From positions 5,088,001-5,152,000 of the forward strand of contig CBDETY010000003.1 of NCBI GenBank assembly GCA_965243025.1: 64,000 bases of DNA, read 5' to 3'. The DNA is from Candidatus Latescibacterota bacterium. Lineage in GTDB: Bacteria; Latescibacterota; UBA2968; UBA8231. The notes beneath the pieces were generated by a model. It was not told the origin of the DNA and made no database searches. It saw nothing but the letters and a program-made list of their open reading frames with translations. The position numbers and the translations under genes are program-made. Position 1 is the first letter of the stretch. Each line of letters begins with the position of its first letter. Shown one piece after another: positions 1-64,000 of this stretch.

Positions 1-3000
1 GCCGTCACCGTGGCAGGCTGCGGAGATGCCGGCAGTGGTCGAATCCCCGAAGACGCCGTAGTTGCGGGCCCGCACGGTTCCGTTCAGCCCGGTTCCGATG
101 CGGGTGAAGAAGTCAATGCCGGGGTAGATGGTCGAGGAGTCGTTGAACCAGCGCTTGACATACAGGTAAGTCCCGTCGGTAACGAGCACTCCCGCGCCCT
201 TCAGGCCGCGCACCGTGAACCCGTCCTCGCGGGTCGCGCTTCCCGGCCTGAGTGGGGATGAGCTGCGGGTGACCCGGAGCAGGTCCCTGTCGAGCTCGAG
301 GGACTCGAGGCCGCCGCCGGCCATCTGCACCGCCGTCTGCCGCCAGCGCAACTGCTCACCGGGCACGGGGGCTTCCTCGCTGAGCCAAAGGGAGCGGGCC
401 GCGCTCCAGGGCCCCGGGACAGCACCGTCCACCGCCCGGGCCCGCCAGAACCACGGGCCCTCGGGAAGTGCGGGGGCGAACACGGCGATTCCCTCTTCGA
501 TCTCGACAGCCGGGGAAACGGTCGAGCTGTCCGAGGCGAAGTCGCCGGCGGTCGACAGCTGGAACTCGACCTGTCCCCCCTCCCCTTCGATAACCGCCTC
601 GAAGCTCGCTGCCGCAACCGGAATCACCGCGCCGGCAGGCGGGAACAGCAGCTCCGGGACGAGGGGGGACAGGATGTCGACGGGGGCCGAGGCGGCGTTG
701 TTGCCCTCGTCGAGCTCGGCCACGAGGTCTTCCGGGTCGAGGACGACCTCGAGCAGGTGCTCCCCGCGGCGGTCCCCGATGCGCCAATCGAAAGAGAGGC
801 GGCGGCTGCCGACGAACGGGGCCTGGCGTTCGAGGTAGAGGGTGTCGCCGGTCGCCTCCCCGCGGGCGGCGACGAGCACGGTGACGCTGTCCCGGGTGGC
901 GCGGGTGTTGTTGACAAGCACCGCGGTGACCGGAACGGTGCCGCCGCTCAGCAACTCTTCTCCCGTGGTGAGTTCCCGGGGCTGATAGTCGGGCAACCGC
1001 GGCAGGGCGAGCTCCTGGGCGGGGTCGCCGAACAGCTGCATCGTCAGGGCGGAAGCGGTCCAGGAAGGGTGCGCCGCCAGGACCCGGGCTTTGGCGGCGT
1101 TCAGGGCAGGGCCGAATGCGAGCCTTTCTTCCGTGAAGAACTGCCCGAACAGCTGCTTGCCCAGAAGGTCGTTCTGCGAGGTGAAGCTCTGCGCCGAGGC
1201 CGAGATGAAGGCGATCGAGCCGCCGTCGGCGCGGTCGGTGAAGACCTCGCCGATCGCTTCGGTGTGCGGGTTGACGAACATCCCGTTGAGGCAGGAGAGC
1301 GCCGTCACCAGCGGCAGGCGAGGGCCGTTGTCGACCTGCGACAGGTAGTCCCAGTCGGGGAACTGCAGCGAGAACACGTACTGCATCGTGCCGGCGGCGC
1401 CGTGGCCGTTGAAGTTCACCAGCAGGGCGCCGGCGTTGAGGGCGTCGAGGAATGCCTTTCCCGTCGGGTTGGGGAGGTGTTTCTCGTCGGGGTTGTAGAT
1501 CTTGACCGACTGCAACCCGAACGGCTCGCTGAAGCGGGAGGCCAGCTCGTCGCTCGGCCGTGTGAACTCGTTCTTGGGATGGTGGTTGGCCAGGTAGACG
1601 ACGCGGCTGCGCCAGTCCCCGGGGGCAGGTTCGGTGTCGTAGCCGACGATCTTGTCGACCACCCCCTCCGCTTCCACGGCGGTCTCTACCGCCAGCCGGC
1701 CGACGGCGACATCCGGGAGAAGGTCGTCGCCGTCGACCAGGCTGTAGAGGTAGTCGCTGGGAGAATTGCCGCGCCGGCGCGCGTCGTAGTAGAGGGTGGG
1801 GACAAAGCTGGGCCGGCCTCCCCCCAGCAGGTTGCGGTAGTCGAAGGTGGCGTCACCGAACAAAAGCACGTACTGCGGAGGCAGCTCCCAGTTGTGGTAG
1901 GCGTGAGAGATGAAGGCGCCGATCGCCTCGCGCAGCATCAGGCCGTGCGAGAACTCGTCGAAGATGTCCTCCACGTCGACGACTTCCGCGGAAAGGCCGC
2001 TGTCCCGGCGATGGCCGGCGAGCCTTTCGGCGGCGTCGAGAAAGTCCTCGTGGGAGATTACCAGGTAGTCGGCTCCCCGATGCGCCGTCCGCAACCCCGA
2101 AGGGGAATCGAGCGCGCCGCGGGGTGTGCGGATGCTGGCGCTGTCGACGATGACGTACTCGGCCCCGGTGTTGTTCCCGTCTTCGAAAATCGCTGTGTAG
2201 AGCGGAGCGCGGGCAGTGTCTATCAGCATCCCGGAAAAAACGATTTCCCGCGCCGTGTCGAACAGGTGGATTTCGGGATGGGAAAAGTCGAACACGACAA
2301 ACTGCGTGCCGGTCGAGGGTTCGTGGTTGAAGCGCAGGTATCCGGGCCAGGCCACGTAGCGGCTGCGGTAGTCGATCGCGAAGTAGTTGAACAGCGTCTG
2401 GTCCCGGCCTTCGGTGGCGCTGGCGAACGCCTGGACGAGCAGCCTGTTGGTCCCCTTCCTCAGGTACGTCGAGGGGATCTCCTCGTCGATCTCGAACTCG
2501 ATCTGCCCCTGCCAGCGATAGTCGCCGACCTGGTGGTTGTTCAGTTTGATCACCGTGTGGTGGGCGGGGGTCTGTCCGTGCAGGGCGACCCGCAGCCGGG
2601 CGTCGTACTCCTCCTCTCCAACAGCAGGGGTGGGCAGCTCTCCGGTGAACACCGCCGAACCGGGGGTGTCGACATCGAGACCGCGGATGGGACGCCGCCT
2701 CCAGAACCAGTGGTCGCGGATTATGTCCGGGGCATCCGCGAACACCTGAAACCACTGGTCCTCCTCGAAATGGGCGGTGGTCCAGTGGAATTGGGCGACC
2801 GGGTACCCGGCAACCGGTTCCGCGGTCTCGGGCTGGAACCGCCGTCCCGCCTCCGCTCCCCAGGTAAGCCAGTAGAAGTTTTCGCGGCCGTAGATGCTCT
2901 CGAAATCCTTTCCCCCTTCCTCCGGGGTCTTGTCGCGGCGGAAGCGGCCGACGAACAGCAGGTAGTCGCTCTCGTCGAACGACCCGTCCTCCTGCCCGAA

Positions 3001-3825
3001 GACCTGCAGAGGCTGCTCGCTGCCGAGGTGAAAAAGCCGCAAGGTGAGGGGGTCGATCTCCCCGGCGTCGACGGATCGCGCCGCGAGCCAGCGGCGGTCG
3101 ATGCGGAAGACGCCGTCGTGGGCGACCTTCACCTTTACCCAGGGGAGAGCCGGGTCGTACCAGCCGCCGCGGTCGTCGAGGCGGGCGCGCTTGGCCGCCG
3201 GCCGGGGGGGCATTCCGGCAGGCGGATTGAGGAAAGCCCCGTACAGGGGGGAGGGTCCGGGATCGTCGGCGCCCGGCTTGAATCGGCGGCTCCCGGAAAA
3301 ACGGACCGCTACCAGAAGGTCGGTGCAGACCGAGAGCCGCTGCATCCCCGGGTCGTAGGAGACCGGAAACAGACGCAGACCGTACGCGTCGACGCCGCGC
3401 AGGATGCCGAGGTACTCCGACTCGACGAGACCTGAAGGGCGTCTGGTTTCAGCGGAGGGGGAAGCAGGCGGAAGGTGGATTCCTTCGAGCTCTTCGAACC
3501 GGGCCTCGAGAACCTCGAGCTCGACGCCGGCCCCCGGGGGAGCCGCGATCAGGTGGGCGGCGAAAGGCAGCTCGATACCCCCGGGCGTGGCGAGCCTGGC
3601 CGGCAGCTCTGGAAACGCCAGCTCGTGGGTGAGTCTGCCGTCGACTTCGGAAGACGGCACGCGGCCTCCCTGCCGGAGGTCGAGGCGAAGCCGCAGGAGG
3701 AGGTCTCCCGACGGCGATTCGGTCAGCTCGAGCGGAGCCGCGGAAACGGAGGAGGAGAACAGTGCGAGCAGGATGAGCGATGCTCGCAACGGGAAGAGAT
3801 GGCAGGTGCGGGACAGTGGAGTCAC
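1..3825 (-). CDS. C25 family (gingipain/PorU-like) cysteine peptidase, secreted, >1275 aa, runs off the left edge
   Basis: Not in the ORF track; segments translated by hand in one frame. GTG at 3825 gives a signal-like start MTPLSRTCHLFPLRASLILLALFSSSVSA. C25 motifs: VVDVEDIFDEFSHG..YVLLFGDATFDY (~1840-1990), NFNGHG (~1400-1418) and VTALSCLNGMF (~1277-1310). Still in frame at base 1. Confidence 0.88.
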   Translation of the reverse strand, partial: MTPLSRTCHLFPLRASLILLALFSSSVSAAPLELTESPSGDLLLRLRLDLRQGGRVPSSEVDGRLTHELAFPELPARLATPGGIELPFAAHLIAAPPGAGVELEVLEARFEELEGIHLPPASPSAETRRPSGLVESEYLGILRGVDAYGLRLFPVSYDPGMQRLSVCTDLLVAVRFSGSRRFKPGADDPGPSPLYGAFLNPPAGMPPRPAAKRARLDDRGGWYDPALPWVKVKVAHDGVFRIDRRWLAARSVDAGEIDPLTLRLFHLGSEQPLQVFGQEDGSFDESDYLLFVGRFRRDKTPEEGGKDFESIYGRENFYWLTWGAEAGRRFQPETAEPVAGYPVAQFHWTTAHFEEDQWFQVFADAPDIIRDHWFWRRRPIRGLDVDTPGSAVFTGELPTPAVGEEEYDARLRVALHGQTPAHHTVIKLNNHQVGDYRWQGQIEFEIDEEIPSTYLRKGTNRLLVQAFASATEGRDQTLFNYFAIDYRSRYVAWPGYLRFNHEPSTGTQFVVFDFSHPEIHLFDTAREIVFSGMLIDTARAPLYTAIFEDGNNTGAEYVIVDSASIRTPRGALDSPSGLRTAHRGADYLVISHEDFLDAAERLAGHRRDSGLSAEVVDVEDIFDEFSHGLMLREAIGAFISHAYHNWELPPQYVLLFGDATFDYRNLLGGGRPSFVPTLYYDARRRGNSPSDYLYSLVDGDDLLPDVAVGRLAVETAVEAEGVVDKIVGYDTEPAPGDWRSRVVYLANHHPKNEFTRPSDELASRFSEPFGLQSVKIYNPDEKHLPNPTGKAFLDALNAGALLVNFNGHGAAGTMQYVFSLQFPDWDYLSQVDNGPRLPLVTALSCLNGMFVNPHTEAIGEVFTDRADGGSIAFISASAQSFTSQNDLLGKQLFGQFFTEERLAFGPALNAAKARVLAAHPSWTASALTMQLFGDPAQELALPRLPDYQPRELTTGEELLSGGTVPVTAVLVNNTRATRDSVTVLVAARGEATGDTLYLERQAPFVGSRRLSFDWRIGDRRGEHLLEVVLDPEDLVAELDEGNNAASAPVDILSPLVPELLFPPAGAVIPVAAASFEAVIEGEGGQVEFQLSTAGDFASDSSTVSPAVEIEEGIAVFAPALPEGPWFWRARAVDGAVPGPWSAARSLWLSEEAPVPGEQLRWRQTAVQMAGGGLESLELDRDLLRVTRSSSPLRPGSATREDGFTVRGLKGAGVLVTDGTYLYVKRWFNDSSTIYPGIDFFTRIGTGLNGTVRARNYGVFGDSTTAGISAACHGDG

Positions 3826-3997
3826 GACGGTTTAAGGTACGAAACCGGAAGGGCTGAAATAGCTTGGCGGTCCGGGCATGGGCGGATTGCCGCCCCGGGG
3901 GTTTCGTTGCTCCCTACCTGTATCCTGTATATTAACCGCATCTTCTGAAAAAGGCAGGGACCGACAGCGAGTCATGTGCTTTTCAGGGACGCATGCC

Positions 3998-4567
3998 ATG
4001 CTGACAAGGAACGGATGGTGGCCGGCTTTTCTCCTTGCGGCGACATGGGGGAACGCGGAGCCTGCGGGAGAAGCCGCCCGGAACGAAGCGGAGGTTCCCG
4101 CCCCGGCCGCGGTGTACTGCACTCCGTCGGACGACCTGGCGATCCTGAGCTGGGCGAGGGTTTCGGGCGCCGCCGGTTACCAGGTCTGGGAATGGCCGGG
4201 GGATGGGGCTGCCGGGGAGGTGAAGCCGGAGTGGATTTCCCGCGAGCGGCTCGATCCTGAACAGGGAAGAAGCGAAATCCACCGAACCCGCCCTGTCCTC
4301 CCGAGGCTGGCGGTGTCGTCCCTGTTCCTCCGGGAGGGCGAGCTGGTTTCCTCTCGGCCGATTCCCGCGGTGTTCTCGCCAGCCCCCGGCTCGAGGCGGG
4401 AAGAGATGCCTCCCCCCTTCCCCCGCCGGGCTCTCCTGTCCCCGGATCGCGATGAGGCGGAATTCGCCATCTACCGCGAAAGAGCGGAAGATGCCCTGAT
4501 CGGCCTGATCCTGCAGCAGGGGTTTCGCTTCACCAGGCGGGTGTCCTTGCGGGCAAATCGATGCTGA
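3998..4567 (+). CDS. hypothetical exported protein
   Basis: ORF 3878..4567; the ATG at 3998 gives a signal-like N-terminus (MLTRNGWWPAFLLAATWGNA). No recognisable family. Confidence 0.45.
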   Translation: MLTRNGWWPAFLLAATWGNAEPAGEAARNEAEVPAPAAVYCTPSDDLAILSWARVSGAAGYQVWEWPGDGAAGEVKPEWISRERLDPEQGRSEIHRTRPVLPRLAVSSLFLREGELVSSRPIPAVFSPAPGSRREEMPPPFPRRALLSPDRDEAEFAIYRERAEDALIGLILQQGFRFTRRVSLRANRC

Positions 4568-4722
4568 AACCGGATAATCCCGACAGCGATCAACCAGCTT
4601 CGGCGGAGCCGCCTGCAACCGACCCTGGAAAAAGCGGTTGAACGCGACTCTTTCCCGACGGCCACCCGCCCGTTAACGGGCGACCCGGAAACCTGCGGCC
4701 CTGCCGGACAGCACGCATTTCC

Positions 4723-6468
4723 TCACCTGATCAAAGTCGCCCGTCTCACGTCCTCGAAGTTGCCGGACCTGATCCGGTACAGGTAAACGCCGGTAGCCAG
4801 GCCGGATGCGTCCCACCTGACGGTCCGTTGTCCCCGGGGCATGAATCCCCGGACAAGGGTCCGTATTCTCCTGCCGCCGAGGTCGAAAACGGATATATCC
4901 ACCTCGGCCGGTTCCGGCAGGTAGCAGTTTATTCCCGTTGTGTGATTGAACGGGTTGGGAAAGTTCTGAGAGAGCGAAATTTCCCCGGCCGCGGGCCCGG
5001 CGGCGGGGCTGCTCACCTCGGTGCTGACCTTCTCTTCAACGACGTCGAAGCTGTAAGCCCATTCCGTGGCTACCATCGGCTTGGTCATCCTCTTTCCGTC
5101 GTTGCTGGTCGCTTCGACGTAGTAGTGAACCCGCGTTCCGGGAGGCTGCCCGGGAATGGTTGCGGTGAAACGGTCTCCACGCCGGTACGCCATCGGCACC
5201 TGCTCGAACCGCCCGGTATCGCCCGCCCTCCAGTGTAAAACCGCATCGGCAATACCGGATGCGGATTGAATGCGGGCATCGATTTCGTACCCCCCTGCCG
5301 GCGGCATCGAACCGGGGAGCCGGTCGTGGACGATCAGCAGGGGGTCGTCGGCGTAGATCTCCCTGGCCGCGCAGTGGATTCCACCTCCCCGCTCGGCAAA
5401 CCGGGAAGAAGGGACGGCCAGGATGCGATAGCCCGGCATGTGTTTTTCGTACAGCCGCAACGCCTCGGTGTCGGAAGGCGGATGGTCGAAGGTCGGAACA
5501 ATGACGGTCGCGTTGATGATCAGCGAGTTGATATAGGTCGCGTCGACGGTTTCATAGCTGCCGGCCCTGGATGGGCTGTTGGCAATGCGAACAAACCGGT
5601 AGGGCCGGCCGGAACGGGACAGGGTGCGGGACCGGATCGCCTCCACGGCGGCTTCGATTCTATTCTGATCGTCGCTTCTCTGTTCGTTGCCGAGATAGTT
5701 CGTTGCGGGGATTTCGCTGACGAAAAAGGTCTCCTCGTCGACGAGCTTCAGGTAGTAGTCGAGGTGGATCTGGTAGGGCGGCAATTCGACCAGTTCTTCA
5801 ATGCCGAACGACTCCTTCCAGATTTCCCACACCGTTTTCCGTTCCCTCGGGTTTTCAGGCTGATATCGGGAGTCGTAGAACAGTCTCCCCCTGCCGTCGA
5901 CGATGTAGTTGCCCCCGTCGGTGTAGTAGCCGGCGTCCGTATCGAACGTGTGAAGTGATTTCTGCATGAACCTGGCGGTGATTTCCCCGCCCACGTCGTT
6001 CCGCCAACCGAGCAGCTGCAGCGACTCGACCTCTTCCCGGTAGACGGAGAACGGACCGTTGTCCCTCAACCAGGGCTTGTAGATCCTGTCCTCCCGGTAC
6101 GACGGGAAAAACGGCACGACGTGGATTTCCGGCGCCTCCAGTCCCAGCTCGGACAACGTATCCGGCAGGCTGTAGGAGTTCGTCGTATCGTCGAGGATGT
6201 ACACCTCCACCCCGGTCTCCAGGAGAGCCCCGACCAGTTCGACGTGCTCTCCCACAAACTCCCGGCGGGCCCGGATCATCGTATCCGTCCAGCCTCCGAA
6301 CTCCTTTGCCTGGGACTGCTGCCAGAGGAAGTCGGCCTCGAACCACCCCAGCACCACCCCCTGGACCTCTTCCCATTCCGCCGGGGCTCTGGCCCGGGAA
6401 ACAGGCAGGGCGAAAAGATCCGGCGCAGCGAGGGCGAAAAGGGAGAGAATGACAGTTGCCCGGTTCAT
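4723..6468 (-). CDS. peptidylarginine/agmatine deiminase family protein with Ig-like domain and T9SS type-A-like C-terminal sorting domain
   Basis: Motifs RAPAEWEE, WLRDNGP, DGGN, HLD, TYINSLIIN and GGGIHC. C-terminus LSQNFPNPFN...GVYLYRI...RRATLIR. Signal peptide from the ATG at 6468. Confidence 0.88.
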   Translation of the reverse strand: MNRATVILSLFALAAPDLFALPVSRARAPAEWEEVQGVVLGWFEADFLWQQSQAKEFGGWTDTMIRARREFVGEHVELVGALLETGVEVYILDDTTNSYSLPDTLSELGLEAPEIHVVPFFPSYREDRIYKPWLRDNGPFSVYREEVESLQLLGWRNDVGGEITARFMQKSLHTFDTDAGYYTDGGNYIVDGRGRLFYDSRYQPENPRERKTVWEIWKESFGIEELVELPPYQIHLDYYLKLVDEETFFVSEIPATNYLGNEQRSDDQNRIEAAVEAIRSRTLSRSGRPYRFVRIANSPSRAGSYETVDATYINSLIINATVIVPTFDHPPSDTEALRLYEKHMPGYRILAVPSSRFAERGGGIHCAAREIYADDPLLIVHDRLPGSMPPAGGYEIDARIQSASGIADAVLHWRAGDTGRFEQVPMAYRRGDRFTATIPGQPPGTRVHYYVEATSNDGKRMTKPMVATEWAYSFDVVEEKVSTEVSSPAAGPAAGEISLSQNFPNPFNHTTGINCYLPEPAEVDISVFDLGGRRIRTLVRGFMPRGQRTVRWDASGLATGVYLYRIRSGNFEDVRRATLIR

Positions 6469-6548
6469 TCCCGTCGCGCCGAATGCCCGGCCCCTGCCAG
6501 ACATCAGAGAAGGCCGCAGGGCTGTTTGCCCGCGGCGTCCGCCCCCAC

Positions 6549-8678
6549 TCAATAGGCCAGGGCGAACAGGCCGATAACCTCGTCGACCTTCTCGGCCTCG
6601 AGTCTGATCCGGTACAGGTAGGTGCCGGGAGGCGCCAGGGCGCCGCTGGCAGTGCGGCCGTCCCAGGTCTGCCGGTAGGCTCCGCTGGTCGACAGGCCGG
6701 AGCTCAGGGTGGCGACAGGCCTGCCGGAAAGGTCGAAGATTTCCAGCAGGACCTCTCGGGCGTCGGTCACTTCCCGCAGCTTGTAGTCCACGAAGACCCG
6801 GTCGTTGACGCCGTCGCCGTTGGGGGTGAAGGGGTTGGGGCCGACCGTCACGTCGGCGAGCAGGTCGCCGCCGATCGGCGAGCGCACCGACAGGTCGTCC
6901 CCGGAGAACCGGAAGGTGGCGTTGCCCGCCTCGATGCGCTGCTTGATGAGGTCGGGATCGGAGCTGTCGTAGACCCAGCCGGTGAACTGGGTTCCGAAGC
7001 GGAGAACCGGGGCGTCGAAAACGACCTCGATCTGCTTGAAACTGCTGTCGGGATCGGCCACCCGGAAGGGGAATGCGACAACCAGGCGGTCGTCTTCGAC
7101 CACGGGGGGAAACTCGTTGAGATCGACCTCGTAGACGCCGTCGATGGTGACGGACCGCACCTGCTCCGCCCGGGAGTGGGTTATGACTTCCAGGCGGTCG
7201 AACCCGCTGTCCTCCTCGTCGAACCGCGGCTTGATCACGTAGGTGAAGGTTTCCGGGTCGAAGCTTTTTACCTCGACCGGCCAGATTTCACCCACCACCT
7301 CCTGCGCGACAGGCGTCTCGCTGAAGAGGATGGCGACCTGTTCGAGTCGCGGGGCGACCTCGAAGGTGCCGAACATGCGGATATCGAGCTGCAGGTAGCG
7401 CCCGAGTCCCTCGGAAACGACCGGCAGGCCGTCCTCCCAGCTTCCGGCCGGGAGCGAGGAATCGCGGCGTCCGCCCTCGAAGTCGTAGACCGGAGACCAG
7501 AAAGTCCAGTTCTCCGTGTCGTATTCGATCGGCACCTGATCGAGGAAATTAATGTCTTCGTACACCTCTTTGGTGGTGGGAACGACGTTTCCGTTGGGGT
7601 CCATCTCGAAGTAAAGGCTTGGATCGGGAGTGTTGCCGGTGCGGGTGCGCACCTCAACCCTCGTTCCTTCCGGGAAGTCGCCGCTCCAGCGGATCCTGCC
7701 CCAGTTTACGTGCTTGCCGAAGTCCATGATCTGGGAGACGATGCCGGTCTCGCGGACGTACCCCTCGGGATAGATTTCCAGTTCGGCCACTTCCCAGCTG
7801 TGGGTGGGGTTCGGTTCGAACAGGAGCCAGCGCACCGAACGGGTGGGAAACTGCAGGTCGACGACCGTGTCGATGTTCTCCTCGGTGCTGTAGAGGACGT
7901 CGAACCGCCTGTCTCCGCGTTCGGGCCAGTTCGGATGCTTGGAATGAGTGCCGTGGGGATTGCGGTCGCACGGCCCCTTGACGAAGATGCCGACCGAGTT
8001 GTCGGCGACGCGGATGGTGAATCCGTTGAGAAAGTTCTCCGCGTAGCTTTCGACGTTGAAGGATTCGAGGGGGATGGGGGGATCGGCAAGCGACTCGATC
8101 AGGCGCGCGTCGTCGCGCTGACCGAGGCGAGGATAGAAACGGATCCGCGAGAGGGGAACGGGAACGCCCAGATCGAGTATGGCGATACCCTTGTACCCGG
8201 ATGCGCTCCGGAATCTGGCGTTGTAGATGATCTTGTAGAAGGTGGCCGTCTTGGGATCGCCGTCGAACGACGGCTTGTAGTTCTGTATGGTGCCCGCGTG
8301 CACGCAGCTGGTGGCGACCTGCACCCGGCCTCCGACCAGGGGCAGGGGTACGTCCGTTACTCCCGTGGTCGGGTCGGTGACCGCAACGTTGACGCTGCCG
8401 TCGAAGAACCAGGGCTCGATGGTGTTGGCCCGGGTGTCGATCCCGTCGCCGCCGGCCTGGCCGAACGGTGTTATTCCCACCGTCTCCCGGCGCTCGATGT
8501 CTCCCCCGCTGCCGAGAATGAAGTACTCTCCCGCCTCGGCCGGGCTCGTCGCCGCTTCCCAGGGATTCCCGTCCTCCCCGCCGAGGCGGTATTCGGTGCG
8601 GGCCAGGGCATCGGCGGCACCCCAGAAGACAACTGCTGCGACCGCCATGTTTCCGATTGGTGTGAACAGGTCGTTCAC
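6549..8678 (-). CDS. secreted protein with discoidin-like region and C-terminal FlgD-Ig/type-B-CTD-like domain (paralog 1)
   Basis: GTG at 8678 with a GGGAGG RBS; FDGDPKT and ILDLG motifs; C-terminus GPNPFTPNGDGVND...WDGR...PPGTYLYRI...FALAY. Confidence 0.8.
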   Translation of the reverse strand: MNDLFTPIGNMAVAAVVFWGAADALARTEYRLGGEDGNPWEAATSPAEAGEYFILGSGGDIERRETVGITPFGQAGGDGIDTRANTIEPWFFDGSVNVAVTDPTTGVTDVPLPLVGGRVQVATSCVHAGTIQNYKPSFDGDPKTATFYKIIYNARFRSASGYKGIAILDLGVPVPLSRIRFYPRLGQRDDARLIESLADPPIPLESFNVESYAENFLNGFTIRVADNSVGIFVKGPCDRNPHGTHSKHPNWPERGDRRFDVLYSTEENIDTVVDLQFPTRSVRWLLFEPNPTHSWEVAELEIYPEGYVRETGIVSQIMDFGKHVNWGRIRWSGDFPEGTRVEVRTRTGNTPDPSLYFEMDPNGNVVPTTKEVYEDINFLDQVPIEYDTENWTFWSPVYDFEGGRRDSSLPAGSWEDGLPVVSEGLGRYLQLDIRMFGTFEVAPRLEQVAILFSETPVAQEVVGEIWPVEVKSFDPETFTYVIKPRFDEEDSGFDRLEVITHSRAEQVRSVTIDGVYEVDLNEFPPVVEDDRLVVAFPFRVADPDSSFKQIEVVFDAPVLRFGTQFTGWVYDSSDPDLIKQRIEAGNATFRFSGDDLSVRSPIGGDLLADVTVGPNPFTPNGDGVNDRVFVDYKLREVTDAREVLLEIFDLSGRPVATLSSGLSTSGAYRQTWDGRTASGALAPPGTYLYRIRLEAEKVDEVIGLFALAY

Positions 8679-8949
8679 TTCCGGCCTCCCTCGGCTGCCG
8701 TGTAGCAATTAAGGGGACGTCGCGGTTCCCATTAAGAAACTCAATACCGCGGGGGGGGACAATCCTGTTTTCCATCCGCCCGGGGCCGGATTTGAAACCT
8801 GATACAGTATGCCGTTTTCAACTCTTCAACAGCCGGCCAGAATCTCATTGAGCAGGCGGATGGCTATCGATATCTTCAGGCCCTTGGCGATCGAAGGCAA
8901 TGACATGACATCGACAGTGCGGGACGGAAGCCACACCGACAACAGGTTC

Positions 8950-10599
8950 ATGAACCGCATCCCGTTTTGGGCCGGGATCGTCTGGTTGCAGGTGATGTCC
9001 TGCGGGCACCCGGACAGGGACGTCGTCGCGGAGGTCGGGAGGTATCGCGTCGAGGCCGGCGCCCTGCGAAACCTGGTCGCCGACCTGCTGCCGGGGCAGC
9101 GGGCAAATGCCGCCGGCGACGAAGCGCGCCGCCACTACCTGCAGGTGATGGTCGACGGACGCCTGATGCTTCTCGAAGCGGAAAACCAGGCTCTGGAATC
9201 CCTGGAGGAAGTGCAGGCGGAGATCCGCGAAGCCGTAGACAAGCAGGTTCGCCGGTTGTATCTGACAGCGGAGATTCCTTCAGTACCCCCGGTCACCGAG
9301 GCGGACGCCAGGGCCCGGTTCGAGCAGGAGGGGTTCGGCCGCGAGCGTCTGTGCAGCGCCGTCCTGGTTGCCGACCGGGCCACCATGGACAGCGTGCTTG
9401 CAGCACTGTCGGGGGGCCGTTCTTTCGAGGAAGTTGCGAGTCGGTACTCACTCGACTCCCGTTCGGCGGCCCAGGGGGGCGAGCTGGGCTACGTCGGCCC
9501 GAGGACGATCGACAGACTCAACCTCCCTCCCGATCTGTTTCGCAGCCTTCCCGCGGGGAAGGTGTCGCCGCCGATCCCCGCCGGAAGGGGCGCCTGGCAG
9601 GTATTCCGCTTCACCGACGAACGCGGCGTTCCGTTCGCCAGGCACCGGACTTTCATAGAGACTCTCCTGCAGACCGAGCGCCGGACCCGGGCCGAACGGC
9701 AACACCTGGAACGCCTGCAGGAATCCTTCGAGGTACGCCTGAATGCGGCAGGCCTCAGGGAACTGATCGAGGCCTACGGCCGCCGGCAGACCGGGGATCT
9801 GCCCGCCAGCACCACCGCCCTTTACCTCCACGACGAAGGAGCAATCGGCGTTGCCGAGGCGAACGAAGCCCTGCGGGCCGGGAATCTTCGCCGCGCCTTC
9901 GCTGACAGCGCCGACGCGGCGGCGACGTTCAACGGGGCGGTTCTGCGCCCTTACCTGATACGGCGGGCGGCGCGAGGGGCCGGCTACTACGACAGGCCCG
10001 ACATCGCCGAGTACCGGGAACGGGTCCGCATCAACGTTCTCGCCGGCCGGCTCAGGGCCCTCGCCATGGAGGAGATCGAGCTGTCGGAGGCGGACATCCG
10101 CGCCTACTACGATGCCAACCCCGGGATGTTCCGCATAGAACCCTACACCTCGGTCGAAGAGCTGTTGCTGCCCAGTGTGGCAGAGGCCGCCGGGTGCAAG
10201 CAAGAACTGCTGGACGGGGAGCCTTTCGAGAACCTCGTTTCCCGCAGCACGAGGTCCGACGCCGTCGAAAACGAGGGCCGATACCACTTCCACCCCCGGG
10301 ACGCCCTGGTTTATCCCCTCCTGATGGCCGCCATCGACCAGGCCTCCGCGGGGAAGTGGACCGGACCGGTGCAGGTGGAGGAAGGATACTCCGTCTTCCG
10401 TGTTTCCGAGCGGATACCCGAAGGGGTGAAGCCGTACGAGCGGGCCCGGAACAAGGCCCGCCAACTGCTGCTGCGGGAGCGGGAGGCGAAGGAGCTCGAC
10501 AGGTTGGTAAACAGCCTGCGCGAAAAATACGAGGCCGAAGTCGTCGTCCACGAAGGGAATCTCAGGGGCGCCCTGCCGGACAGCCTCCTGGCGGGTTGA
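8950..10599 (+). CDS. twin parvulin (PpiC)-domain foldase lipoprotein, SurA/PrsA-like
   Basis: Lipobox-like VMSC after the ATG at 8950; FEEVASRYSLDSRSAAQGGELGY; second domain SEADIRAYYDANP...GPVQVEEGYSVFRV. Confidence 0.8.
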   Translation: MNRIPFWAGIVWLQVMSCGHPDRDVVAEVGRYRVEAGALRNLVADLLPGQRANAAGDEARRHYLQVMVDGRLMLLEAENQALESLEEVQAEIREAVDKQVRRLYLTAEIPSVPPVTEADARARFEQEGFGRERLCSAVLVADRATMDSVLAALSGGRSFEEVASRYSLDSRSAAQGGELGYVGPRTIDRLNLPPDLFRSLPAGKVSPPIPAGRGAWQVFRFTDERGVPFARHRTFIETLLQTERRTRAERQHLERLQESFEVRLNAAGLRELIEAYGRRQTGDLPASTTALYLHDEGAIGVAEANEALRAGNLRRAFADSADAAATFNGAVLRPYLIRRAARGAGYYDRPDIAEYRERVRINVLAGRLRALAMEEIELSEADIRAYYDANPGMFRIEPYTSVEELLLPSVAEAAGCKQELLDGEPFENLVSRSTRSDAVENEGRYHFHPRDALVYPLLMAAIDQASAGKWTGPVQVEEGYSVFRVSERIPEGVKPYERARNKARQLLLREREAKELDRLVNSLREKYEAEVVVHEGNLRGALPDSLLAG

Positions 10600-10620
10600 C
10601 GCTCCAGGTGGTGGATACTC

Positions 10621-13600
10621 ATGAAACGACATGACGGAATGCATCCCCGCATGCTCCTCGCGGGTCTCTGCAGCCTGGCGGTGCTCGCAGCTGCCCGGCA
10701 CGCCCCGGCTCAGGTGGAGACCCGGGGGGCGGAGGTCAGCAACGAGTTGATCAGCGTCAACAGCGCCTCCCACTGGGAGAACTGGTCGATTCCAACGCAC
10801 GCGGTCGACATCGTCGGCGACGCGGTCGTTCCGCACTACTTCCGAATGCGCTTCAACGTGCTGGAGGATTTCCGCACCTACCGGAGATCGATCGACGAGC
10901 TGACCTGGCCGGTCGACGACAAGTTCAGGGTCCACGGGGGGGTCGGGGCCTTCACGGCGGTGCCCAACGTGCAGCGCACCTTCTCCCTGGACGCCAACGG
11001 CGAAATGAAGCTGCGCAACGACCTCAACATGGAGAAGTATCTCGACGCAAACTTCCTCAAGTATCCGGGCAACGAGGCCCACCTCGTTATCGACGGGGTG
11101 CTCTTCGTCCTCGAGGACACGACGATGACCGCTGCCAAGGAAGGGGTCCTCACCTTGAGGAACGCCCGAACGGGCAGGACTTCGAGGATGGATTTCCAGA
11201 CCAAGGACAAGCTTCCCTTCCCCATCTACGAGTACTCCGTTCGCCAGGGGGTCAGCCGGCTCGGCTCCGGCAGCGTCGACCAGGGGGCCCTGTTCGACGG
11301 CGATCCCGGTACCTACTGGGAGCCGGACGCGAACGATCCCCTCGAGAAATGGTGGATCGAGATCGACCTGGGGAGGACGGTGCTCGTCGACGAGATCGTC
11401 CTGAAGTTCGCAGATGCCGGGAACGGAGATCCGTTTCGCCAGTTCAAGGTGCTCACCGAGCCCGGCCAGCAGCTGATTCTCGAAGAGGCAGGCGAGCTGG
11501 AATTCGCTGTCGTGGCGGGAACCGACGCCCCCAACGAAGACCAGCGGACCTTCAGTTTCGGGATGGAGGACACGCGGGACGCCGCTCCCGGCTGGGACGG
11601 CCGCATGGTCGAGACCATCCGCATCGTCGTCTTCGACACCAAGGGGTCCCGTCACACCAGGCTGGGATCCGAGGCCGAATGGCAGGACCTCGACCCGGCC
11701 GACCGCGGCGACATCGTCCATTTCGTCAGGGATCAGGGCGGCTTCGAGGAACCGGTCTCCCGGGAGGAGTACGACCAGCTGCCCGGCCAGCGGCAGGGCC
11801 GCAGGGATTTCTACCGGCGCGAGCGGCCCCGCCTGTCAGAAGTCGAGGTCTGGGGCCTGGGGGACAACATCGGCCCGGGAATCAAGCAGGGCGGCGGCAG
11901 CTTCGACGTCATCGGCGAAGGGGTCAGCTCCCCCATCGACGCCTTCGACGGGGACTACAACACCTATTTCTCGCAGCAGCTGCCGACCCCGACCCTGGCG
12001 CAGCGCGGCCTCATGGTCGCCGACCTCGGGGCGACCTTCTGGCTCGATCAGCTGCGCATCTCGGCGGTCTGGATCCGCAGCTACACCACGGTCTTCGACG
12101 GCTACATCCACCGCGGCTCCGACGGCACCAGTGACGCGCGCGGGCGGCTGAAATGGACGCGTCTCAGCTCCGCGGAGCGGGAGAAGAACCAGGCTCCCCA
12201 GTACCTGCAGATAAAGGACGAGTACCCCGAAGCCCCGAGAATCCGCTTCCTGGAGACACGCATCGTCAGCGAAAGGGATGCCTTCCGCACCTCCAGCGAG
12301 GGGGCGGGCATCGTCGAGTACCAGCTGTACACCCGGGCTTACCCGGCCGAAGTCGTCCTCGAGTCGGATCTGTTCGCCCTGCCGGGAACCCGCAACCTCG
12401 GCCGCATCTTCTGGGACGCCGACACTCCCCCGGGAACCGGCATAGAGGTGCGGACCCGCAGCGGCGATCTGCTCGGCAAGGTGGTCCGCTACTTCGACGA
12501 CGCCGGCAAGGAGATCAGCCTGACGGCCTGGAAGAGTCTGCGGCGGCCGCCTCCCCCGGACACCGTTTTCGTGCCGACTTCCGGCTGGAGTCCCTGGAGC
12601 AACGTCTACCAGGGATCCGGGGACCGCGTCACCTCTCCCGGCCTGCGCAAATACCTGCAGGCCCAGGTCGTGCTCACCACCGACGAGCGCGAGGCGGCTG
12701 CGCGCATCCGCTCGCTGGAGATAGAGCTGGTAGCTCCCGTCGGGGAACGCATCCTCGCGGAGGTCTGGCCCAGCGAGGTTCCCGATCCCGGGGTGGTCGA
12801 CACCTTCGAGGTGTACATACGGCCCAACTTCATCGAGGACCCGGCCCCGTCGCGAAGCCTGGGGTTCGACGAGATCCTGCTCGAGCTGGGCAGCGGCGGC
12901 ATCGAGCTTCTCGAGCTCGCGGTCGGCGCGGATCCGGCCTCCGGGACCGCGGATCAGACTTTCAGGCCGGTCGATGGAGTTTTCTCGGACCAGGAGGGAG
13001 CCGGCCTCGAGGTGCTGCGCAACGGCGCCGATTCGATCTGGGTGCGGTTTCCCGAACTGCAGACGAGCCGCGACGATGCCGAACCGGTTTACCATCGCAT
13101 CACCTCTGAAGGGGACGAGGTTCCGGTCGATCAGAACGGCGTCATGCTGACGGCTGCGGCCTATGGCCTGCTGAGCGGCGAAGAGCAGGGCGCCGTGCAG
13201 TACTTCCGTCTGGAGGCCGATGGCGGGCTGGCGGAAGTCGACCACCCCGACTACGCCGAACTCGATCCCTCCGAGCAGGGCCCGGTTCGCTACTTCCGGG
13301 TTCTGCAGGGAGACGGCTCGCAGTTTCCGTTTTCAGCGGGAGGCGACACCCTGACCTCGGCGGGCTACAGCAGTCTCGGAAGGGCCGAGCGGGGATCGGT
13401 CGTCGCCGAGGGCAACCTCATGCGCGTTACTTTCGCCGCCCCGGTGTACCGAAACGGCACGACCCTGGTGCTCGCCGCCCGCAACAGCGGGGGCGGCGCC
13501 GATCCGGAGGCGCCCTGGCAGACGATCGAGGCCGGCGACGCGACCCCGGCGTTCGACGGCAACACCTTGTCGATCGGCGTGCCCCTGGGTCTGGCGGCGC

Positions 13601-13920
13601 TCTCCGAGGTGGAGATAAGCCCGAATCCGTTTACCCCCAACGGCGACGGCATCAACGACGCAGCCCGGATCGGCCTTTCGGTCTTCAAGATAACCGCCGG
13701 CAGAGAGCTCGGGGTAAGCATCCACTCTCTCGACGGACGTCGCGTCTGGGAGGCGAAGCAGGTGGTATCCGGCGGAGCGCACACGATTCAATGGTCCGGG
13801 GTGGACAATGCCGGGAAGTCCGTGCCCCCGGGAATGTACATCTGCCGCATCGAGCTCGACGTCGATTCGAAGGACCGGGGAGAGGCCGCGGTGGCCCGCC
13901 TCATTTCGGTTGCCTATTGA
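10621..13920 (+). CDS. large secreted protein, discoidin-like domains plus C-terminal FlgD-Ig/type-B-CTD-like domain (paralog 2)
   Basis: Signal peptide; LFDGDPGTYWE..WIEIDLG and AFDGDYNTYF; C-terminus SPNPFTPNGDGIND...PPGMYICRI...ISVAY. Confidence 0.82.
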   Translation: MKRHDGMHPRMLLAGLCSLAVLAAARHAPAQVETRGAEVSNELISVNSASHWENWSIPTHAVDIVGDAVVPHYFRMRFNVLEDFRTYRRSIDELTWPVDDKFRVHGGVGAFTAVPNVQRTFSLDANGEMKLRNDLNMEKYLDANFLKYPGNEAHLVIDGVLFVLEDTTMTAAKEGVLTLRNARTGRTSRMDFQTKDKLPFPIYEYSVRQGVSRLGSGSVDQGALFDGDPGTYWEPDANDPLEKWWIEIDLGRTVLVDEIVLKFADAGNGDPFRQFKVLTEPGQQLILEEAGELEFAVVAGTDAPNEDQRTFSFGMEDTRDAAPGWDGRMVETIRIVVFDTKGSRHTRLGSEAEWQDLDPADRGDIVHFVRDQGGFEEPVSREEYDQLPGQRQGRRDFYRRERPRLSEVEVWGLGDNIGPGIKQGGGSFDVIGEGVSSPIDAFDGDYNTYFSQQLPTPTLAQRGLMVADLGATFWLDQLRISAVWIRSYTTVFDGYIHRGSDGTSDARGRLKWTRLSSAEREKNQAPQYLQIKDEYPEAPRIRFLETRIVSERDAFRTSSEGAGIVEYQLYTRAYPAEVVLESDLFALPGTRNLGRIFWDADTPPGTGIEVRTRSGDLLGKVVRYFDDAGKEISLTAWKSLRRPPPPDTVFVPTSGWSPWSNVYQGSGDRVTSPGLRKYLQAQVVLTTDEREAAARIRSLEIELVAPVGERILAEVWPSEVPDPGVVDTFEVYIRPNFIEDPAPSRSLGFDEILLELGSGGIELLELAVGADPASGTADQTFRPVDGVFSDQEGAGLEVLRNGADSIWVRFPELQTSRDDAEPVYHRITSEGDEVPVDQNGVMLTAAAYGLLSGEEQGAVQYFRLEADGGLAEVDHPDYAELDPSEQGPVRYFRVLQGDGSQFPFSAGGDTLTSAGYSSLGRAERGSVVAEGNLMRVTFAAPVYRNGTTLVLAARNSGGGADPEAPWQTIEAGDATPAFDGNTLSIGVPLGLAALSEVEISPNPFTPNGDGINDAARIGLSVFKITAGRELGVSIHSLDGRRVWEAKQVVSGGAHTIQWSGVDNAGKSVPPGMYICRIELDVDSKDRGEAAVARLISVAY

Positions 13921-13946
13921 GAGATCTCAACATCTGGGAGGGTGTC

Positions 13947-16640
13947 GTGAGAATAATCGGACGACCAGCAGCAACCATCCTCGTCGCCGCGGCGCTGGCA
14001 GCGACAACCTCGTCTGCCGCCGCCCAGGAGTACGGGTCACGGCTGGGCAACGTTCGGCGGGGAGGCGAAGTCTCATTCGATCCGCGCGGCCCCGGGGTCC
14101 TGTTCGGAGCCCTCGACCCGGCGATGAAGAAGTGGTACGTGTCCCAGGAGCTGTATGCCGAGTACGCCTGGAAACAGTGGGAATACTCGAACTACGCCCG
14201 CAGGCACTTCGCCCGTTATGTCGATATCGCCCTGGAAGGGGACTATTACTACGACCTCTACGGGAACTTCGTCACTCACGGCTGGCTCATCTTCAACAAT
14301 TCGCAGAGCCAGCCCCAGCAGTTCGGCAGCTCGGTGCTCAAGGCCAACCGTTTCGACGGGTGGTTCAGCGGGGCGGTGATTTCCGCGGACGCCAAGGGGC
14401 AGTACCAGTACGCGCTGACGATCAGCAACCAGCTGCGGACGACGCTGACCCCGATGACCTTCTCCAAACCCAGGTGGGACGGGGTCCAGTTCGACTGGGC
14501 TTCCGACAAGTACATGGGAACGGTCGTCTATTCGCGCATCAGCTCCCCGGGAGGCAGCTCGACGCTCGACCTGGAACGGCTGGCAACGAACGCCACCTCC
14601 CTGTTCGGCGGCCGGGTGGAAGGCCAGGTCGGCGATTTCGCCACCGTCGGCCTCACCTACGTGAACTCGCACCAGTCAAACACCCTGCGCGACGGTTTCA
14701 GCGGCGACCCCTTCTCCGGGGAGCTGACCATCGATCAGAACAAAACCGTCAGCTTCATCGAGATCGTGCTGCGCGACGACTCTCCCGAGGACGGCAAGGG
14801 AGGGGCGGCCTACTTTCCGGCCGGCTCGGACATCATCATCACCTACTCCGGGCGGGACGCGGAGGGCAGGAAGCTCCGGGACGAAGGCCAGAAGATCCGC
14901 TTCGAACCGATTGTGGAGGGCGGGTTCATCGAAGAGGGATACCTCGCCGCCGACGGCGCCGAGGAGATCCGCCTTCGCTACGACTTCAACAACCCCGATT
15001 TCGTCAATCGTTCGAGCGCCCCGAAGGAGGAGATCGAAAAGGTCGAATTCCGCCTGGTTCTGGGGAACGACTACCAGATCTGGATCACCTCCAGCCAGCA
15101 GGTTAGCCAGTCCGGGGACGCGGTTCTGCTGCCCGTAACCCGGGCCGAGGGCAACGTGCAGGACAACACCAACCTGCGCGTGGTCAGCTTCGAATACGGC
15201 CTGCCGACGGCGACGCAGATTCTCGGGGGGACTCTGGAGCTGTCGGACGTGGCGGGTTTCGACGTCTTCGCCGAGTACGACCTGAGCTACTCCTTCACGA
15301 AGTATCCCAATATCGCCAGCGAAAGCCACTCTACCTCCTCGGGCTTCAAAGGGGCGCGGGCGGCGCCGGCTTGGATGATCAACGCCTCGCGGAGCAACTA
15401 TCCCTGGTTCCTGTTCGGGGAGGTTTACAGCATGAACCCGCGCTACAACACCCGAACGTTCGCCACCTCCACGGATGGCTTCATCGGTTACGACGACACC
15501 CGGTTGTACGCGGTGGAGCTGGTCGAAGACAACGACGACCAGGATCGCTTCCCCGATACGAGACGCAGGGACTCTCTGGCGGGGGACCGCGAGGTGTTTC
15601 CTGGATGGGACGAAAACAACGACTTCATTTCCGACTTCAACCAGAACGACAACGCGGTGATAACCAACTCGGTACCGGACTACGAGGAGTCGTTCCTGCG
15701 GCACAACGTCGACCGTCCGGAGTTCCTCTTCGGTATCGATCTCAACAACAACCTGTGGGTCGACCGTTTCGAGAACGACGAGGATCCGGATTACCCCTAC
15801 CGCAAGGATCACGAAGGGTTCAACCTCTACGCCGGGACGCACCTTACCCCCGACACCCGCTTGACTGCAGGCCTCCTGCGCGAAGACCTGATCTCCTCCG
15901 ACCAGAAAAACCACGTCGACTACCTGATGTTCACCCTGGACCGCGACATTCCCGTCTGGGGGCGTTTCAGGGTTTTCGACATGCTCAAGTCGGTGAGGGA
16001 CGACATACCCAACGACCTCCTGCAGTGGCTGCCGAACGCCAACCTGAAAACCGGGGAAGGGACCTCCATCGTCGATCCCCTGGTGGCCCCCGACACTTGG
16101 ACCAACAGTTTCTGGGCCGGTCACGACTATCGGATCGCCGGGTTGTCGACGAGCAACTACCTGAAGTGGGATTACTACAACCAGCGCAAGGACGAGGTGG
16201 AGCTCGACCTCCTGGGGCTGAGGGCGAAGGATTACTTCTTCGGCCTGATCAACAAGGCCAGCTACCGGTTCGACCTCGGCGTCCTCTGGTTCGAGCCGAG
16301 GTGGAAGAGCGAATACCGGCGGCAAACCCTGGGTCTTGCGACATCCAACCGGGAGAAAAGGGTGGAGCTGGCGCAGGTCGGCGGGCTCATCGCCGGGCTT
16401 TCACTGCTGACGCATACCTTCGTTCAGGGGGGGATCGAGTTCACCTTCCTCAACGACTTCGAGGGTGACGCCGATATGAACGGCACCGCCACCGCCCTGC
16501 AGCTGACCAACATCTCCGACTACCTGGGTTACAAGCTCACTACCCAGGCAGGCATCAAGATCGACTACCTCGACCGCAAGGGGCGCGACCCCACGACGCT
16601 GGCCAAGAGCTTCATCACCGTGTACGCCGGCCTGGAGTAG
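13947..16640 (+). CDS. exported hypothetical protein, probable outer-membrane beta-barrel with acidic Ca-binding-like loops
   Basis: GTG at 13947 after GGAGG; signal peptide ending AAAQ; alternating hydrophobic/aromatic strands at the C-terminus (..FITVYAGLE); D/N-rich motifs. The barrel call is inference. Confidence 0.6.
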   Translation: MRIIGRPAATILVAAALAATTSSAAAQEYGSRLGNVRRGGEVSFDPRGPGVLFGALDPAMKKWYVSQELYAEYAWKQWEYSNYARRHFARYVDIALEGDYYYDLYGNFVTHGWLIFNNSQSQPQQFGSSVLKANRFDGWFSGAVISADAKGQYQYALTISNQLRTTLTPMTFSKPRWDGVQFDWASDKYMGTVVYSRISSPGGSSTLDLERLATNATSLFGGRVEGQVGDFATVGLTYVNSHQSNTLRDGFSGDPFSGELTIDQNKTVSFIEIVLRDDSPEDGKGGAAYFPAGSDIIITYSGRDAEGRKLRDEGQKIRFEPIVEGGFIEEGYLAADGAEEIRLRYDFNNPDFVNRSSAPKEEIEKVEFRLVLGNDYQIWITSSQQVSQSGDAVLLPVTRAEGNVQDNTNLRVVSFEYGLPTATQILGGTLELSDVAGFDVFAEYDLSYSFTKYPNIASESHSTSSGFKGARAAPAWMINASRSNYPWFLFGEVYSMNPRYNTRTFATSTDGFIGYDDTRLYAVELVEDNDDQDRFPDTRRRDSLAGDREVFPGWDENNDFISDFNQNDNAVITNSVPDYEESFLRHNVDRPEFLFGIDLNNNLWVDRFENDEDPDYPYRKDHEGFNLYAGTHLTPDTRLTAGLLREDLISSDQKNHVDYLMFTLDRDIPVWGRFRVFDMLKSVRDDIPNDLLQWLPNANLKTGEGTSIVDPLVAPDTWTNSFWAGHDYRIAGLSTSNYLKWDYYNQRKDEVELDLLGLRAKDYFFGLINKASYRFDLGVLWFEPRWKSEYRRQTLGLATSNREKRVELAQVGGLIAGLSLLTHTFVQGGIEFTFLNDFEGDADMNGTATALQLTNISDYLGYKLTTQAGIKIDYLDRKGRDPTTLAKSFITVYAGLE

Positions 16641-16650
16641 CGGGTGCTGC

Positions 16651-18654
16651 TTGCCTGAAGTCACCGTCGGCTCGCAGGAGGCTGTTTCCAGGCGGCCGGG
16701 GATTTTCGGGAAGTTGCTGCCGCGGGTGGTGGAATCCCCCCTCCACGGCATGCTCCTGGTTCTGGCGCTGGCAGCGGCGGTGCGCGTCGTCCACCTGCAC
16801 CAGGCGAGCTCGGACCCGCTGTTCGATTACCCGGTCGGGGCGGCCCGTTCGTACGCCGCCGCCGCAGGAACGGCCCCCCATGTCGGCGAATCTGCCACCG
16901 CTCGGGCGCCGGCGGGGCCCTTGATCGAAGTTTCTCCCTACGCCCGTTTCTACGCCTTCTCCCTCGCTGCAACCGGCGGCGACCATACCCCGGTTCTGAT
17001 TGCCAACCACGCCGCCGGCGTCGCCGCCTGCCTGCTGGTCTACGGCATCGCCTCGGCCCTGTTCACCCCGCCGGTCGCCCTGGCCGCCGGCCTCGGCGCC
17101 GCTTTCCACGGGCCGCTCATCCATTTCGGGGCCGAGCTGACGCCCGTCGCCTGGGTCGCTTTCCTGGTCCTGTTGCTCGCGTACGCGATGGTCCGGCCGG
17201 ACCGGACCGGGGTGCGCATGGCAGCCGCAGCGGCGCTTGCCTTCATCGTGCTGACAGAAGCCGTTGCCTGGCAGGCACCGCAGATTCCCGACTCTCCGGG
17301 GCGGTTCCTCACCAACATCTTCTACCTGCTGCAAGGGGTGGAACTGCTGCCGGACCTCGATCCCTACCGGGACGGGACCGGTGCCGCGTCGGTGCTTCTC
17401 TGGCACCGGGGACTGGCTTTCCCGATGGGGGTGGTCATGCCCCTCGGCGCGATCGGTCTTCTCGGCTGTGTGCGCTCGCAACACCGCGCCGGGGAGATGT
17501 CCGGCATTGTTGTGCTCCTGGGACTGCACCTGCTGGCGCTGGCCGCGCTCGCCCCCGATGGGCGGCATCGACTGCCCCTGGCCCTGCTCCTGCTTCCGTT
17601 TGCCGCCTGGGCACTGCTGCGGGGGTTCCCCGCCCCCGGCCGTCGCTGGCGGGCGCTCCTGTTCCTGGTCCTCCTTCTGGCGGCCAACGCCGGTCTGGCG
17701 GCTCCTTCCCACTTGGGCGGGAAGCGGCAGCACGACTACTGGACCGGAGTGGCCTATGCGGAAAAACGGATGTATTCCCATGCCAGGGAGGCTTTCGACC
17801 GGATCCTCGCGAGGGAGCCGAGCCATGGGGGCGCCCTTCTTGCCAGCGCCCGCCTCGCCAGGCGTGACGGACAGATCGACCGCGCCTTGCTGCTGTACGA
17901 CGCCTTTCTCAAGGAAAATCCCGGCCCTTCCGAGATCCTTTACGAGATGGGAAAAACCTTTGCCGCCGCGGACCGGTTCGACGAGGCCGTCGGCGTTTTC
18001 GAAAGAGCCCGAGCCGCTGGTGATTCATCCATTTTCCTCCTCGGCGCCCTGGGCCACGCCCGTTACATGGGGGGCGATACCGACGGAGCCGCCGCCGCCT
18101 ACCTCGCCGCCGTTCAGGCCAAGCCCGATTCGATTGCTCTCAGGTACCGCCTGGCCCATGCGTACGAAGCAGGGCAGCGGATCGATCGAGCGATCGAGCA
18201 GTATCGTCTGCTTCTGGAAGGGAGCCCCGCAAGGGCCGAGTTCCACGCTCGGCTGGGGGAGTTGCTCCTGTTCAGGGAGGAGTCGCGCGAAGGGTCGATC
18301 TACCTGGAGCGGAATGAAACCACCAGCGAGGCGGAGGAGCACCTTCGCGCCGCGGTTTCCCTGCAGCCAGAACTGGAACCCGCCCACCGTTCCCTGGCGA
18401 TGCTGCTGTCGAAGCAGAGACGCTACGATGAGGCGATCGCCCAGTTCGAGCGTTTGCGCGAGTTGAACCCGAACGAACCGGAGCTGCAGCGGCTTATCGC
18501 CAACCTGCATGAGCGGGCAGGAAATCCCGGCGAGGCCTCCCGGCAGTTCGACCTCTTCAGACGGATGCACAGAGAGATGGAGATCCAGAGGAGGGCCGAG
18601 GAAAAAGCGCGGGAGCTCGCCGGTGAGATATGGGCAAAGCCAACCTCGCCATAA
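16651..18654 (+). CDS. GT-C (ArnT/PMT-like) membrane protein with C-terminal TPR repeats
   Basis: Many hydrophobic segments in the N-terminal half (DPLF, RHRLPL motifs), followed by multiple TPR units. Confidence 0.65.
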   Translation: MPEVTVGSQEAVSRRPGIFGKLLPRVVESPLHGMLLVLALAAAVRVVHLHQASSDPLFDYPVGAARSYAAAAGTAPHVGESATARAPAGPLIEVSPYARFYAFSLAATGGDHTPVLIANHAAGVAACLLVYGIASALFTPPVALAAGLGAAFHGPLIHFGAELTPVAWVAFLVLLLAYAMVRPDRTGVRMAAAAALAFIVLTEAVAWQAPQIPDSPGRFLTNIFYLLQGVELLPDLDPYRDGTGAASVLLWHRGLAFPMGVVMPLGAIGLLGCVRSQHRAGEMSGIVVLLGLHLLALAALAPDGRHRLPLALLLLPFAAWALLRGFPAPGRRWRALLFLVLLLAANAGLAAPSHLGGKRQHDYWTGVAYAEKRMYSHAREAFDRILAREPSHGGALLASARLARRDGQIDRALLLYDAFLKENPGPSEILYEMGKTFAAADRFDEAVGVFERARAAGDSSIFLLGALGHARYMGGDTDGAAAAYLAAVQAKPDSIALRYRLAHAYEAGQRIDRAIEQYRLLLEGSPARAEFHARLGELLLFREESREGSIYLERNETTSEAEEHLRAAVSLQPELEPAHRSLAMLLSKQRRYDEAIAQFERLRELNPNEPELQRLIANLHERAGNPGEASRQFDLFRRMHREMEIQRRAEEKARELAGEIWAKPTSP

Positions 18655-18829
18655 GCACCGAACTGTCTGAATCCCACCGACTTGGACGAATTGGGCGGCA
18701 GCGGGTCAGGGGGAAATTCCCTTGACTTCCCAGTGCTGTTGCCACTCTTTATTAACCTTCGGTCGCGGGGATTCGCGGACGCGACATTCTTTCGCTGGTA
18801 CTCTCACCGTATCCAAGGAGGATCGCAGA

Positions 18830-19711
18830 GTGCAAAAATTCACTATCGCAGCCATAGCGGGCCTGGTTGTCGTTGGACTGGTCGGCATGGCAGGAGCGCA
18901 CAAACCGGAAGGGGAGAAGTATTTCGCCTTTCAGTTCGAAGACGGAGCGGTGCCGGTGATCGACGGGGATCTGTCCGACTGGGCTTTCGTCCCCGACTTC
19001 TACCGGATCACTCAGGACAAGCTGTTTTCGCCGAACAAGGGGATTCGCGACGTCGGCCGCGGCGAATTCGATCCGAGCGATGTCTTCAACACGCACACCT
19101 TCGGCTTCAACCCCAACGACGAGTTCCTCTACGTCTCGACCTCGCAGTACGACAACTACCACAACGCCGACCGCGAAGCGCCGAACTCGCTGTGGACGGA
19201 CGATGACTGGGAGGTCCGCATCAACCCCACCGCCCTTCCCGAAGACCAGCACAACCTCGAAGGTGAGCCGGTCAATTACATCATCTATGTTCACGCGGTT
19301 CCCGCGGTTCAGGATGTGTACGAGGTCATTCTTCCGGGACCGGATTTCCTGCTGGACGGCAACGGCCACCTGGAGTTCGGCTGGAGCTGGGAGGGCGAGA
19401 TGCTGGACGGGGAAACGACCTATTTCCTCGAGATGAAGCTCAACCCCGTGGTCGCTCTCGGAGAAACCGAGGGAGAAACCGTATGGATGGATATCGAGGA
19501 GGGTGACGAAATCCACATGAACGTCACTCATGCCGACCTCGATGCTCCTCACCCGGCGACTTACAACGGTTTCTGGGCGATTTCCCCCGGTCCTTCGAAC
19601 AATCCGGAGGTCGATCTGGTCATGGACGAGATCGACGACAGTGTCGACCAGATGGCAACCGCCGTCGAAGAAACGAGCTGGGGCCTGATCAAGGAGGGGC
19701 TTTCCAAGTAG
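18830..19711 (+). CDS. secreted CBM9/DOMON-like protein with short C-terminal AVEETSWGLIK tail
   Basis: GTG at 18830 after AAGGAGG; signal peptide; PVIDGDLSDW; ends TAVEETSWGLIKEGLSK. Confidence 0.72.
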   Translation: MQKFTIAAIAGLVVVGLVGMAGAHKPEGEKYFAFQFEDGAVPVIDGDLSDWAFVPDFYRITQDKLFSPNKGIRDVGRGEFDPSDVFNTHTFGFNPNDEFLYVSTSQYDNYHNADREAPNSLWTDDDWEVRINPTALPEDQHNLEGEPVNYIIYVHAVPAVQDVYEVILPGPDFLLDGNGHLEFGWSWEGEMLDGETTYFLEMKLNPVVALGETEGETVWMDIEEGDEIHMNVTHADLDAPHPATYNGFWAISPGPSNNPEVDLVMDEIDDSVDQMATAVEETSWGLIKEGLSK

Positions 19712-19770
19712 CAGCAGAGACCCATCTCCCGCACGGCGCGGGAACGTCTCCTGAGGCAGAAAGGGTTTCG

Positions 19771-19813
19771 AGCCCCCGGGTGTCGCACCTGACCCCGGGG
19801 GCTTTCTGTTTTT
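19771..19813 (+). terminator. intrinsic terminator
   Basis: Perfect 10-bp stem AGCCCCCGGG/CCCGGGGGCT followed by TTCTGTTTTT, between convergent genes. Confidence 0.8.
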
Positions 19814-19869
19814 GTGGGGCGACGGGCAGGCGGGAGCTGTCGGCCGGGACTTCGGGCGCGCCCCCGCTT

Positions 19870-21993
19870 TCAGTACGTCAGGGAAACCACCCGGGACAAC
19901 CGGCCCTCTTCGGCATCCCCCGACACTTCGATCCTCACCAGGTACAGCCCCGGCGGCAGCAGGGAACCGGACAGGCCGCGTCCATCCCAGGAAATGTCAC
20001 TGTAGTTCCCGCTGACCTGCTCGGCGTCGCCGATGACGGCGACGGTGCGTCCGCTGAGATCGTGGACCTTTATCGAAACCGGCGTCGGAGCGGTTACGGC
20101 CAGCAGATTGTAGAGGACTTCCAGGCGGTCGTTGACGCCGTCCCCGTTGGGAGAAAACGGGTTCGGCTGCATCACGACTTCGTCGAGGAGGCGGGAGCTC
20201 GTGAGGACCTCGGGGCTCACCACCGCGGTGCCGGATTCGTCGTCGTCGTCCCCTTCCCCGAGAAACGCGGTGTTTCCGGGGGTGAGGGCCTGGAAGGCAT
20301 CCTCCCCTGTGGAAAGTCGAACCGCGCCCCCGAAATTGGTGCTGTAGGTCAGAACCTGGGATTTGAAACGCACCACCACCCGGGTGTGGTTGTCGCGGAC
20401 GTGGGGGAACCGCAGGGAAAAGCCGTCGTCGGCGACCTCGAGGATCTGGTACCCGTCGACGCTCGAAGTATCGTCCAGGCCGGTGAATTGCCGGCCGCCC
20501 AGGAGCTCGTCGTCGGCGCTGCGCAGTTCGATGGCGTCGATGCTCTCCGCGCGGGCGGGCGTGGATATCTCGATGGTGTCGAATCCGGTCAGGCCCGAGG
20601 ACTTGATTACCGCCAGGACGGAATAGATGAAGTCGATGGTCCGTGAGACATCCACCTCGCGGGGGAATATCTCGGCGTTTACGGAGTCGGCCAGGGGCGG
20701 AGAGGCGAAATCGATGCTCAGGGTTTTCAGGATCCGCGTGGCGCTGAGATCGGTGCTGTGAAAGGTGGCCTCGAACTGGAAATACCGCCGCGGGCTGGGG
20801 GAGATCGCCGGAGTTCCCGGGCCATTGGCCGCCGATTCCGGGTAGGGAGAGCTGAACGGGCTCCAGTTGACGAGGTCGTCGAGGATGTTTCCCCGCTCCC
20901 ACTGCCGGCCCTCGTCGTCGGTAGGCGGCAGGTTCTCGTACCCTTCGAGATCCATCTCCACGGTGGTGCTGTTGATGGCGAACGGGATTTCCTCCGCATC
21001 CGATATGCCGTTGAGCTTGCGGGTAAAGACGAACGGGGAGTCGTCGGTGCCTGTGCGGGTGCGAATTTCCAGGGAGGAGTCCCCGGGTTTGCCGACGATC
21101 TCCTCCGTCCAGCGCAGATCGGTCCAGGCGACCGGTTCCCCGGCGTCGAAAATGTCGGACAGGTAATGTCCGGTGGCGAAGAACCCCTCGCCGTAGATCT
21201 CGAGTTCATCGATCTCCCAGTTGATCGACGTCTTCGACTGCAGGCGGATGTGCCGCAGGACCTGCGGGGGATCGATGTCGATTTCGACCACCGGGCCGGG
21301 ATTGTCGCGTTCGGAGACCAGTTCCCTCCACACCGGGTTTCCCTCGTCGGTCAGTTGCAGCCCGTCGTTGACCAGCAGGTCGAACGCCCGCAGGTAGTCG
21401 TCCTCGAAGGGGGTCGTAGGCGAGGGCTGTACCGTGTTGCGGGGATAGAACCGTATCTTGTTCAAACCGATGCGGCTTCCGAGGTCGAGGACGATGATGA
21501 TCCCGAAGACCCCGTTGGGGATGTTCTTGCGCTCGAAAGCCTCGAGCTCGCCCCCCTCGTCGGCCTGGTCGAGCAACTCTGGAAGGATGAAGTTCTGCAG
21601 CTTGTTGCGGTCCAACCCGCCGGCGAAGCCGAAGCCCTCGGTTTCGCTGAACACGTTGGGGGCGTTGATATAGCCGCCCCGGGAGAGAGCGGTGGAGGCG
21701 ACGTTCTCCCCGGGGACCACCTCCAGCAGGTGCATGCTTCCGGGGACGCGCTCGCTGTCGACCTCGAGCAGGTTTCCGGGGATGTTGCCCTGCACCAGGT
21801 CGTTGGGATCGTCCCGGGACCGTGTGAGCGCGGGCAGGATGGCCTCCACCGGCGCGGTACCCTGCCCGCGCCAGGTGAGATTTCCCTCCTCGCCGATCAC
21901 AATCGTTCGCACCTCCGCGGCAAGGGGAGAAGTGGCCACGAGTAGACCGATCAACGGTGCCGTCAGCCGGCAGCAGTCGCGTGCCCGTATCAT
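19870..21993 (-). CDS. secreted protein with C-terminal FlgD-Ig/type-B-CTD-like domain (paralog 3)
   Basis: Signal peptide; VLDLG..KIRFYPR and LEIRTRTGTDD shared with the paralogs; C-terminus PNPFSPNGDGVND...PPGLYLVRI...VSLTY. Confidence 0.82.
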   Translation of the reverse strand: MIRARDCCRLTAPLIGLLVATSPLAAEVRTIVIGEEGNLTWRGQGTAPVEAILPALTRSRDDPNDLVQGNIPGNLLEVDSERVPGSMHLLEVVPGENVASTALSRGGYINAPNVFSETEGFGFAGGLDRNKLQNFILPELLDQADEGGELEAFERKNIPNGVFGIIIVLDLGSRIGLNKIRFYPRNTVQPSPTTPFEDDYLRAFDLLVNDGLQLTDEGNPVWRELVSERDNPGPVVEIDIDPPQVLRHIRLQSKTSINWEIDELEIYGEGFFATGHYLSDIFDAGEPVAWTDLRWTEEIVGKPGDSSLEIRTRTGTDDSPFVFTRKLNGISDAEEIPFAINSTTVEMDLEGYENLPPTDDEGRQWERGNILDDLVNWSPFSSPYPESAANGPGTPAISPSPRRYFQFEATFHSTDLSATRILKTLSIDFASPPLADSVNAEIFPREVDVSRTIDFIYSVLAVIKSSGLTGFDTIEISTPARAESIDAIELRSADDELLGGRQFTGLDDTSSVDGYQILEVADDGFSLRFPHVRDNHTRVVVRFKSQVLTYSTNFGGAVRLSTGEDAFQALTPGNTAFLGEGDDDDESGTAVVSPEVLTSSRLLDEVVMQPNPFSPNGDGVNDRLEVLYNLLAVTAPTPVSIKVHDLSGRTVAVIGDAEQVSGNYSDISWDGRGLSGSLLPPGLYLVRIEVSGDAEEGRLSRVVSLTY

Positions 21994-22071
21994 CGTGCGA
22001 CTCCGCGATAGAGGTGTGAATTCGCCCGCGATGTTACACCCGTCCCCGAGCGATTGTCAAGGATCATTCCC

Positions 22072-25026
22072 ATGCTGCCGCTGATCCCGGGAGGCGGGAT
22101 TCTCGCGGCGGGACTTGCCTTTGCAGCCGGCTGCAGCACTCCTCGCGCCACCGACGGCGACGGGGAATCGGCCGGCCCCGCCGCCGGGTCCGTCGCTCCG
22201 GGCGGCGGCGTGCGTTTCATCGACGTCACCGCCCGCTCCGGCATCGATTTCACGCACGTATCCGGGGACGAGCACCAGCGCTTCATCATCGAGACCATGG
22301 GAGGGGGAGCCGCCTTCCTCGACTACGACGCCGACGGCTACCTCGATCTGTACCTCGTCAACGGGGTGCGAGGCGGGGAAGCGCCCCCTGAGAGCAGCAG
22401 CCGGCTGTACCGAAACGAACCGGGGTTTCCGGACGGCCGCCGTTTCGCCGACGTCACCGCTGATGCCGGGGCGGGTGGACGGGGTTGGGGCATGGGCTGC
22501 GCCGTCGCCGATTACGACAACGACGGGGACGTCGATCTGTACGCGACCTACTGGGGCGCCAACCGGCTCTATCGAAACCGCGGCGACGGGGGCTTCGAGG
22601 AGGAGGCCGCCGCTGCCGGGGTCGCGGACGAGTCCTGGGGCACCAGCGCCGCATTCGGCGACCTGGATGCCGACGGTTTCCTCGACCTGTACGTGGCCAA
22701 CTACCTCGAGTTCGATCTGGAAGACCCGCCCAACGAGGGCAGGCCCTGCACCGGGTACAAGGGGCTCGAGGGATTCTGCGGGCCCATGGGGATACCGGGG
22801 CAGCCCGACCTTCTCTACCGGAACCTCGGGGAGGGCCGTTTCGAGGATATCACTGCTGCCGCGGGAATCGACCGGCATCGGTTGCCGGCACTCGGGGTCG
22901 TCTTCGCCGACTACGACGACGACGGCGACCAGGACGTGTACGTCGCCAACGACTCGGAGCCCAACCTGCTGTGGCGGAACGACGGCGGTTGGGTTCTCCG
23001 CGAAGCAGCGGCCCTGGCGGGAGCGGCGTACAGCGAGGAGGGCCGGTCCCAGGCGGGCATGGGGGTGGACTTCGGCGACTGGGACAACGACGGCGACCTC
23101 GACCTGTTCGTCACCAATTTCTCCGACGACGTAAACACCCTCTACCGGAACCTCGGGGACGGAACGTTCGACGACGCCACGGCTGCCGCCGGGTTGACGG
23201 GGTCGGTACGACCGCTCCTCGGGTGGAGCACAGCCTTGTTCGACGCCGACAACGACGGCTGGCAGGACCTTTTCGTCGCCAACGGCCACCTGTATCCCCA
23301 GCTGGAGATTCACCCGACCGGTCTGCGCTACCCCCAGCGGAACCTCTTCTACTGGAACCAGGGCGGGTATTTCCGGGAGGCGGGAACGGAATCCGGAGCG
23401 GCCATTGCCGAAACCAGGGTGAGCCGCGGGGCAGCTTTCGGCGACTACGACAACGACGGCGACGTCGACCTGCTGGTGGTAAACCTGAACGAAAGACCGA
23501 CCCTGCTGCGCAACGAGGGGGGAAACGCCAACTCCTGGCTCGGCATCGATCTGGAGGGGTCCGCCGGCAACCGGGACGGAATCGGCGCCCGGGTGAGCGT
23601 GACGGCAGGCGGCCGCACCCAGGTGCAGGAGGTGCGGCGCGGCTACGGCTACCAGTCGCAGAACGACCCCAGGCTGCTTTTCGGGCTGGGGTCCGCGCAG
23701 CAGGTGGAAACAGTGCATATCCGCTGGCCGTCCGGGCGCAGCCAGACTCTGAAGACTGCGGCCGCTCGCCAGTACGTCAAGCTGCGCGAAGGCAGCGATG
23801 AGCCGGTTGCGACCTACGGAGGGGCAGAGGCGGCGGGTGTTCCGCAGCATCTCGCAGAGGGCGGGCGCGCGGCTTCTGGCCGGTCTGCGGAACCCCGGGA
23901 CGCTGGCGGACCGGGCCGGGTGCCCGAAACCGGCGCCGGTGCCGGGAGGGAAGCGGAGGTGGCTGTCTACGGCGCCGAGCCGGACCCGGAGCCATCGGCC
24001 GGGGCCACCGCGGAGGAAAATTTCCTGCGCGGAGTCGAGATGCACGATGCCGCCCGCTACCGGGAAGCGGTGCCGCTGCTGCGGGAGGCGGTGCGCCAGC
24101 GCCCCGATCGCATCGAACCCTATTATTCGCTTGCGGTGACCCTGTACTCCGGGCTCGGGCAGAGCCGGGAGGCGCTCGAGGTGCTGGAGCAGGCCGTCGC
24201 CCGGGGCGCCGGCGAGGCCGAGGTCTTTCACCTCCTGGGTGCGGTCAGGTTGAGTCTCAACGATGCCGAGCGCGCCATCGGCGACCTCAACCGGGCGCTG
24301 CAGCTCGCCCCCGGGGAATGGAAGATCTGGAACCGTCTCGGGGTGGCTCACCTGCGCCTGCAGGACATCTCCGCGGCCACGGAAGCTTTCGAGCAGGCGG
24401 TCGCCGCGGCGCCTTATGCATCTTATCCCTACGCCCACCTCGCCAGACTGTACGATCGCCTGGGGCGTCCCGGACATGCGCGCGCGGCCAGGCGGCAGTT
24501 CGGGCGCTGGCGCCCGCTCCAGGATCGCCTGGACCGCTACCGCGAGGGGTTGCGAACCTTGCCCGACGACCCTGAGTTGCACTTTCTCGTCGGGCGCACC
24601 TACCTGATGCAGCAGCGGGGGCGCGAGGCCCAGGCCGCTTTTGAACGCGCACTCGAGCTCGACCCCGGATACGCCCTGGCTCACCACGGGCTCGGCGGCG
24701 CCCATCACCAGCAGGGACGGCTGGCTCGGGCGATCGCGGAGTACGAGCGCGCCTGCACCCTCGATACCGCCTTGTTTACCGCCCTCAACGATCTCGGGCG
24801 GGCCTATTACCAGACGGGAGACCAGCAGCGCGCGGTCGAGGTGCTCGAGCGGGCGCTGCGCCTGCGTCCGGACCTTGCCCGGGCCCACCTGAACCTCGGG
24901 CAGTCGTATGCCGCAATGGGGCGCAAGGCGGATGCCGTCGACGCGCTGGAGACCGCGGCGGCCCTCGACTCGAGTCTGCGGCAAACCGGGATCGCCCTGC
25001 GCCGGCTTCGGGAAATGGAGGAGTAG
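22072..25026 (+). CDS. CRTAC1-like FG-GAP repeat/ASPIC-UnbV lipoprotein with C-terminal TPRs
   Basis: Lipobox FAAGC; many DYDNDGDxD repeats; NRDGIGARV...GYQSQ..LFGLG; TPRs follow. Confidence 0.9.
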   Translation: MLPLIPGGGILAAGLAFAAGCSTPRATDGDGESAGPAAGSVAPGGGVRFIDVTARSGIDFTHVSGDEHQRFIIETMGGGAAFLDYDADGYLDLYLVNGVRGGEAPPESSSRLYRNEPGFPDGRRFADVTADAGAGGRGWGMGCAVADYDNDGDVDLYATYWGANRLYRNRGDGGFEEEAAAAGVADESWGTSAAFGDLDADGFLDLYVANYLEFDLEDPPNEGRPCTGYKGLEGFCGPMGIPGQPDLLYRNLGEGRFEDITAAAGIDRHRLPALGVVFADYDDDGDQDVYVANDSEPNLLWRNDGGWVLREAAALAGAAYSEEGRSQAGMGVDFGDWDNDGDLDLFVTNFSDDVNTLYRNLGDGTFDDATAAAGLTGSVRPLLGWSTALFDADNDGWQDLFVANGHLYPQLEIHPTGLRYPQRNLFYWNQGGYFREAGTESGAAIAETRVSRGAAFGDYDNDGDVDLLVVNLNERPTLLRNEGGNANSWLGIDLEGSAGNRDGIGARVSVTAGGRTQVQEVRRGYGYQSQNDPRLLFGLGSAQQVETVHIRWPSGRSQTLKTAAARQYVKLREGSDEPVATYGGAEAAGVPQHLAEGGRAASGRSAEPRDAGGPGRVPETGAGAGREAEVAVYGAEPDPEPSAGATAEENFLRGVEMHDAARYREAVPLLREAVRQRPDRIEPYYSLAVTLYSGLGQSREALEVLEQAVARGAGEAEVFHLLGAVRLSLNDAERAIGDLNRALQLAPGEWKIWNRLGVAHLRLQDISAATEAFEQAVAAAPYASYPYAHLARLYDRLGRPGHARAARRQFGRWRPLQDRLDRYREGLRTLPDDPELHFLVGRTYLMQQRGREAQAAFERALELDPGYALAHHGLGGAHHQQGRLARAIAEYERACTLDTALFTALNDLGRAYYQTGDQQRAVEVLERALRLRPDLARAHLNLGQSYAAMGRKADAVDALETAAALDSSLRQTGIALRRLREMEE

Positions 25027-25133
25027 TCCGATTCGCCGCACATATAGAGCACGCATCCCGCAAGCGTTATGCGAGCCGGTGTTTTGCGGCGGGCGCGGCG
25101 CGGGAAGCCCTTCACCGATCTGAAAGGAGACCG

Positions 25134-26606
25134 ATGCGAAGACACCGAACCATCTACTTCAACGACGCCCGCCACTACTACCTGTTCGTGTTCGAGCCCC
25201 CCATGCGCATGGAGGACGCATGGAAGCCTGTCGACGAGGTGGCCGGTACCGCGGTCGACACCCTCGCCTACGGGGTCAGCCGGGGGGACGGGCTGTTCTA
25301 CCCTTCCGAAAAGGGGCGGCGCTTCGGGGAGGACGTCGAAAAGATGACGATGGCGGCGTACTGGCGGGTGTGGGAGAACATGCAGAGCCTGATCGACCGC
25401 GGACTCGACCCGCTCCGGGTCCTGGTGGACCGCGCCCATGAAAAGGGGATGGACTTTTTCGCCAGCCTGCGCATGGGTGATTTCCCGGGGCTCGATCCCT
25501 CGTTCACGCTGCCCGGCGGCGGACGCGGCTACGTCCACGAGGAAACGCGGGACCACCAGTTCGGCGTCCTCGAAGAGCTGGCCACCCGCTATCCGGTGGA
25601 GGGGGTGGAGCTCGATTTCGCCGCGGCCCCCGCCGGTACGAGCTTCTGGCTCCAGCCGGAGGACGTCGAGGAGCACACCCCGCTGATGACGGACTACGTG
25701 CGCGGGATCTCGCGAATGGTGCGGCAGCGGCCCGGGAAGCCGGGGGTGCTGGGGGTCCGCGTCTACCCTGCGGAAGAGCTGAACCTCAAGGCGGGCCTCG
25801 ACGTGCGCGCCTGGCTCGAAGAGGGACTCGTCGACTACGTCGTGCCGCTGGTGTACGTCTTTTTCGTGCTCGATTCGCACATGCCCACTGATTGGCTGAT
25901 CGAGGCGGCGCACGCCAGCGACGTCTCGGTCTATCCCATGCTGCAGCCCTACTACAGCGACGGCAGCAGGCAGTTCCACAGCGTCACCAACGCCACGCCG
26001 GCCATGATGCGGGGCGCCGCCGCCAACAACCTGGCGCGGGGGGCCGACGGCATCTACACCTGGTTCATGCCGTGGCCCCTTGGCGAGAGCGAGCGCAACA
26101 CCTTGACCGAGCTGGGGGATCCCGAACTCGTCGCCGAGGGGGACAAGCACTATTTCCTGCGGCGGGCGAGCGAAGCCGCCGCCGGTCACGACTACCTGGC
26201 GCACCTGCCCCTTGCCCTTCCCCAGGCCGACGCCGGCAAGCCGTTTCAGCTGCCGTTCTACGTCGCCGACGATCCCGGCAACCCCCAGGTGCAGCGGGTC
26301 ACCTTGCGCCTCGGCGTCAGCGACCTGCTGAGCGCCGACAGGCTCGAGGTATCCCTGAACGGGGTGTCCCTGGCGGGCGAAACCTGCACGCGCACCGCGC
26401 TTCACCAGGTCGATCCCTACATGGGACAGTGGCTGGAGTTCGACTTGCGCTCGGTGCGGCCGCGGCAGGGGGAGAACGTTCTCGGCCTGGTGCTGCAGGG
26501 GCGTCCTGAGAACATCGATTCCGAGATCGCCGTCGAGGATCTGGAGATCGTCGTCAACTATGGAACCTTTCCCGCGGTGCCGGCATCAGGCGCCGGGGAG
26601 CACTGA
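25134..26606 (+). CDS. GHL10/DUF187-like TIM-barrel glycoside-hydrolase-like protein
   Basis: IYFND, DPLRVLVDRAHEKGMDFFASLRM, EGVELDF and GLDVRAW motifs; paralog of 27507..29126. Confidence 0.6.
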   Translation: MRRHRTIYFNDARHYYLFVFEPPMRMEDAWKPVDEVAGTAVDTLAYGVSRGDGLFYPSEKGRRFGEDVEKMTMAAYWRVWENMQSLIDRGLDPLRVLVDRAHEKGMDFFASLRMGDFPGLDPSFTLPGGGRGYVHEETRDHQFGVLEELATRYPVEGVELDFAAAPAGTSFWLQPEDVEEHTPLMTDYVRGISRMVRQRPGKPGVLGVRVYPAEELNLKAGLDVRAWLEEGLVDYVVPLVYVFFVLDSHMPTDWLIEAAHASDVSVYPMLQPYYSDGSRQFHSVTNATPAMMRGAAANNLARGADGIYTWFMPWPLGESERNTLTELGDPELVAEGDKHYFLRRASEAAAGHDYLAHLPLALPQADAGKPFQLPFYVADDPGNPQVQRVTLRLGVSDLLSADRLEVSLNGVSLAGETCTRTALHQVDPYMGQWLEFDLRSVRPRQGENVLGLVLQGRPENIDSEIAVEDLEIVVNYGTFPAVPASGAGEH

Positions 26607-26618
26607 AGGAGAGGGACG

Positions 26619-27467
26619 GTGTCCACGGGCGATCAGGTCCGGGCGGCGGAAGATCTGCCCCCGGTGTCGCGCGGGGTGAGCGACGAACTGACCCTGCTCA
26701 CCCCGGCTCAGCTGGAGCACATGCACGCCTTCGGGTACCTCGTGCTGCGGGGCCTGCTGACCGCGCCGGAGGCAGGCCGCCTGCAACGCGAGGCCGCGGA
26801 GATAATGGCCGCCGAGGGAGTCGACCATCCGGGCGGCCGGGCGCTCCAGCCCTTTTTCGAGCGCGGCCCCTTTCTCTCGCAGCTGCCTGCCGACGACCGC
26901 ATTTACGGACTCGGCGAAGACCTTCTCGGACCGGACTTTTTTCTCGATGGAACCGAAGGCAACCTGCACGCCGGGGACACCCCGTGGCACGGCGGGGACG
27001 GGCGCACATCGCAGGTTCTGCCCGAGATCAAGATCGCCTTCTATCCGCAGGCGCTTACCCGTGAAACCGGTTGCCTGCGGGTAATTCCCGGCAGCCACCG
27101 GATCGGCGAACGCGACCCGTTCGCCCAGCTGCGCAAGCGCCGCGACGACTTCGGTTTCCGCCCCTTCGGGGTGCACCCGGAGGAGGTGCCGTGCGTGCCC
27201 CTGGAAACCGAACCGGGGGACGTGGTCGTCTTCCACGAGGACGTGGTGCACGCGGCTTTCGGCGGCGGCCCGGGGCGTCACCAGCACGCGGTCAACTTCG
27301 CGGCTCACCCCCGGACGGGGGAACAGTTCGAACTGGTGCGCGAGCTCTACGCCCAACACAGGTTCGGGTTCCATCCCTCCGAGTCATACATAAACAGCGA
27401 CAACCCGCGGCTGCGGCGCATGGTCGCATTCCTGGTCGAAATGGGGTTTGAAACTTCCAGGGTGTGA
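26619..27467 (+). CDS. phytanoyl-CoA dioxygenase (PhyH) family Fe(II)/2OG dioxygenase
   Basis: GYLVLRGLL, TPWH, GCLRVIPGSH and PGDVVVFHEDVVHA motifs. Confidence 0.85.
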   Translation: MSTGDQVRAAEDLPPVSRGVSDELTLLTPAQLEHMHAFGYLVLRGLLTAPEAGRLQREAAEIMAAEGVDHPGGRALQPFFERGPFLSQLPADDRIYGLGEDLLGPDFFLDGTEGNLHAGDTPWHGGDGRTSQVLPEIKIAFYPQALTRETGCLRVIPGSHRIGERDPFAQLRKRRDDFGFRPFGVHPEEVPCVPLETEPGDVVVFHEDVVHAAFGGGPGRHQHAVNFAAHPRTGEQFELVRELYAQHRFGFHPSESYINSDNPRLRRMVAFLVEMGFETSRV

Positions 27468-27506
27468 AGCTGCAACCCCCCTGACCATGGTGGAAATGGA
27501 CTGTCG

Positions 27507-29126
27507 ATGGCGAGCAGAGAGCGCAGGATAATCAGCAACGACGACGGCTGGATCATGAACCTCGAGACACCGGTCACCCCGGAAACCATTGCGGAGGGCA
27601 TGGTCGCCACCTACCCGGGTTCGCCCGTTGGCGGAGTGTCCTGGTGCGTCGGCAACAGCGAGACCTTCGCCTACGAAACGGAGGTCGGCGAACGCTTTGG
27701 CGAGGGCCGGGAGCATTTCGCGGAGGAACGCAATTCATGGACGCAGCGAAATCTCCGCAGCCTGATCGAGTCATCCGGCGGCCCGATGCAGGAGATCGTC
27801 CGGCAGTTCCACGAGGCGGGCATCGAAGTGCTGCCTTCGCTGCGCATGAACAGCCACTACGACAGCCCTTTCGACTCGCCCGCACATGGCCGCTTCCGGC
27901 GCGATCACCCCGAGTGGCTCATCGGCCAGCCCTACGAATACATCCCCAGGCCCACCCTCGAATACGCCATCGCCCGCGGGGTGGACTACAAGTTCCCCGG
28001 CGTTCGCGAGCACATGGCCAGGATCGTTTTCGAACTGTGCGAACGCTTCGACGTCGACGGCATCGAGCTCGACTACTTCCGGCATCCTGCCTTCTTCCGG
28101 ATCGAGGAAGCCTGCTCCAACCGCTACCTGATGACGGACTTCGTGCGGCGCATCCGGCGGCGCCTCGACGAGGTCGGCGAGAAGCGGGGCAGGCATCTCG
28201 ACCTGCTCGTGCGCGTGCCGCCGACGCTCTACGACGCCAGGCGGATCGGACTGGACGTCGAGACCTGGATTTCGGAAGGACTGGTCGACATCGTCGCCGC
28301 GGGGGGCGGCTTCATGCCTTTCGAGCAGCCGATCCGCGAGTTCGTCGAGGCCGCGGAGGGGACCGACTGCCTGATCTACGGGAGCCTGGAGGCGCTGCGG
28401 TGGGCGCTGGACGAGGAGGTGCTCTACGCGCTGGCGGCGCGGTTCTGGGAGGCCGGCGTCGACGGGTTCTACCTGTTCAATTACTTCAACACCCCGAACG
28501 AGTGGAAGAAGCGGGTCCTTGGAAACATGGTCGACCGGCCGAAACTCCGCCGCCTGAACAAGCGCTACGAGCTCGACCATTCCGACCGCGTCGGCAGCAA
28601 GGAGCACCACGTGGGAGCGTTCCGGTACGCCCTGCCCTGGGCTTCGCTGCCGGTGTTCATGGAGGAGACGGAGCCCGGGGGCGGCGCGGTACTGACCCTG
28701 GACGTCGCCGACGACGTGACCGCCGCCCTGTCCGAGAGGGTCCTCGATTCCTGTACCTTGAGTCTCGGCTTCAGCCATTTCCCGCAAGGGGATGCGCTGG
28801 ATCTGCGTATCAATGGCGAGCCGGTGACCTGGGATACGCGCCGGGTTTCCGACGAGGGTTGGGGGCACACGGTGTTCGACGGCGAGGTGTACCATACGAC
28901 CATGCAGGAGGAGCGCGTCCAGGGCACCCTGATTCAGTTCGATGTCAGCGCCCGGTCGATCGCGAAGGGGGGAAATGAACTGGCGGTACGCCTCGTCAAG
29001 GGGCGCGGCCCTCGTTTCGAACCGGTTTTTCTCAAAGAAGTGCGGCTGGAGATCGGCTTCGCACAGGCCGGCACCATGGCGGACAGCGGCCAGGGGAACC
29101 CGCCCGATGGGCCGAAACAGAGCTGA
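27507..29126 (+). CDS. GHL10/DUF187-like glycoside-hydrolase-like protein
   Basis: ISNDDG, PSLRMNSH, RRDHPEWL, VDGIELDYFRH, GLDVETW and DGFYLFNY motifs. Confidence 0.65.
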   Translation: MASRERRIISNDDGWIMNLETPVTPETIAEGMVATYPGSPVGGVSWCVGNSETFAYETEVGERFGEGREHFAEERNSWTQRNLRSLIESSGGPMQEIVRQFHEAGIEVLPSLRMNSHYDSPFDSPAHGRFRRDHPEWLIGQPYEYIPRPTLEYAIARGVDYKFPGVREHMARIVFELCERFDVDGIELDYFRHPAFFRIEEACSNRYLMTDFVRRIRRRLDEVGEKRGRHLDLLVRVPPTLYDARRIGLDVETWISEGLVDIVAAGGGFMPFEQPIREFVEAAEGTDCLIYGSLEALRWALDEEVLYALAARFWEAGVDGFYLFNYFNTPNEWKKRVLGNMVDRPKLRRLNKRYELDHSDRVGSKEHHVGAFRYALPWASLPVFMEETEPGGGAVLTLDVADDVTAALSERVLDSCTLSLGFSHFPQGDALDLRINGEPVTWDTRRVSDEGWGHTVFDGEVYHTTMQEERVQGTLIQFDVSARSIAKGGNELAVRLVKGRGPRFEPVFLKEVRLEIGFAQAGTMADSGQGNPPDGPKQS

Positions 29127-29169
29127 CGGGCTCGCGGCCGGTGACTTCCAGACCAACCGGCGTTCCCCC

Positions 29170-31482
29170 ATGGCGCGCGACGCAACGACGCCGGCTCCGC
29201 AACGCTGTTCTCAACGGCTGCCGATGACACTGCTTCTGCTGGCAGCATCCCTGCCTTTGGCCATCGCGGCCTGCCGGGAACCCCCTGCCGACAACAGGAC
29301 CGAAGGCACCCGGCGCATGGCGCAGGTGCTTATCGAGATCGCCGAGGGCGTCGAGCCGCTCGCCCACCCGTACGCCAACGACGTGCGAGTGCGGCATTTC
29401 CGCGATGAAGTGGCGCGGCTGCGCCGGGCCCCGGACCCGCGGGATTCCCGCGTCAAGTCGCAGATCTTCAGGACCCGCCTCGATCTGGCCAACGAACTGC
29501 TTCTCGACGGTCAGTCGGAGGCGGCGATCGCTGAATTCCGCGGGCTGCAGGCGGAGGCAAGCGGGCGCAGGATGCACCACCGCCTGCAGATCTTTCTGGG
29601 GCTTTCCTATCTCCGGCTGGGAGAGCAGGAGAACTGCATCCTCAATCACAATACCGAATCCTGCCTGTTCCCCATCTCCGGCGCCGGCGCCCACGCGCTG
29701 CCCCGGGGCGCGCGGGCGGCGGCCGCCGAGTTCGAAGGGGTGCTGCAGCGCAACCCGGACGATCTTTCTTCCCGGTGGCTGCTCAACATCGCCTACATGA
29801 ACCTGGGTGAGTACCCGGAGTCGGTGCCTCCCGAGCAGCTGATGCCGCCCCACCTTTTCGAATCCGATTACGACATCGGCCGCTTTCGCGACGCGGCTCC
29901 GGCGGCGGGGCTGGACCTGACAGGGCTGTCCGGGGGGGTGATCATGGAGGACTTCGACCGCGACGGGCACCTCGACATCATGGTCTCCTCCTGGGGCCGG
30001 CGCGATCCGCTGCGCTACTTCCGGAACAACGGCGACGGCACCTTTGCCGACCGGACGGAAACCGCCGGCCTGGCAGGCATCGTCGGCGGCCTCAACAGCA
30101 AGCAGGCCGACTACGACAACGACGGCTGGTCCGACGCTCTCATCCTGCGGGGAGCCTGGCTCAACCGCCCGCCCGCCACCGACGGAGGCCGCCGCCCCAA
30201 CTCACTGCTGAGGAACCTGGGGGGCAGCCGTTTCGACGACGTCACCGAAGCGGCCGGCATCCTCACCCTGCACCCGACGCAGACCGCCGCCTGGGGGGAT
30301 TACGACAACGACGGCTGGCTCGATCTCTACATCGGCAACGAATCTTTCGGCGCCGGGCGGCACCCGTGCGAGCTGTTCCACAACGAGGCCGACGGCACCT
30401 TCCGCGACCGCGCCGCCGCCGCGGGTCTGGCGGTTGAGGGGTATGTGAAGGCGGTCATGTGGGGGGATTACGACAACGACGGAATGCTGGATATGTACCT
30501 GTCGCGCCTCCACCCGAAGGAGTCCAACCTGCTGTTCCGCAACGAGGGCGGCGACGGCTCGCGGCGTTTCGCGGACGTGACCGAAGCGGCGGGGGTGCCC
30601 GGTCCGCCGCGCAGCTTTCCGGGCTGGTTCTGGGACTACGACAACGACGGCTGGCTCGACATCTTCGTCTCCGGCTACAAGGCCCGCCCCACCGACGTAG
30701 CCGCCGAGTACCTGGGGCTGGAGAGCACCGCGGAGCACCCGCGCCTCTACCGCAACGACGGCGACGGCACGTTTGCCGACGTCACTGCCGCCGCCCGCCT
30801 CGACAAGGCCCTGCTTACCATGGGCTGCAACTACGGCGATCTCGACAACGACGGGTACCTGGACTGCTACCTCGGAACCGGCGACCCCGGCCTGATCTCC
30901 CTCATGCCCAACCGGATGTTCCGCAACGCCGCGGGGCGGTTCTTCCAGGACGTCACCACTTCCGGCGGTTTCGGGCATCTGCAGAAGGGGCACGGCGTCG
31001 CCTTCGGCGATCTCGATCACGACGGCGACCAGGAGGTCTTCGCCGTGATGGGAGGGGCCTTCTCCGGCGATGTCTACCAGAACGTGCTGTTCGAGAACCC
31101 CGGCCACGGCAACAACTGGCTCAAGCTCGAGCTGGAAGGGGTGCGGTCCAACCGGGACGCTGTCGGCGCCCGCATCGAAGTTCACGTGCGCGGGGAGGAC
31201 GGCGCCCGCGTGATCCGTTCGCGGGTGTCCGGGGGCAGCAGCTTCGGCGCCTCGAGCATGCGGCGGGAAATCGGCCTGGGCCGCGCCAGCGCCATCGAAG
31301 CACTCGAGATCTTCTGGCCGGCCAGCGGCACGACGCAGCGGTTCGAGGAGGTGGAGATGAACACGCTGCTGCGGATCCGGGAAGGAGACGCGGCTCTGAC
31401 TGCGCATTCCTTCGAACCGTTCGAGCTGGGTGGTTCGGCGGCCGGCGAGAACCCCGCAACCCATCACGCCAGCCGCCCGTAA
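29170..31482 (+). CDS. CRTAC1-like FG-GAP/ASPIC-UnbV lipoprotein with N-terminal helical region
   Basis: Lipobox-like IAAC; YLRLGEQENC; DYDNDGWLD repeats; GHLQKGHG; SNRDAVGARI..GGSSFGAS. Confidence 0.88.
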   Translation: MARDATTPAPQRCSQRLPMTLLLLAASLPLAIAACREPPADNRTEGTRRMAQVLIEIAEGVEPLAHPYANDVRVRHFRDEVARLRRAPDPRDSRVKSQIFRTRLDLANELLLDGQSEAAIAEFRGLQAEASGRRMHHRLQIFLGLSYLRLGEQENCILNHNTESCLFPISGAGAHALPRGARAAAAEFEGVLQRNPDDLSSRWLLNIAYMNLGEYPESVPPEQLMPPHLFESDYDIGRFRDAAPAAGLDLTGLSGGVIMEDFDRDGHLDIMVSSWGRRDPLRYFRNNGDGTFADRTETAGLAGIVGGLNSKQADYDNDGWSDALILRGAWLNRPPATDGGRRPNSLLRNLGGSRFDDVTEAAGILTLHPTQTAAWGDYDNDGWLDLYIGNESFGAGRHPCELFHNEADGTFRDRAAAAGLAVEGYVKAVMWGDYDNDGMLDMYLSRLHPKESNLLFRNEGGDGSRRFADVTEAAGVPGPPRSFPGWFWDYDNDGWLDIFVSGYKARPTDVAAEYLGLESTAEHPRLYRNDGDGTFADVTAAARLDKALLTMGCNYGDLDNDGYLDCYLGTGDPGLISLMPNRMFRNAAGRFFQDVTTSGGFGHLQKGHGVAFGDLDHDGDQEVFAVMGGAFSGDVYQNVLFENPGHGNNWLKLELEGVRSNRDAVGARIEVHVRGEDGARVIRSRVSGGSSFGASSMRREIGLGRASAIEALEIFWPASGTTQRFEEVEMNTLLRIREGDAALTAHSFEPFELGGSAAGENPATHHASRP

Positions 31483-31507
31483 AGCCATCGCGATCCTGCG
31501 GGGCCGA

Positions 31508-33448
31508 ATGCAAAAGGAATCGAAGACAGGCCGGGTCGTCCGCGGCGTAACGCCGCGCTCCCTGGTCGTCGGCACCATCGGCTCCGTCGCCATCGGCACC
31601 GGCGTTCCCTACGTCGGCATGATGATCTACGGCGAGCGCATAGCCGCGCTGATGACGACCGCCGCCGCTCTCATCCTGTTCTTCTACTTCGTCTTTCTGT
31701 TGAACGCACTCGTCGGCGCGCTGCGCCGGCAGTGGATGCTGAGGCGCCCGGAGCTCGCCCTGATCTACATCATGTGGATCATCGCGACCCCGATCCCCGA
31801 GCGCGGGCTCACCTCGTTCCTGCTGCCCCACATAACCAGCGTCATCTACTACGCCACCCCGGAGAACAACTGGGACAGCCTGTTCCCGTTCATACCGGAC
31901 TGGATGATCCCGCATCACGACTTCGAGCAGATCAAGTACTTCTACGAGGGGGCGCCCCAGGGTCAGGGGATCCCGTGGGAGCTGTGGCTGCCGCCCCTGG
32001 CCTGGTGGCTGCCGTTCATTTTCGCGCTCTACCTGGCGATGATCGCCATCATGGTGATCCTGCGGCGCCAGTGGATCGTCAACGAGCGCCTGATATACCC
32101 GCTCGTGCAGGTGCCCCTGGCGATGATCGAGGACGACGAGACGAAGCCTTCCCTGATCAAGCCGCTTTTCAGGAATCCCCTGATGTGGGCGGGCTTCGCC
32201 ATAACCGCCCTCATCTACAGTAACAACAGGCTTTCGACGTACTACCCCTTTTTCGAGCGCATCTCCCTCTGGGAGGGTTCGCTGCCGCTGTTCCGCGGCA
32301 CCGTCGACGTCGATTTCGGCATCAGTTTCCAACTGGTCGGGTTCGCCTATTTCATCAACCGCAACGTCGCCTTCAGCCTCTGGTTCTTCTACCTGTTCGG
32401 GGTGGTTCAGCAGGGAATTTTCAACACCGTCGGCGTCCAGCGGGTCGACCCCCTGTTCGGGGTCTACAGCCGCCACGCCGACTCTATCCTGACCCTGCAG
32501 GGATTCGGCGCCTTCATGGTGCTGGTGCTGTTCGGCCTGTGGACGGCCCGCGGCCACCTTTACAGGGTGTTCCGCCGCGCCTTTCTCCGGGACCCCGGCA
32601 TCGACGACCAGGGCGAGATCATGTCCTACCGGGCAGCTGTGTTCACCCTGATCGGGTCGCTGTTGTTCATGGGGGTGTGGCTGGCGCAGAGCGGGCTGCC
32701 GGGGTGGATCGTGCCGATCTACCTGTTCTTCGCCTTCGCCCTGTTCGTCGCCATCACCCGCGTGGTCGCCGAGGGGGGGCTGGCGTGGAACTACGCGCCG
32801 ATGATCGCCTCGGATTTCGTCGCCGCCGGCTTCGGCACGCGGGCGCTGGGGGAGTCGGGCATCATCTCCCTCTCGTTCACCTATGTCTGGGCCAGCGACA
32901 TCCTGACGTTCGTGATGGCCTCGTGCGCCAACGGACTGAAGGTGGCCGAGGAGACCATCAGGTCGAACAGGCGGCTGATATTCCTGGCGATCATGATCGC
33001 CATCGCCGTCAGCATCGCCAGCTCAATCTGGATGATCCTGACCCTCGCCTACGCCCACGGGGGGATCAATACCGACGGCTTCTTCTTCGGATGGGGCGCC
33101 CGTTACCCGTTCGAGAACGCCTCGGCCCGTATCCAGTCGCTGGAGGGGCCGCACTGGGAGAACTGGGGCTTTGCCGGGATCGGCGCGGCGGCCATGGGGT
33201 TGCTGATGCTGGCCCGCCAGCGCTTTCTCTGGTGGCCCCTGCATCCCCTGGGGCTGCCCCTGAGCGCGGTTTTCGGCTCGGCCTTCTTCAGCGTCTTTCT
33301 CGGCTGGCTGTTCAAGACCGCGATCGTGAAATTCGGCGGGGTCAGGATGTACGTGAACACGAGGCCCTTCTTCATCGGTATCATTCTCGGGCAGTTCGCC
33401 ACCTCGGGAGTCTGGTTCGTCGTTCACTACTTCGCAGCGGTCAGGTAG
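31508..33448 (+). CDS. DUF6785/DUF6784-like polytopic membrane protein (putative transporter)
   Basis: About 650 aa and highly hydrophobic; YYATPEN, LRRQW..ERL.YP, ITRVVAEGG, WWPLHPLG and RPFFIG motifs. Confidence 0.75.
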   Translation: MQKESKTGRVVRGVTPRSLVVGTIGSVAIGTGVPYVGMMIYGERIAALMTTAAALILFFYFVFLLNALVGALRRQWMLRRPELALIYIMWIIATPIPERGLTSFLLPHITSVIYYATPENNWDSLFPFIPDWMIPHHDFEQIKYFYEGAPQGQGIPWELWLPPLAWWLPFIFALYLAMIAIMVILRRQWIVNERLIYPLVQVPLAMIEDDETKPSLIKPLFRNPLMWAGFAITALIYSNNRLSTYYPFFERISLWEGSLPLFRGTVDVDFGISFQLVGFAYFINRNVAFSLWFFYLFGVVQQGIFNTVGVQRVDPLFGVYSRHADSILTLQGFGAFMVLVLFGLWTARGHLYRVFRRAFLRDPGIDDQGEIMSYRAAVFTLIGSLLFMGVWLAQSGLPGWIVPIYLFFAFALFVAITRVVAEGGLAWNYAPMIASDFVAAGFGTRALGESGIISLSFTYVWASDILTFVMASCANGLKVAEETIRSNRRLIFLAIMIAIAVSIASSIWMILTLAYAHGGINTDGFFFGWGARYPFENASARIQSLEGPHWENWGFAGIGAAAMGLLMLARQRFLWWPLHPLGLPLSAVFGSAFFSVFLGWLFKTAIVKFGGVRMYVNTRPFFIGIILGQFATSGVWFVVHYFAAVR

Positions 33449-33524
33449 GCGCGAAGATGCGGGGCTCACTTGCAAGGGAATCACAACCAGCGCCGGGAAC
33501 AAACCCCGGGGTTTCGCCGCGCCG

Positions 33525-34706
33525 GTGAAGACCTCGGGCAGGGCGGGCGGAGCATCTACCGGGCTGCGAACCCTGGCGGTGAATGGCGCCGTCGCCGCGG
33601 CCGCGACCGCCGCGGCCCTGCTGCTGGCGGAGCTGCTCCTCCCCCGGTTCGTCACCATCGAACAGGCCACCCTGGAGTACGACGAGCTGCTCGGGTTCCG
33701 CGGGCGGCCCAACCTCAGCATTCCCTGGACCCGCGAGGTGGAGGGACCTCCCCGGGTGGTGACCACGAACAGCCGCGGGTTCCACGATCGTGAACGGGCG
33801 CGGCGGCCGTCCCCCGGCAGCCGCCGCATCATCCTTCTCGGGGATTCGTTCCTCGAGGCCTACCAGGTCGACATCGAAGCGAACTTCTCGCAGCGCCTGG
33901 CGCGCGGCCTGTCGCGGCGCGGCGCTGGTGAGTACGAGGCGGTGAACTGGGGGGTGCACGGCTACGGTCTCGGGTCCCACTTCCTCGCCGTGCGCGAGCG
34001 CGTCGCCGGCTGGAACCCGGACGGGGTGGTGCTGGTCCTCTTCCTCGGCAACGACCTGCAGGACAACTTCGCCCCCCTCGCCTCGGCATCGGTCCCCCGC
34101 TTCGAAATGGCCGAGGGCGAGCTGACCTGTTTCCCTGCCCCCCCGCATTCGCCGCGGTCCTGGCTGCGGGACAACGTGCTGGCCCGTTCCGCCGTCGCCC
34201 GGCTGGTCTGGAAGTACGCCGTGAAGACCAACCCGGGGATCGCCGCCCTGGCGCGGGACGCCGGCATGATCGCCACCCCGGACCTCGCCGCGTCGGAGGC
34301 CCACCTGCGGGACATGATCGCCGTTGCCGGCCCCCTGCTCGAAGGGATCGCAGGCAACCTGCGGCAGCGGGAAATCGGCCTCTTCGTCTACCTGATCCCC
34401 GATCCCCTGCTCCTCCAGGACGCCATCGACATCCGGCGCTACCGCCGCGATCCCGGGGCGCCGCGTCCCGTCTTCCGGCGGGACAGGGAGCGGATCGAGA
34501 CGGGGATCCTGAAACACCTGGACGAGTTGCAGGTCGACTACGCCTACCCGCGCGAGCTGTTCATCGAGCAGATCGAAAGGGGAAACGCGATCTACCGAGG
34601 CGGCTACGGGCATTTCACCGCGCTCGGCCACGAGCTGTCGGCGCGGCTTCTCGCAGACCGCCTCTCCGCCTCGCGGTTTGTCAGAAAAGATCCTGGAACT
34701 TCTTGA
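33525..34706 (+). CDS. SGNH/GDSL hydrolase family protein (possible O-acetyltransferase/esterase)
   Basis: TNSRGFHD, LGDSF, NWGVHGYG, GND and GHFTALGH motifs; N-terminal membrane anchor. Confidence 0.8.
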   Translation: MKTSGRAGGASTGLRTLAVNGAVAAAATAAALLLAELLLPRFVTIEQATLEYDELLGFRGRPNLSIPWTREVEGPPRVVTTNSRGFHDRERARRPSPGSRRIILLGDSFLEAYQVDIEANFSQRLARGLSRRGAGEYEAVNWGVHGYGLGSHFLAVRERVAGWNPDGVVLVLFLGNDLQDNFAPLASASVPRFEMAEGELTCFPAPPHSPRSWLRDNVLARSAVARLVWKYAVKTNPGIAALARDAGMIATPDLAASEAHLRDMIAVAGPLLEGIAGNLRQREIGLFVYLIPDPLLLQDAIDIRRYRRDPGAPRPVFRRDRERIETGILKHLDELQVDYAYPRELFIEQIERGNAIYRGGYGHFTALGHELSARLLADRLSASRFVRKDPGTS

Positions 34707-36375
34707 CCGCCAGCGCGGTTGCCAGCTGCAGCGCGAGGAGAAACCCCACCCCGCGGCCAGAGTCTGTTTCACCGAGGAACCGGGCGCCGGCGATGGCCGC
34801 CAGCGGCAGGAGAAAGAGCCAGAGGCGCGCGGTTTCGGCGGCGGTTCGCCCGAAGAGAACGAGCCCCGCCAGGACGACGACCAGCGACAGCACCAGCAGG
34901 TCCGCCATGGCCGCCGGCGGCCAGCTTCTGCAGGAGCGGAACAGCTGCGCCGCGCAGAGGAGGGCGAGGGCCGGTCCGCACCAGAGCGCGAACTCCACGA
35001 GGTTGAGAGCCCCGAAATAGAGGGTGTGGCCGAATCCCCATTGCGGGAACTTGAAGGCCTGGTGGGCGGCCATGCCGAAGCGCAACTGGGCAAGCGCGTC
35101 GTACCCGAACCCGAGCCACATCGCCAGGTGCGGGAGGGCCGCCCCGGCGAGCAGCGCGGCGGCGGCGGTTCCGGCCTGTCTCCAGGCCTGCCGCGTGTGG
35201 GCGAACAGCAGGAGCAGCGCCCCCGAGGCGACCGCCAGGGCGATCAGCCCGAAACTGAAGAACAGCCCCGCGTACAGACAGACTCCGGCGGCGAACGCCG
35301 GGAGCAGCCTGCCGGCGGCAAGGGCCCGGGCAACCAGGTAGAGGCAGGTCGTGCCGATCAGCGGAAACAGGCACTGGTCGAGGTGCAGGACCATCAGCAG
35401 AAGGCTGGGGGCCGAGACGTAGAGCAGGAGCGGCGTCCAGGCCTCGCGCTCCCCCGGGATCGCCAGCCGGCACAACCCCCACAGCGGCACCAGGGTCAGG
35501 GTGGCCATCAGCGGAAACAGCAGGGCGGCCAGCCGCGCCGCCCTTTCCCGCCGGTCGTCCCCGGAGATCGGGAGATGACCTGCCAGCTGGTCGAGGAGGG
35601 CGAAGGCGATCACCGGGCCGGGCGGTCTGGTGGCGTGCGGGAAGTGCGGAAGCTCTTCGTCCGCGACCATGGCAGGGTAGAACCGCAACAGGTGTCCGGG
35701 GGTCCACCCGGTGCCGGCGAGAGCCAGGCGCGCATGTCCGCCGCTGCCGGTGAGGCGGTCGGAAAGCGACTGCAGGCCGCGCCCTTCCATCAGTCCGAAT
35801 CCCAGCTGCAGGGCGTAGCAGAGAGCCATGAGGAGGAGAAGGTTCGGCCAGTGGCGGCGGGGTCTGCTCGACACCGCGTAAACCACCCCGGCGCCCGCCG
35901 CTGCGAGGGGGGCGAAAAGCCACCAGAGGGGCAGGGGTTTGTCCTCGAGCGACCAGAACCACCAGGGAAGCGCCTGGAAAAGGGGGACCCGCAGCAGGAA
36001 GAGGAGCCAGACCGCCGCGCTCGCAATCGTCAGCCGCCGCCGCCACGGATCGGCCAGCAGCCAGGCCGGACGGCGCCCGCCCAGCTCCCGCAGGGCCCAG
36101 TACAGCAGGAAGACCAGCACGCTCCACAGGAGCAGGCCGTAGACGGCGCGGTCGGCGATTTCGAGGTAGTGCTCGACCGGGTGTTCGCCGCGGCGCTTGA
36201 CGAGGTGGGACAGCCACGGCCATTCCCCCCGGTAGAGGGAGCGCACCAGGTCGTGGCCGCAGAAGCGGTACAGACCGGCCCCCGCCAGGGCGGCGAGCGA
36301 CAGGCAGGCTCCCCCCCGTAAAAGGCGCCCCCGGCTCCCGTACGAGCCCTCCAGCGGTTCGTTTGACACTCCCAT
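34681..36375 (-). CDS. polytopic membrane protein, GT-C glycosyltransferase-like
   Basis: Many TM segments; HATRPPGP and ETARLWLF motifs. The start is uncertain because it overlaps the gltA promoter. Confidence 0.6.
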   Translation of the reverse strand: MGVSNEPLEGSYGSRGRLLRGGACLSLAALAGAGLYRFCGHDLVRSLYRGEWPWLSHLVKRRGEHPVEHYLEIADRAVYGLLLWSVLVFLLYWALRELGGRRPAWLLADPWRRRLTIASAAVWLLFLLRVPLFQALPWWFWSLEDKPLPLWWLFAPLAAAGAGVVYAVSSRPRRHWPNLLLLMALCYALQLGFGLMEGRGLQSLSDRLTGSGGHARLALAGTGWTPGHLLRFYPAMVADEELPHFPHATRPPGPVIAFALLDQLAGHLPISGDDRRERAARLAALLFPLMATLTLVPLWGLCRLAIPGEREAWTPLLLYVSAPSLLLMVLHLDQCLFPLIGTTCLYLVARALAAGRLLPAFAAGVCLYAGLFFSFGLIALAVASGALLLLFAHTRQAWRQAGTAAAALLAGAALPHLAMWLGFGYDALAQLRFGMAAHQAFKFPQWGFGHTLYFGALNLVEFALWCGPALALLCAAQLFRSCRSWPPAAMADLLVLSLVVVLAGLVLFGRTAAETARLWLFLLPLAAIAGARFLGETDSGRGVGFLLALQLATALAVKKFQDLF

Positions 36376-36391
36376 TTCAGCGGGCTAAAAT
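36363..36391 (+). promoter_or_regulatory. sigma70-type promoter of gltA
   Basis: TTGACA-N17-TAAAAT, 36 bp upstream of the gltA start. Confidence 0.7.
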
Positions 36392-36427
36392 CCCCGCCCT
36401 GCTGAAACCCCCACCACAGGAGATCTC

Positions 36428-37717
36428 ATGTCGGATACCGCCCGACTCATACTGGACGACAAGGAAATCGACCTTCCCGTAGTGATCGGCAGCGAGCGGG
36501 AACGGGCTGTCGACATCGGCGCTCTGAGGGCACAGAGCGGGTACATCACCCTCGACGAGGGGTACGGCAACACAGGTTCCTGCCGCAGCTCCATCACCTA
36601 CATCGACGGCGAGCAGGGGATACTGCGGTACCGGGGCATACCGATCGAGGTGCTGGCGGAAAAAAGCAACTTCATCGAGACGGCCTACCTCCTGATCTGG
36701 GGACAGCTGCCGACCCGGGAACAGCTCGAGTCGTTCAGCAGCCTTCTCGGCGAGCACGCGATGCTGCGGGAGCAGATCCGCCATCGCATGACCCTGTTCC
36801 CTCCCGAATCCCCGCCGATGGCGGTGCTGTCCGCGGTGCTGAGCGCTCTGGCCTGCTATTACCCGGAGCTGCTCGATGTCGAGGACGTCGACGTGTTCCA
36901 GGACGTGGCGGCGCGCATCATGTCGAAGGTGCGCACCATCGCCGCCTACTCGTACAACCAGAACCTGGGCCACAACATGCCCTACCCGCGGCACGACCTC
37001 AAGTACTCCGCAAACTTCCTGCACATGATGTTCACCCAGCCGTACAACGAACACGAACCGGACCCCGAGGCGGAACGGGCTCTCGACGTCCTGCTGCTCC
37101 TGCACGCCGATCACGAACAGAACTGCAGCACCTCTACCGTGCGCATGGTCGGCAGCAGCGGCGGCAACCTGTTCTCCGCGGTGGCGGCCGGGGTGAGCGC
37201 CCTGTGGGGCCCGCTGCACGGGGGTGCCAACGTCGCCGTCGTCAGCATGATCGAGGACTTGATGGAGAGCGGAATCCCGGTCAGGGAGTACGTGCGCCAG
37301 GTCAAGGACAGGACCGCCGGCATCCGGCTCATGGGGTTCGGCCACCGGGTGTACAAGAACTTCGATCCCCGCGCCACGATCATTAAGCAGCAGTGCGAGA
37401 TCGTCCTCGACCGCCTCGGAAAGCGGGACGCCATGCTCGACATCGCGCGGGAGCTGGAGGAGGCGGCCCTCGAGGACGACTACTTCATCGAACGCAAGCT
37501 GTACCCCAACGTCGACTTCTACAGCGGCGTCATCCTGCGCGCCCTCGGAATCCCCAAGTCGATGTTCACGGCGATTTTCGCCATCGGCCGCATGCCGGGG
37601 TGGATCGCCCATTGGTACGAGGACCGCTTCATCACAAAGGGGCGCATCCACCGGCCGCGGCAGGTCTACACCGGCCCCGTCGACCAGCCCTACGTCCCGC
37701 TCGAAGAGCGTTCCTGA
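36428..37717 (+). CDS. gltA: citrate synthase
   Basis: ITYIDGEQGILRYRG, LHADHEQNCSTSTVR, GPLHGGAN, GFGHRVYKNFDPRA and YPNVDFYSG motifs. Confidence 0.97.
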   Translation: MSDTARLILDDKEIDLPVVIGSERERAVDIGALRAQSGYITLDEGYGNTGSCRSSITYIDGEQGILRYRGIPIEVLAEKSNFIETAYLLIWGQLPTREQLESFSSLLGEHAMLREQIRHRMTLFPPESPPMAVLSAVLSALACYYPELLDVEDVDVFQDVAARIMSKVRTIAAYSYNQNLGHNMPYPRHDLKYSANFLHMMFTQPYNEHEPDPEAERALDVLLLLHADHEQNCSTSTVRMVGSSGGNLFSAVAAGVSALWGPLHGGANVAVVSMIEDLMESGIPVREYVRQVKDRTAGIRLMGFGHRVYKNFDPRATIIKQQCEIVLDRLGKRDAMLDIARELEEAALEDDYFIERKLYPNVDFYSGVILRALGIPKSMFTAIFAIGRMPGWIAHWYEDRFITKGRIHRPRQVYTGPVDQPYVPLEERS

Positions 37718-37741
37718 AGAACAGCCCGGCCCGGTTTGCAG

Positions 37742-37771
37742 GCCTCGTCCCCGCGGGGGCGGGGCTTTTTT
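37742..37771 (+). terminator. intrinsic terminator after gltA
   Basis: GC-rich hairpin GCCTCGTCCC-CGCG-GGGGCGGGGC with G-U pairs, followed by TTTTTT. Confidence 0.75.
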
Positions 37772-39759
37772 CATCCGTGCAGAACCGCGTGCCCGACCCC
37801 GAAGAACCAGATGAGGTCGACGATCCCGCCGACGCCGACGCCGAGAAAGAATCCGACGGGAAGGCCGATGAAGAATGGCCGCATGCGTCCGAAGAGCTGA
37901 ACCGAGCCGTAACGCAGGATCAAGACCTTGAGGAGCCAGGCGATGAATACGGAAAGGACGATCTGGCGGACCATCCAGGTGCTTGCAATGGTCAGCCCGA
38001 CAGGGTGGAGGGGCCACCAGGAAACCCGGTAGTGAAGGAATGCGACAGCGGCGTACAGGGCGGCTCCGCAGGCGAAGAAAACAAGGCGCGTCCAGTCGGT
38101 GCCGGCGGGCTGCTGTATCTGGGCGACGACGCCGTTGAACACGGTGGCGCCGTGTCCGGAGGAAAGGCTGAGGATCGATCGCAGGTTCAGGGCCCCGAGA
38201 TCGTACGCAAGGTAAAGCAGAAAGAAAGCGGTGGTGAAGAAACTGACCGTCACTGAAATCCCCATCGCCAGAACCAGGCCGCGATGCCGCTTGCGCAGCG
38301 AATTGAGGCGCGCCGCGTGCGCCGCCGTCACCATGAAGATCGACTGCACGTCCCCGCACCAGACGTTGGTCAGGGCCAGTCCCACCAGGGTTGGCGGCGG
38401 CACGGTGGTTCCGGTGAGAGCCAGCACCATTCCCTGGCTGTTGACCGGAGTGGTCAGGTAGTACACGCCCGACTGCGTGACGATGCGGGTGATTCCCAGG
38501 AAGATCACCATCGCGATCAACAGGCAGAGAACGGCCACCCGGGGCTCCATCCCGGAGGCGGTGAACCACCCGACGAGGTAGAGCGCCGCGGCGAGCCCCC
38601 CGAAGACGGCGGCGGGGTAGGACAGCATCTCGCCGGCGTCCCTTCTCGTGGAGCGGCCCAGAACCTGGCGGAGAACGTCGATCAGGTGCCGCCGGGCGAG
38701 CCACAGGGCCAGGGCGACCATGGCCGCGAAGGCCCCCCAGTCCTGCCACAGGGTCATCTCGAAGCCGGCGATTACGAACGGGTCGGGGGCGGTTTCGACG
38801 TGGAACACCTTGAGCAGGGATCCCTCCATCGCCACCAGCAGGTAGAAAACCCAGATACTGAGAGTGACCGGGGCGGTCACCAGGTACGCGAACCCGATGA
38901 TGGGGAAGTAGAGTATTCCGCGCGGCTGCCGGATGGGGCCCGGGATGATGTCGAGGTCGCCGCCGGTAAATGCCGGTATGCGAGGCAGGCCGGGCTCGAA
39001 GTAGGAGGCGATGTTGAAGCAGATGATCAGGAACGGAATGCTGCAGCCGGCCCAGAAGGCCCTGGAGCGGAAGATCGGCGGCAGCACCGAGCCCTGGCTC
39101 TCCTCGGTAAGCAGCAGCGGGATCTCGGCGACGGGAAAGGGGAGCCGTTCCGTCTCCACCCAGTGGCGGCGCAGCACGACCACGACGCACAGGCAGAGAA
39201 AGAAGAGGGCGGCGAACAGACTGAACCACCACAGCAGGGGGCCGATCCAGGCGTGCAGCGGTATTCCGCCCTCGGCGTCCGGCGGAAGCCCTTCGAAATA
39301 GTGCAGCAGCGCTGTTTCGTCGGTTGGAACCGCCCATTCCGGAAGGTGGGGATGCACCAACTCCGCCCACCGGTTCTCCCGGGTAGCCCCGTAGTAGGGG
39401 GTCGCGATGATGGCGAAAACGAAGGTGACCAGGAACACCGGCAGCCCGCTGGCGGCCAGTCCCATGATGGCAATGGTGATGAGATCGCCGCGCTGGAGCC
39501 CCCGCCCGGCAAGCTTCCTGGCGCAGGAGTTGCAGAAAACCAGGAGGACGAAGGGCAGGCCGACGCAGATCGGGAAGTAGGACCAGGTGATCTCCGAGGT
39601 GCGGACGATGACGATCGCGTAGGGCCCGGCGATCGCCGAGAAAACGGCGAAGCCGGTGCCGATGAGCAGCGAACCCGGCGTCAGCCCGCCTTCACCCAGG
39701 GTCTGGCGGTCCCTTCCCTTGAGAAAGGCGGCGAATGTTTCGGGAATGCGTTTGGTCAC
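37771..39759 (-). CDS. DUF6785/DUF6784-like membrane protein (paralog of 31508..33448)
   Basis: YYGATREN, LRRHW..ERLPFP, ITRIVTQSG, WWPLHPVG and RPFFIG motifs; likely GTG start at 39759. Confidence 0.75.
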   Translation of the reverse strand: MTKRIPETFAAFLKGRDRQTLGEGGLTPGSLLIGTGFAVFSAIAGPYAIVIVRTSEITWSYFPICVGLPFVLLVFCNSCARKLAGRGLQRGDLITIAIMGLAASGLPVFLVTFVFAIIATPYYGATRENRWAELVHPHLPEWAVPTDETALLHYFEGLPPDAEGGIPLHAWIGPLLWWFSLFAALFFLCLCVVVVLRRHWVETERLPFPVAEIPLLLTEESQGSVLPPIFRSRAFWAGCSIPFLIICFNIASYFEPGLPRIPAFTGGDLDIIPGPIRQPRGILYFPIIGFAYLVTAPVTLSIWVFYLLVAMEGSLLKVFHVETAPDPFVIAGFEMTLWQDWGAFAAMVALALWLARRHLIDVLRQVLGRSTRRDAGEMLSYPAAVFGGLAAALYLVGWFTASGMEPRVAVLCLLIAMVIFLGITRIVTQSGVYYLTTPVNSQGMVLALTGTTVPPPTLVGLALTNVWCGDVQSIFMVTAAHAARLNSLRKRHRGLVLAMGISVTVSFFTTAFFLLYLAYDLGALNLRSILSLSSGHGATVFNGVVAQIQQPAGTDWTRLVFFACGAALYAAVAFLHYRVSWWPLHPVGLTIASTWMVRQIVLSVFIAWLLKVLILRYGSVQLFGRMRPFFIGLPVGFFLGVGVGGIVDLIWFFGVGHAVLHG

Positions 39760-39779
39760 ACGGTTTCGAGGTGGTGTTG

Positions 39780-39807
39780 TTGACCCCTGATGCGGCGTCG
39801 GTATCTT
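39780..39807 (+). promoter_or_regulatory. putative sigma70 promoter for hpf-pnt
   Basis: TTGACC-N16-TATCTT. Confidence 0.45.
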
Positions 39808-39856
39808 TGAAATTTTCGACTGCGGGCGCCGCGCGGCCATCTGCAAAGGAGACAGG

Positions 39857-40156
39857 ATGCCAGTCAGAATCACCGCCAAGCACACTACAGTTTCGGACTC
39901 CACGAAACAGCATATCGAAAAGGTTTGTGCCAAGCTCGACCAGTACTTCGACCGCATCGTCGACTGCGAGGTGGTGCTGGAGAGGCGCGCCAGGCATGGC
40001 ACGGCGGTCGAAATCATCGTCAAGGTTCCCCAGCAGAAGCTCGTAGGCAGGGGCGAATCGGACGACGACAACCTGTTCAAGTCGATCGGCGCCGCCTCCG
40101 ATCACGTCAGCTCCCAGTTGAAGAAGTACCGCGACAAGCTCGGCGCCCACCGCTGA
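39857..40156 (+). CDS. hpf: ribosome hibernation promoting factor / RaiA (short form)
   Basis: 99 aa with the S30EA pattern MPVRITAKH...KLDQYFDRIVDCEVVL...NLFKSI...QLKKYRDK. Confidence 0.88.
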   Translation: MPVRITAKHTTVSDSTKQHIEKVCAKLDQYFDRIVDCEVVLERRARHGTAVEIIVKVPQQKLVGRGESDDDNLFKSIGAASDHVSSQLKKYRDKLGAHR

Positions 40157-40203
40157 TCGCTTCGCCTGAAGAAACCCCCACCAAGAGCTTCGAGAGAGCC
40201 CCC

Positions 40204-41415
40204 TTGCTGACCGCCGGCGTTCCCGCGGAGACCTTTCCGGGTGAGCGGCGCGTCGCGCTGACCCCCGAATCGGTATCCCGCCTCGGCGAACGGGTGCGGG
40301 TGGCAGTCGAGTCCAACGCCGGGGCGGGGGCCGGCTTTTCCGACGAGGAGTTCGCCGCCGCCGGCGCCGGGATCGCCGCTTCGCGGAGCGACCTGTTCGC
40401 CCGCGCCGATGTCATCCTCCAGGTCAGGACCCACGGCGCCAATCCCGGCGGCGGCGACCTCGAGCTGCTCCGGCGCGGCCAGGCGGTGCTCGGATTCGCC
40501 GAGCCCCTTGAGGCGCACGGCGCGATCGAAGCGGTTGCCGCGGCCGGCGTCTCCCTTTTCGCCGTAGAGCTGATGCCGCGCACGACGCGGGCGCAGAGCA
40601 TGGACGCGCTGTCGTCGATGGCGACCATCGCCGGGTACAAGGCGGTGCTGCTCGCCGCCGCGGAGCTGCCGCGGATGTTTCCCCTTATGATGACGGCGGC
40701 CGGCACGGTGAGGCCGGCGCGGGTTCTCGTGATCGGGGCCGGGGTGGCGGGACTGCAGGCGCTGGCGACGGCGAAACGGCTCGGGGCGGTGGTCATGGGG
40801 TACGACGTGCGCCCGGCGGTGCACGAGCAGGTCGAGAGCCTGGGGGCGGAGTTCGTCGAGCTCGACCTCGAAGCCGAGGACGCCGAGGGAGCCGGCGGCT
40901 ACGCCAGGGCGCAGGACGTCGGTTTCTACCGGCGCCAGCAGGAAGCCCTGGGCGAGGTCGTCGCCGGCTGCAACGCCGTCATCACCACCGCCGCGGTGCC
41001 GGGCAGCAGGGCCCCGGTCCTGATTCGGCGGCAGGCGGTCGAAGCGATGGCGCCGCACTCCGTAATCGTCGACCTCGCGGCCGAACGGGGGGGCAACTGC
41101 GAGCTGACGCGGGCGGGCGAAACCGTCGACCACGGCGGCGTCCGCATCCTCGGACCCGCCAACCTGCCGGCCACCGTGCCCTACCACGCCAGCCAGATGT
41201 ACAGCGGCAACCTCGCGGCTTTCCTCACCCACCTGCTCGACGAGGAGGGCCGGCTGCAACTCGACCCGGCCGACGGGATCGCCGCGGCAACCCTGGTCAC
41301 CAGCGGCGGCCGTATCGTCAGCGGCCGCGTCCTCGAAGCGATGGGCCGGACCCCCGCCGGGCAACCCGGAGCAACGGCTCCGGCGGCGCCCGTCTCCGCG
41401 AAAGGCGACGGATAA
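40204..41415 (+). CDS. pntAa: NAD(P) transhydrogenase subunit alpha part 1
   Basis: ERRVALTP, RAQSMDALSSM, GAGVAGLQA, GAGGYAR and DLAAERGGNCE motifs; probable TTG start at 40204. Confidence 0.93.
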   Translation: MLTAGVPAETFPGERRVALTPESVSRLGERVRVAVESNAGAGAGFSDEEFAAAGAGIAASRSDLFARADVILQVRTHGANPGGGDLELLRRGQAVLGFAEPLEAHGAIEAVAAAGVSLFAVELMPRTTRAQSMDALSSMATIAGYKAVLLAAAELPRMFPLMMTAAGTVRPARVLVIGAGVAGLQALATAKRLGAVVMGYDVRPAVHEQVESLGAEFVELDLEAEDAEGAGGYARAQDVGFYRRQQEALGEVVAGCNAVITTAAVPGSRAPVLIRRQAVEAMAPHSVIVDLAAERGGNCELTRAGETVDHGGVRILGPANLPATVPYHASQMYSGNLAAFLTHLLDEEGRLQLDPADGIAAATLVTSGGRIVSGRVLEAMGRTPAGQPGATAPAAPVSAKGDG

Positions 41416-41424
41416 AGGAAGAAA

Positions 41425-41706
41425 ATGGAATCCCTGGTTGCGGCCTTTACCGTGTTCGTCCTCGCAGTGTTCGTCGGCTTCGAGATCATCACCAAGATCC
41501 CCCCGACCCTGCACACGCCGCTGATGTCGGGGTCGAACGCCATCTCGGGGATAACCCTGATCGGGGCCCTGCTCTCGGCGGGGTCGCAGCGGACCGAGCT
41601 GGCCGTCTGGCTGGGGCTGGCCGCGGTGGTCCTGGCGACGGTCAACGTCGTCGGCGGCTTCCTGGTGACCCACCGCATGCTCGGCATGTTCAAGCGCCGC
41701 TCGTGA
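41425..41706 (+). CDS. pntAb: NAD(P) transhydrogenase subunit alpha part 2
   Basis: LHTPLMSGSNAISG and NVVGGFLVTHRMLGMF motifs. Confidence 0.95.
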   Translation: MESLVAAFTVFVLAVFVGFEIITKIPPTLHTPLMSGSNAISGITLIGALLSAGSQRTELAVWLGLAAVVLATVNVVGGFLVTHRMLGMFKRRS

Positions 41707-41712
41707 CAGCGC

Positions 41713-43110
41713 ATGGGTCCTGACATCCTCATCGACGCCGCCTACCTCGCCGCCGCGGCGCTCTTCATCCTCGGCCTCAAGGGGCTCACCCACCCGCGCA
41801 CCGCGGTGCGCGGCAACCTGCTGGGGGCCTGCGGCATGCTGCTGGCGGTGGTGGCGACGCTGCTGAGCCGGCAGATCCTCAGCTTCGAGCTGATCCTCGC
41901 CGGGGTCGTCGCCGGCGCCCTGGTCGGGGCTGTGCTCGCGGTCAGGATCGAGATGACGGCGATGCCGCAGCTGGTGGCCCTTTTCAACGGCTTCGGGGGC
42001 GCCGCCTCGGTGCTGGTCGCCGGCGCCGCCCTCGCCGAGAGCAGCCTTTCGGAAGCGGCACCGGCGGCGCAGTTCACGGTCGCCACGGCGGCGTCCGGAC
42101 TGATCGGGGCGGTGACTTTCTGGGGCAGCGTCGTCGCCTTCGCCAAGCTGCAGGAGCTGATGTCGGGCAACCCGCTGCTGTTTCCGGGGCGGCAGCTCCT
42201 GAACGGCCTTCTGGCAGCGGCGTCGCTGGCGGCGGCGGCCTGGGTCGTAGCCGAGCCGTCGTCGCCGCAGGCCTACTGGGTGCTGGCGGCCGTCGCCAGC
42301 CTGTTGGGAGCGGCGGTCGTCGTCGCCATCGGGGGCGCCGACATGCCGGTGGTAATCGCCTTTCTCAACTCCTGCTCGGGACTCGCCGCGGCGGCGACCG
42401 GCTTCGTGCTGCAGAACAACATCCTCATCATCGCCGGGTCGCTGGTCGGCGCCTCGGGGGTGATCCTGACGCAGATCATGTGCCGCGCCATGAACCGCTC
42501 GCTGGGGAACGTCTTCTTCGGGGGGGTCGGGGCCGGGGCCGCGGTCGCTGGCGGGGACGACGAGATCTACGAGGGCAGGGTGAAGTCGACGTCGGCCGCG
42601 GAGGTGGCGATGCTTTTCGACACGGCGCGGCGGGTGGTGGTGGTGCCGGGCTACGGCATGGCGGTCGCCCAGGCCCAGTACGCGGTGCGCGATCTCGCCG
42701 GCCTGCTGGAGGAGCGGGGCATCGAGGTCGAGTACGCCATCCACCCGGTGGCCGGGCGCATGCCGGGCCACATGAACGTTCTCCTGGCCGAGGCCGAGGT
42801 GCCCTACGAGCAGCTCAAGGAGATGGAGCTCGTAAACCCCGGCTTCGAGCAGACCGACGTCGTGCTGGTGATCGGGGCCAACGACGTCGTCAATCCGCTC
42901 GCCCGGGAGGAGGACTCGGGACCGATCGCCGGCATGCCGATCCTCGACGTCGACAAGGCGCGCACGGTGGTTGTGATCAAGCGCTCCCTGAGCCCGGGCT
43001 TCGCCGGCATCGCCAACCCCCTGTTCGCGGCCGACAACACGCTGATGTACTTCGGCAGCGCCAGGGAGGCGGTGGTCGACCTGGTCAACGCGGTGAAGGA
43101 AGCGGACTAG
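41713..43110 (+). CDS. pntB: NAD(P) transhydrogenase subunit beta
   Basis: MPQLVALFNGFGG, GGADMPVVI, PGYGMAVAQAQ, HPVAGRMPGHMNVLLAEA and GANDVVNP motifs. Confidence 0.96.
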   Translation: MGPDILIDAAYLAAAALFILGLKGLTHPRTAVRGNLLGACGMLLAVVATLLSRQILSFELILAGVVAGALVGAVLAVRIEMTAMPQLVALFNGFGGAASVLVAGAALAESSLSEAAPAAQFTVATAASGLIGAVTFWGSVVAFAKLQELMSGNPLLFPGRQLLNGLLAAASLAAAAWVVAEPSSPQAYWVLAAVASLLGAAVVVAIGGADMPVVIAFLNSCSGLAAAATGFVLQNNILIIAGSLVGASGVILTQIMCRAMNRSLGNVFFGGVGAGAAVAGGDDEIYEGRVKSTSAAEVAMLFDTARRVVVVPGYGMAVAQAQYAVRDLAGLLEERGIEVEYAIHPVAGRMPGHMNVLLAEAEVPYEQLKEMELVNPGFEQTDVVLVIGANDVVNPLAREEDSGPIAGMPILDVDKARTVVVIKRSLSPGFAGIANPLFAADNTLMYFGSAREAVVDLVNAVKEAD

Positions 43111-43274
43111 TGCCCCGTCGCAGAAATATCTCGACATTGGGATGCCGATCCATCCCGGCTCACGGCGTTGCCTTCGCTCGCCGTACACCCTCGGTACGAC
43201 TCGCTCAGGCGCCTTGTGAGCCGGGCGCCTCGGCATCCCAATTTTGTCAATCTATCTCTGCGAAGGGACACTAG
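43107..43274. mobile_element. 168-bp palindromic MITE-like element bounded by CTAG
   Basis: Terminal inverted repeats CTAGTGCCCCGTCGCAGAAATA and (reverse complement) CTAGTGTCCCTTCGCAGAGATA, 19/22 identical. Nested perfect IRs TTGGGATGCCGA (43137-43148/43230-43241) and CCCGGCTCAC. No ORF. Confidence 0.7.
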
Positions 43275-43340
43275 GACTGCGCGGCACCGCCTGAGGACTG
43301 CCCCCCGGGGCGGTGCCCGACCGACCGGCCCGGGGCCGGA

Positions 43341-44249
43341 TCAGCCTAGGCAGAACGGACTGTTCCCTTCGATTGTCTGCCGTATGCGGTCCACCTCTTC
43401 GGTCGGATCACCCTCGGCGTTCAGTTCCATTCTCAGAGAATCGAGGTAGTGGTACATCTCCCAGAATCTGAGCTCTTCGATACCGTCCGCATCAAGTCCG
43501 CCAAATCCACGGATGAGAGCATCTCTCTGGTTGGATCTTCCTGTTCCGATGGACCACCCGTCGTGAGATGCCAGCAGCATGTAGAGGTCTTCAAAGGGTG
43601 AGGACAGATGCAGGTACCCGCAGTCGATGACACAGATCTCCCCGGTCGGATCGGCCATGATGTTGTAAGTGGTGAAGGCACCGTGTACCAGTTGCCTCCG
43701 TGTCGGCCTCCTGAGACCCTCGAAGTACCGTTCCACTCTTTCCGATAGATGTCCGTCGTACTCCCGGATCGGCGCAAAATCCTGGCCACCACCTTCCGCG
43801 GTCCGCCCCTTGTCGAGTTCGTCCTTTGCAACGCCCTCCTGGAACCGGGTATGGAACCTGTCGTTCAGTTCCTTTATGAACCCCCCTGCGGCTTCGCAGG
43901 CGCGAAGCGCGGCCTGGGAATCTTCCGCGCACAACCCGTCGAGTGTCTGGTCTGAAAACTTCCTCATGATGGTGAACGGCAGTTCCGAACCTGGATAATC
44001 CGAGTCCGTGAACTCGATTTCCGGAACGGAAAGGCCCGCCCCTTTCATCAGCGGGTACAGGTAGCACTCAGCAGCCAGGGTCCACTCGTTGTTCCTGCCG
44101 AGTTTGATCACTCTGTCCTCCGGTTCTCCTCCAAAGGAGAGAACGGCCACGTAACTTTCGTGGGAACAGCATTCCTGGACGGTGGGAATTTTTGAGAAAA
44201 AGCGCTGCCCGATGCGTTTTGCAAGGGCCTCGAAGTCACTCTCTTTCAT
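43341..44249 (-). CDS. aminoglycoside phosphotransferase/choline kinase-fold protein with HGA in place of the catalytic HGD
   Basis: RVIKLG, GLSVPEI, LVHGAFTTYNIM, VIDCG and PFEDL motifs; ATG at 44249 with a GAGGTG RBS; visibly lower GC than the flanks. Confidence 0.7.
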   Translation of the reverse strand: MKESDFEALAKRIGQRFFSKIPTVQECCSHESYVAVLSFGGEPEDRVIKLGRNNEWTLAAECYLYPLMKGAGLSVPEIEFTDSDYPGSELPFTIMRKFSDQTLDGLCAEDSQAALRACEAAGGFIKELNDRFHTRFQEGVAKDELDKGRTAEGGGQDFAPIREYDGHLSERVERYFEGLRRPTRRQLVHGAFTTYNIMADPTGEICVIDCGYLHLSSPFEDLYMLLASHDGWSIGTGRSNQRDALIRGFGGLDADGIEELRFWEMYHYLDSLRMELNAEGDPTEEVDRIRQTIEGNSPFCLG

Positions 44250-44459
44250 TTGGCACCTCTTTCCAGGGACTGAATCTGCGGAACACATCGTTCCCGGGCC
44301 CGGACAACCTGCCCGAAGTGGGGGCCGGAAAGCCTGAGCGGTGGGAACTCGAACCGGGGTTGGTGGGATGAATGCCTGGAATCACGGGCATCCGGGTCTG
44401 TCGGGTGCGCCCGAAGCCACCGGGACTACCCGCCAGATCCCCTCCTGAAAGAACAGGAC

Positions 44460-45035
44460 TCACCCGACGAAGATCGCCTCGTCGGGCCAGTCGTCGTCGA
44501 GCACGGCGGCGCCCATGTTGACCATCGGCAGGTAGTTGTGCTCGCGGCGGATGGTGCCGAGCAGGCGGATGGTGCGCAGCTCGTCGATCGAGTCCCTGCC
44601 GTGGTTCTTCTGCAGCGAGGGGATGATCTTCCCCTGCAGGCTGTCGGCGACGTCGCTGTCCGATTCTCCTTCGACGATCATCACCAGCGCCACCTGGCCG
44701 TCGGTCTCGGCGATGAAGCTGTCCCGTATCAGCTCGCTGAAGACGTTGGCGACGTTGGGCTCGCTGCGGATCTCCTCGACGATCTGGCTGCGGGTCACGC
44801 CGAGGGTGAACTTGATGATGATCATGTGCTGGGTGGTGTAGCGCGAGGTCCCGTTCCCCTGCATCTCCACCGCTGTGTAGTACTTCAGGATCCCTTCCTG
44901 TTCCAGACGCTGGCGTTTGCGGCTCACGGTGCGCACCGGAATCCCGGTCGTGGCGCTGATGCGGTTGTCCGAACGCCGCGGGTTGCGTATGAGGGCGCGG
45001 GCGATGGTTTGCTCCTGCTGATCGAGCTCACGCAT
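44460..45035 (-). CDS. Lrp/AsnC-family-like transcriptional regulator
   Basis: N-terminal HTH LDQQEQTIARALIRNPRRSDNRISATTGIPVRTVSRKRQRLEQEGIL; divergent from gltB. Confidence 0.75.
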   Translation of the reverse strand: MRELDQQEQTIARALIRNPRRSDNRISATTGIPVRTVSRKRQRLEQEGILKYYTAVEMQGNGTSRYTTQHMIIIKFTLGVTRSQIVEEIRSEPNVANVFSELIRDSFIAETDGQVALVMIVEGESDSDVADSLQGKIIPSLQKNHGRDSIDELRTIRLLGTIRREHNYLPMVNMGAAVLDDDWPDEAIFVG

Positions 45036-45094
45036 GGTCGAAGTCTCCCACGGTTGGATCGCCGATGGCCTGAATCGGGCAAAATATAATGCAA

Positions 45095-45200
45095 AATGTC
45101 AATAAATGGTCAAATAAATGACAAAAGGGATCCTTACTGGTCGCAAACGGTAATCAGGTGTCAATTATTGGTTTGACATGAAGGTTCGGGACACTATATT
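45095..45200. promoter_or_regulatory. divergent promoter region with gltB promoter and palindromic operator candidate
   Basis: AT-rich; TTGACA(45173)-N16-TATATT(45195); TGTCAA-N8-TTGACA palindrome at 45159-45178. Confidence 0.6.
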
Positions 45201-45235
45201 AAGCCCTTCCCCTGGACCGCATCCGGATCTCCCGA

Positions 45236-48200
45236 TTGATGAAATACCCCTTCCTGCCCTCTCCCCAGGGCCTCTATCACCCCAAGAACGAGCACGACGG
45301 GTGCGGCATCGGTTTTGTCGCGCACATCAGGGGGGCCGCGTCCCACGGCATCGTGGAGCAGGCGCTCGAGGTGCTGTGCAATCTCGACCACCGCGGCGCC
45401 CGCGGCTGCGAGGTCAACACCGGGGACGGGGCCGGCATCCTCACCCAGATACCGGACCGCTTCTTCAGGAACGAGCTGTCCGGGCAGGGGGTGGAACTGC
45501 CGGAGCGGGGCCGCTACGGCGTCGCCATGCTGTTCCTGCCGCCGGACGAAACCCGGCGCCGCGCCTGCGAGCAGCGGCTCGAGGAGATCGCCGCCGAAGA
45601 GGGGCAGGCCGTCCTGGGCTGGCGCGACGTGCCCACCGGCGAGGCGGATCTCGGCGACACGGCGCGCTCCTGCGAGCCCTGCATCCGGCAGCTGTTCATC
45701 GGCGCCGGCTCCGAACTGGCCGGGGAGCTCGACTTCGAGCGCAAGCTCTACGTCATCGGCAAGCGCGCCAGCCACGAGATCCGCCACGGCGGCCGCTGGC
45801 CCGGCAGCGAGTACTTCTACTTCCAGAGCATTTCCTGCCGCACCATCGTCTACAAGGGGATGCTGACCCCCGGCCAGGTCGAGAACTACTACACCGACCT
45901 GTCGGACCCGCTCCTCGAATCCGCCGTCGTCCTCGTCCATTCCCGCTTCAGCACCAACACCTTCCCGAGCTGGGAGCGGGCGCACCCGTACCGCTACCTG
46001 ATTCACAACGGCGAGATCAACACCCTCAGGGGCAACGAGAACTGGATGTACACGCGCCAGTCGATGCTCCGCTCGCGGCAGTTCGGAGACGACCTCGAGA
46101 AGCTCTTCCCCGTCATCGAGGAGGACGGCAGCGACTCGGCGAAGTTCGACAACTGCCTCGAGTTCCTGCACCTCGCCGGCCGCTCCCTCGGTCACGCGGT
46201 GATGATGATGATCCCCGAGCCGTGGGAGAAGCACGAGTCGATGTCCGACGAGAAGAAGGCGTTCTACGAGTACCACGCCTGCCTGATGGAGCCGTGGGAC
46301 GGTCCGGCCTCGATCGCCTTCACCGACGGCACCCAGGTCGGCGCCGTGCTCGACCGCAACGGCCTGCGCCCGTCCCGCTACTACGTCACCGCCGACGACC
46401 GCGTCATCATGGGTTCCGAGGTCGGAGTGCTCGACGTCGAGCCGGAGAACGTCCTGCACAAGGGCCGCCTGCAGCCGGGGCGGATGTTTCTCGTCGACAC
46501 GGCCGAGGGCCGCATCATCGCCGACGAGGAGCTGAAACAGCGCTGGGCCACGGAGCACCCGTACCGGCAGTGGCTCGACGAGCACCTCGTCGATTTCGAG
46601 GACCTCCCCGGGGTCGAGTACCGCGAACCCGCCCGCGAACACGAGGAGGTCCTGCGCAGGCAGCAGGTGTTCGGGTTCACCTTCGAGGACCTGCGCGTCA
46701 ACCTGATCCCGATGGCCCGCAACGCCATCTGGCCGATCGGCTCGATGGGGAACGACGCGGCGCTGGCGGTGCTGTCCGACCGGCCGCAGCCGCTGTTCAG
46801 CTACTTCAAGCAGCTGTTCGCCCAGGTCACCAACCCGCCCATCGACCCGATCAGGGAGGAGCTGGTCACCGCGACCGAGACCACCCTGGGGTCGGAGCGG
46901 AACTTCCTCGAGCCGGAGCCGGAGAGCTGCCGCCAGCTCCGCCTGAGGCGGCCGGTCCTGACCAACGCCGAGATGGCCAGGCTCAAGGGAGTCGACCGGT
47001 CCGGGATGAAGCCCTGCGAGCTGCCGATCCTGTTTCCCGCCGAGGCCGGGGAAGAGGGCATGCGGCAGGCCCTCGACGAGCTGTTCGCCGCGGCCGAGGC
47101 GGCGATCGACGGCGGCGCCACCATCCTGATTCTCTCCGACCGCGGCTTCGACGAGCGCCTGGCGCCGATACCGGCGCTGCTGGCGGTATCGGGCCTGCAC
47201 CACCACCTGATCCGCGCCGGCAAGAGGACGCGGGCCGGCCTCGCCGTCGAGTCGGGGGAGCCGCGCGAGGTCCACCACTTCTGCCTGCTGCTCGGGTACG
47301 GCGCCAACGCCATCAACCCGTACATGGTCTACGAGAGCCTCGACGACCTGATCCGCGAGGGGATGCTGACCGACCTGGGATTCGAGGAGGCGAACGACAA
47401 CTACAACAAGGCGGTGGTCAAGGGGATCGTGAAGGTGATGTCCAAGATGGGCATCTCGACCTTCAAGTCGTACCGCGGCGCGCAGATCTTCGAGGCGGTC
47501 GGCATCCGGCAGGAGGTGATCGACCGCTACTTCACCTGGACCGACTCCCGCGTCGAGGGGATCGGCCTCGACGTCATCGCCGCCGAGGCATGCATGCGCC
47601 ACGGCGCCGCCTACCCGCAGTTCGAGTCGAACGGCCGCAGCCTCGACGCCGGCGGCGAGTACCAGTGGCGCAAGGGTGGGGAGTACCACCTGTTCAACCC
47701 GCAGACCGTGCACAAGCTGCAGAAGGCGGCCCGCGAGAACGACTACGCGGTCTTCAAGGAGTACTCGGCGCTGATCGACGACCGCGCGAAGAACATGGCC
47801 ACCCTGCGCAGCCTGCTGGAGTTCAACTACGCCGGGGAGCCCCTGCCGCTCGACGAGGTGGAGCCCGTCGAGGCGATCACCCGGCGCTTCAAGAGCGGGG
47901 CGATGTCGTACGGCTCGATCAGCAAGGAGGCGCACGAGGGGCTCGCCATCGCCATGAACCGCATCGGCGGCAAGAGCAACACCGGCGAGGGGGGGGAGGA
48001 CCCGGAGCGCTACGTCCTCGACCCCAACGGCGACTCGCGCAACAGCGCCATCAAGCAGGTCGCTTCCGGCCGCTTCGGGGTGACCAGCAACTACCTCGTC
48101 CACGCCCGGGAGCTGCAGATCAAGATGGCCCAGGGGGCCAAGCCGGGAGAAGGGGGTGAGCTGCCCGGCGGCAAGGTCTACCCCTGGATTGCCAAGGTCA

Positions 48201-49840
48201 GGCAGTCGACCCCGGGAGTCGGCCTGATTTCGCCGCCGCCGCACCACGACATCTACTCGATCGAAGACCTCGCCGAGCTGATCCACGACCTCAAGAACTC
48301 GAACCGCGAGGCGCGCATCAACGTCAAGCTGGTCTCCGAGGTGGGTGTCGGCACGATCGCCGCCGGGGTCGCAAAGGGCCACGCCGACGTCGTCCTGATC
48401 AGCGGCCACGACGGCGGCACCGGGGCCTCGCCGCAGACCAGCATCAAGCACGCCGGGCTCCCGTGGGAGCTCGGCCTCGCCGACACGCACCAGACCCTCG
48501 TGCTCAACGACCTGCGCAGCCGCATCGTCGTCGAGACCGACGGCCAGCTCAAGACCGGGCGCGACGTGGCGGTCGCCGCCCTGCTGGGGGCCGAGGAGTT
48601 CGGTTTCGCGACCACCGCCCTGGTAGCCATGGGCTGCATCATGATGCGGGTCTGCCACCTCGACACCTGTCCCGTGGGGGTGGCGACCCAGAACCCGGCG
48701 CTGCGCGAGAAGTTCTCCGGCACCCCCGATCACGTGGTCAACTTCCTGCGCTTCGTCGCCCGGGAGCTGCGCGAGATCATGGCGGCCCTGGGATTCCGCA
48801 CCGTCGACGAGATGGTGGGGCGCACCGACAGGCTGACCCAGGTGCCCAGCGATCACTGGAAGGCCAGGGGCGTCGACCTGTCGAAGATCCTCCACATGCC
48901 GGAGGCGCCCGACAGCGTCGGCCGCTACTGCCAGATCGACCAGGACCACGGGCTCGAGCGCTCCCTCGACGAGGAGACGCTGCTGCGGCTGTGCGAGCCG
49001 GCGATCGCCCGCGGGGAGAAGGTCCGGGCCGAGCTGCCGGTCCGGAACATCAACCGGGTGGTCGGCAGCATCACCGGCAGCGAGCTCACCAGGCGCTACG
49101 GCCCCGACGGACTCCCGGCCGATACCATCCACCTGAAGTTCAACGGCTCCGCCGGCCAGAGCTTCGGGGCCTTCGTGCCCCCGGGCATGACCCTCGAGCT
49201 CGAGGGGGATGCAAACGACTACTTCGGCAAGGGGCTGTCGGGGGGGAAGCTGATCCTCTACCCGCCGGCAGGGTCGCCGTTCGTGCCCCGCGAGGAGATC
49301 ATCACCGGCAACGTCTCCTTCTACGGGGCGACCGCCGGAGAGGCCTACATCAACGGCATGGCGGGGGAGCGCTTCTGCGTGCGCAACAGCGGCGTGCACG
49401 CCGTCGTCGAGGCGGTGGGCGACCACGGCTGCGAGTACATGACGGGGGGCCGCGTCGTCGTCCTCGGGCCGACCGGGCGCAACTTCGCCGCCGGCATGTC
49501 GGGAGGCATCGCCTACGTGCTCGACGAGGCCGGCGACTTCGCCGACCGCTGCAATCCCGAGATGTGCGACCTCGGCCCGGTCTCCGATCCGGAGGAGCTG
49601 CGCGAGGTGCGCGAGATGGTAGAGCGGCACGCCGGGTACACCGGCAGCGTGACCGCCCGCCGCCTGCTCGAGGATTGGGAGGCCGGCGCCAGGCAGTTCG
49701 TCCGCGTCATGCCGCGCGACTACCGGCGCATGCTCGAGGCGCTGCAGGACGCCCGCGGCCGCGGCCTGACCGGGGACGACGCGGTGATGGAGGCCTTCGA
49801 GATCAACAAGGCGGACGAAGCGCGGGTGAGCGGCAACTGA
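45236..49840 (+). CDS. gltB: glutamate synthase large subunit
   Basis: [61 protein letters not shown] and GXGXG domain. Confidence 0.98.
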
Positions 49841-49883
49841 CGCGTGCCCGATGGAGCCGTTGGCCCTTATGCAACGCGCCGCA

Positions 49884-50190
49884 CGCGAGTCGCGAAAACT
49901 GCGTTTTCGCTCCCGTGTGGTTGGAAGCTGCTCCCGCTCGGGGAACGTCCGGGTTGTAAGCCACTCTCTGGCAGGTTGAGGTATGGGTAAGCCGACAGGG
50001 TTCATGGAGATCGACGCGCGCTCTGGCAGTACCCTCGAGCCTGCGCGTACCCAAGCGCGCGAGTCGCGAAAACTGCGTTTTCGCTCCCGTGTGGTTGGAG
50101 ACTCGCTCCCGCTCGGCGAACGTCCAGGCAGCCGGACACTCTTTGGCAGGTTGAAGTAATGGGCAAACCGACGGGATTCATGGAGATCGA
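49884..50190 (+). repeat. tandem duplication of the gltD leader plus first 10 codons (49884-50014 and 50058-50190)
   Basis: 42 identical nt containing the hairpin GCGAAAAC-TGC-GTTTTCGC, then a similar leader and ATGGG(T/C)AA(G/A)CCGAC(A/G)GG(G/A)TTCATGGAGATCGA. Confidence 0.85.
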
Positions 50191-51649
50191 GCGGGAGCTT
50201 CCGCAGGACCGGTCCCCGCTCGAACGGGTGAAGGACTGGGGCGAGTTCCACCTTCACATGGGGGTGGAGAAGCTGCGGGACCAGGGCTCGCGCTGCATGG
50301 ACTGCGGCGTCCCGTTCTGCCACACCGGGGATACGATGAGCCGCAGCGACAAGGGGTCGGGCTGCCCGATCAACAACCTGATCCCCGAGTGGAACGACCT
50401 CGTTTACCGCGGCCTCTGGGAAGACGCCCTGGAGCGGCTCCACAAGACCAACAACTTCCCCGAGTTCACCGGGCGCGTCTGCCCCGCTCCCTGCGAGGGG
50501 GCCTGCGTGCTGGGAATCAGCGAGCCCCCGGTGACGATCAAGAACATCGAGGCCGCCATCGCCGACCACGGCTTCGCCTCGGGCACGGTGCTGCCGGAGC
50601 CGCCGGAGAAGCGGACCGGCAGGAAGGTCGCCGTCGTCGGGTCCGGCCCCGCCGGCCTGTCCTGCGCCGCGCAGCTCAACCGCGCCGGCCACTGGGTCAC
50701 CGTGTACGAGCGCGCCGACCGCATCGGCGGCCTGCTGATGTACGGCATCCCGAACATGAAGCTCGACAAGGCGGTGGTGACGAGGCGGCTGCAGCTGATG
50801 GAGGCCGAGGGGGTCGAGTTCGTGACCAACACCGAGATCGGCAAAGACATCCCGGCGCCGCAGCTGGCCGAGGAGTTCGACGCCGTGGTCCTGTGCGGGG
50901 GGGCGACCAAGGGCCGCGACATGCCGGTCGAGGGGCGCGAGCTCAACGGCGTCCACTTCGCCATGGAGTTCCTGACGGCGAACACGAAGAGCCTGATGGA
51001 CTCCGGCCACGCCGACGGCAACTACATCTCCGCAAAGGACAAGCACGTCGTCGTCATCGGCGGCGGCGACACCGGCACCGACTGCGTCGGCACCTCGATG
51101 CGCCACGGCTGCAGGAGCCTGACCCAGTTCGAGATCATGCCGCGGCCCCCGGACGAGCGCGCCCCGGACAATCCCTGGCCCGAGTGGCCGAACGTCTACC
51201 TGCTCGACTACGGCCAGGAAGAGGCGGCAGCCCGCTTCGGCGAGGACCCGCGCGCCTACCTGATCGACACCACGAGGTTCGTCGGCGACGGCGAGGGGAA
51301 CGTCAGGGAGCTGCACACGGTCGGGATCGAATGGGCGCAGGGCGCAAACGGCCGCATGGCGCCGCAGCCGGTTGCGGGGACCGAAAAGGTGTGGCCTGCC
51401 GATCTAGTGCTGCTGGCGATGGGGTTCCTCGGCCCTGAGGACACGGTGCTCGATCAGCTCGACGTCGAGCGGGACGAGCGTTCCAACGCCAGGGCCGAGC
51501 ACGGCCGCTTCGCCACCAGCGTCGAGGGGGTGTTCGCCGCCGGCGACATGAGGCGCGGACAGAGTCTCGTCGTGTGGGCGATCAACGAGGGCCGCGGCGC
51601 CGCCCGCGAGTGCGACCGCTACCTGATGGGGACGACCTCGCTGCCCTAG
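50159..51649 (+). CDS. gltD: glutamate synthase small subunit
   Basis: [49 protein letters not shown] and [15 protein letters not shown] motifs. Confidence 0.97.
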
Positions 51650-51755
51650 TCACCGTGGGTGCAGGCGGCGCGAATTCGGTCCTGATCGCCTCGTTCGTAC
51701 GTTTGCTTACTGAAATTCCCGCGTAGTCATAGGCAGAGCCCGACCTGTGTTTCGG

Positions 51756-51787
51756 AGCGCTCCCCGGTTGTCCGGGGGGCGCTTTTT
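51756..51787 (+). terminator. intrinsic terminator between convergent gltD and DUF4340 genes
   Basis: Hairpin AGCGCTCCCCGG-TTGT-CCGGGGGGCGCT followed by TTTT. Confidence 0.75.
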
Positions 51788-52815
51788 CATTGCCGCGCCA
51801 GCCGGTACGGAGAAGGGTCGGGCAGGGTGTCGGTGAGGGCGCTGCGGCCGGGAAACAGCAGCTCGGCGCTGCCGGCGTCGACGGCGCAGACCAGACCGGC
51901 CTCCTCGTTGCGCACGAACACCAGGTCCCCTTCCCTGCGGCCCACGTGCAGTACGTCGACGGTCCCGTCCTCGCCGGTCAGCTCGATGCGCTCGCCGTCG
52001 GAAAAGCCGTAGCCGCCGGCGCGCGGGTCGCGCAGGCTCTCGAAGCGGAGCTCCTTCAGAAAAGCCGTGTAGGCGAAGAGATTGGCGGTCAGGCATGTGT
52101 CGCTGCCGCCGTCGAAGGTCGCCACCCAGTCCCAGGCGTACTCCCCGGGCCGCGGCAGGTACAGACCTTCGGCCGGGGGCGGCCGCGGCACCCTTCTCAG
52201 CTGCCGCGGCGCCGGCCTTTCGCTGGTGAAATCGATCTGCACGATGGTGTTCCGCTCCAGCGCCTTGGGAAACAGGAACGGGTCGAGCATCGGGGGGTTG
52301 CCCCCGGCCAGGGCGTGGCGGGGGTTGGCGTGCAGGTGCCATATCCGGGCGCTGTCGCGGTTGCGGCGCACGTAAGCCTCCCCCGTGCGCCGGCCCGGAG
52401 CCCCGCGTCCCACGCGCACGTCCGCCAGCACCCCGGAATCGTCGGCCAAGACCACTTCGACCGCCTGCTGGGGCAGCAGCCCGTGGTCGCGGTCGTTCCC
52501 CGAAACGACGGTCCCCCAGGTCTCAAGAAGGCTCCGCAGCAGGAAGTCGACGCGGTCCTCCTGCACGTAGGCGCCGTGGTAGGACGGGTAGCGCCAGATC
52601 CCGCCCCGCTTCTCGTACACCCAGAGATGGCGTCCGCCCGGGGCGCGCACCTCGACGCGGCGGATCCGCTCCGGCACGATTTCGTCAGCCGGATCGAAAA
52701 GCACCTGCATGGTGCCGGCTTCGAGGCGCTTCTCCTCCCGGCGCTGGTCGATCCAGAAATCGGCGCCGATCAGCAGGAGGAGGACGGCCCCGAGGATGGG
52801 CGGAAGCCGGCTCAC
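51787..52815 (-). CDS. DUF4340-like membrane-anchored protein
   Basis: The GTG at 52815 overlaps the upstream TGA (GTGA); N-terminal TM helix; two similar halves (HGL../GYGF..VLHVG..VFVR); last gene of the Gld-type ABC operon. Confidence 0.65.
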   Translation of the reverse strand: MSRLPPILGAVLLLLIGADFWIDQRREEKRLEAGTMQVLFDPADEIVPERIRRVEVRAPGGRHLWVYEKRGGIWRYPSYHGAYVQEDRVDFLLRSLLETWGTVVSGNDRDHGLLPQQAVEVVLADDSGVLADVRVGRGAPGRRTGEAYVRRNRDSARIWHLHANPRHALAGGNPPMLDPFLFPKALERNTIVQIDFTSERPAPRQLRRVPRPPPAEGLYLPRPGEYAWDWVATFDGGSDTCLTANLFAYTAFLKELRFESLRDPRAGGYGFSDGERIELTGEDGTVDVLHVGRREGDLVFVRNEEAGLVCAVDAGSAELLFPGRSALTDTLPDPSPYRLARQ

Positions 52816-55800
52816 GACTGCTCCGCGCCGGGAGAAGCGCGCCGGCGCCAGCGGATCAGGGCGGCGGCGCCGAGGGCGAGCGGGGCGGCGCCGATGACGA
52901 CGAGGCGCCAGACCGCCCTGCCGGCGGGGTCGTGGTAGGCGAAGCCGCGCGCCTGGGGGTTGCGCGCCTGCAGCCGGGTCATGTCTGGACCGTAGACGGC
53001 GTCGGCGAGCAGGTTGAGCAGCAACTGGTCGTGGTCGAAGCCCGGCATCTGCAGATGGCCGTTCTTGAACATCTCGGAGCAGCCGACCAGAACCAGGCGC
53101 CCGCGGCGGCCGGAAAGAGGGAGCGCCTCGAGGTTGCTGCGCCCCTCCTCGTCCTCGACGAACCGGGCCTCGGGGAACTCGCCGCGCAGGTCGACGGTCA
53201 GCGGCTGCGGGCCGGCCACCTCCTCGGGCTCGGTCAGCGACTCCGGCGGCAGCCATCCACCCTTCCACGGGAAGCTCCAGGACTGCGGCGAGGTGCTGAT
53301 CAGCACCTGCGGCGCGAACGACTCGGGAAGCCCGGCGAGGTCGAAGCTGTTTCCCCAGATGAACAGCAGGTCGCCGAGGTCGCGGGTTATCGGCGATCCG
53401 GGGTCGTAGCGCTCGCCGACGGTGCGGATCAGGAACGGCAGGGCGACCTCCTGGGCGTCGTACTCCCGCACCGCGGTGCGGTTGACCTGGGTGTCGAGCC
53501 GCAGGCGGTGGCGGGTGCGGTCCATCAGCACCTGGCGCACCTGCTCGACGCCGGTCAGCCGCAGGTAGCGGTCGAGGTCCTGGAACTGGGGCTGGGGCCA
53601 GTACACGGTCTCGAAGCCGGTGCCCCGGTACTGGCGCTGCTGGATGTTGAAGTGCTGCATGGCGACGACGGCGGCGCCGCCGCCGGCGAGATGGCGGCTC
53701 AGCTGCAGGATGACCTCCCCCGAGTCGCGGCGCGGCTGCATCCAGAGGACGGCGTCGGAGTCCGGGGCCAGCTGCGGGTAGCGCGGGTTGACGTGATGGA
53801 CGCGGTATCCGTAGGCGGCGAGCATGCGCTTGAGATGGCTGTACACGTCGGTCCCGCCCGGGGCGCTCAGACCCTTCTTCTGGTAGTCCTCGAGGGCCTC
53901 GGCAGGGGACAGCCGCGGCAGGTCGGAGACGACCGACACCAGCGGGACCTCCCCGCTCTCCAGGCGGCGGAGGGCGGCCGCGATCAGGAAGTCGAGATGC
54001 ACCGAGGTGCGCCCGTCCAGCCGAGGAATCGCCGCCGCGCGGCCGCCGCGGCGCAGCAGCAGCCCGCTCCAGACGCTCTTGGAGACCACGGTGTCGCGGC
54101 GCACCTGCTCCACCTCGAACGGGGCGATTCCCGCCTGCACCAGGTCTTTCCTCGCTGGCGGGGGCAACGCCTCCGGCCGCACCACGGTCAGATCCACCCC
54201 GGCCTCGGCGAACGGCTCGACGACCCGGTGCTCCAGCGTCTTCAGGCTGGCCGGCAGGTTTGCCCGCGGCGAGAGAACCAGGTCGACGGTCAGCTCGTCC
54301 CGGATCAGCGCCAGCGACTCGACGACGCTCGCCGCTGGGGTGTTGACGCCGCCGGCGGTCAGGTCGACGTCGACGCGGGAGAAGGCGGCCACCACCCCGG
54401 CCGCCAGGGCGACGACGAGGAGGAGCGCCGCGGCCCCGGCCCGCACCCAGGGCAGGGGCGCCAGCAGGCGCAGCCCGGACAGGTTGCCCGACCTGCGGAA
54501 ACGCCACCACCCGTACGCCAGTATCAGCACCGGGGCGAGGCCGGCCACGAGCAGCCGCCACAGCAGGCGGGAAGCGCCGGTCAGGGGGGGCAGCACCGCA
54601 GGTTGCGCGCGGTCGACGGCGGTGCGGATCAGGCGCTCGCGGGAGGCGAAGGTGCGCACCAGGTCGTCTATCAGCACCGAGTGGCCGTACCCGGGCTGGC
54701 GCAGGATGCCGTCGCGGAAGGCGCTGGCCGAGGCGAGGACGACGAGCTGGCCGGCCCAGGGATCGCGGGGGGTCAGCAGCACCATCAGGTTCTGCTTCGG
54801 CACGGTTAGCGAGACGGCGAGGTCGGCCCCGGTCAGCAGGTCGCCGGTGAGGGGGCGCACCCAGGCGTGCTCGGTGGTCGTGGCGACGACCTGGGCGCCG
54901 TACCCGGCCTGGGCGGCGCGCCCCGGATCGACAGCAAGGGGGCTGGCGGCGACGAAGCTCAGGCCGCCGCGCGCCGGGGTGAGGAAGCGCCTGAAATCCC
55001 GGAAGGCGGGAAGATTGCGCAGGTGAAAGGGGGCCTCGACTTCGCGCACCGAACCGTCGGCGAGGGGCACGGGAAGCGGGCCGGCGTTGCGGTCCATCAC
55101 CAGGTCGGGGACCGGCCGCAGGCCGAAGGGACGCAGCAGCTCGCTCCAGGCCGGAGACCCTTCGACCATGCGGAACAGCACCGAGTCGCCGCGGGCGTGG
55201 TAGCTCGCCTCGTAGGAGCTGCCGGCGAGCACCGCGGTCCGCCCCGAGGCGACGAACCGCTTGAGCTGCTGCACGTGCCGGTCCGTAACCTGCCGCGGCG
55301 CGAACCAGAACAGCATGTCGGTGTCGGGCGGGATGTAGGGGGAGCGGTCGAGGTCGACCTGCACGACGGGGCCGTGCTGGCTCAGGAACTGCGGGAACTC
55401 GACGAACCCGCCGCCGGCCGGAGCGGAGAAGGCGAAGTCCGCCTGCGGCGGGGCGAACAGGGTCTGCAGATGGGCGCGCACCCACTGCTCGAGGTAGGGC
55501 AGGTGGGTGTCCTCGATCCCCTGGATGAGCACCTCCGGGTGGTTCTCGAAGCTCAGCACCAGGGAGGACCAGACCTTCTCCTCCCCGTGCTCGTCCCGCT
55601 CGATGCGACGCACGCTGATCGGGGAGACCTTCCGGCGCGCCGCGTACCCGGCCCCGGCATCGCCGCTCAGCTCGGGATAGATGACCCGGGTGTCGACGCG
55701 GTCCGGGGCTTCGGAGCGAAACGCCGCCAGCAGGGCGCGGACCTCCCCCTCGACTTCCTTCAGGTGCGACGGCATGCGCTCCCGCGGCGAGACGAACAGG

Positions 55801-55985
55801 GTGAAGGTCATCCTGCCGTCGAGCCGCTCGAGAAGGGCGCGGGTCTTCGAGGTCAGGGAGGCCGGCGAGAGCCCGACGAAGTCGATCTCGGCGCGGCCGG
55901 CCGACTTCAGGATCCGGCTGCCGAAAACGGAGATCGCCAGGAGCAGGAAGAAGCAGAGGAGGGACTGCAGGGCGAAGCGGGACAC
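52812..55985 (-). CDS. GldG-family ABC auxiliary protein with two tandem GldG-like modules
   Basis: 1057 aa. Module 1: SLTSKTRALLERLDGRMTFTLFVS..VWSSLVL. Module 2: DLTAGGVNT..VDLVLSP..VWSGLLL. TM segments lie between the modules and at the C-terminus. Confidence 0.75.
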   Translation of the reverse strand: MSRFALQSLLCFFLLLAISVFGSRILKSAGRAEIDFVGLSPASLTSKTRALLERLDGRMTFTLFVSPRERMPSHLKEVEGEVRALLAAFRSEAPDRVDTRVIYPELSGDAGAGYAARRKVSPISVRRIERDEHGEEKVWSSLVLSFENHPEVLIQGIEDTHLPYLEQWVRAHLQTLFAPPQADFAFSAPAGGGFVEFPQFLSQHGPVVQVDLDRSPYIPPDTDMLFWFAPRQVTDRHVQQLKRFVASGRTAVLAGSSYEASYHARGDSVLFRMVEGSPAWSELLRPFGLRPVPDLVMDRNAGPLPVPLADGSVREVEAPFHLRNLPAFRDFRRFLTPARGGLSFVAASPLAVDPGRAAQAGYGAQVVATTTEHAWVRPLTGDLLTGADLAVSLTVPKQNLMVLLTPRDPWAGQLVVLASASAFRDGILRQPGYGHSVLIDDLVRTFASRERLIRTAVDRAQPAVLPPLTGASRLLWRLLVAGLAPVLILAYGWWRFRRSGNLSGLRLLAPLPWVRAGAAALLLVVALAAGVVAAFSRVDVDLTAGGVNTPAASVVESLALIRDELTVDLVLSPRANLPASLKTLEHRVVEPFAEAGVDLTVVRPEALPPPARKDLVQAGIAPFEVEQVRRDTVVSKSVWSGLLLRRGGRAAAIPRLDGRTSVHLDFLIAAALRRLESGEVPLVSVVSDLPRLSPAEALEDYQKKGLSAPGGTDVYSHLKRMLAAYGYRVHHVNPRYPQLAPDSDAVLWMQPRRDSGEVILQLSRHLAGGGAAVVAMQHFNIQQRQYRGTGFETVYWPQPQFQDLDRYLRLTGVEQVRQVLMDRTRHRLRLDTQVNRTAVREYDAQEVALPFLIRTVGERYDPGSPITRDLGDLLFIWGNSFDLAGLPESFAPQVLISTSPQSWSFPWKGGWLPPESLTEPEEVAGPQPLTVDLRGEFPEARFVEDEEGRSNLEALPLSGRRGRLVLVGCSEMFKNGHLQMPGFDHDQLLLNLLADAVYGPDMTRLQARNPQARGFAYHDPAGRAVWRLVVIGAAPLALGAAALIRWRRRASPGAEQS

Positions 55986-55989
55986 CGGC

Positions 55990-56787
55990 TCAGTACTTGA
56001 TGCGCTTGAGGGTGATCTCGTTCATCCACAGGAAGAAGGCGCCCATCAGCAGGAAATAGAGCAGCCCGTCCAGTCCGACGACGCCGCGGGTGAATGCCTC
56101 GTAGTGGGGCATGACGGAGACCGACTGGTAGATGCGGCTGCCCAGCTCCCAGCCCGGGGCGAGGCCGTCGAGCACGGCCACCACCTTTTCGTGGCCGCTG
56201 AGGACGAACAGGAACCCCAGCAGGGTGGCGAGCACGAACGAGACGATCTGGTTCTGCGTCAGGCCGGAGACGAAGACGCCGAAAGAGAGGAAGAAGGCCC
56301 CGAGGAAGACGGCCCCGAGGTAGCTGGAGAAAATCAGCCCCAAGTCCGGGTCGCCGAGCCAGAACAGCATCACCGCGATCGGGGTGGTGCCGGCCAGCAC
56401 GAGGAGGTAGAACAGCAGGGCGGCGGCGTACTTGCCGGCGACGAACTGGATCGACCGCAGCGGCAGGGTCATGATCAGCTCGAAGGTGTTCTGGGCGTGC
56501 TCCTCCGACCAGGTGCGCATCGTCATCGCCGGGACGAACGGAATCAGCAGGAACGGCAGGGTCTCGAAGAAGGGGGACATGTCGGCGACGGAGAGCAGGA
56601 AGAAGGAGTTCATGAAGGTGGTGCCGGACAGGACGAGAAAGACCGTGGCGTAGATGTAGGCGATGGGGGAGTCGAAGCAGGCGGCGAGCTCCCGCTGCAC
56701 GATCACCCAGGTGCCCGACGCGAATCCCGGGTCTCGGGAGGGGGAACCGGCCGCCGCCGGGGTTTCGCTAGCGGCCGCCATCGCCAT
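55990..56787 (-). CDS. GldF-like ABC-2 permease
   Basis: RELAACFDSPIAY, PAMTMRTWSEE, ELIMTLP, GKY and TQNQIVSF motifs. Confidence 0.88.
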   Translation of the reverse strand: MAMAAASETPAAAGSPSRDPGFASGTWVIVQRELAACFDSPIAYIYATVFLVLSGTTFMNSFFLLSVADMSPFFETLPFLLIPFVPAMTMRTWSEEHAQNTFELIMTLPLRSIQFVAGKYAAALLFYLLVLAGTTPIAVMLFWLGDPDLGLIFSSYLGAVFLGAFFLSFGVFVSGLTQNQIVSFVLATLLGFLFVLSGHEKVVAVLDGLAPGWELGSRIYQSVSVMPHYEAFTRGVVGLDGLLYFLLMGAFFLWMNEITLKRIKY

Positions 56788-57511
56788 CCGGGGAAGTGCG
56801 CACCCGGTGCGCGAAGATCTCTTCGAGAGCCGCCCCCTCCATGCCGGAACCGGCGGCGAGCTCCTCAATGGTGCCGTCGCCGAGAAGCCGGCCCTGGTGG
56901 ATGATCAGGACGCGGTCGCTGATCGCCTCGACGTCGGGCACGATGTGGGTGCTGAACAGTATTGCCCGCCCGGACTTCAGCTCGCCCAGCATTTCGCGGA
57001 AGGCGATCACCTGCAGCGGATCGAAGCCGTGGGTCGGCTCGTCGAGCAGGAGGATGGGGGGGTCGTGGATCATCGCCGAGGCCAGGCCGACCCGCTGCCG
57101 GAACCCGGTGGAGCACTGGGAGATGCGCTGCGCCAGCACCGAGCCGATGCCGCACAGTTCGACAGTGCGCTCGAAGTGCGGTTCGAGCTCGCCCTCCCGC
57201 AGGCCGCGGGCCCTGGCGACGAACCGGAGGAAGTCGTCGACCCGCATGTCGCGGTAGAGCGGCGTGTCGCCGGCGAGGTAGCCGATGGCGCGGCGCACCT
57301 CGAGGGGCTGCTCGACGACGTCGAAGCCGGCGACGGAGATGGCGCCCGCGGTCGGGTAGATGTAGGTCGACAGCATCTTGAGGACGGTGCTCTTGCCGGC
57401 CCCGTTGGGACCGACGAAGCCGACGACCTCGTCCCGGTCGACGGTGAAGCTGACGCCGTCGACCGCGGTCAGGGCGCCGTATTTCCTGGTGACGTTTTCA
57501 AGGGCGATCAT
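56768..57511 (-). CDS. GldA-like ABC transporter ATP-binding protein
   Basis: Walker A GPNGAGKST, signature CSTGFRQRVG, Walker B LLLDEPT, and STH. Confidence 0.93.
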   Translation of the reverse strand: MIALENVTRKYGALTAVDGVSFTVDRDEVVGFVGPNGAGKSTVLKMLSTYIYPTAGAISVAGFDVVEQPLEVRRAIGYLAGDTPLYRDMRVDDFLRFVARARGLREGELEPHFERTVELCGIGSVLAQRISQCSTGFRQRVGLASAMIHDPPILLLDEPTHGFDPLQVIAFREMLGELKSGRAILFSTHIVPDVEAISDRVLIIHQGRLLGDGTIEELAAGSGMEGAALEEIFAHRVRTSPDGDGGR

Positions 57512-57574
57512 GAAGGGATAATTTCGGGATTCAGGTTTCGGCCTTCAACGGAACCGCCCCGTTCGGCCGGGAAA

Positions 57575-57602
57575 TTGACCCTCTCCGGGGGGCATCTATA
57601 CT
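57575..57602 (+). promoter_or_regulatory. putative sigma70 promoter
   Basis: TTGACC-N16-TATACT upstream of 57634. Confidence 0.6.
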
Positions 57603-57633
57603 ACAGGCGGACCCCATTTCCGGGAGACTGAAC

Positions 57634-58281
57634 GTGAGCGACGGCGAAGAGAAGAAGGAACTCAGCGGCCTGCAGTGGCTGTCGCAGGAGCGCCCCGAGG
57701 CGATGGGGCACCTGCTGTCGTTCTTCCGCGAGTCCGGGCGGCACCTCGACCCGAAGACCCGCTTCCTGATCTCCATCGTCACCAAGGTCGTCAACTTCTC
57801 GCCGCGCGGACTGCGCCAGTACATCCCGCGCGCCGTGCGGGAAGGGGCGAGCCGCGACGAGGTGATCGACGCCATCCTGTGCGCCTACCCGGCCGCCGGG
57901 CTCGTCAACGTCGTCGATGCCATCCAGGTGCTGCGCTCTCTCGACCTCCCGGACAGCCCCGCCGGGCCCCCGGCGGAGGCGGAGTGGACGGCGGTCGCCA
58001 GGGCGGACGAGATCGAGGAGAACGGCGCCAGGGTCGTGCAGGTCGGAGACAAGCCTATCGCCGTCTTCAACGCCGGCGGGCGTTTCCTGGCCATCTCCAA
58101 CACCTGCCTGCACCAGGGGGGCTACCTCGGGCTCGGCAGCCTGGACGGAACCGCCGTCACCTGCAGCCGCCACGGCTGGCAGTTCGACGTCGCCAGCGGC
58201 GAGTGCCTCTCCCATCCGGGGCGGGCGGTCGAGTCCTACGAGGTCCGCGTCGAGGACGGGCAGGTGCTGGTACTGGCGTAG
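57634..58281 (+). CDS. CMD/AhpD-like domain fused to a Rieske [2Fe-2S] ferredoxin
   Basis: LDPKTRFLISI..AVREGASRDEVIDAI..YPAAG (CMD-like), then CLHQGG and CSRHGWQFD (Rieske ligands). Confidence 0.85.
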   Translation: MSDGEEKKELSGLQWLSQERPEAMGHLLSFFRESGRHLDPKTRFLISIVTKVVNFSPRGLRQYIPRAVREGASRDEVIDAILCAYPAAGLVNVVDAIQVLRSLDLPDSPAGPPAEAEWTAVARADEIEENGARVVQVGDKPIAVFNAGGRFLAISNTCLHQGGYLGLGSLDGTAVTCSRHGWQFDVASGECLSHPGRAVESYEVRVEDGQVLVLA

Positions 58282-58300
58282 AGCCTCCGCCCGGCTGCGC

Positions 58301-58508
58301 GCCCGCACCTGCGGTTGGAATCCTTCGGATTCGTTTCGGGAACGGCCTGGCTCGATTTCTGGTCGCGAAGGGCGTTCCGAAGGCGCGCCGCCCCCTCAAT
58401 CCGGGTTTCAGCAGATTCGGCCAGCCCGCCGCAACGGGCGCATCGGCCTGAAGCAGTCGTCCACGCCTGGAACCTGTTCGAGCCCGGGCTGCACTGCCCA
58501 CTGCGGGT
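58301..58508 (+). ncRNA. candidate rod-like structured RNA (6S RNA-like)
   Basis: Nested long-range pairings found by eye; G-U pairs favour the + strand; the 3' half resembles the 6S GAACC..GTTC segment. Confidence 0.35.
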
Positions 58509-58608
58509 GAATGCCGGCGCTTCTTTTCCCCCGGGATATTTCCGTCAACACCCGGCAGCAGCCATGTCTCGGGCGTCGATTTCCCCCCGAGCAGGAGTGC
58601 CCGCCGAC

Positions 58609-59262
58609 TCATCCCCAAAGCCGCGGATCGACCCTCGCCTCGGCGAGGTACAGCTCTACCGCCCGCAGCGACCTGGCGATCACCGCGGCGATGTCCGGTG
58701 GGTAGCGGGCGAACGCCTCCGCGGTTATCCGCGCGCGTCCCGGTTCGCCGGGACCATCGGCGTAACGCACCGCCGCCTCGACGCTTTCGGTTTCCCCTTC
58801 GAGCAGCCGCAGCAGCGGTTTCAGCGGCACGTGCAGGAAGCCGTCGCTCTCCTCGCTGAAAGACACCTCTTCCAGCCCGATTTCCCGGATCACCAGGTAG
58901 GAGTGCTGGATCACGCGGGGGCAGTTCCGCTCCTGCCCTTCCAGCCGGGTGCTGCCGAGATAGTGGAGGTCCCGCTCCCCGAGAAGGATGCCGGCCTCCT
59001 CCTCGAACTCGCGCACCCCCGCCTGGCGGTGCGACTCGGAGGCCATGACGTGGCCGCCCGCGGGGGCATCGAGACTGCGGACGAAGGGGTCGCCGCGGCG
59101 CCCCCGTTGCTGCAGCAGCAGAACCGGCTCGGCGCCGCGCAGCCATGCGCACCAGACGAACACCAGCCAGTGCCAGTCCCCGTCCCTGTGGACCTCGTCG
59201 CGGGTCTTGGAACCGAGCCGGCGGCCGGCGCCGTCGAAGAAAGCGAGAACTTCCGCGCTCAC
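58609..59262 (-). CDS. NUDIX hydrolase (IDI-like)
   Basis: GTG at 59262 overlapping the rhomboid stop; RDEVHRDGDWH, LLQQR and the Nudix box AGGHVMASESHRQAGVREFEEEAGI. Confidence 0.85.
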   Translation of the reverse strand: MSAEVLAFFDGAGRRLGSKTRDEVHRDGDWHWLVFVWCAWLRGAEPVLLLQQRGRRGDPFVRSLDAPAGGHVMASESHRQAGVREFEEEAGILLGERDLHYLGSTRLEGQERNCPRVIQHSYLVIREIGLEEVSFSEESDGFLHVPLKPLLRLLEGETESVEAAVRYADGPGEPGRARITAEAFARYPPDIAAVIARSLRAVELYLAEARVDPRLWG

Positions 59263-60065
59263 CCCGAAATGACGGCGATGAACTGGAACAGGAAGGCGAA
59301 GATGGTCAGGGCCAGCAGGGCGCCTGCCAGCAGGTAGGTGCCGATTCCCTCGCGGTCGCTGTAGTCGCGGCTGAAGGCGTAGGCGGTGACGTAGCCGCCG
59401 GCGAAGCCGCCCGCGTGGGCCCAGTTGTCGACCCCGGAAAAGATGAAGCCGAAGATGAAGAGGATCACCGCCCACTGCAGGAAGTGGCGGGTGAACATCG
59501 AGCTGCCGCGCTGGCGGCCGAAGACGATGGCGGCGGCGAGCAGTCCGAAGATGGACCCGGAGGCCCCGAGGGTGTAGTGGTTGCCCATCAGCACGGAGAG
59601 GGCGAAACCACAGGCCCCGGATACGGTGAATATGATGAACAGGCGGAACGGCCCGAACAGCTCGCTGACCATCGGCCCGAGCTGCCGCACCCAGAGCATG
59701 TTGAAGAGGATGTGCAGAAGCCCCCCGTGCAGGTAGATCGCGGTGATAATCGTCCACCAGTGCCCCTGCACCATCACGGGAACGACCCCGGTCATTCCGA
59801 GCATCAGGGTCGCGTTCCCGCTCGGGGCCAGAAAGCGGAACAGGTCGAAGCTGCGGAAGATGGCGCCGGGATCAATCGCCAGTCCGACGATGTAGAGAAT
59901 GACGCACACCGTGGTGATCAGGCTGGGAAAGTCGATGGAGACCCCCAGCTTGCGGAACCACGAGGTGAACCCCCACATGCCGGGCCTCACCTGGCCGCAA
60001 AAGGGACAGCGCGCTTCGGAGCTGCTGATCAGCTTGTGGCACCTGGGACAGAGGATGGCGGGCAT
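59259..60065 (-). CDS. rhomboid intramembrane serine protease with N-terminal zinc ribbon
   Basis: CPRC..CPFC; LHGGLLHILFNM; catalytic GASG and AHAGG. Confidence 0.92.
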   Translation of the reverse strand: MPAILCPRCHKLISSSEARCPFCGQVRPGMWGFTSWFRKLGVSIDFPSLITTVCVILYIVGLAIDPGAIFRSFDLFRFLAPSGNATLMLGMTGVVPVMVQGHWWTIITAIYLHGGLLHILFNMLWVRQLGPMVSELFGPFRLFIIFTVSGACGFALSVLMGNHYTLGASGSIFGLLAAAIVFGRQRGSSMFTRHFLQWAVILFIFGFIFSGVDNWAHAGGFAGGYVTAYAFSRDYSDREGIGTYLLAGALLALTIFAFLFQFIAVISG

Positions 60066-60307
60066 TCGGTTACCGGATCGTGTTTCTATGGCTGGGGTTC
60101 AACTGCCCCGGAGAGTGCCTGTTCGCCGACGGCCCCGAAGCGGCGTGCGACTCAATCGGGGGACGGGACCGGGTTACGGGGTGCGAAGCGAGCCCCGGAA
60201 CCGGTGCGGCGGGCAGCCGTGTCAGCGACGTTCAAGGAAAAAGGCGGCTGCTGTCTCCGCAAGTGCGGAGCTCATCCAGTTTCCGGGCATTTCGAGATAC
60301 GGTGCGG

Positions 60308-61227
60308 CTATTTTGAAAGGCTGGCCTTTATCCCGGCCCATGAAACGCTGTTGACAGCGGAATCTCCGATCGAATTTCCAGCCTCGACCAGGATTCCCCG
60401 AGCCCAGAGGTCGGACGATGAAAAATCGTCCTGCTCCCACCACTCATCAGATCCCCACAATTCATGCACACTCTCGAAACTCCATTTGTCTTCGTCGACG
60501 TCGGATAGTGAGAGCCCGAACCATATCATTTTTTCGGGAATAAGAGGGGAGACGATACTTTGGTCCTGGTCATCCCAGATAAGTCGGTCGAAGGGGGTGA
60601 CGTAAAACTCCAACACCCCGAAGGGTGGCTGGCTGTCAATCACCGCGCCGCCGCCATCGGCAAAGGGCGGCCGGTAAACCCAATCCGGGTCATCACGACT
60701 GACCCCGGGCGTGTAGACGTTGGTTCCGTCTTCATATGAACCAGGAAACGCCCCGTACCATTGCGCCTGCTCCATTCGATTTGTGAGCCCGGATGCGTTG
60801 TCGATTTCCAGGCTTCCACCGCTCCTGTCCCCGTCGACATAAAACCACAGGGATAAATCGCCGTCAGTGATGCCTGGCCCGAATGTGAAACGGTCGTTGG
60901 AACGCGCGTGGACAAATCGTCGACCATTTCCGCCGCTACGAAATGGTGGTTACTGCCGTGGTGCCAGGCCAACCAGATACGGAAGTCGAAAGAGGAGGGA
61001 TCGTACTGGTACCCCCAATTCGGGTAAAGTGCCAAATCCAGCGGCGTCAACGACGGCTCCCCGAGGACTTCCAACCAGTCATCCACGGAGCCGTCTTTGA
61101 GGTCGATGCGATCCCGCATCTCGTCGGTCAGCTCGACGAACGGATACAGCCGGTCTTGAAACTGTGCTTCCAGAGAAGCCCCTGTCAGCAGGATGAGGAT
61201 GGCAACGCGCCATGGTATGTACTGCAT
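60308..61227 (-). pseudogene. frameshifted paralog of 61358..62263 (WGxIK-tail secreted protein)
   Basis: One base is missing at ~60914-60916 (GAT TT GTC). Restoring it joins the two ORFs into a protein collinear with the paralog (DDFV..VDGDRSGG..DNASGL..MEQAQWY). Confidence 0.8.
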
Positions 61228-61357
61228 GAGAAATACCCCCTGTCGGCTCCTGAACAAGACCCCCGCGGGATACGGGAGCAGTCAGCTCTCAGAAGGCAGC
61301 ATTTCGGGTGCGGCAGAGTGTGCCACTACATGGTCGGGATCCGTTGGCGTGGCCGGG

Positions 61358-62263
61358 TTATTCCGAAAGGCTGGCCTTGATGCGGCCCCATGAAACGCCG
61401 GTGACAGCGGAATCCTCCGTACTTCCCGCCTCCATCAGGATTCCGCGCGCCCAGAGGTCGGAATCGTTGAACCCTCCCTGCTCCCAACCATCCTCGATTC
61501 CGAACAAGCCGGGACTGCTCTCGAATTCGTTGGCGTCGTCGACATCCACTATCTGGATACTGAACCCGATCGTTTTCCCGGAGAATAGATTGGAGACGAT
61601 ACTCTGGGCCTGGTCGTCCCAGATCAAGCGATCGAATGGGGTGACGTAAACTTCCACCACACCGAAACTCGGCTCGCTGTCGATCATGGCGCCGCCGCCG
61701 TCGGCGTAAGGGGGCTTGTGCACCCAATCCGTATGCCTGCTCACCAAGCGCAGAAGAAGGTTGTTGTCGTTGTCGAATGTTCCCGGAAACGCCTCATACC
61801 ATTGTGCCTGCTCCATGGGGTAGGCAAGCCCGGATGCGTTGTCGACCAGCAAGGTTCCGCCGCTCCTGTCCCCGTCGACGCCAATCGCCACGGATAGATC
61901 CGACCCGCGCAATCCACCTCTGTCGCTGCGGTCGTAGGTTCGCTCGTTTACGAAGTCGTCGACCAGCTCCATGGCCAGGAAAAGGTGATCGTCGGAATCG
62001 TGCCAGGCCACCCAGATGCGAAAGTCCAACGAGGATGGGTCGTATTCCGACGCCCATTCGGCGAATTGAAAATCCAACGGCGTCAGGGAGGGCTCTCCGA
62101 GGATTTCAACCCATTCCTCGATCGAACCGTCGGTCAGGTCGATTTTTTCCCGCATTTCATCGGTCAGCTCGGGGATCTGATAAACCCGGTCCGGGGCCGA
62201 TGCTTCTGTAGAGACCGCGATTATCACAAGGGAAATGGGGATCGGGATAATTCGTTCTTTCAT
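61358..62263 (-). CDS. secreted CBM9/DOMON-like protein with C-terminal SAVTGVSWGRIKASL tail
   Basis: Signal peptide; IDLTDGSIEEW, DFRIWVAW and VDGDRSGG motifs; AAAGGAG RBS. Confidence 0.75.
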   Translation of the reverse strand: MKERIIPIPISLVIIAVSTEASAPDRVYQIPELTDEMREKIDLTDGSIEEWVEILGEPSLTPLDFQFAEWASEYDPSSLDFRIWVAWHDSDDHLFLAMELVDDFVNERTYDRSDRGGLRGSDLSVAIGVDGDRSGGTLLVDNASGLAYPMEQAQWYEAFPGTFDNDNNLLLRLVSRHTDWVHKPPYADGGGAMIDSEPSFGVVEVYVTPFDRLIWDDQAQSIVSNLFSGKTIGFSIQIVDVDDANEFESSPGLFGIEDGWEQGGFNDSDLWARGILMEAGSTEDSAVTGVSWGRIKASLSE

Positions 62264-62422
62264 GTGACAACTCCTTTCATATCGACATCGGGTTTAAACG
62301 CCGAGCGAGCGAAAAAGCCGGTGCCGAGTTCGTTTGGAACGCCCCTACCCGCCCATCGTGGATATCCCGGGAATGACTGCTTCCCAACTCAACTGATGGA
62401 TCCCTGAGCATTGCCCAACCGT

Positions 62423-63799
62423 TCAATGCTCCTGCCTGAGCCGGTCCAGCAGCCGGCCCAGTTGTCCCACGAGGTAAAGCGGCAGGGAGAGCAGGGTCAT
62501 TTCCACGCTCTGCTGCGTTCCGCTCACCTGGTGCCGGATTGACTGGACGGTGGGCGGATTGAGGTCGAAGCGCACTGCGAGGCGCGTCCCTTTGGCCAGG
62601 GCGAACTGGTGCAGGGAGCGCAGGGTGCCGCTGGTGCCGGCTTTGACTTCGACCGGCACGATCCGGGCTCCCCGGGCAACCGTGTAGTCAACTTCGGCGT
62701 TGGCGCTTTTCCCTTCTCGCAGCCAGTAGTTCAGACGGGGCGTTTCCCGGCCCTCTTCCAGGTAGAGCAGGTGTTGCCCCACGAACTGTTCGGCCAGGGC
62801 TCCTTCATTGACCAGTCGGCGGTCGTCCAGGTCTTTCAGAGCAAGCCAGTCCAGGCCGCACAGACGGTTCATCAGGCCGATGTCCAGAAAGAGGAGTTTG
62901 TAGGTCTTCCAATCGACATCGGCGTGGAGGGGCACCCCGGAACAGGTACTGTGGAAGACAGGTGCAATGACCCGGGCATTGGCCAGCATGTCGATGGCCG
63001 CCCGCAGTTCGCGGGCGGTCTCCTCGGGGTTGATCCGGGTGTATTTGATTTTGCGGCCCACGGCCCGGGGAGCGTAGTTGAAGACTCGCTGCAAGCGCAG
63101 CCGGACTCGGGCGGAGGCGTACTTGGCAAAATCGTCCTGGTAGGTATCGACGATGGACTGATGCACCGGGGTTACGTCGGCAAAGTGGCGGGTGGAACTG
63201 TACGCGGCTACAGCTTCGGGCATACCACCCACCAGCAGGTATTCCCGCTGATAGCCCGACAAGCGGGTGTGGACAGTATGGGGCAGGGGATGCTCGGGGG
63301 TGTAGTCTTGCAGACAGGCCAGGAGGGGAGGGTCCAGTTCGGCAAGGAATTCTTCAAAGCTCATCGGGCCCAGATGGAAGTACTGAATGCGCCCTACCGG
63401 CATGGTAAAGGCGTGTTGCGAGAGGACGAACTCGAGCAGGGATCCCGCGGCGATGACCGGCAATTCGGGGTGGTCTTCGAAGAAATAGCGCAAGGCGGGA
63501 AGGGCGTGGGGGGTCGCCTGGATTTCGTCGAGGAAGAGAATGCTGCCCGGTGTCAACAGCGGTTGATCCAGCAGCCCTTCGAGTTCCAGGCGGATGCGTG
63601 TCAGGTCCAAGGTCTGGAAGACGGGGTCCAGGTCCGGGTGGCGCTCGAGGTTGATTTCGTTGAGGTGCAGGTGATGGGACTGGGCGAATTGCCGCACCAG
63701 GGTGGATTTCCCCACCTGGCGAGCACCGCGGATGACCAGCGGTTTTCGCTGTGGGGTGGCTAACCATTCGGCCAGAGCGAGTTCAGCCGATCTATACAT
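62423..63799 (-). CDS. AAA+ ATPase with DUF4143 (COG1373)
   Basis: KPLVIRGARQVGKST, LFLDEIQ, AAGSLL, VGGMPE and C-terminal AEVDY..PVEVKAG; ATG at 63799. Confidence 0.9.
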   Translation of the reverse strand: MYRSAELALAEWLATPQRKPLVIRGARQVGKSTLVRQFAQSHHLHLNEINLERHPDLDPVFQTLDLTRIRLELEGLLDQPLLTPGSILFLDEIQATPHALPALRYFFEDHPELPVIAAGSLLEFVLSQHAFTMPVGRIQYFHLGPMSFEEFLAELDPPLLACLQDYTPEHPLPHTVHTRLSGYQREYLLVGGMPEAVAAYSSTRHFADVTPVHQSIVDTYQDDFAKYASARVRLRLQRVFNYAPRAVGRKIKYTRINPEETARELRAAIDMLANARVIAPVFHSTCSGVPLHADVDWKTYKLLFLDIGLMNRLCGLDWLALKDLDDRRLVNEGALAEQFVGQHLLYLEEGRETPRLNYWLREGKSANAEVDYTVARGARIVPVEVKAGTSGTLRSLHQFALAKGTRLAVRFDLNPPTVQSIRHQVSGTQQSVEMTLLSLPLYLVGQLGRLLDRLRQEH

Positions 63800-63806
63800 G
63801 ATGAAT

Positions 63807-63855
63807 AAAATGCCCCCTTTTCTGTGCGTATAATGTACGAAAAAGGGGGCATTTT
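63807..63855. promoter_or_regulatory. perfect 15-bp inverted repeat upstream of the ATPase gene (operator candidate)
   Basis: AAAATGCCCCCTTTT-N19-AAAAGGGGGCATTTT. Confidence 0.6.
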
Positions 63856-64000
63856 TACGAGAAAGGTTGGGCTTGTGCAAAGGGACATTGGCTGGCTTCG
63901 GGGTGTATCTTGATCCGATGGGGTACTGTCCATCCGCAGGGATACTTGACCCGGGGGCGTTGGGAAAATCGGACCCAGGTTCACGGAGCCCAGCTTTCCG

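Follow-up and report, generated by a model that had tools for sequence, protein, structure and literature searches.

We lean towards reading the first 22 kb of the window (the whole stretch of 64,000 nucleotides analysed here) as two independent units, one of T9SS equipment and cargo and the other a cassette that putatively serves as a T9SS-fed device for glycan capture and uptake. The first unit (1-6.5 kb) is ordinary T9SS equipment plus cargo, namely a long PorU and a PAD enzyme with a type A CTD. The second unit (6.5-22 kb) belongs to a locus that a sequence-only reading had presented as the best candidate for an undescribed system in the window; it is a cassette of which the genome has about 24 paralogous, diverged copies. 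This cassette is phylum-wide and still undescribed, and its barrel belongs to no named family.

Source and gene content of the window

The host is an uncultured sponge-associated bacterium, and the stretch is present in sponge metagenome runs. It was suspected to lie outside Bacteroidota, and it does so on the basis of the names of the deposited records of its relatives, which are mostly Candidatus Latescibacterota (FCB group). Gene calls based on GC3 frame bias were checked against Pfam and NCBIfam. All nine genes and the three classes of C-terminal tail described before were confirmed at their positions, and Table 1 lists them with the other features.

Table 1. Features of the window, with strand and the main basis of each assignment.
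Position	Strand	Feature	Basis
1..3825	-	Long PorU, N-terminal 1275 aa	Signal peptide, PorU-like N-terminal region, C25 peptidase domain, CARDB
4723..6552	-	PAD_porph-family guanidino-modifying enzyme, secreted, type A T9SS CTD	PAD_porph 106 bits, TIGR04183
6549..8708	-	Cargo A, lectin-family, TPNGDGxND-type (type-B-like) CTD	CHU_C 38 bits, FlgD_ig 36.8 bits
8809..10599	+	Parvulin-type PPIase, two rotamase domains, probable lipoprotein	Lipobox-like VMSC
10621..13920	+	Cargo B, F5/8 type C (discoidin-like) domain, type-B-like CTD	Pfam
13791..16640	+	Giant outer-membrane beta-barrel, unnamed family, ~30 strands, Asp-rich insert	AF2 model
16651..18654	+	GT-C (PMT_2)-like family, polytopic membrane domain then TPR	~8-9 hydrophobic helices
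18722..19711	+	Secreted CBM9-like protein, SWGxIK tail, ends in TAVEETSWGLIKEGLSK	Sequence motif, structure match
19870..21993	-	Cargo C, lectin-family, type-B-like CTD	Pfam, NCBIfam
22054..25026	+	FG-GAP / ASPIC-UnbV / TPR lipoprotein-like protein	Beyond the range of the sequence-only reading
28942..31482	+	FG-GAP / UnbV protein, cassette-associated family	Family context
31430..33448	+	DUF6785/DUF6784 polytopic membrane protein, candidate inner-membrane permease	Pfam 406.9 bits
52812..57544	-	ABC-2 transporter operon, GldA/GldF/GldG type	Best matches, all below equivalog cut-offs

T9SS equipment and cargo

The gene at the left edge of the window encodes a protein of 1842 aa in full, of which about 570 aa, including its own terminal CTD (FlgD_ig, 34.5 bits), lie left of the window. 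The part inside matches Peptidase_C25 (254 bits) and CARDB in Pfam, and its top NCBIfam match is PorU (T9SS_sortase) with 261 bits (cut-off 420). About 700-800 extra residues are inserted between the parts matching PorU positions 7-736 and 959-1086, and the sequence keeps GHG and SC motifs, which we take to be typical of the C25 catalytic pair. A single-copy orthologue was found in 17 of the 18 genomes of the same family and in 11 of the 12 from other families of the class, including families f2 and f3, where barrel and cargo are absent; it is the sole PorU-family match in each of five sister-family genomes (5/5). The C25 peptidase had been counted as a local part of the locus, but it is a C25 sortase homologue conserved in single copy across the class and is not part of the cassette.

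The PAD-family gene, which probably begins near 6468 with MNRATVIL, has one full-length copy only in the genome. Its product carries a catalytic-type Cys within GGGIHC, and the type-A-like CTD read from its NFPNPFN...GVYLYRI motif holds up, with TIGR04183 scores of 31.3-35.0 bits against a cut-off of 23. The agmatine deiminase equivalog reaches only 40.7 bits (cut-off 381.8).

For export, the genome encodes canonical T9SS components outside the window: SprA (598 bits, cut-off 200), two copies of PorU that both exceed the cut-off of 420 (621 and 615 bits), and a PorV-family protein adjoining PorU (222.6 bits, cut-off 90). PorP/SprF (TIGR03519) had no match in the genome. Genome searches run without a positive control turned up no GldL, GldM or GldN, and their matches to GldK were generic only. 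The ABC-2 operon in the window does have GldA, GldF and GldG as best matches, as had been proposed, but all fall below their cut-offs (250.8/402.6, 148/288.5 and 20.5/389.85 bits, respectively).

Composition of the cassette

Three lectin-like CTD proteins form the cargo of the cassette, whose other products are the barrel (about 30 strands), the parvulin lipoprotein, the GT-C/TPR protein and the CBM9-like protein with its SWGxIK tail. Beyond 22 kb, it probably extends to about 33 kb. The protein at 22054..25026 is probably a cassette accessory, and a family related to it lies near 11 of the 24 barrel clusters in the genome. The DUF6785/DUF6784 protein has 8-14 hydrophobic segments and a second copy at 37771-40080 (-), with its family near 14 of the 24 clusters. 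GHL10-like and GDSL-like genes are interspersed among the cassette genes.

The barrel gene has its likely start near 13947. Its AF2 model is a large beta-barrel (pLDDT 69.6), its structure search gave generic barrel matches only, and every one of its Atlas neighbours is uncharacterised. The product matched no family in Pfam or NCBIfam, no Pfam match at E<=1 was obtained for 23 paralogues, and neither a plug nor a TonB box was found. Among the cargo, the sugar-binding matches include F5/8 type C, while those of CBM32, CBM6 and sialidase-lectin type are all weak. For the protein at 16651-18654 (+), the TPR repeats and polytopic domain described earlier are present, but the GT-C domain is weak or shortened and barely detectable here (PMT_2 11 bits, E 0.48), so that the predicted GT-C assignment rests on orthologues. 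The SWGxIK protein, which likely starts at 18830 and ends in SWGLIKEGLSK, has CBM9 as its top three Foldseek matches, obtained with a low-confidence model.

The C-terminal tails are far in excess of chance. The earlier remark on a WGxIK tail is borne out, as 68 of 6402 ORFs have W[GSA]x[IVLM]K among their final 25 residues compared with 1 of 6048 internal control windows. Our own CTD profile found 158 C-terminal CTDs genome-wide. The three cargo proteins end in PNPF(T/S)PNGDG(V/I)ND...[AT]Y, and this second CTD class (TPNGDGxND...[AV]Y) is concentrated at the barrel clusters: 45 of its 68 members lie within 3 kb of them, a region making up 7% of the genome, compared with 4 of the 64 PNPF-only CTDs. 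The FTPNGDGxND-type motif of the cargo agrees with a type B assignment, but this assignment is sub-threshold in TIGR04131 (29.4-33.7 bits against a cut-off of 35), and cargo C also fails the CHU_C cut-off (25 vs 27). All 35 matches to this model in the genome are in lectin-family cargo ORFs, and 3 of them exceed the cut-off.

Recurrence in the genome and its relatives

Barrel paralogues number 41 in the genome, next to 89 for the cargo and 12 for the PPIase, counts which are approximate because the GC3 filter is crude. They fall into 24 barrel clusters, of which 21 include cargo; the families of cargo A and cargo B have 35 and 27 paralogues, respectively. The barrel is present in 107 of 168 genomes of the phylum. 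The sequence-only reading was right to group the genes for the cargo, foldase, barrel, GT-C/TPR and SWGxIK proteins: they are a co-conserved, lineage-specific unit linked to one CTD class. This unit was found at 78 loci in other MAGs (cargo C at 70, cargo B at 52, PPIase and cargo A at 49 each, TPR at 39 and SWGxIK at 38). The gene order is orthologous in other Latescibacterota MAGs (L045-L051 and L100). Barrel and cargo occur together in all 18 genomes of the same family, in none of the 9 of family f2 and in none of the 3 of family f3. For eight adjacent pairs of cargo C and barrel, the distance matrices correlate with r = 0.95, a value reached in 0 of 2000 permutations, although en-bloc duplication alone would suffice for such co-divergence.

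Proposed mechanism and alternatives

In the mechanism that we propose, the three lectin-like proteins would cross the inner membrane via Sec and the outer membrane via SprA, after which the type-B-like CTD would hand them to the cassette's own barrel, acting in the role of PorP/SprF in Bacteroidota. The parvulin lipoprotein may aid the folding or insertion of the barrel or cargo, the GT-C/TPR enzyme may glycosylate some component in the periplasm, and the CBM9-like protein could join the complex through its SWGxIK tail. The assembled complex would then capture a specific glycan, fragments of which would reach the DUF6785 membrane protein by way of the barrel. If true, the cassette would amount to a PUL-like device for uptake that relies on the T9SS in place of lipoprotein export.

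We consider it unlikely that the barrels only anchor, i.e. that they are PorP/SprF analogues tethering lectins or adhesins with type-B-like CTDs and transport nothing, in which case the cassettes would provide a variable set of adhesins, e.g. for sponge matrix or particles. The type-B-like motif, the missing PorP/SprF, the tight adjacency and co-divergence of cargo and barrel and the presence in sponge runs are consistent with it. On the other hand, about 30 strands are far more than an anchor requires, the cassettes repeatedly have a polytopic membrane protein and hydrolase-like genes beside them, and they are not host-specific since they also occur in MAGs from lake and groundwater (by record titles).

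The sequence-only reading itself, a self-contained divergent system for CTD export, folding, glycosylation and anchoring with the C25 protein as dedicated sortase and the barrel as PorP-like partner, is now very unlikely and has largely been refuted by synteny. The PAD gene and the cassette lie upstream of the long PorU in only 1 of the 12 relatives' loci examined, a same-genus genome (L134), and the other 23 barrel clusters have neither a PorU-like nor a PAD gene. In its favour are the adjacency in these two genomes, the retained C25 motifs and the common strand of cargo A, PAD and long PorU; against it stand the long PorU in families without barrel and cargo and the canonical SprA, PorU and PorV encoded elsewhere, which refute it as regards export.

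We give equally little credence to each barrel being an SprA-independent secretion pore for the neighbouring cargo, with the parvulin as periplasmic chaperone. SprA is known to co-purify with a PPIase, and here the PPIase is a fixed partner; the barrel is within the size range of large translocons, and GldKLMN were not found in the searches lacking a positive control. SprA (8gl6) does appear in the Foldseek search (E 1.4e-4, rank 33), but with a TM of 0.16 it is no better than any other barrel; moreover, canonical SprA, PorV and PorU are present and 41 translocons per genome would be without precedent. Finally, that the genes are functionally unlinked, an expanded porin family in a lectin-rich region with the cassette as a by-product of segmental duplication, is most improbable: the genome has several large duplications (e.g. 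two PorU copies of identical length and paired 1724/1726-aa ORFs) and a contamination or duplication estimate of 6%, but gene order is kept at 44-68% barrel identity across MAGs of different habitats, the phyletic profiles of barrel and cargo are identical, and the paralogues are only 36-51% identical, indicating old, retained copies.

Comparison with known systems

PPAD is the T9SS-secreted peptidylarginine deiminase of Porphyromonas gingivalis. The PAD protein of the window resembles it in carrying a type A CTD behind a PAD_porph domain, but its match is at family level only, with agmatine or peptidyl-arginine as candidate substrates. A second parallel is the PorU/PorV attachment complex of the same species (PMC12365241); PDB 6za2 is among the matches obtained. 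The long PorU agrees with PorU in its N-terminal region, in its C25 domain and in having kept a CTD, and a PorU-PorV gene pair exists elsewhere in the genome; the long PorU differs in its length, its extra residues and its score below the PorU cut-off, and it has no adjacent PorV.

For the cassette, the closest T9SS parallel is the pairing of type B CTD cargo and its PorP/SprF-like outer-membrane partners in Bacteroidota (SprB-SprF and PG1035-PorP; PMC9143113 and PMC12618676). In both, the cargo CTD opens with FTPNGDGxND, a beta-barrel gene adjoins the cargo, and the two duplicate together. However, the cassette barrel is about 900-1000 aa with no TIGR03519 match, its cargo CTDs are mostly under the TIGR04131 cut-off, and the cassette adds three lectin paralogues, parvulin, GT-C/TPR and the CBM9-like protein. 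PorP/SprF proteins have roughly 300-400 aa. SusC/SusD-type PULs of Bacteroidota occur as many diverged copies, each with a large barrel and surface carbohydrate-binding proteins. The cassette differs from them in lacking a TonB-dependent receptor or plug signature and a SusD homologue, and its surface proteins carry T9SS CTDs rather than lipoprotein signals. Like these PULs, the cassettes are present as many diverged copies per genome, combine a large barrel with putative surface sugar-binding proteins, and have candidate inner-membrane transporter and hydrolase-like genes nearby.

Gene content of the locus

Genes in the window (65% G+C) were called by third-position G+C and then compared with Pfam and NCBIfam, and every item that the sequence-only reading had named was recovered in its place (see the first table). 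The PAD gene is single-copy in the genome that contains the window, and its product carries a catalytic-type cysteine within GGGIHC. Its CTD scored 31.3 and 35.0 bits against TIGR04183, above the cut-off of 23 for a type A CTD, and 26.7 bits against Pfam PF18962, slightly below 27. For the GT-C/TPR protein, the GT-C assignment is weak in the window copy (PMT_2 11.1 bits, E 0.48, cut-off 26.1) and appears to hold for the family: a paralogue from another locus (L022) scored 35.2 bits, and 9 of the 11 membrane-type orthologues matched at E<=0.1, 6 of the 11 above the cut-off. The N-terminal membrane domain of the window copy is about 90-120 aa shorter than that of the orthologues (667 aa vs 740-788), and this copy, in which the PMT_2 signal is almost gone, may be decaying or remodelled.

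Features of the locus and related features elsewhere in the same genome (C3, own-genome coordinates outside the window)
Feature	Position	Strand	Evidence
C25 peptidase with CARDB (long PorU)	1-3825	-	Peptidase_C25 254 bits (cut-off 23); best NCBIfam match PorU
Gap between PAD gene and long PorU	3826-4722
PAD_porph enzyme with type A CTD	4723-6552	-	PAD_porph 106 bits
Cargo A	6549-8708	-	C-terminal PNPF(T/S)PNGDG(V/I)ND...[AT]Y
Parvulin-type PPIase	8809-10599	+	Two parvulin domains after lipobox-like VMSC
Cargo B	10621-13920	+	C-terminal motif as in cargo A
Barrel gene	13791-16640	+	Without family
GT-C/TPR protein	16651-18654	+	~8-9 hydrophobic helices, then TPR repeats
N-terminal region of GT-C/TPR protein	16651-17700
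SWGxIK-tailed protein	18722-19711	+	C-terminal SWGLIKEGLSK
Cargo C	19870-21993	-	C-terminal motif as in cargo A
ABC transporter operon	52.8-57.5 kb		ABC_transp_aux 110 bits
Tandem paralogous genes	60300-62263	-	~1.04 kb apart, ~74% DNA identity
Second tandem gene	61358-62263	-	C-terminal SAVTGVSWGRIKASLSE
Array of SWGRIK-tailed genes (example)	C3:2836379-2839219
Closest paralogous cluster	C3:394908-410692		Identical full gene set
Canonical PorU, first	C3:3585441-3589379		1312 aa; PorV gene adjoins
Canonical PorU, second	C3:6051394-6055332		1312 aa
M6-like metalloprotease homologue	C3:3581202-3583802		NF052323 241.7 bits vs 600
GldK-like gene	C3:1556016
FGE-sulfatase-domain genes near barrel clusters	C3:5684984, 6193734, 2523175, 344132		Weakly GldK/GldJ-like, 24-71 bits
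Pair of near-identical long ORFs (example)	C3:4598887, 6020334		1724 and 1726 aa

Between the PAD gene and the long PorU, the gap spans about 0.9 kb, with a lower G+C content and short repeats at chance level only. No convincing coding frame was found in it, its two ORFs match no Pfam or NCBIfam family, and it has no Rfam match; nor does any Rfam family occur within the window at gathering scores. Sponge-metagenome-labelled runs contain the window stretch. Contigs of two metatranscriptome libraries, which may contain DNA, matched parts of the genes for the long PorU, cargo A, the PPIase, the barrel, the SWGxIK protein and cargo C with 90-99% likeness, and the matches were not counted as expression; uncovered bins carry no meaning. 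Over most of the gap (bin 3828-4491) the depth was 0 in the sponge RNA library and 0.08 in the coral RNA library, which is uninformative.

The operon described as of GldA/F/G type is present, but the equivalog cut-offs were not reached by GldA (250.8 vs 402.6), GldF (148.1 vs 288.5) or GldG (20.5 vs 389.85).

A repeated cassette

The window proteins were compared by BLAST with all ORFs of their own genome. The barrel has 41 paralogues there (36-51% identity), the three mutually related cargo families have 35, 27 and 27, and the PPIase counts 12. Barrel genes occur in 24 clusters, 21 of which contain cargo. A profile search of public MAGs with the barrel family provided another 78 loci, many of them interrupted by contig ends. 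The second table summarizes the families that recur in both sets.

Recurrence of cassette families near barrel genes
Family	Own genome, within 12 kb of barrel clusters	Loci of relatives
Cargo	20/24
Cargo C		70/78
Cargo B		52/78
Cargo A		49/78
PPIase	13/24	49/78
SWGxIK protein	15/24	38/78
TPR protein		39/78
DUF6785/DUF6784 polytopic membrane protein	14/24
FG-GAP/UnbV protein	11/24

The recurrent FG-GAP/UnbV and DUF6785/DUF6784 families are also found at 22-33 kb of the window, and therefore the functional unit probably runs past 22 kb, beyond the end that had been assigned to it. Genes with an FGE-sulfatase domain lie a few kb from several barrel clusters, where they may represent another family accessory to the cassettes.

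The order PPIase, cargo B, barrel, TPR protein and cargo C (reverse strand) is repeated in relatives' loci L045-L051 and L100, with barrels 64-68% identical and a deep lake as the source of one of these MAGs.

The locus was said to lie apparently outside Bacteroidota, and this holds: Latescibacterota are placed in the FCB group, and the deposited labels of the 78 loci are Candidatus Latescibacterota (45), Gemmatimonadetes, Gemmatimonadota, Gemmatimonadaceae or Gemmatimonas (29) and other (4). The precise phylum label is taken from these record titles. Among 30 relatives searched, barrel and cargo occur together in all 18 genomes of the same family and in none of those of two other families of the class (0/9 and 0/3). 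The barrel is present in 107 of 168 species genomes of the phylum, own genome included; it occurs in 75/75 genomes of the same family, in 0/31, 0/3 and 0/22 of three other families of the class, and also in most genomes of families in other classes. Kin are not independent, and therefore these counts are descriptions and not statistics.

C-terminal signals and cargo

TIGR04183 gave 99 matches in the own genome, nearly all above cut-off, and a profile built from the three local cargo tails detected 158 C-terminal CTDs. A TPNGDGxND motif, mostly with AY or VY at the end, is found in 68 of the 158, and 45 of these 68 lie within 3 kb of the barrel clusters, which make up 7% of the genome. Another 64 have the PNPF motif only, mostly ending in LR or LK, and just 4 of them are near barrel clusters. 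TIGR04131, the type B model, matched 35 ORFs; each is a cargo of the cassette type, and only 3 score above cut-off. None of the three window cargos reached the TIGR04131 cut-off of 35: cargo A scored 29.4-33.7 bits, and cargo B and cargo C were without match. The Pfam CHU_C cut-off of 27 is exceeded by cargo A with 38 bits and by cargo B with 29, but not by cargo C (25). We name this class type-B-like, not type B; the FTPNGDGxND motif is common to all three cargos.

The tails in the cargo profiles match FlgD Ig-like and PorU CTD structures. The bodies have weak matches to galactose-binding-like modules (CBM32, CBM6 and sialidase lectin domains), and cargo B is above the F5/8 type C cut-off (34.7 bits vs 28.2).

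The SWGxIK-tailed protein represents another kind of C-terminus. Of 6402 ORFs, 68 carry W[GSA]x[IVLM]K among their 25 C-terminal residues, compared with 1 of 6048 internal windows. Eleven aligned family members have an invariant TAV...W...K tail with the consensus TAVExxSWGRIK, and a signal peptide that ends in AH. No Pfam or NCBIfam model matches the protein. Its AF2 model is poor (mean pLDDT 57.4). The top three Foldseek matches of this model were all CBM9 (E 6.6e-5 to 2e-4, target TM 0.57-0.62), and we treat the predicted CBM9 likeness as a lead and not as a finding. Within the window, the second of the two tandem paralogous genes belongs to a large family of SWGRIK-tailed proteins of about 300 aa, which forms arrays elsewhere in the genome too.

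The barrel

None of 23 barrel paralogues matches any Pfam family at E<=1, including the plug and TonB_dep_Rec families of TonB-dependent receptors and SusC. The structural matches to BtuB and FptA span the barrel wall only (Z 11.9-12.8), and we rejected an identity with TonB-dependent receptors or SusC. An identity with PorP/SprF was also rejected, TIGR03519 giving no match to the barrel. Fold searches returned generic large barrels only, the best Foldseek match being SlpA (8ae1, E 6e-9, TM 0.18). In a VIA-align search the Z values of 9-13 left nothing standing out and no family was assigned. In the Atlas, the 30 nearest clusters are all uncharacterised; the nearest one with a Pfam family, DUF6029 at 0.88, is a lead only.

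The AF2 model with the paralogue alignment has about 30 long strands (pLDDT 69.6, pTM 0.70); two stretches are poorly modelled, namely 140 conserved aa at the N-terminus and an Asp-rich insert. The insert, at residues ~528-609 of the 897-aa form, is conserved and rich in Asp and Asn (DDNDDQD...NNNGWIDRFENDD) with many invariant D and N, and looks like calcium-binding loops. A complex prediction for the cargo C CTD and residues 100-897 of the barrel had a score of 0.00, which weighs neither way.

T9SS core of the genome

T9SS components were sought by six-frame HMM searches of the own genome (6.8 Mb in three contigs, 96% complete, contamination estimate 6%). The SprA/Sov translocon is present (TIGR04189 470+119 bits, or 598 in a single 2067-aa frame; cut-off 200), as are two canonical PorU (NF033707 621.5 and 615.1 bits vs 420). 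A PorV/PorQ-family protein directly adjoins one PorU (NF033709 222.6 bits vs 90), below the PorV equivalog cut-off (147 vs 250). In searches run without a positive control on this 96%-complete genome, PorP/SprF (TIGR03519) had no match at E<=0.001, the PorV protein alone giving 18.8 bits, and GldL, GldM and GldN (TIGR03517, TIGR03513, TIGR03523) had no match. With the same limit, GldK (TIGR03525) matched only generic FGE-sulfatase proteins (70.6 bits vs 350), none of them in a gldKLMN-like operon. The GldK-like gene at C3:1556016 was rejected as part of such an operon, its neighbours being an esterase-like protein, a D-amino-acid dehydrogenase and PanB.

The sequence-only reading had inferred a divergent CTD-dependent export, folding, glycosylation and anchoring system with its own lineage-specific parts. 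The canonical SprA, PorU and PorV-family set elsewhere in the genome can explain the export of the cargo, and therefore that view falls as far as export goes.

The two canonical PorU genes have identical length and near-equal scores, only the first being adjoined by PorV, and other long ORFs also form near-identical pairs. These observations point to large duplications of recent date or to haplotypes left unresolved. A gene directly adjoining the PorU-PorV pair encodes a homologue of the 'T9SS-dependent M6-like inactivated metalloprotease', which carries FG-GAP repeats together with a weak CTD of type A.

The long PorU

The full long PorU has 1842 aa and a CTD of its own at the end. It scored 260.8-261.3 bits against PorU (NF033707), below 420, and 227 against PorU2 (NF052324), below 450. 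Positions 7-736 and 959-1086 of the PorU model match the two ends of the protein, which therefore has about 700-800 additional residues in between. A single orthologue of 1.8-2.2 thousand aa is present in 17 of 18 same-family genomes (46-83% identity) and in 11 of 12 from two further families of the class (37-38% identity). The single sequence as query for related loci gave no match; profile A1 gave matches.

A comparison of 16 kb upstream of the long PorU across 12 relatives showed the PAD gene and the cassette in a single genome, which is of the same genus; the second same-genus genome and ten others lack them there. The best conserved neighbour family is common to only 5 of the 12 loci. The C25 gene is a class-wide single-copy gene, and its description as a local part of the system does not stand.

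In five sister-family genomes (G019, G020, G024, G026 and G029), no PorU-family match other than the long form (about 1900 aa) occurs at E<=1e-15, and none exceeds the PorU cut-off. The T9SS of these lineages may work with the long PorU alone. As the sole PorU-family gene found there, it is a natural variant for probing the requirements of the sortase.

Discussion

The co-location and co-distribution of the cassette genes, a CTD class linked to the cassette, a novel barrel and a T9SS core encoded elsewhere are established by the observations. We propose that the putative lectins would be exported by Sec and then SprA, and that their type-B-like CTD would dock on the barrel of the cassette, which would take the role of PorP/SprF in Bacteroidota. 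The parvulin and GT-C/TPR proteins would mature the complex, which together with the CBM9-like protein might capture glycan, and the barrel would then let glycan fragments pass to the DUF6785 membrane protein. Eight adjacent pairs of cargo C and barrel co-diverge (r = 0.95, 0/2000 permutations), a result that en-bloc duplication alone would also yield. The idea that the cassettes are substrate-specific devices is supported because each genome has many diverged copies, as in PULs, and because the phylum is described as saccharolytic in passages of PMC4454575.

Taken as a whole, the following scheme is a speculative one that we consider rather unlikely to hold in full. The T9SS of Latescibacterota would be reduced to SprA-PorV-PorU, lacking any GldKLMN motor or ring that can be recognised, and would feed dozens of cassette-specific giant barrels, each both anchor for type-B-like CTD lectins and import channel, as a PUL-equivalent for nutrient capture that evolved independently of SusC/D. 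Beside it, a third surface-sorting route would be marked by a novel C-terminal tag of 17 residues, TAVExxSWGRIKxxx, found in about 60 proteins per genome.

Knowledge of the T9SS is almost wholly based on Bacteroidota, and passages of a 2016 survey place it only there (PMC4793230). The 'secretion' and 'outer membrane' passages of PMC4454575 deal with porins, TonB import and T6SS, with no mention of T9SS in them. No literature linking Latescibacter* with T9SS or type IX secretion was found among openly accessible full texts. The genome analysed here is not from Bacteroidota, yet it carries the canonical genes for translocon and attachment. It also encodes about 158 CTD proteins, which fall into two classes, and an expanded family of barrels that belongs to no named kind and is tied to one of these classes. 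Should the type-B-like CTDs have the barrels as cognate partners, T9SS cargo would be anchored there without PorP/SprF, and an uncultured, polysaccharide-degrading phylum might capture food by this route.
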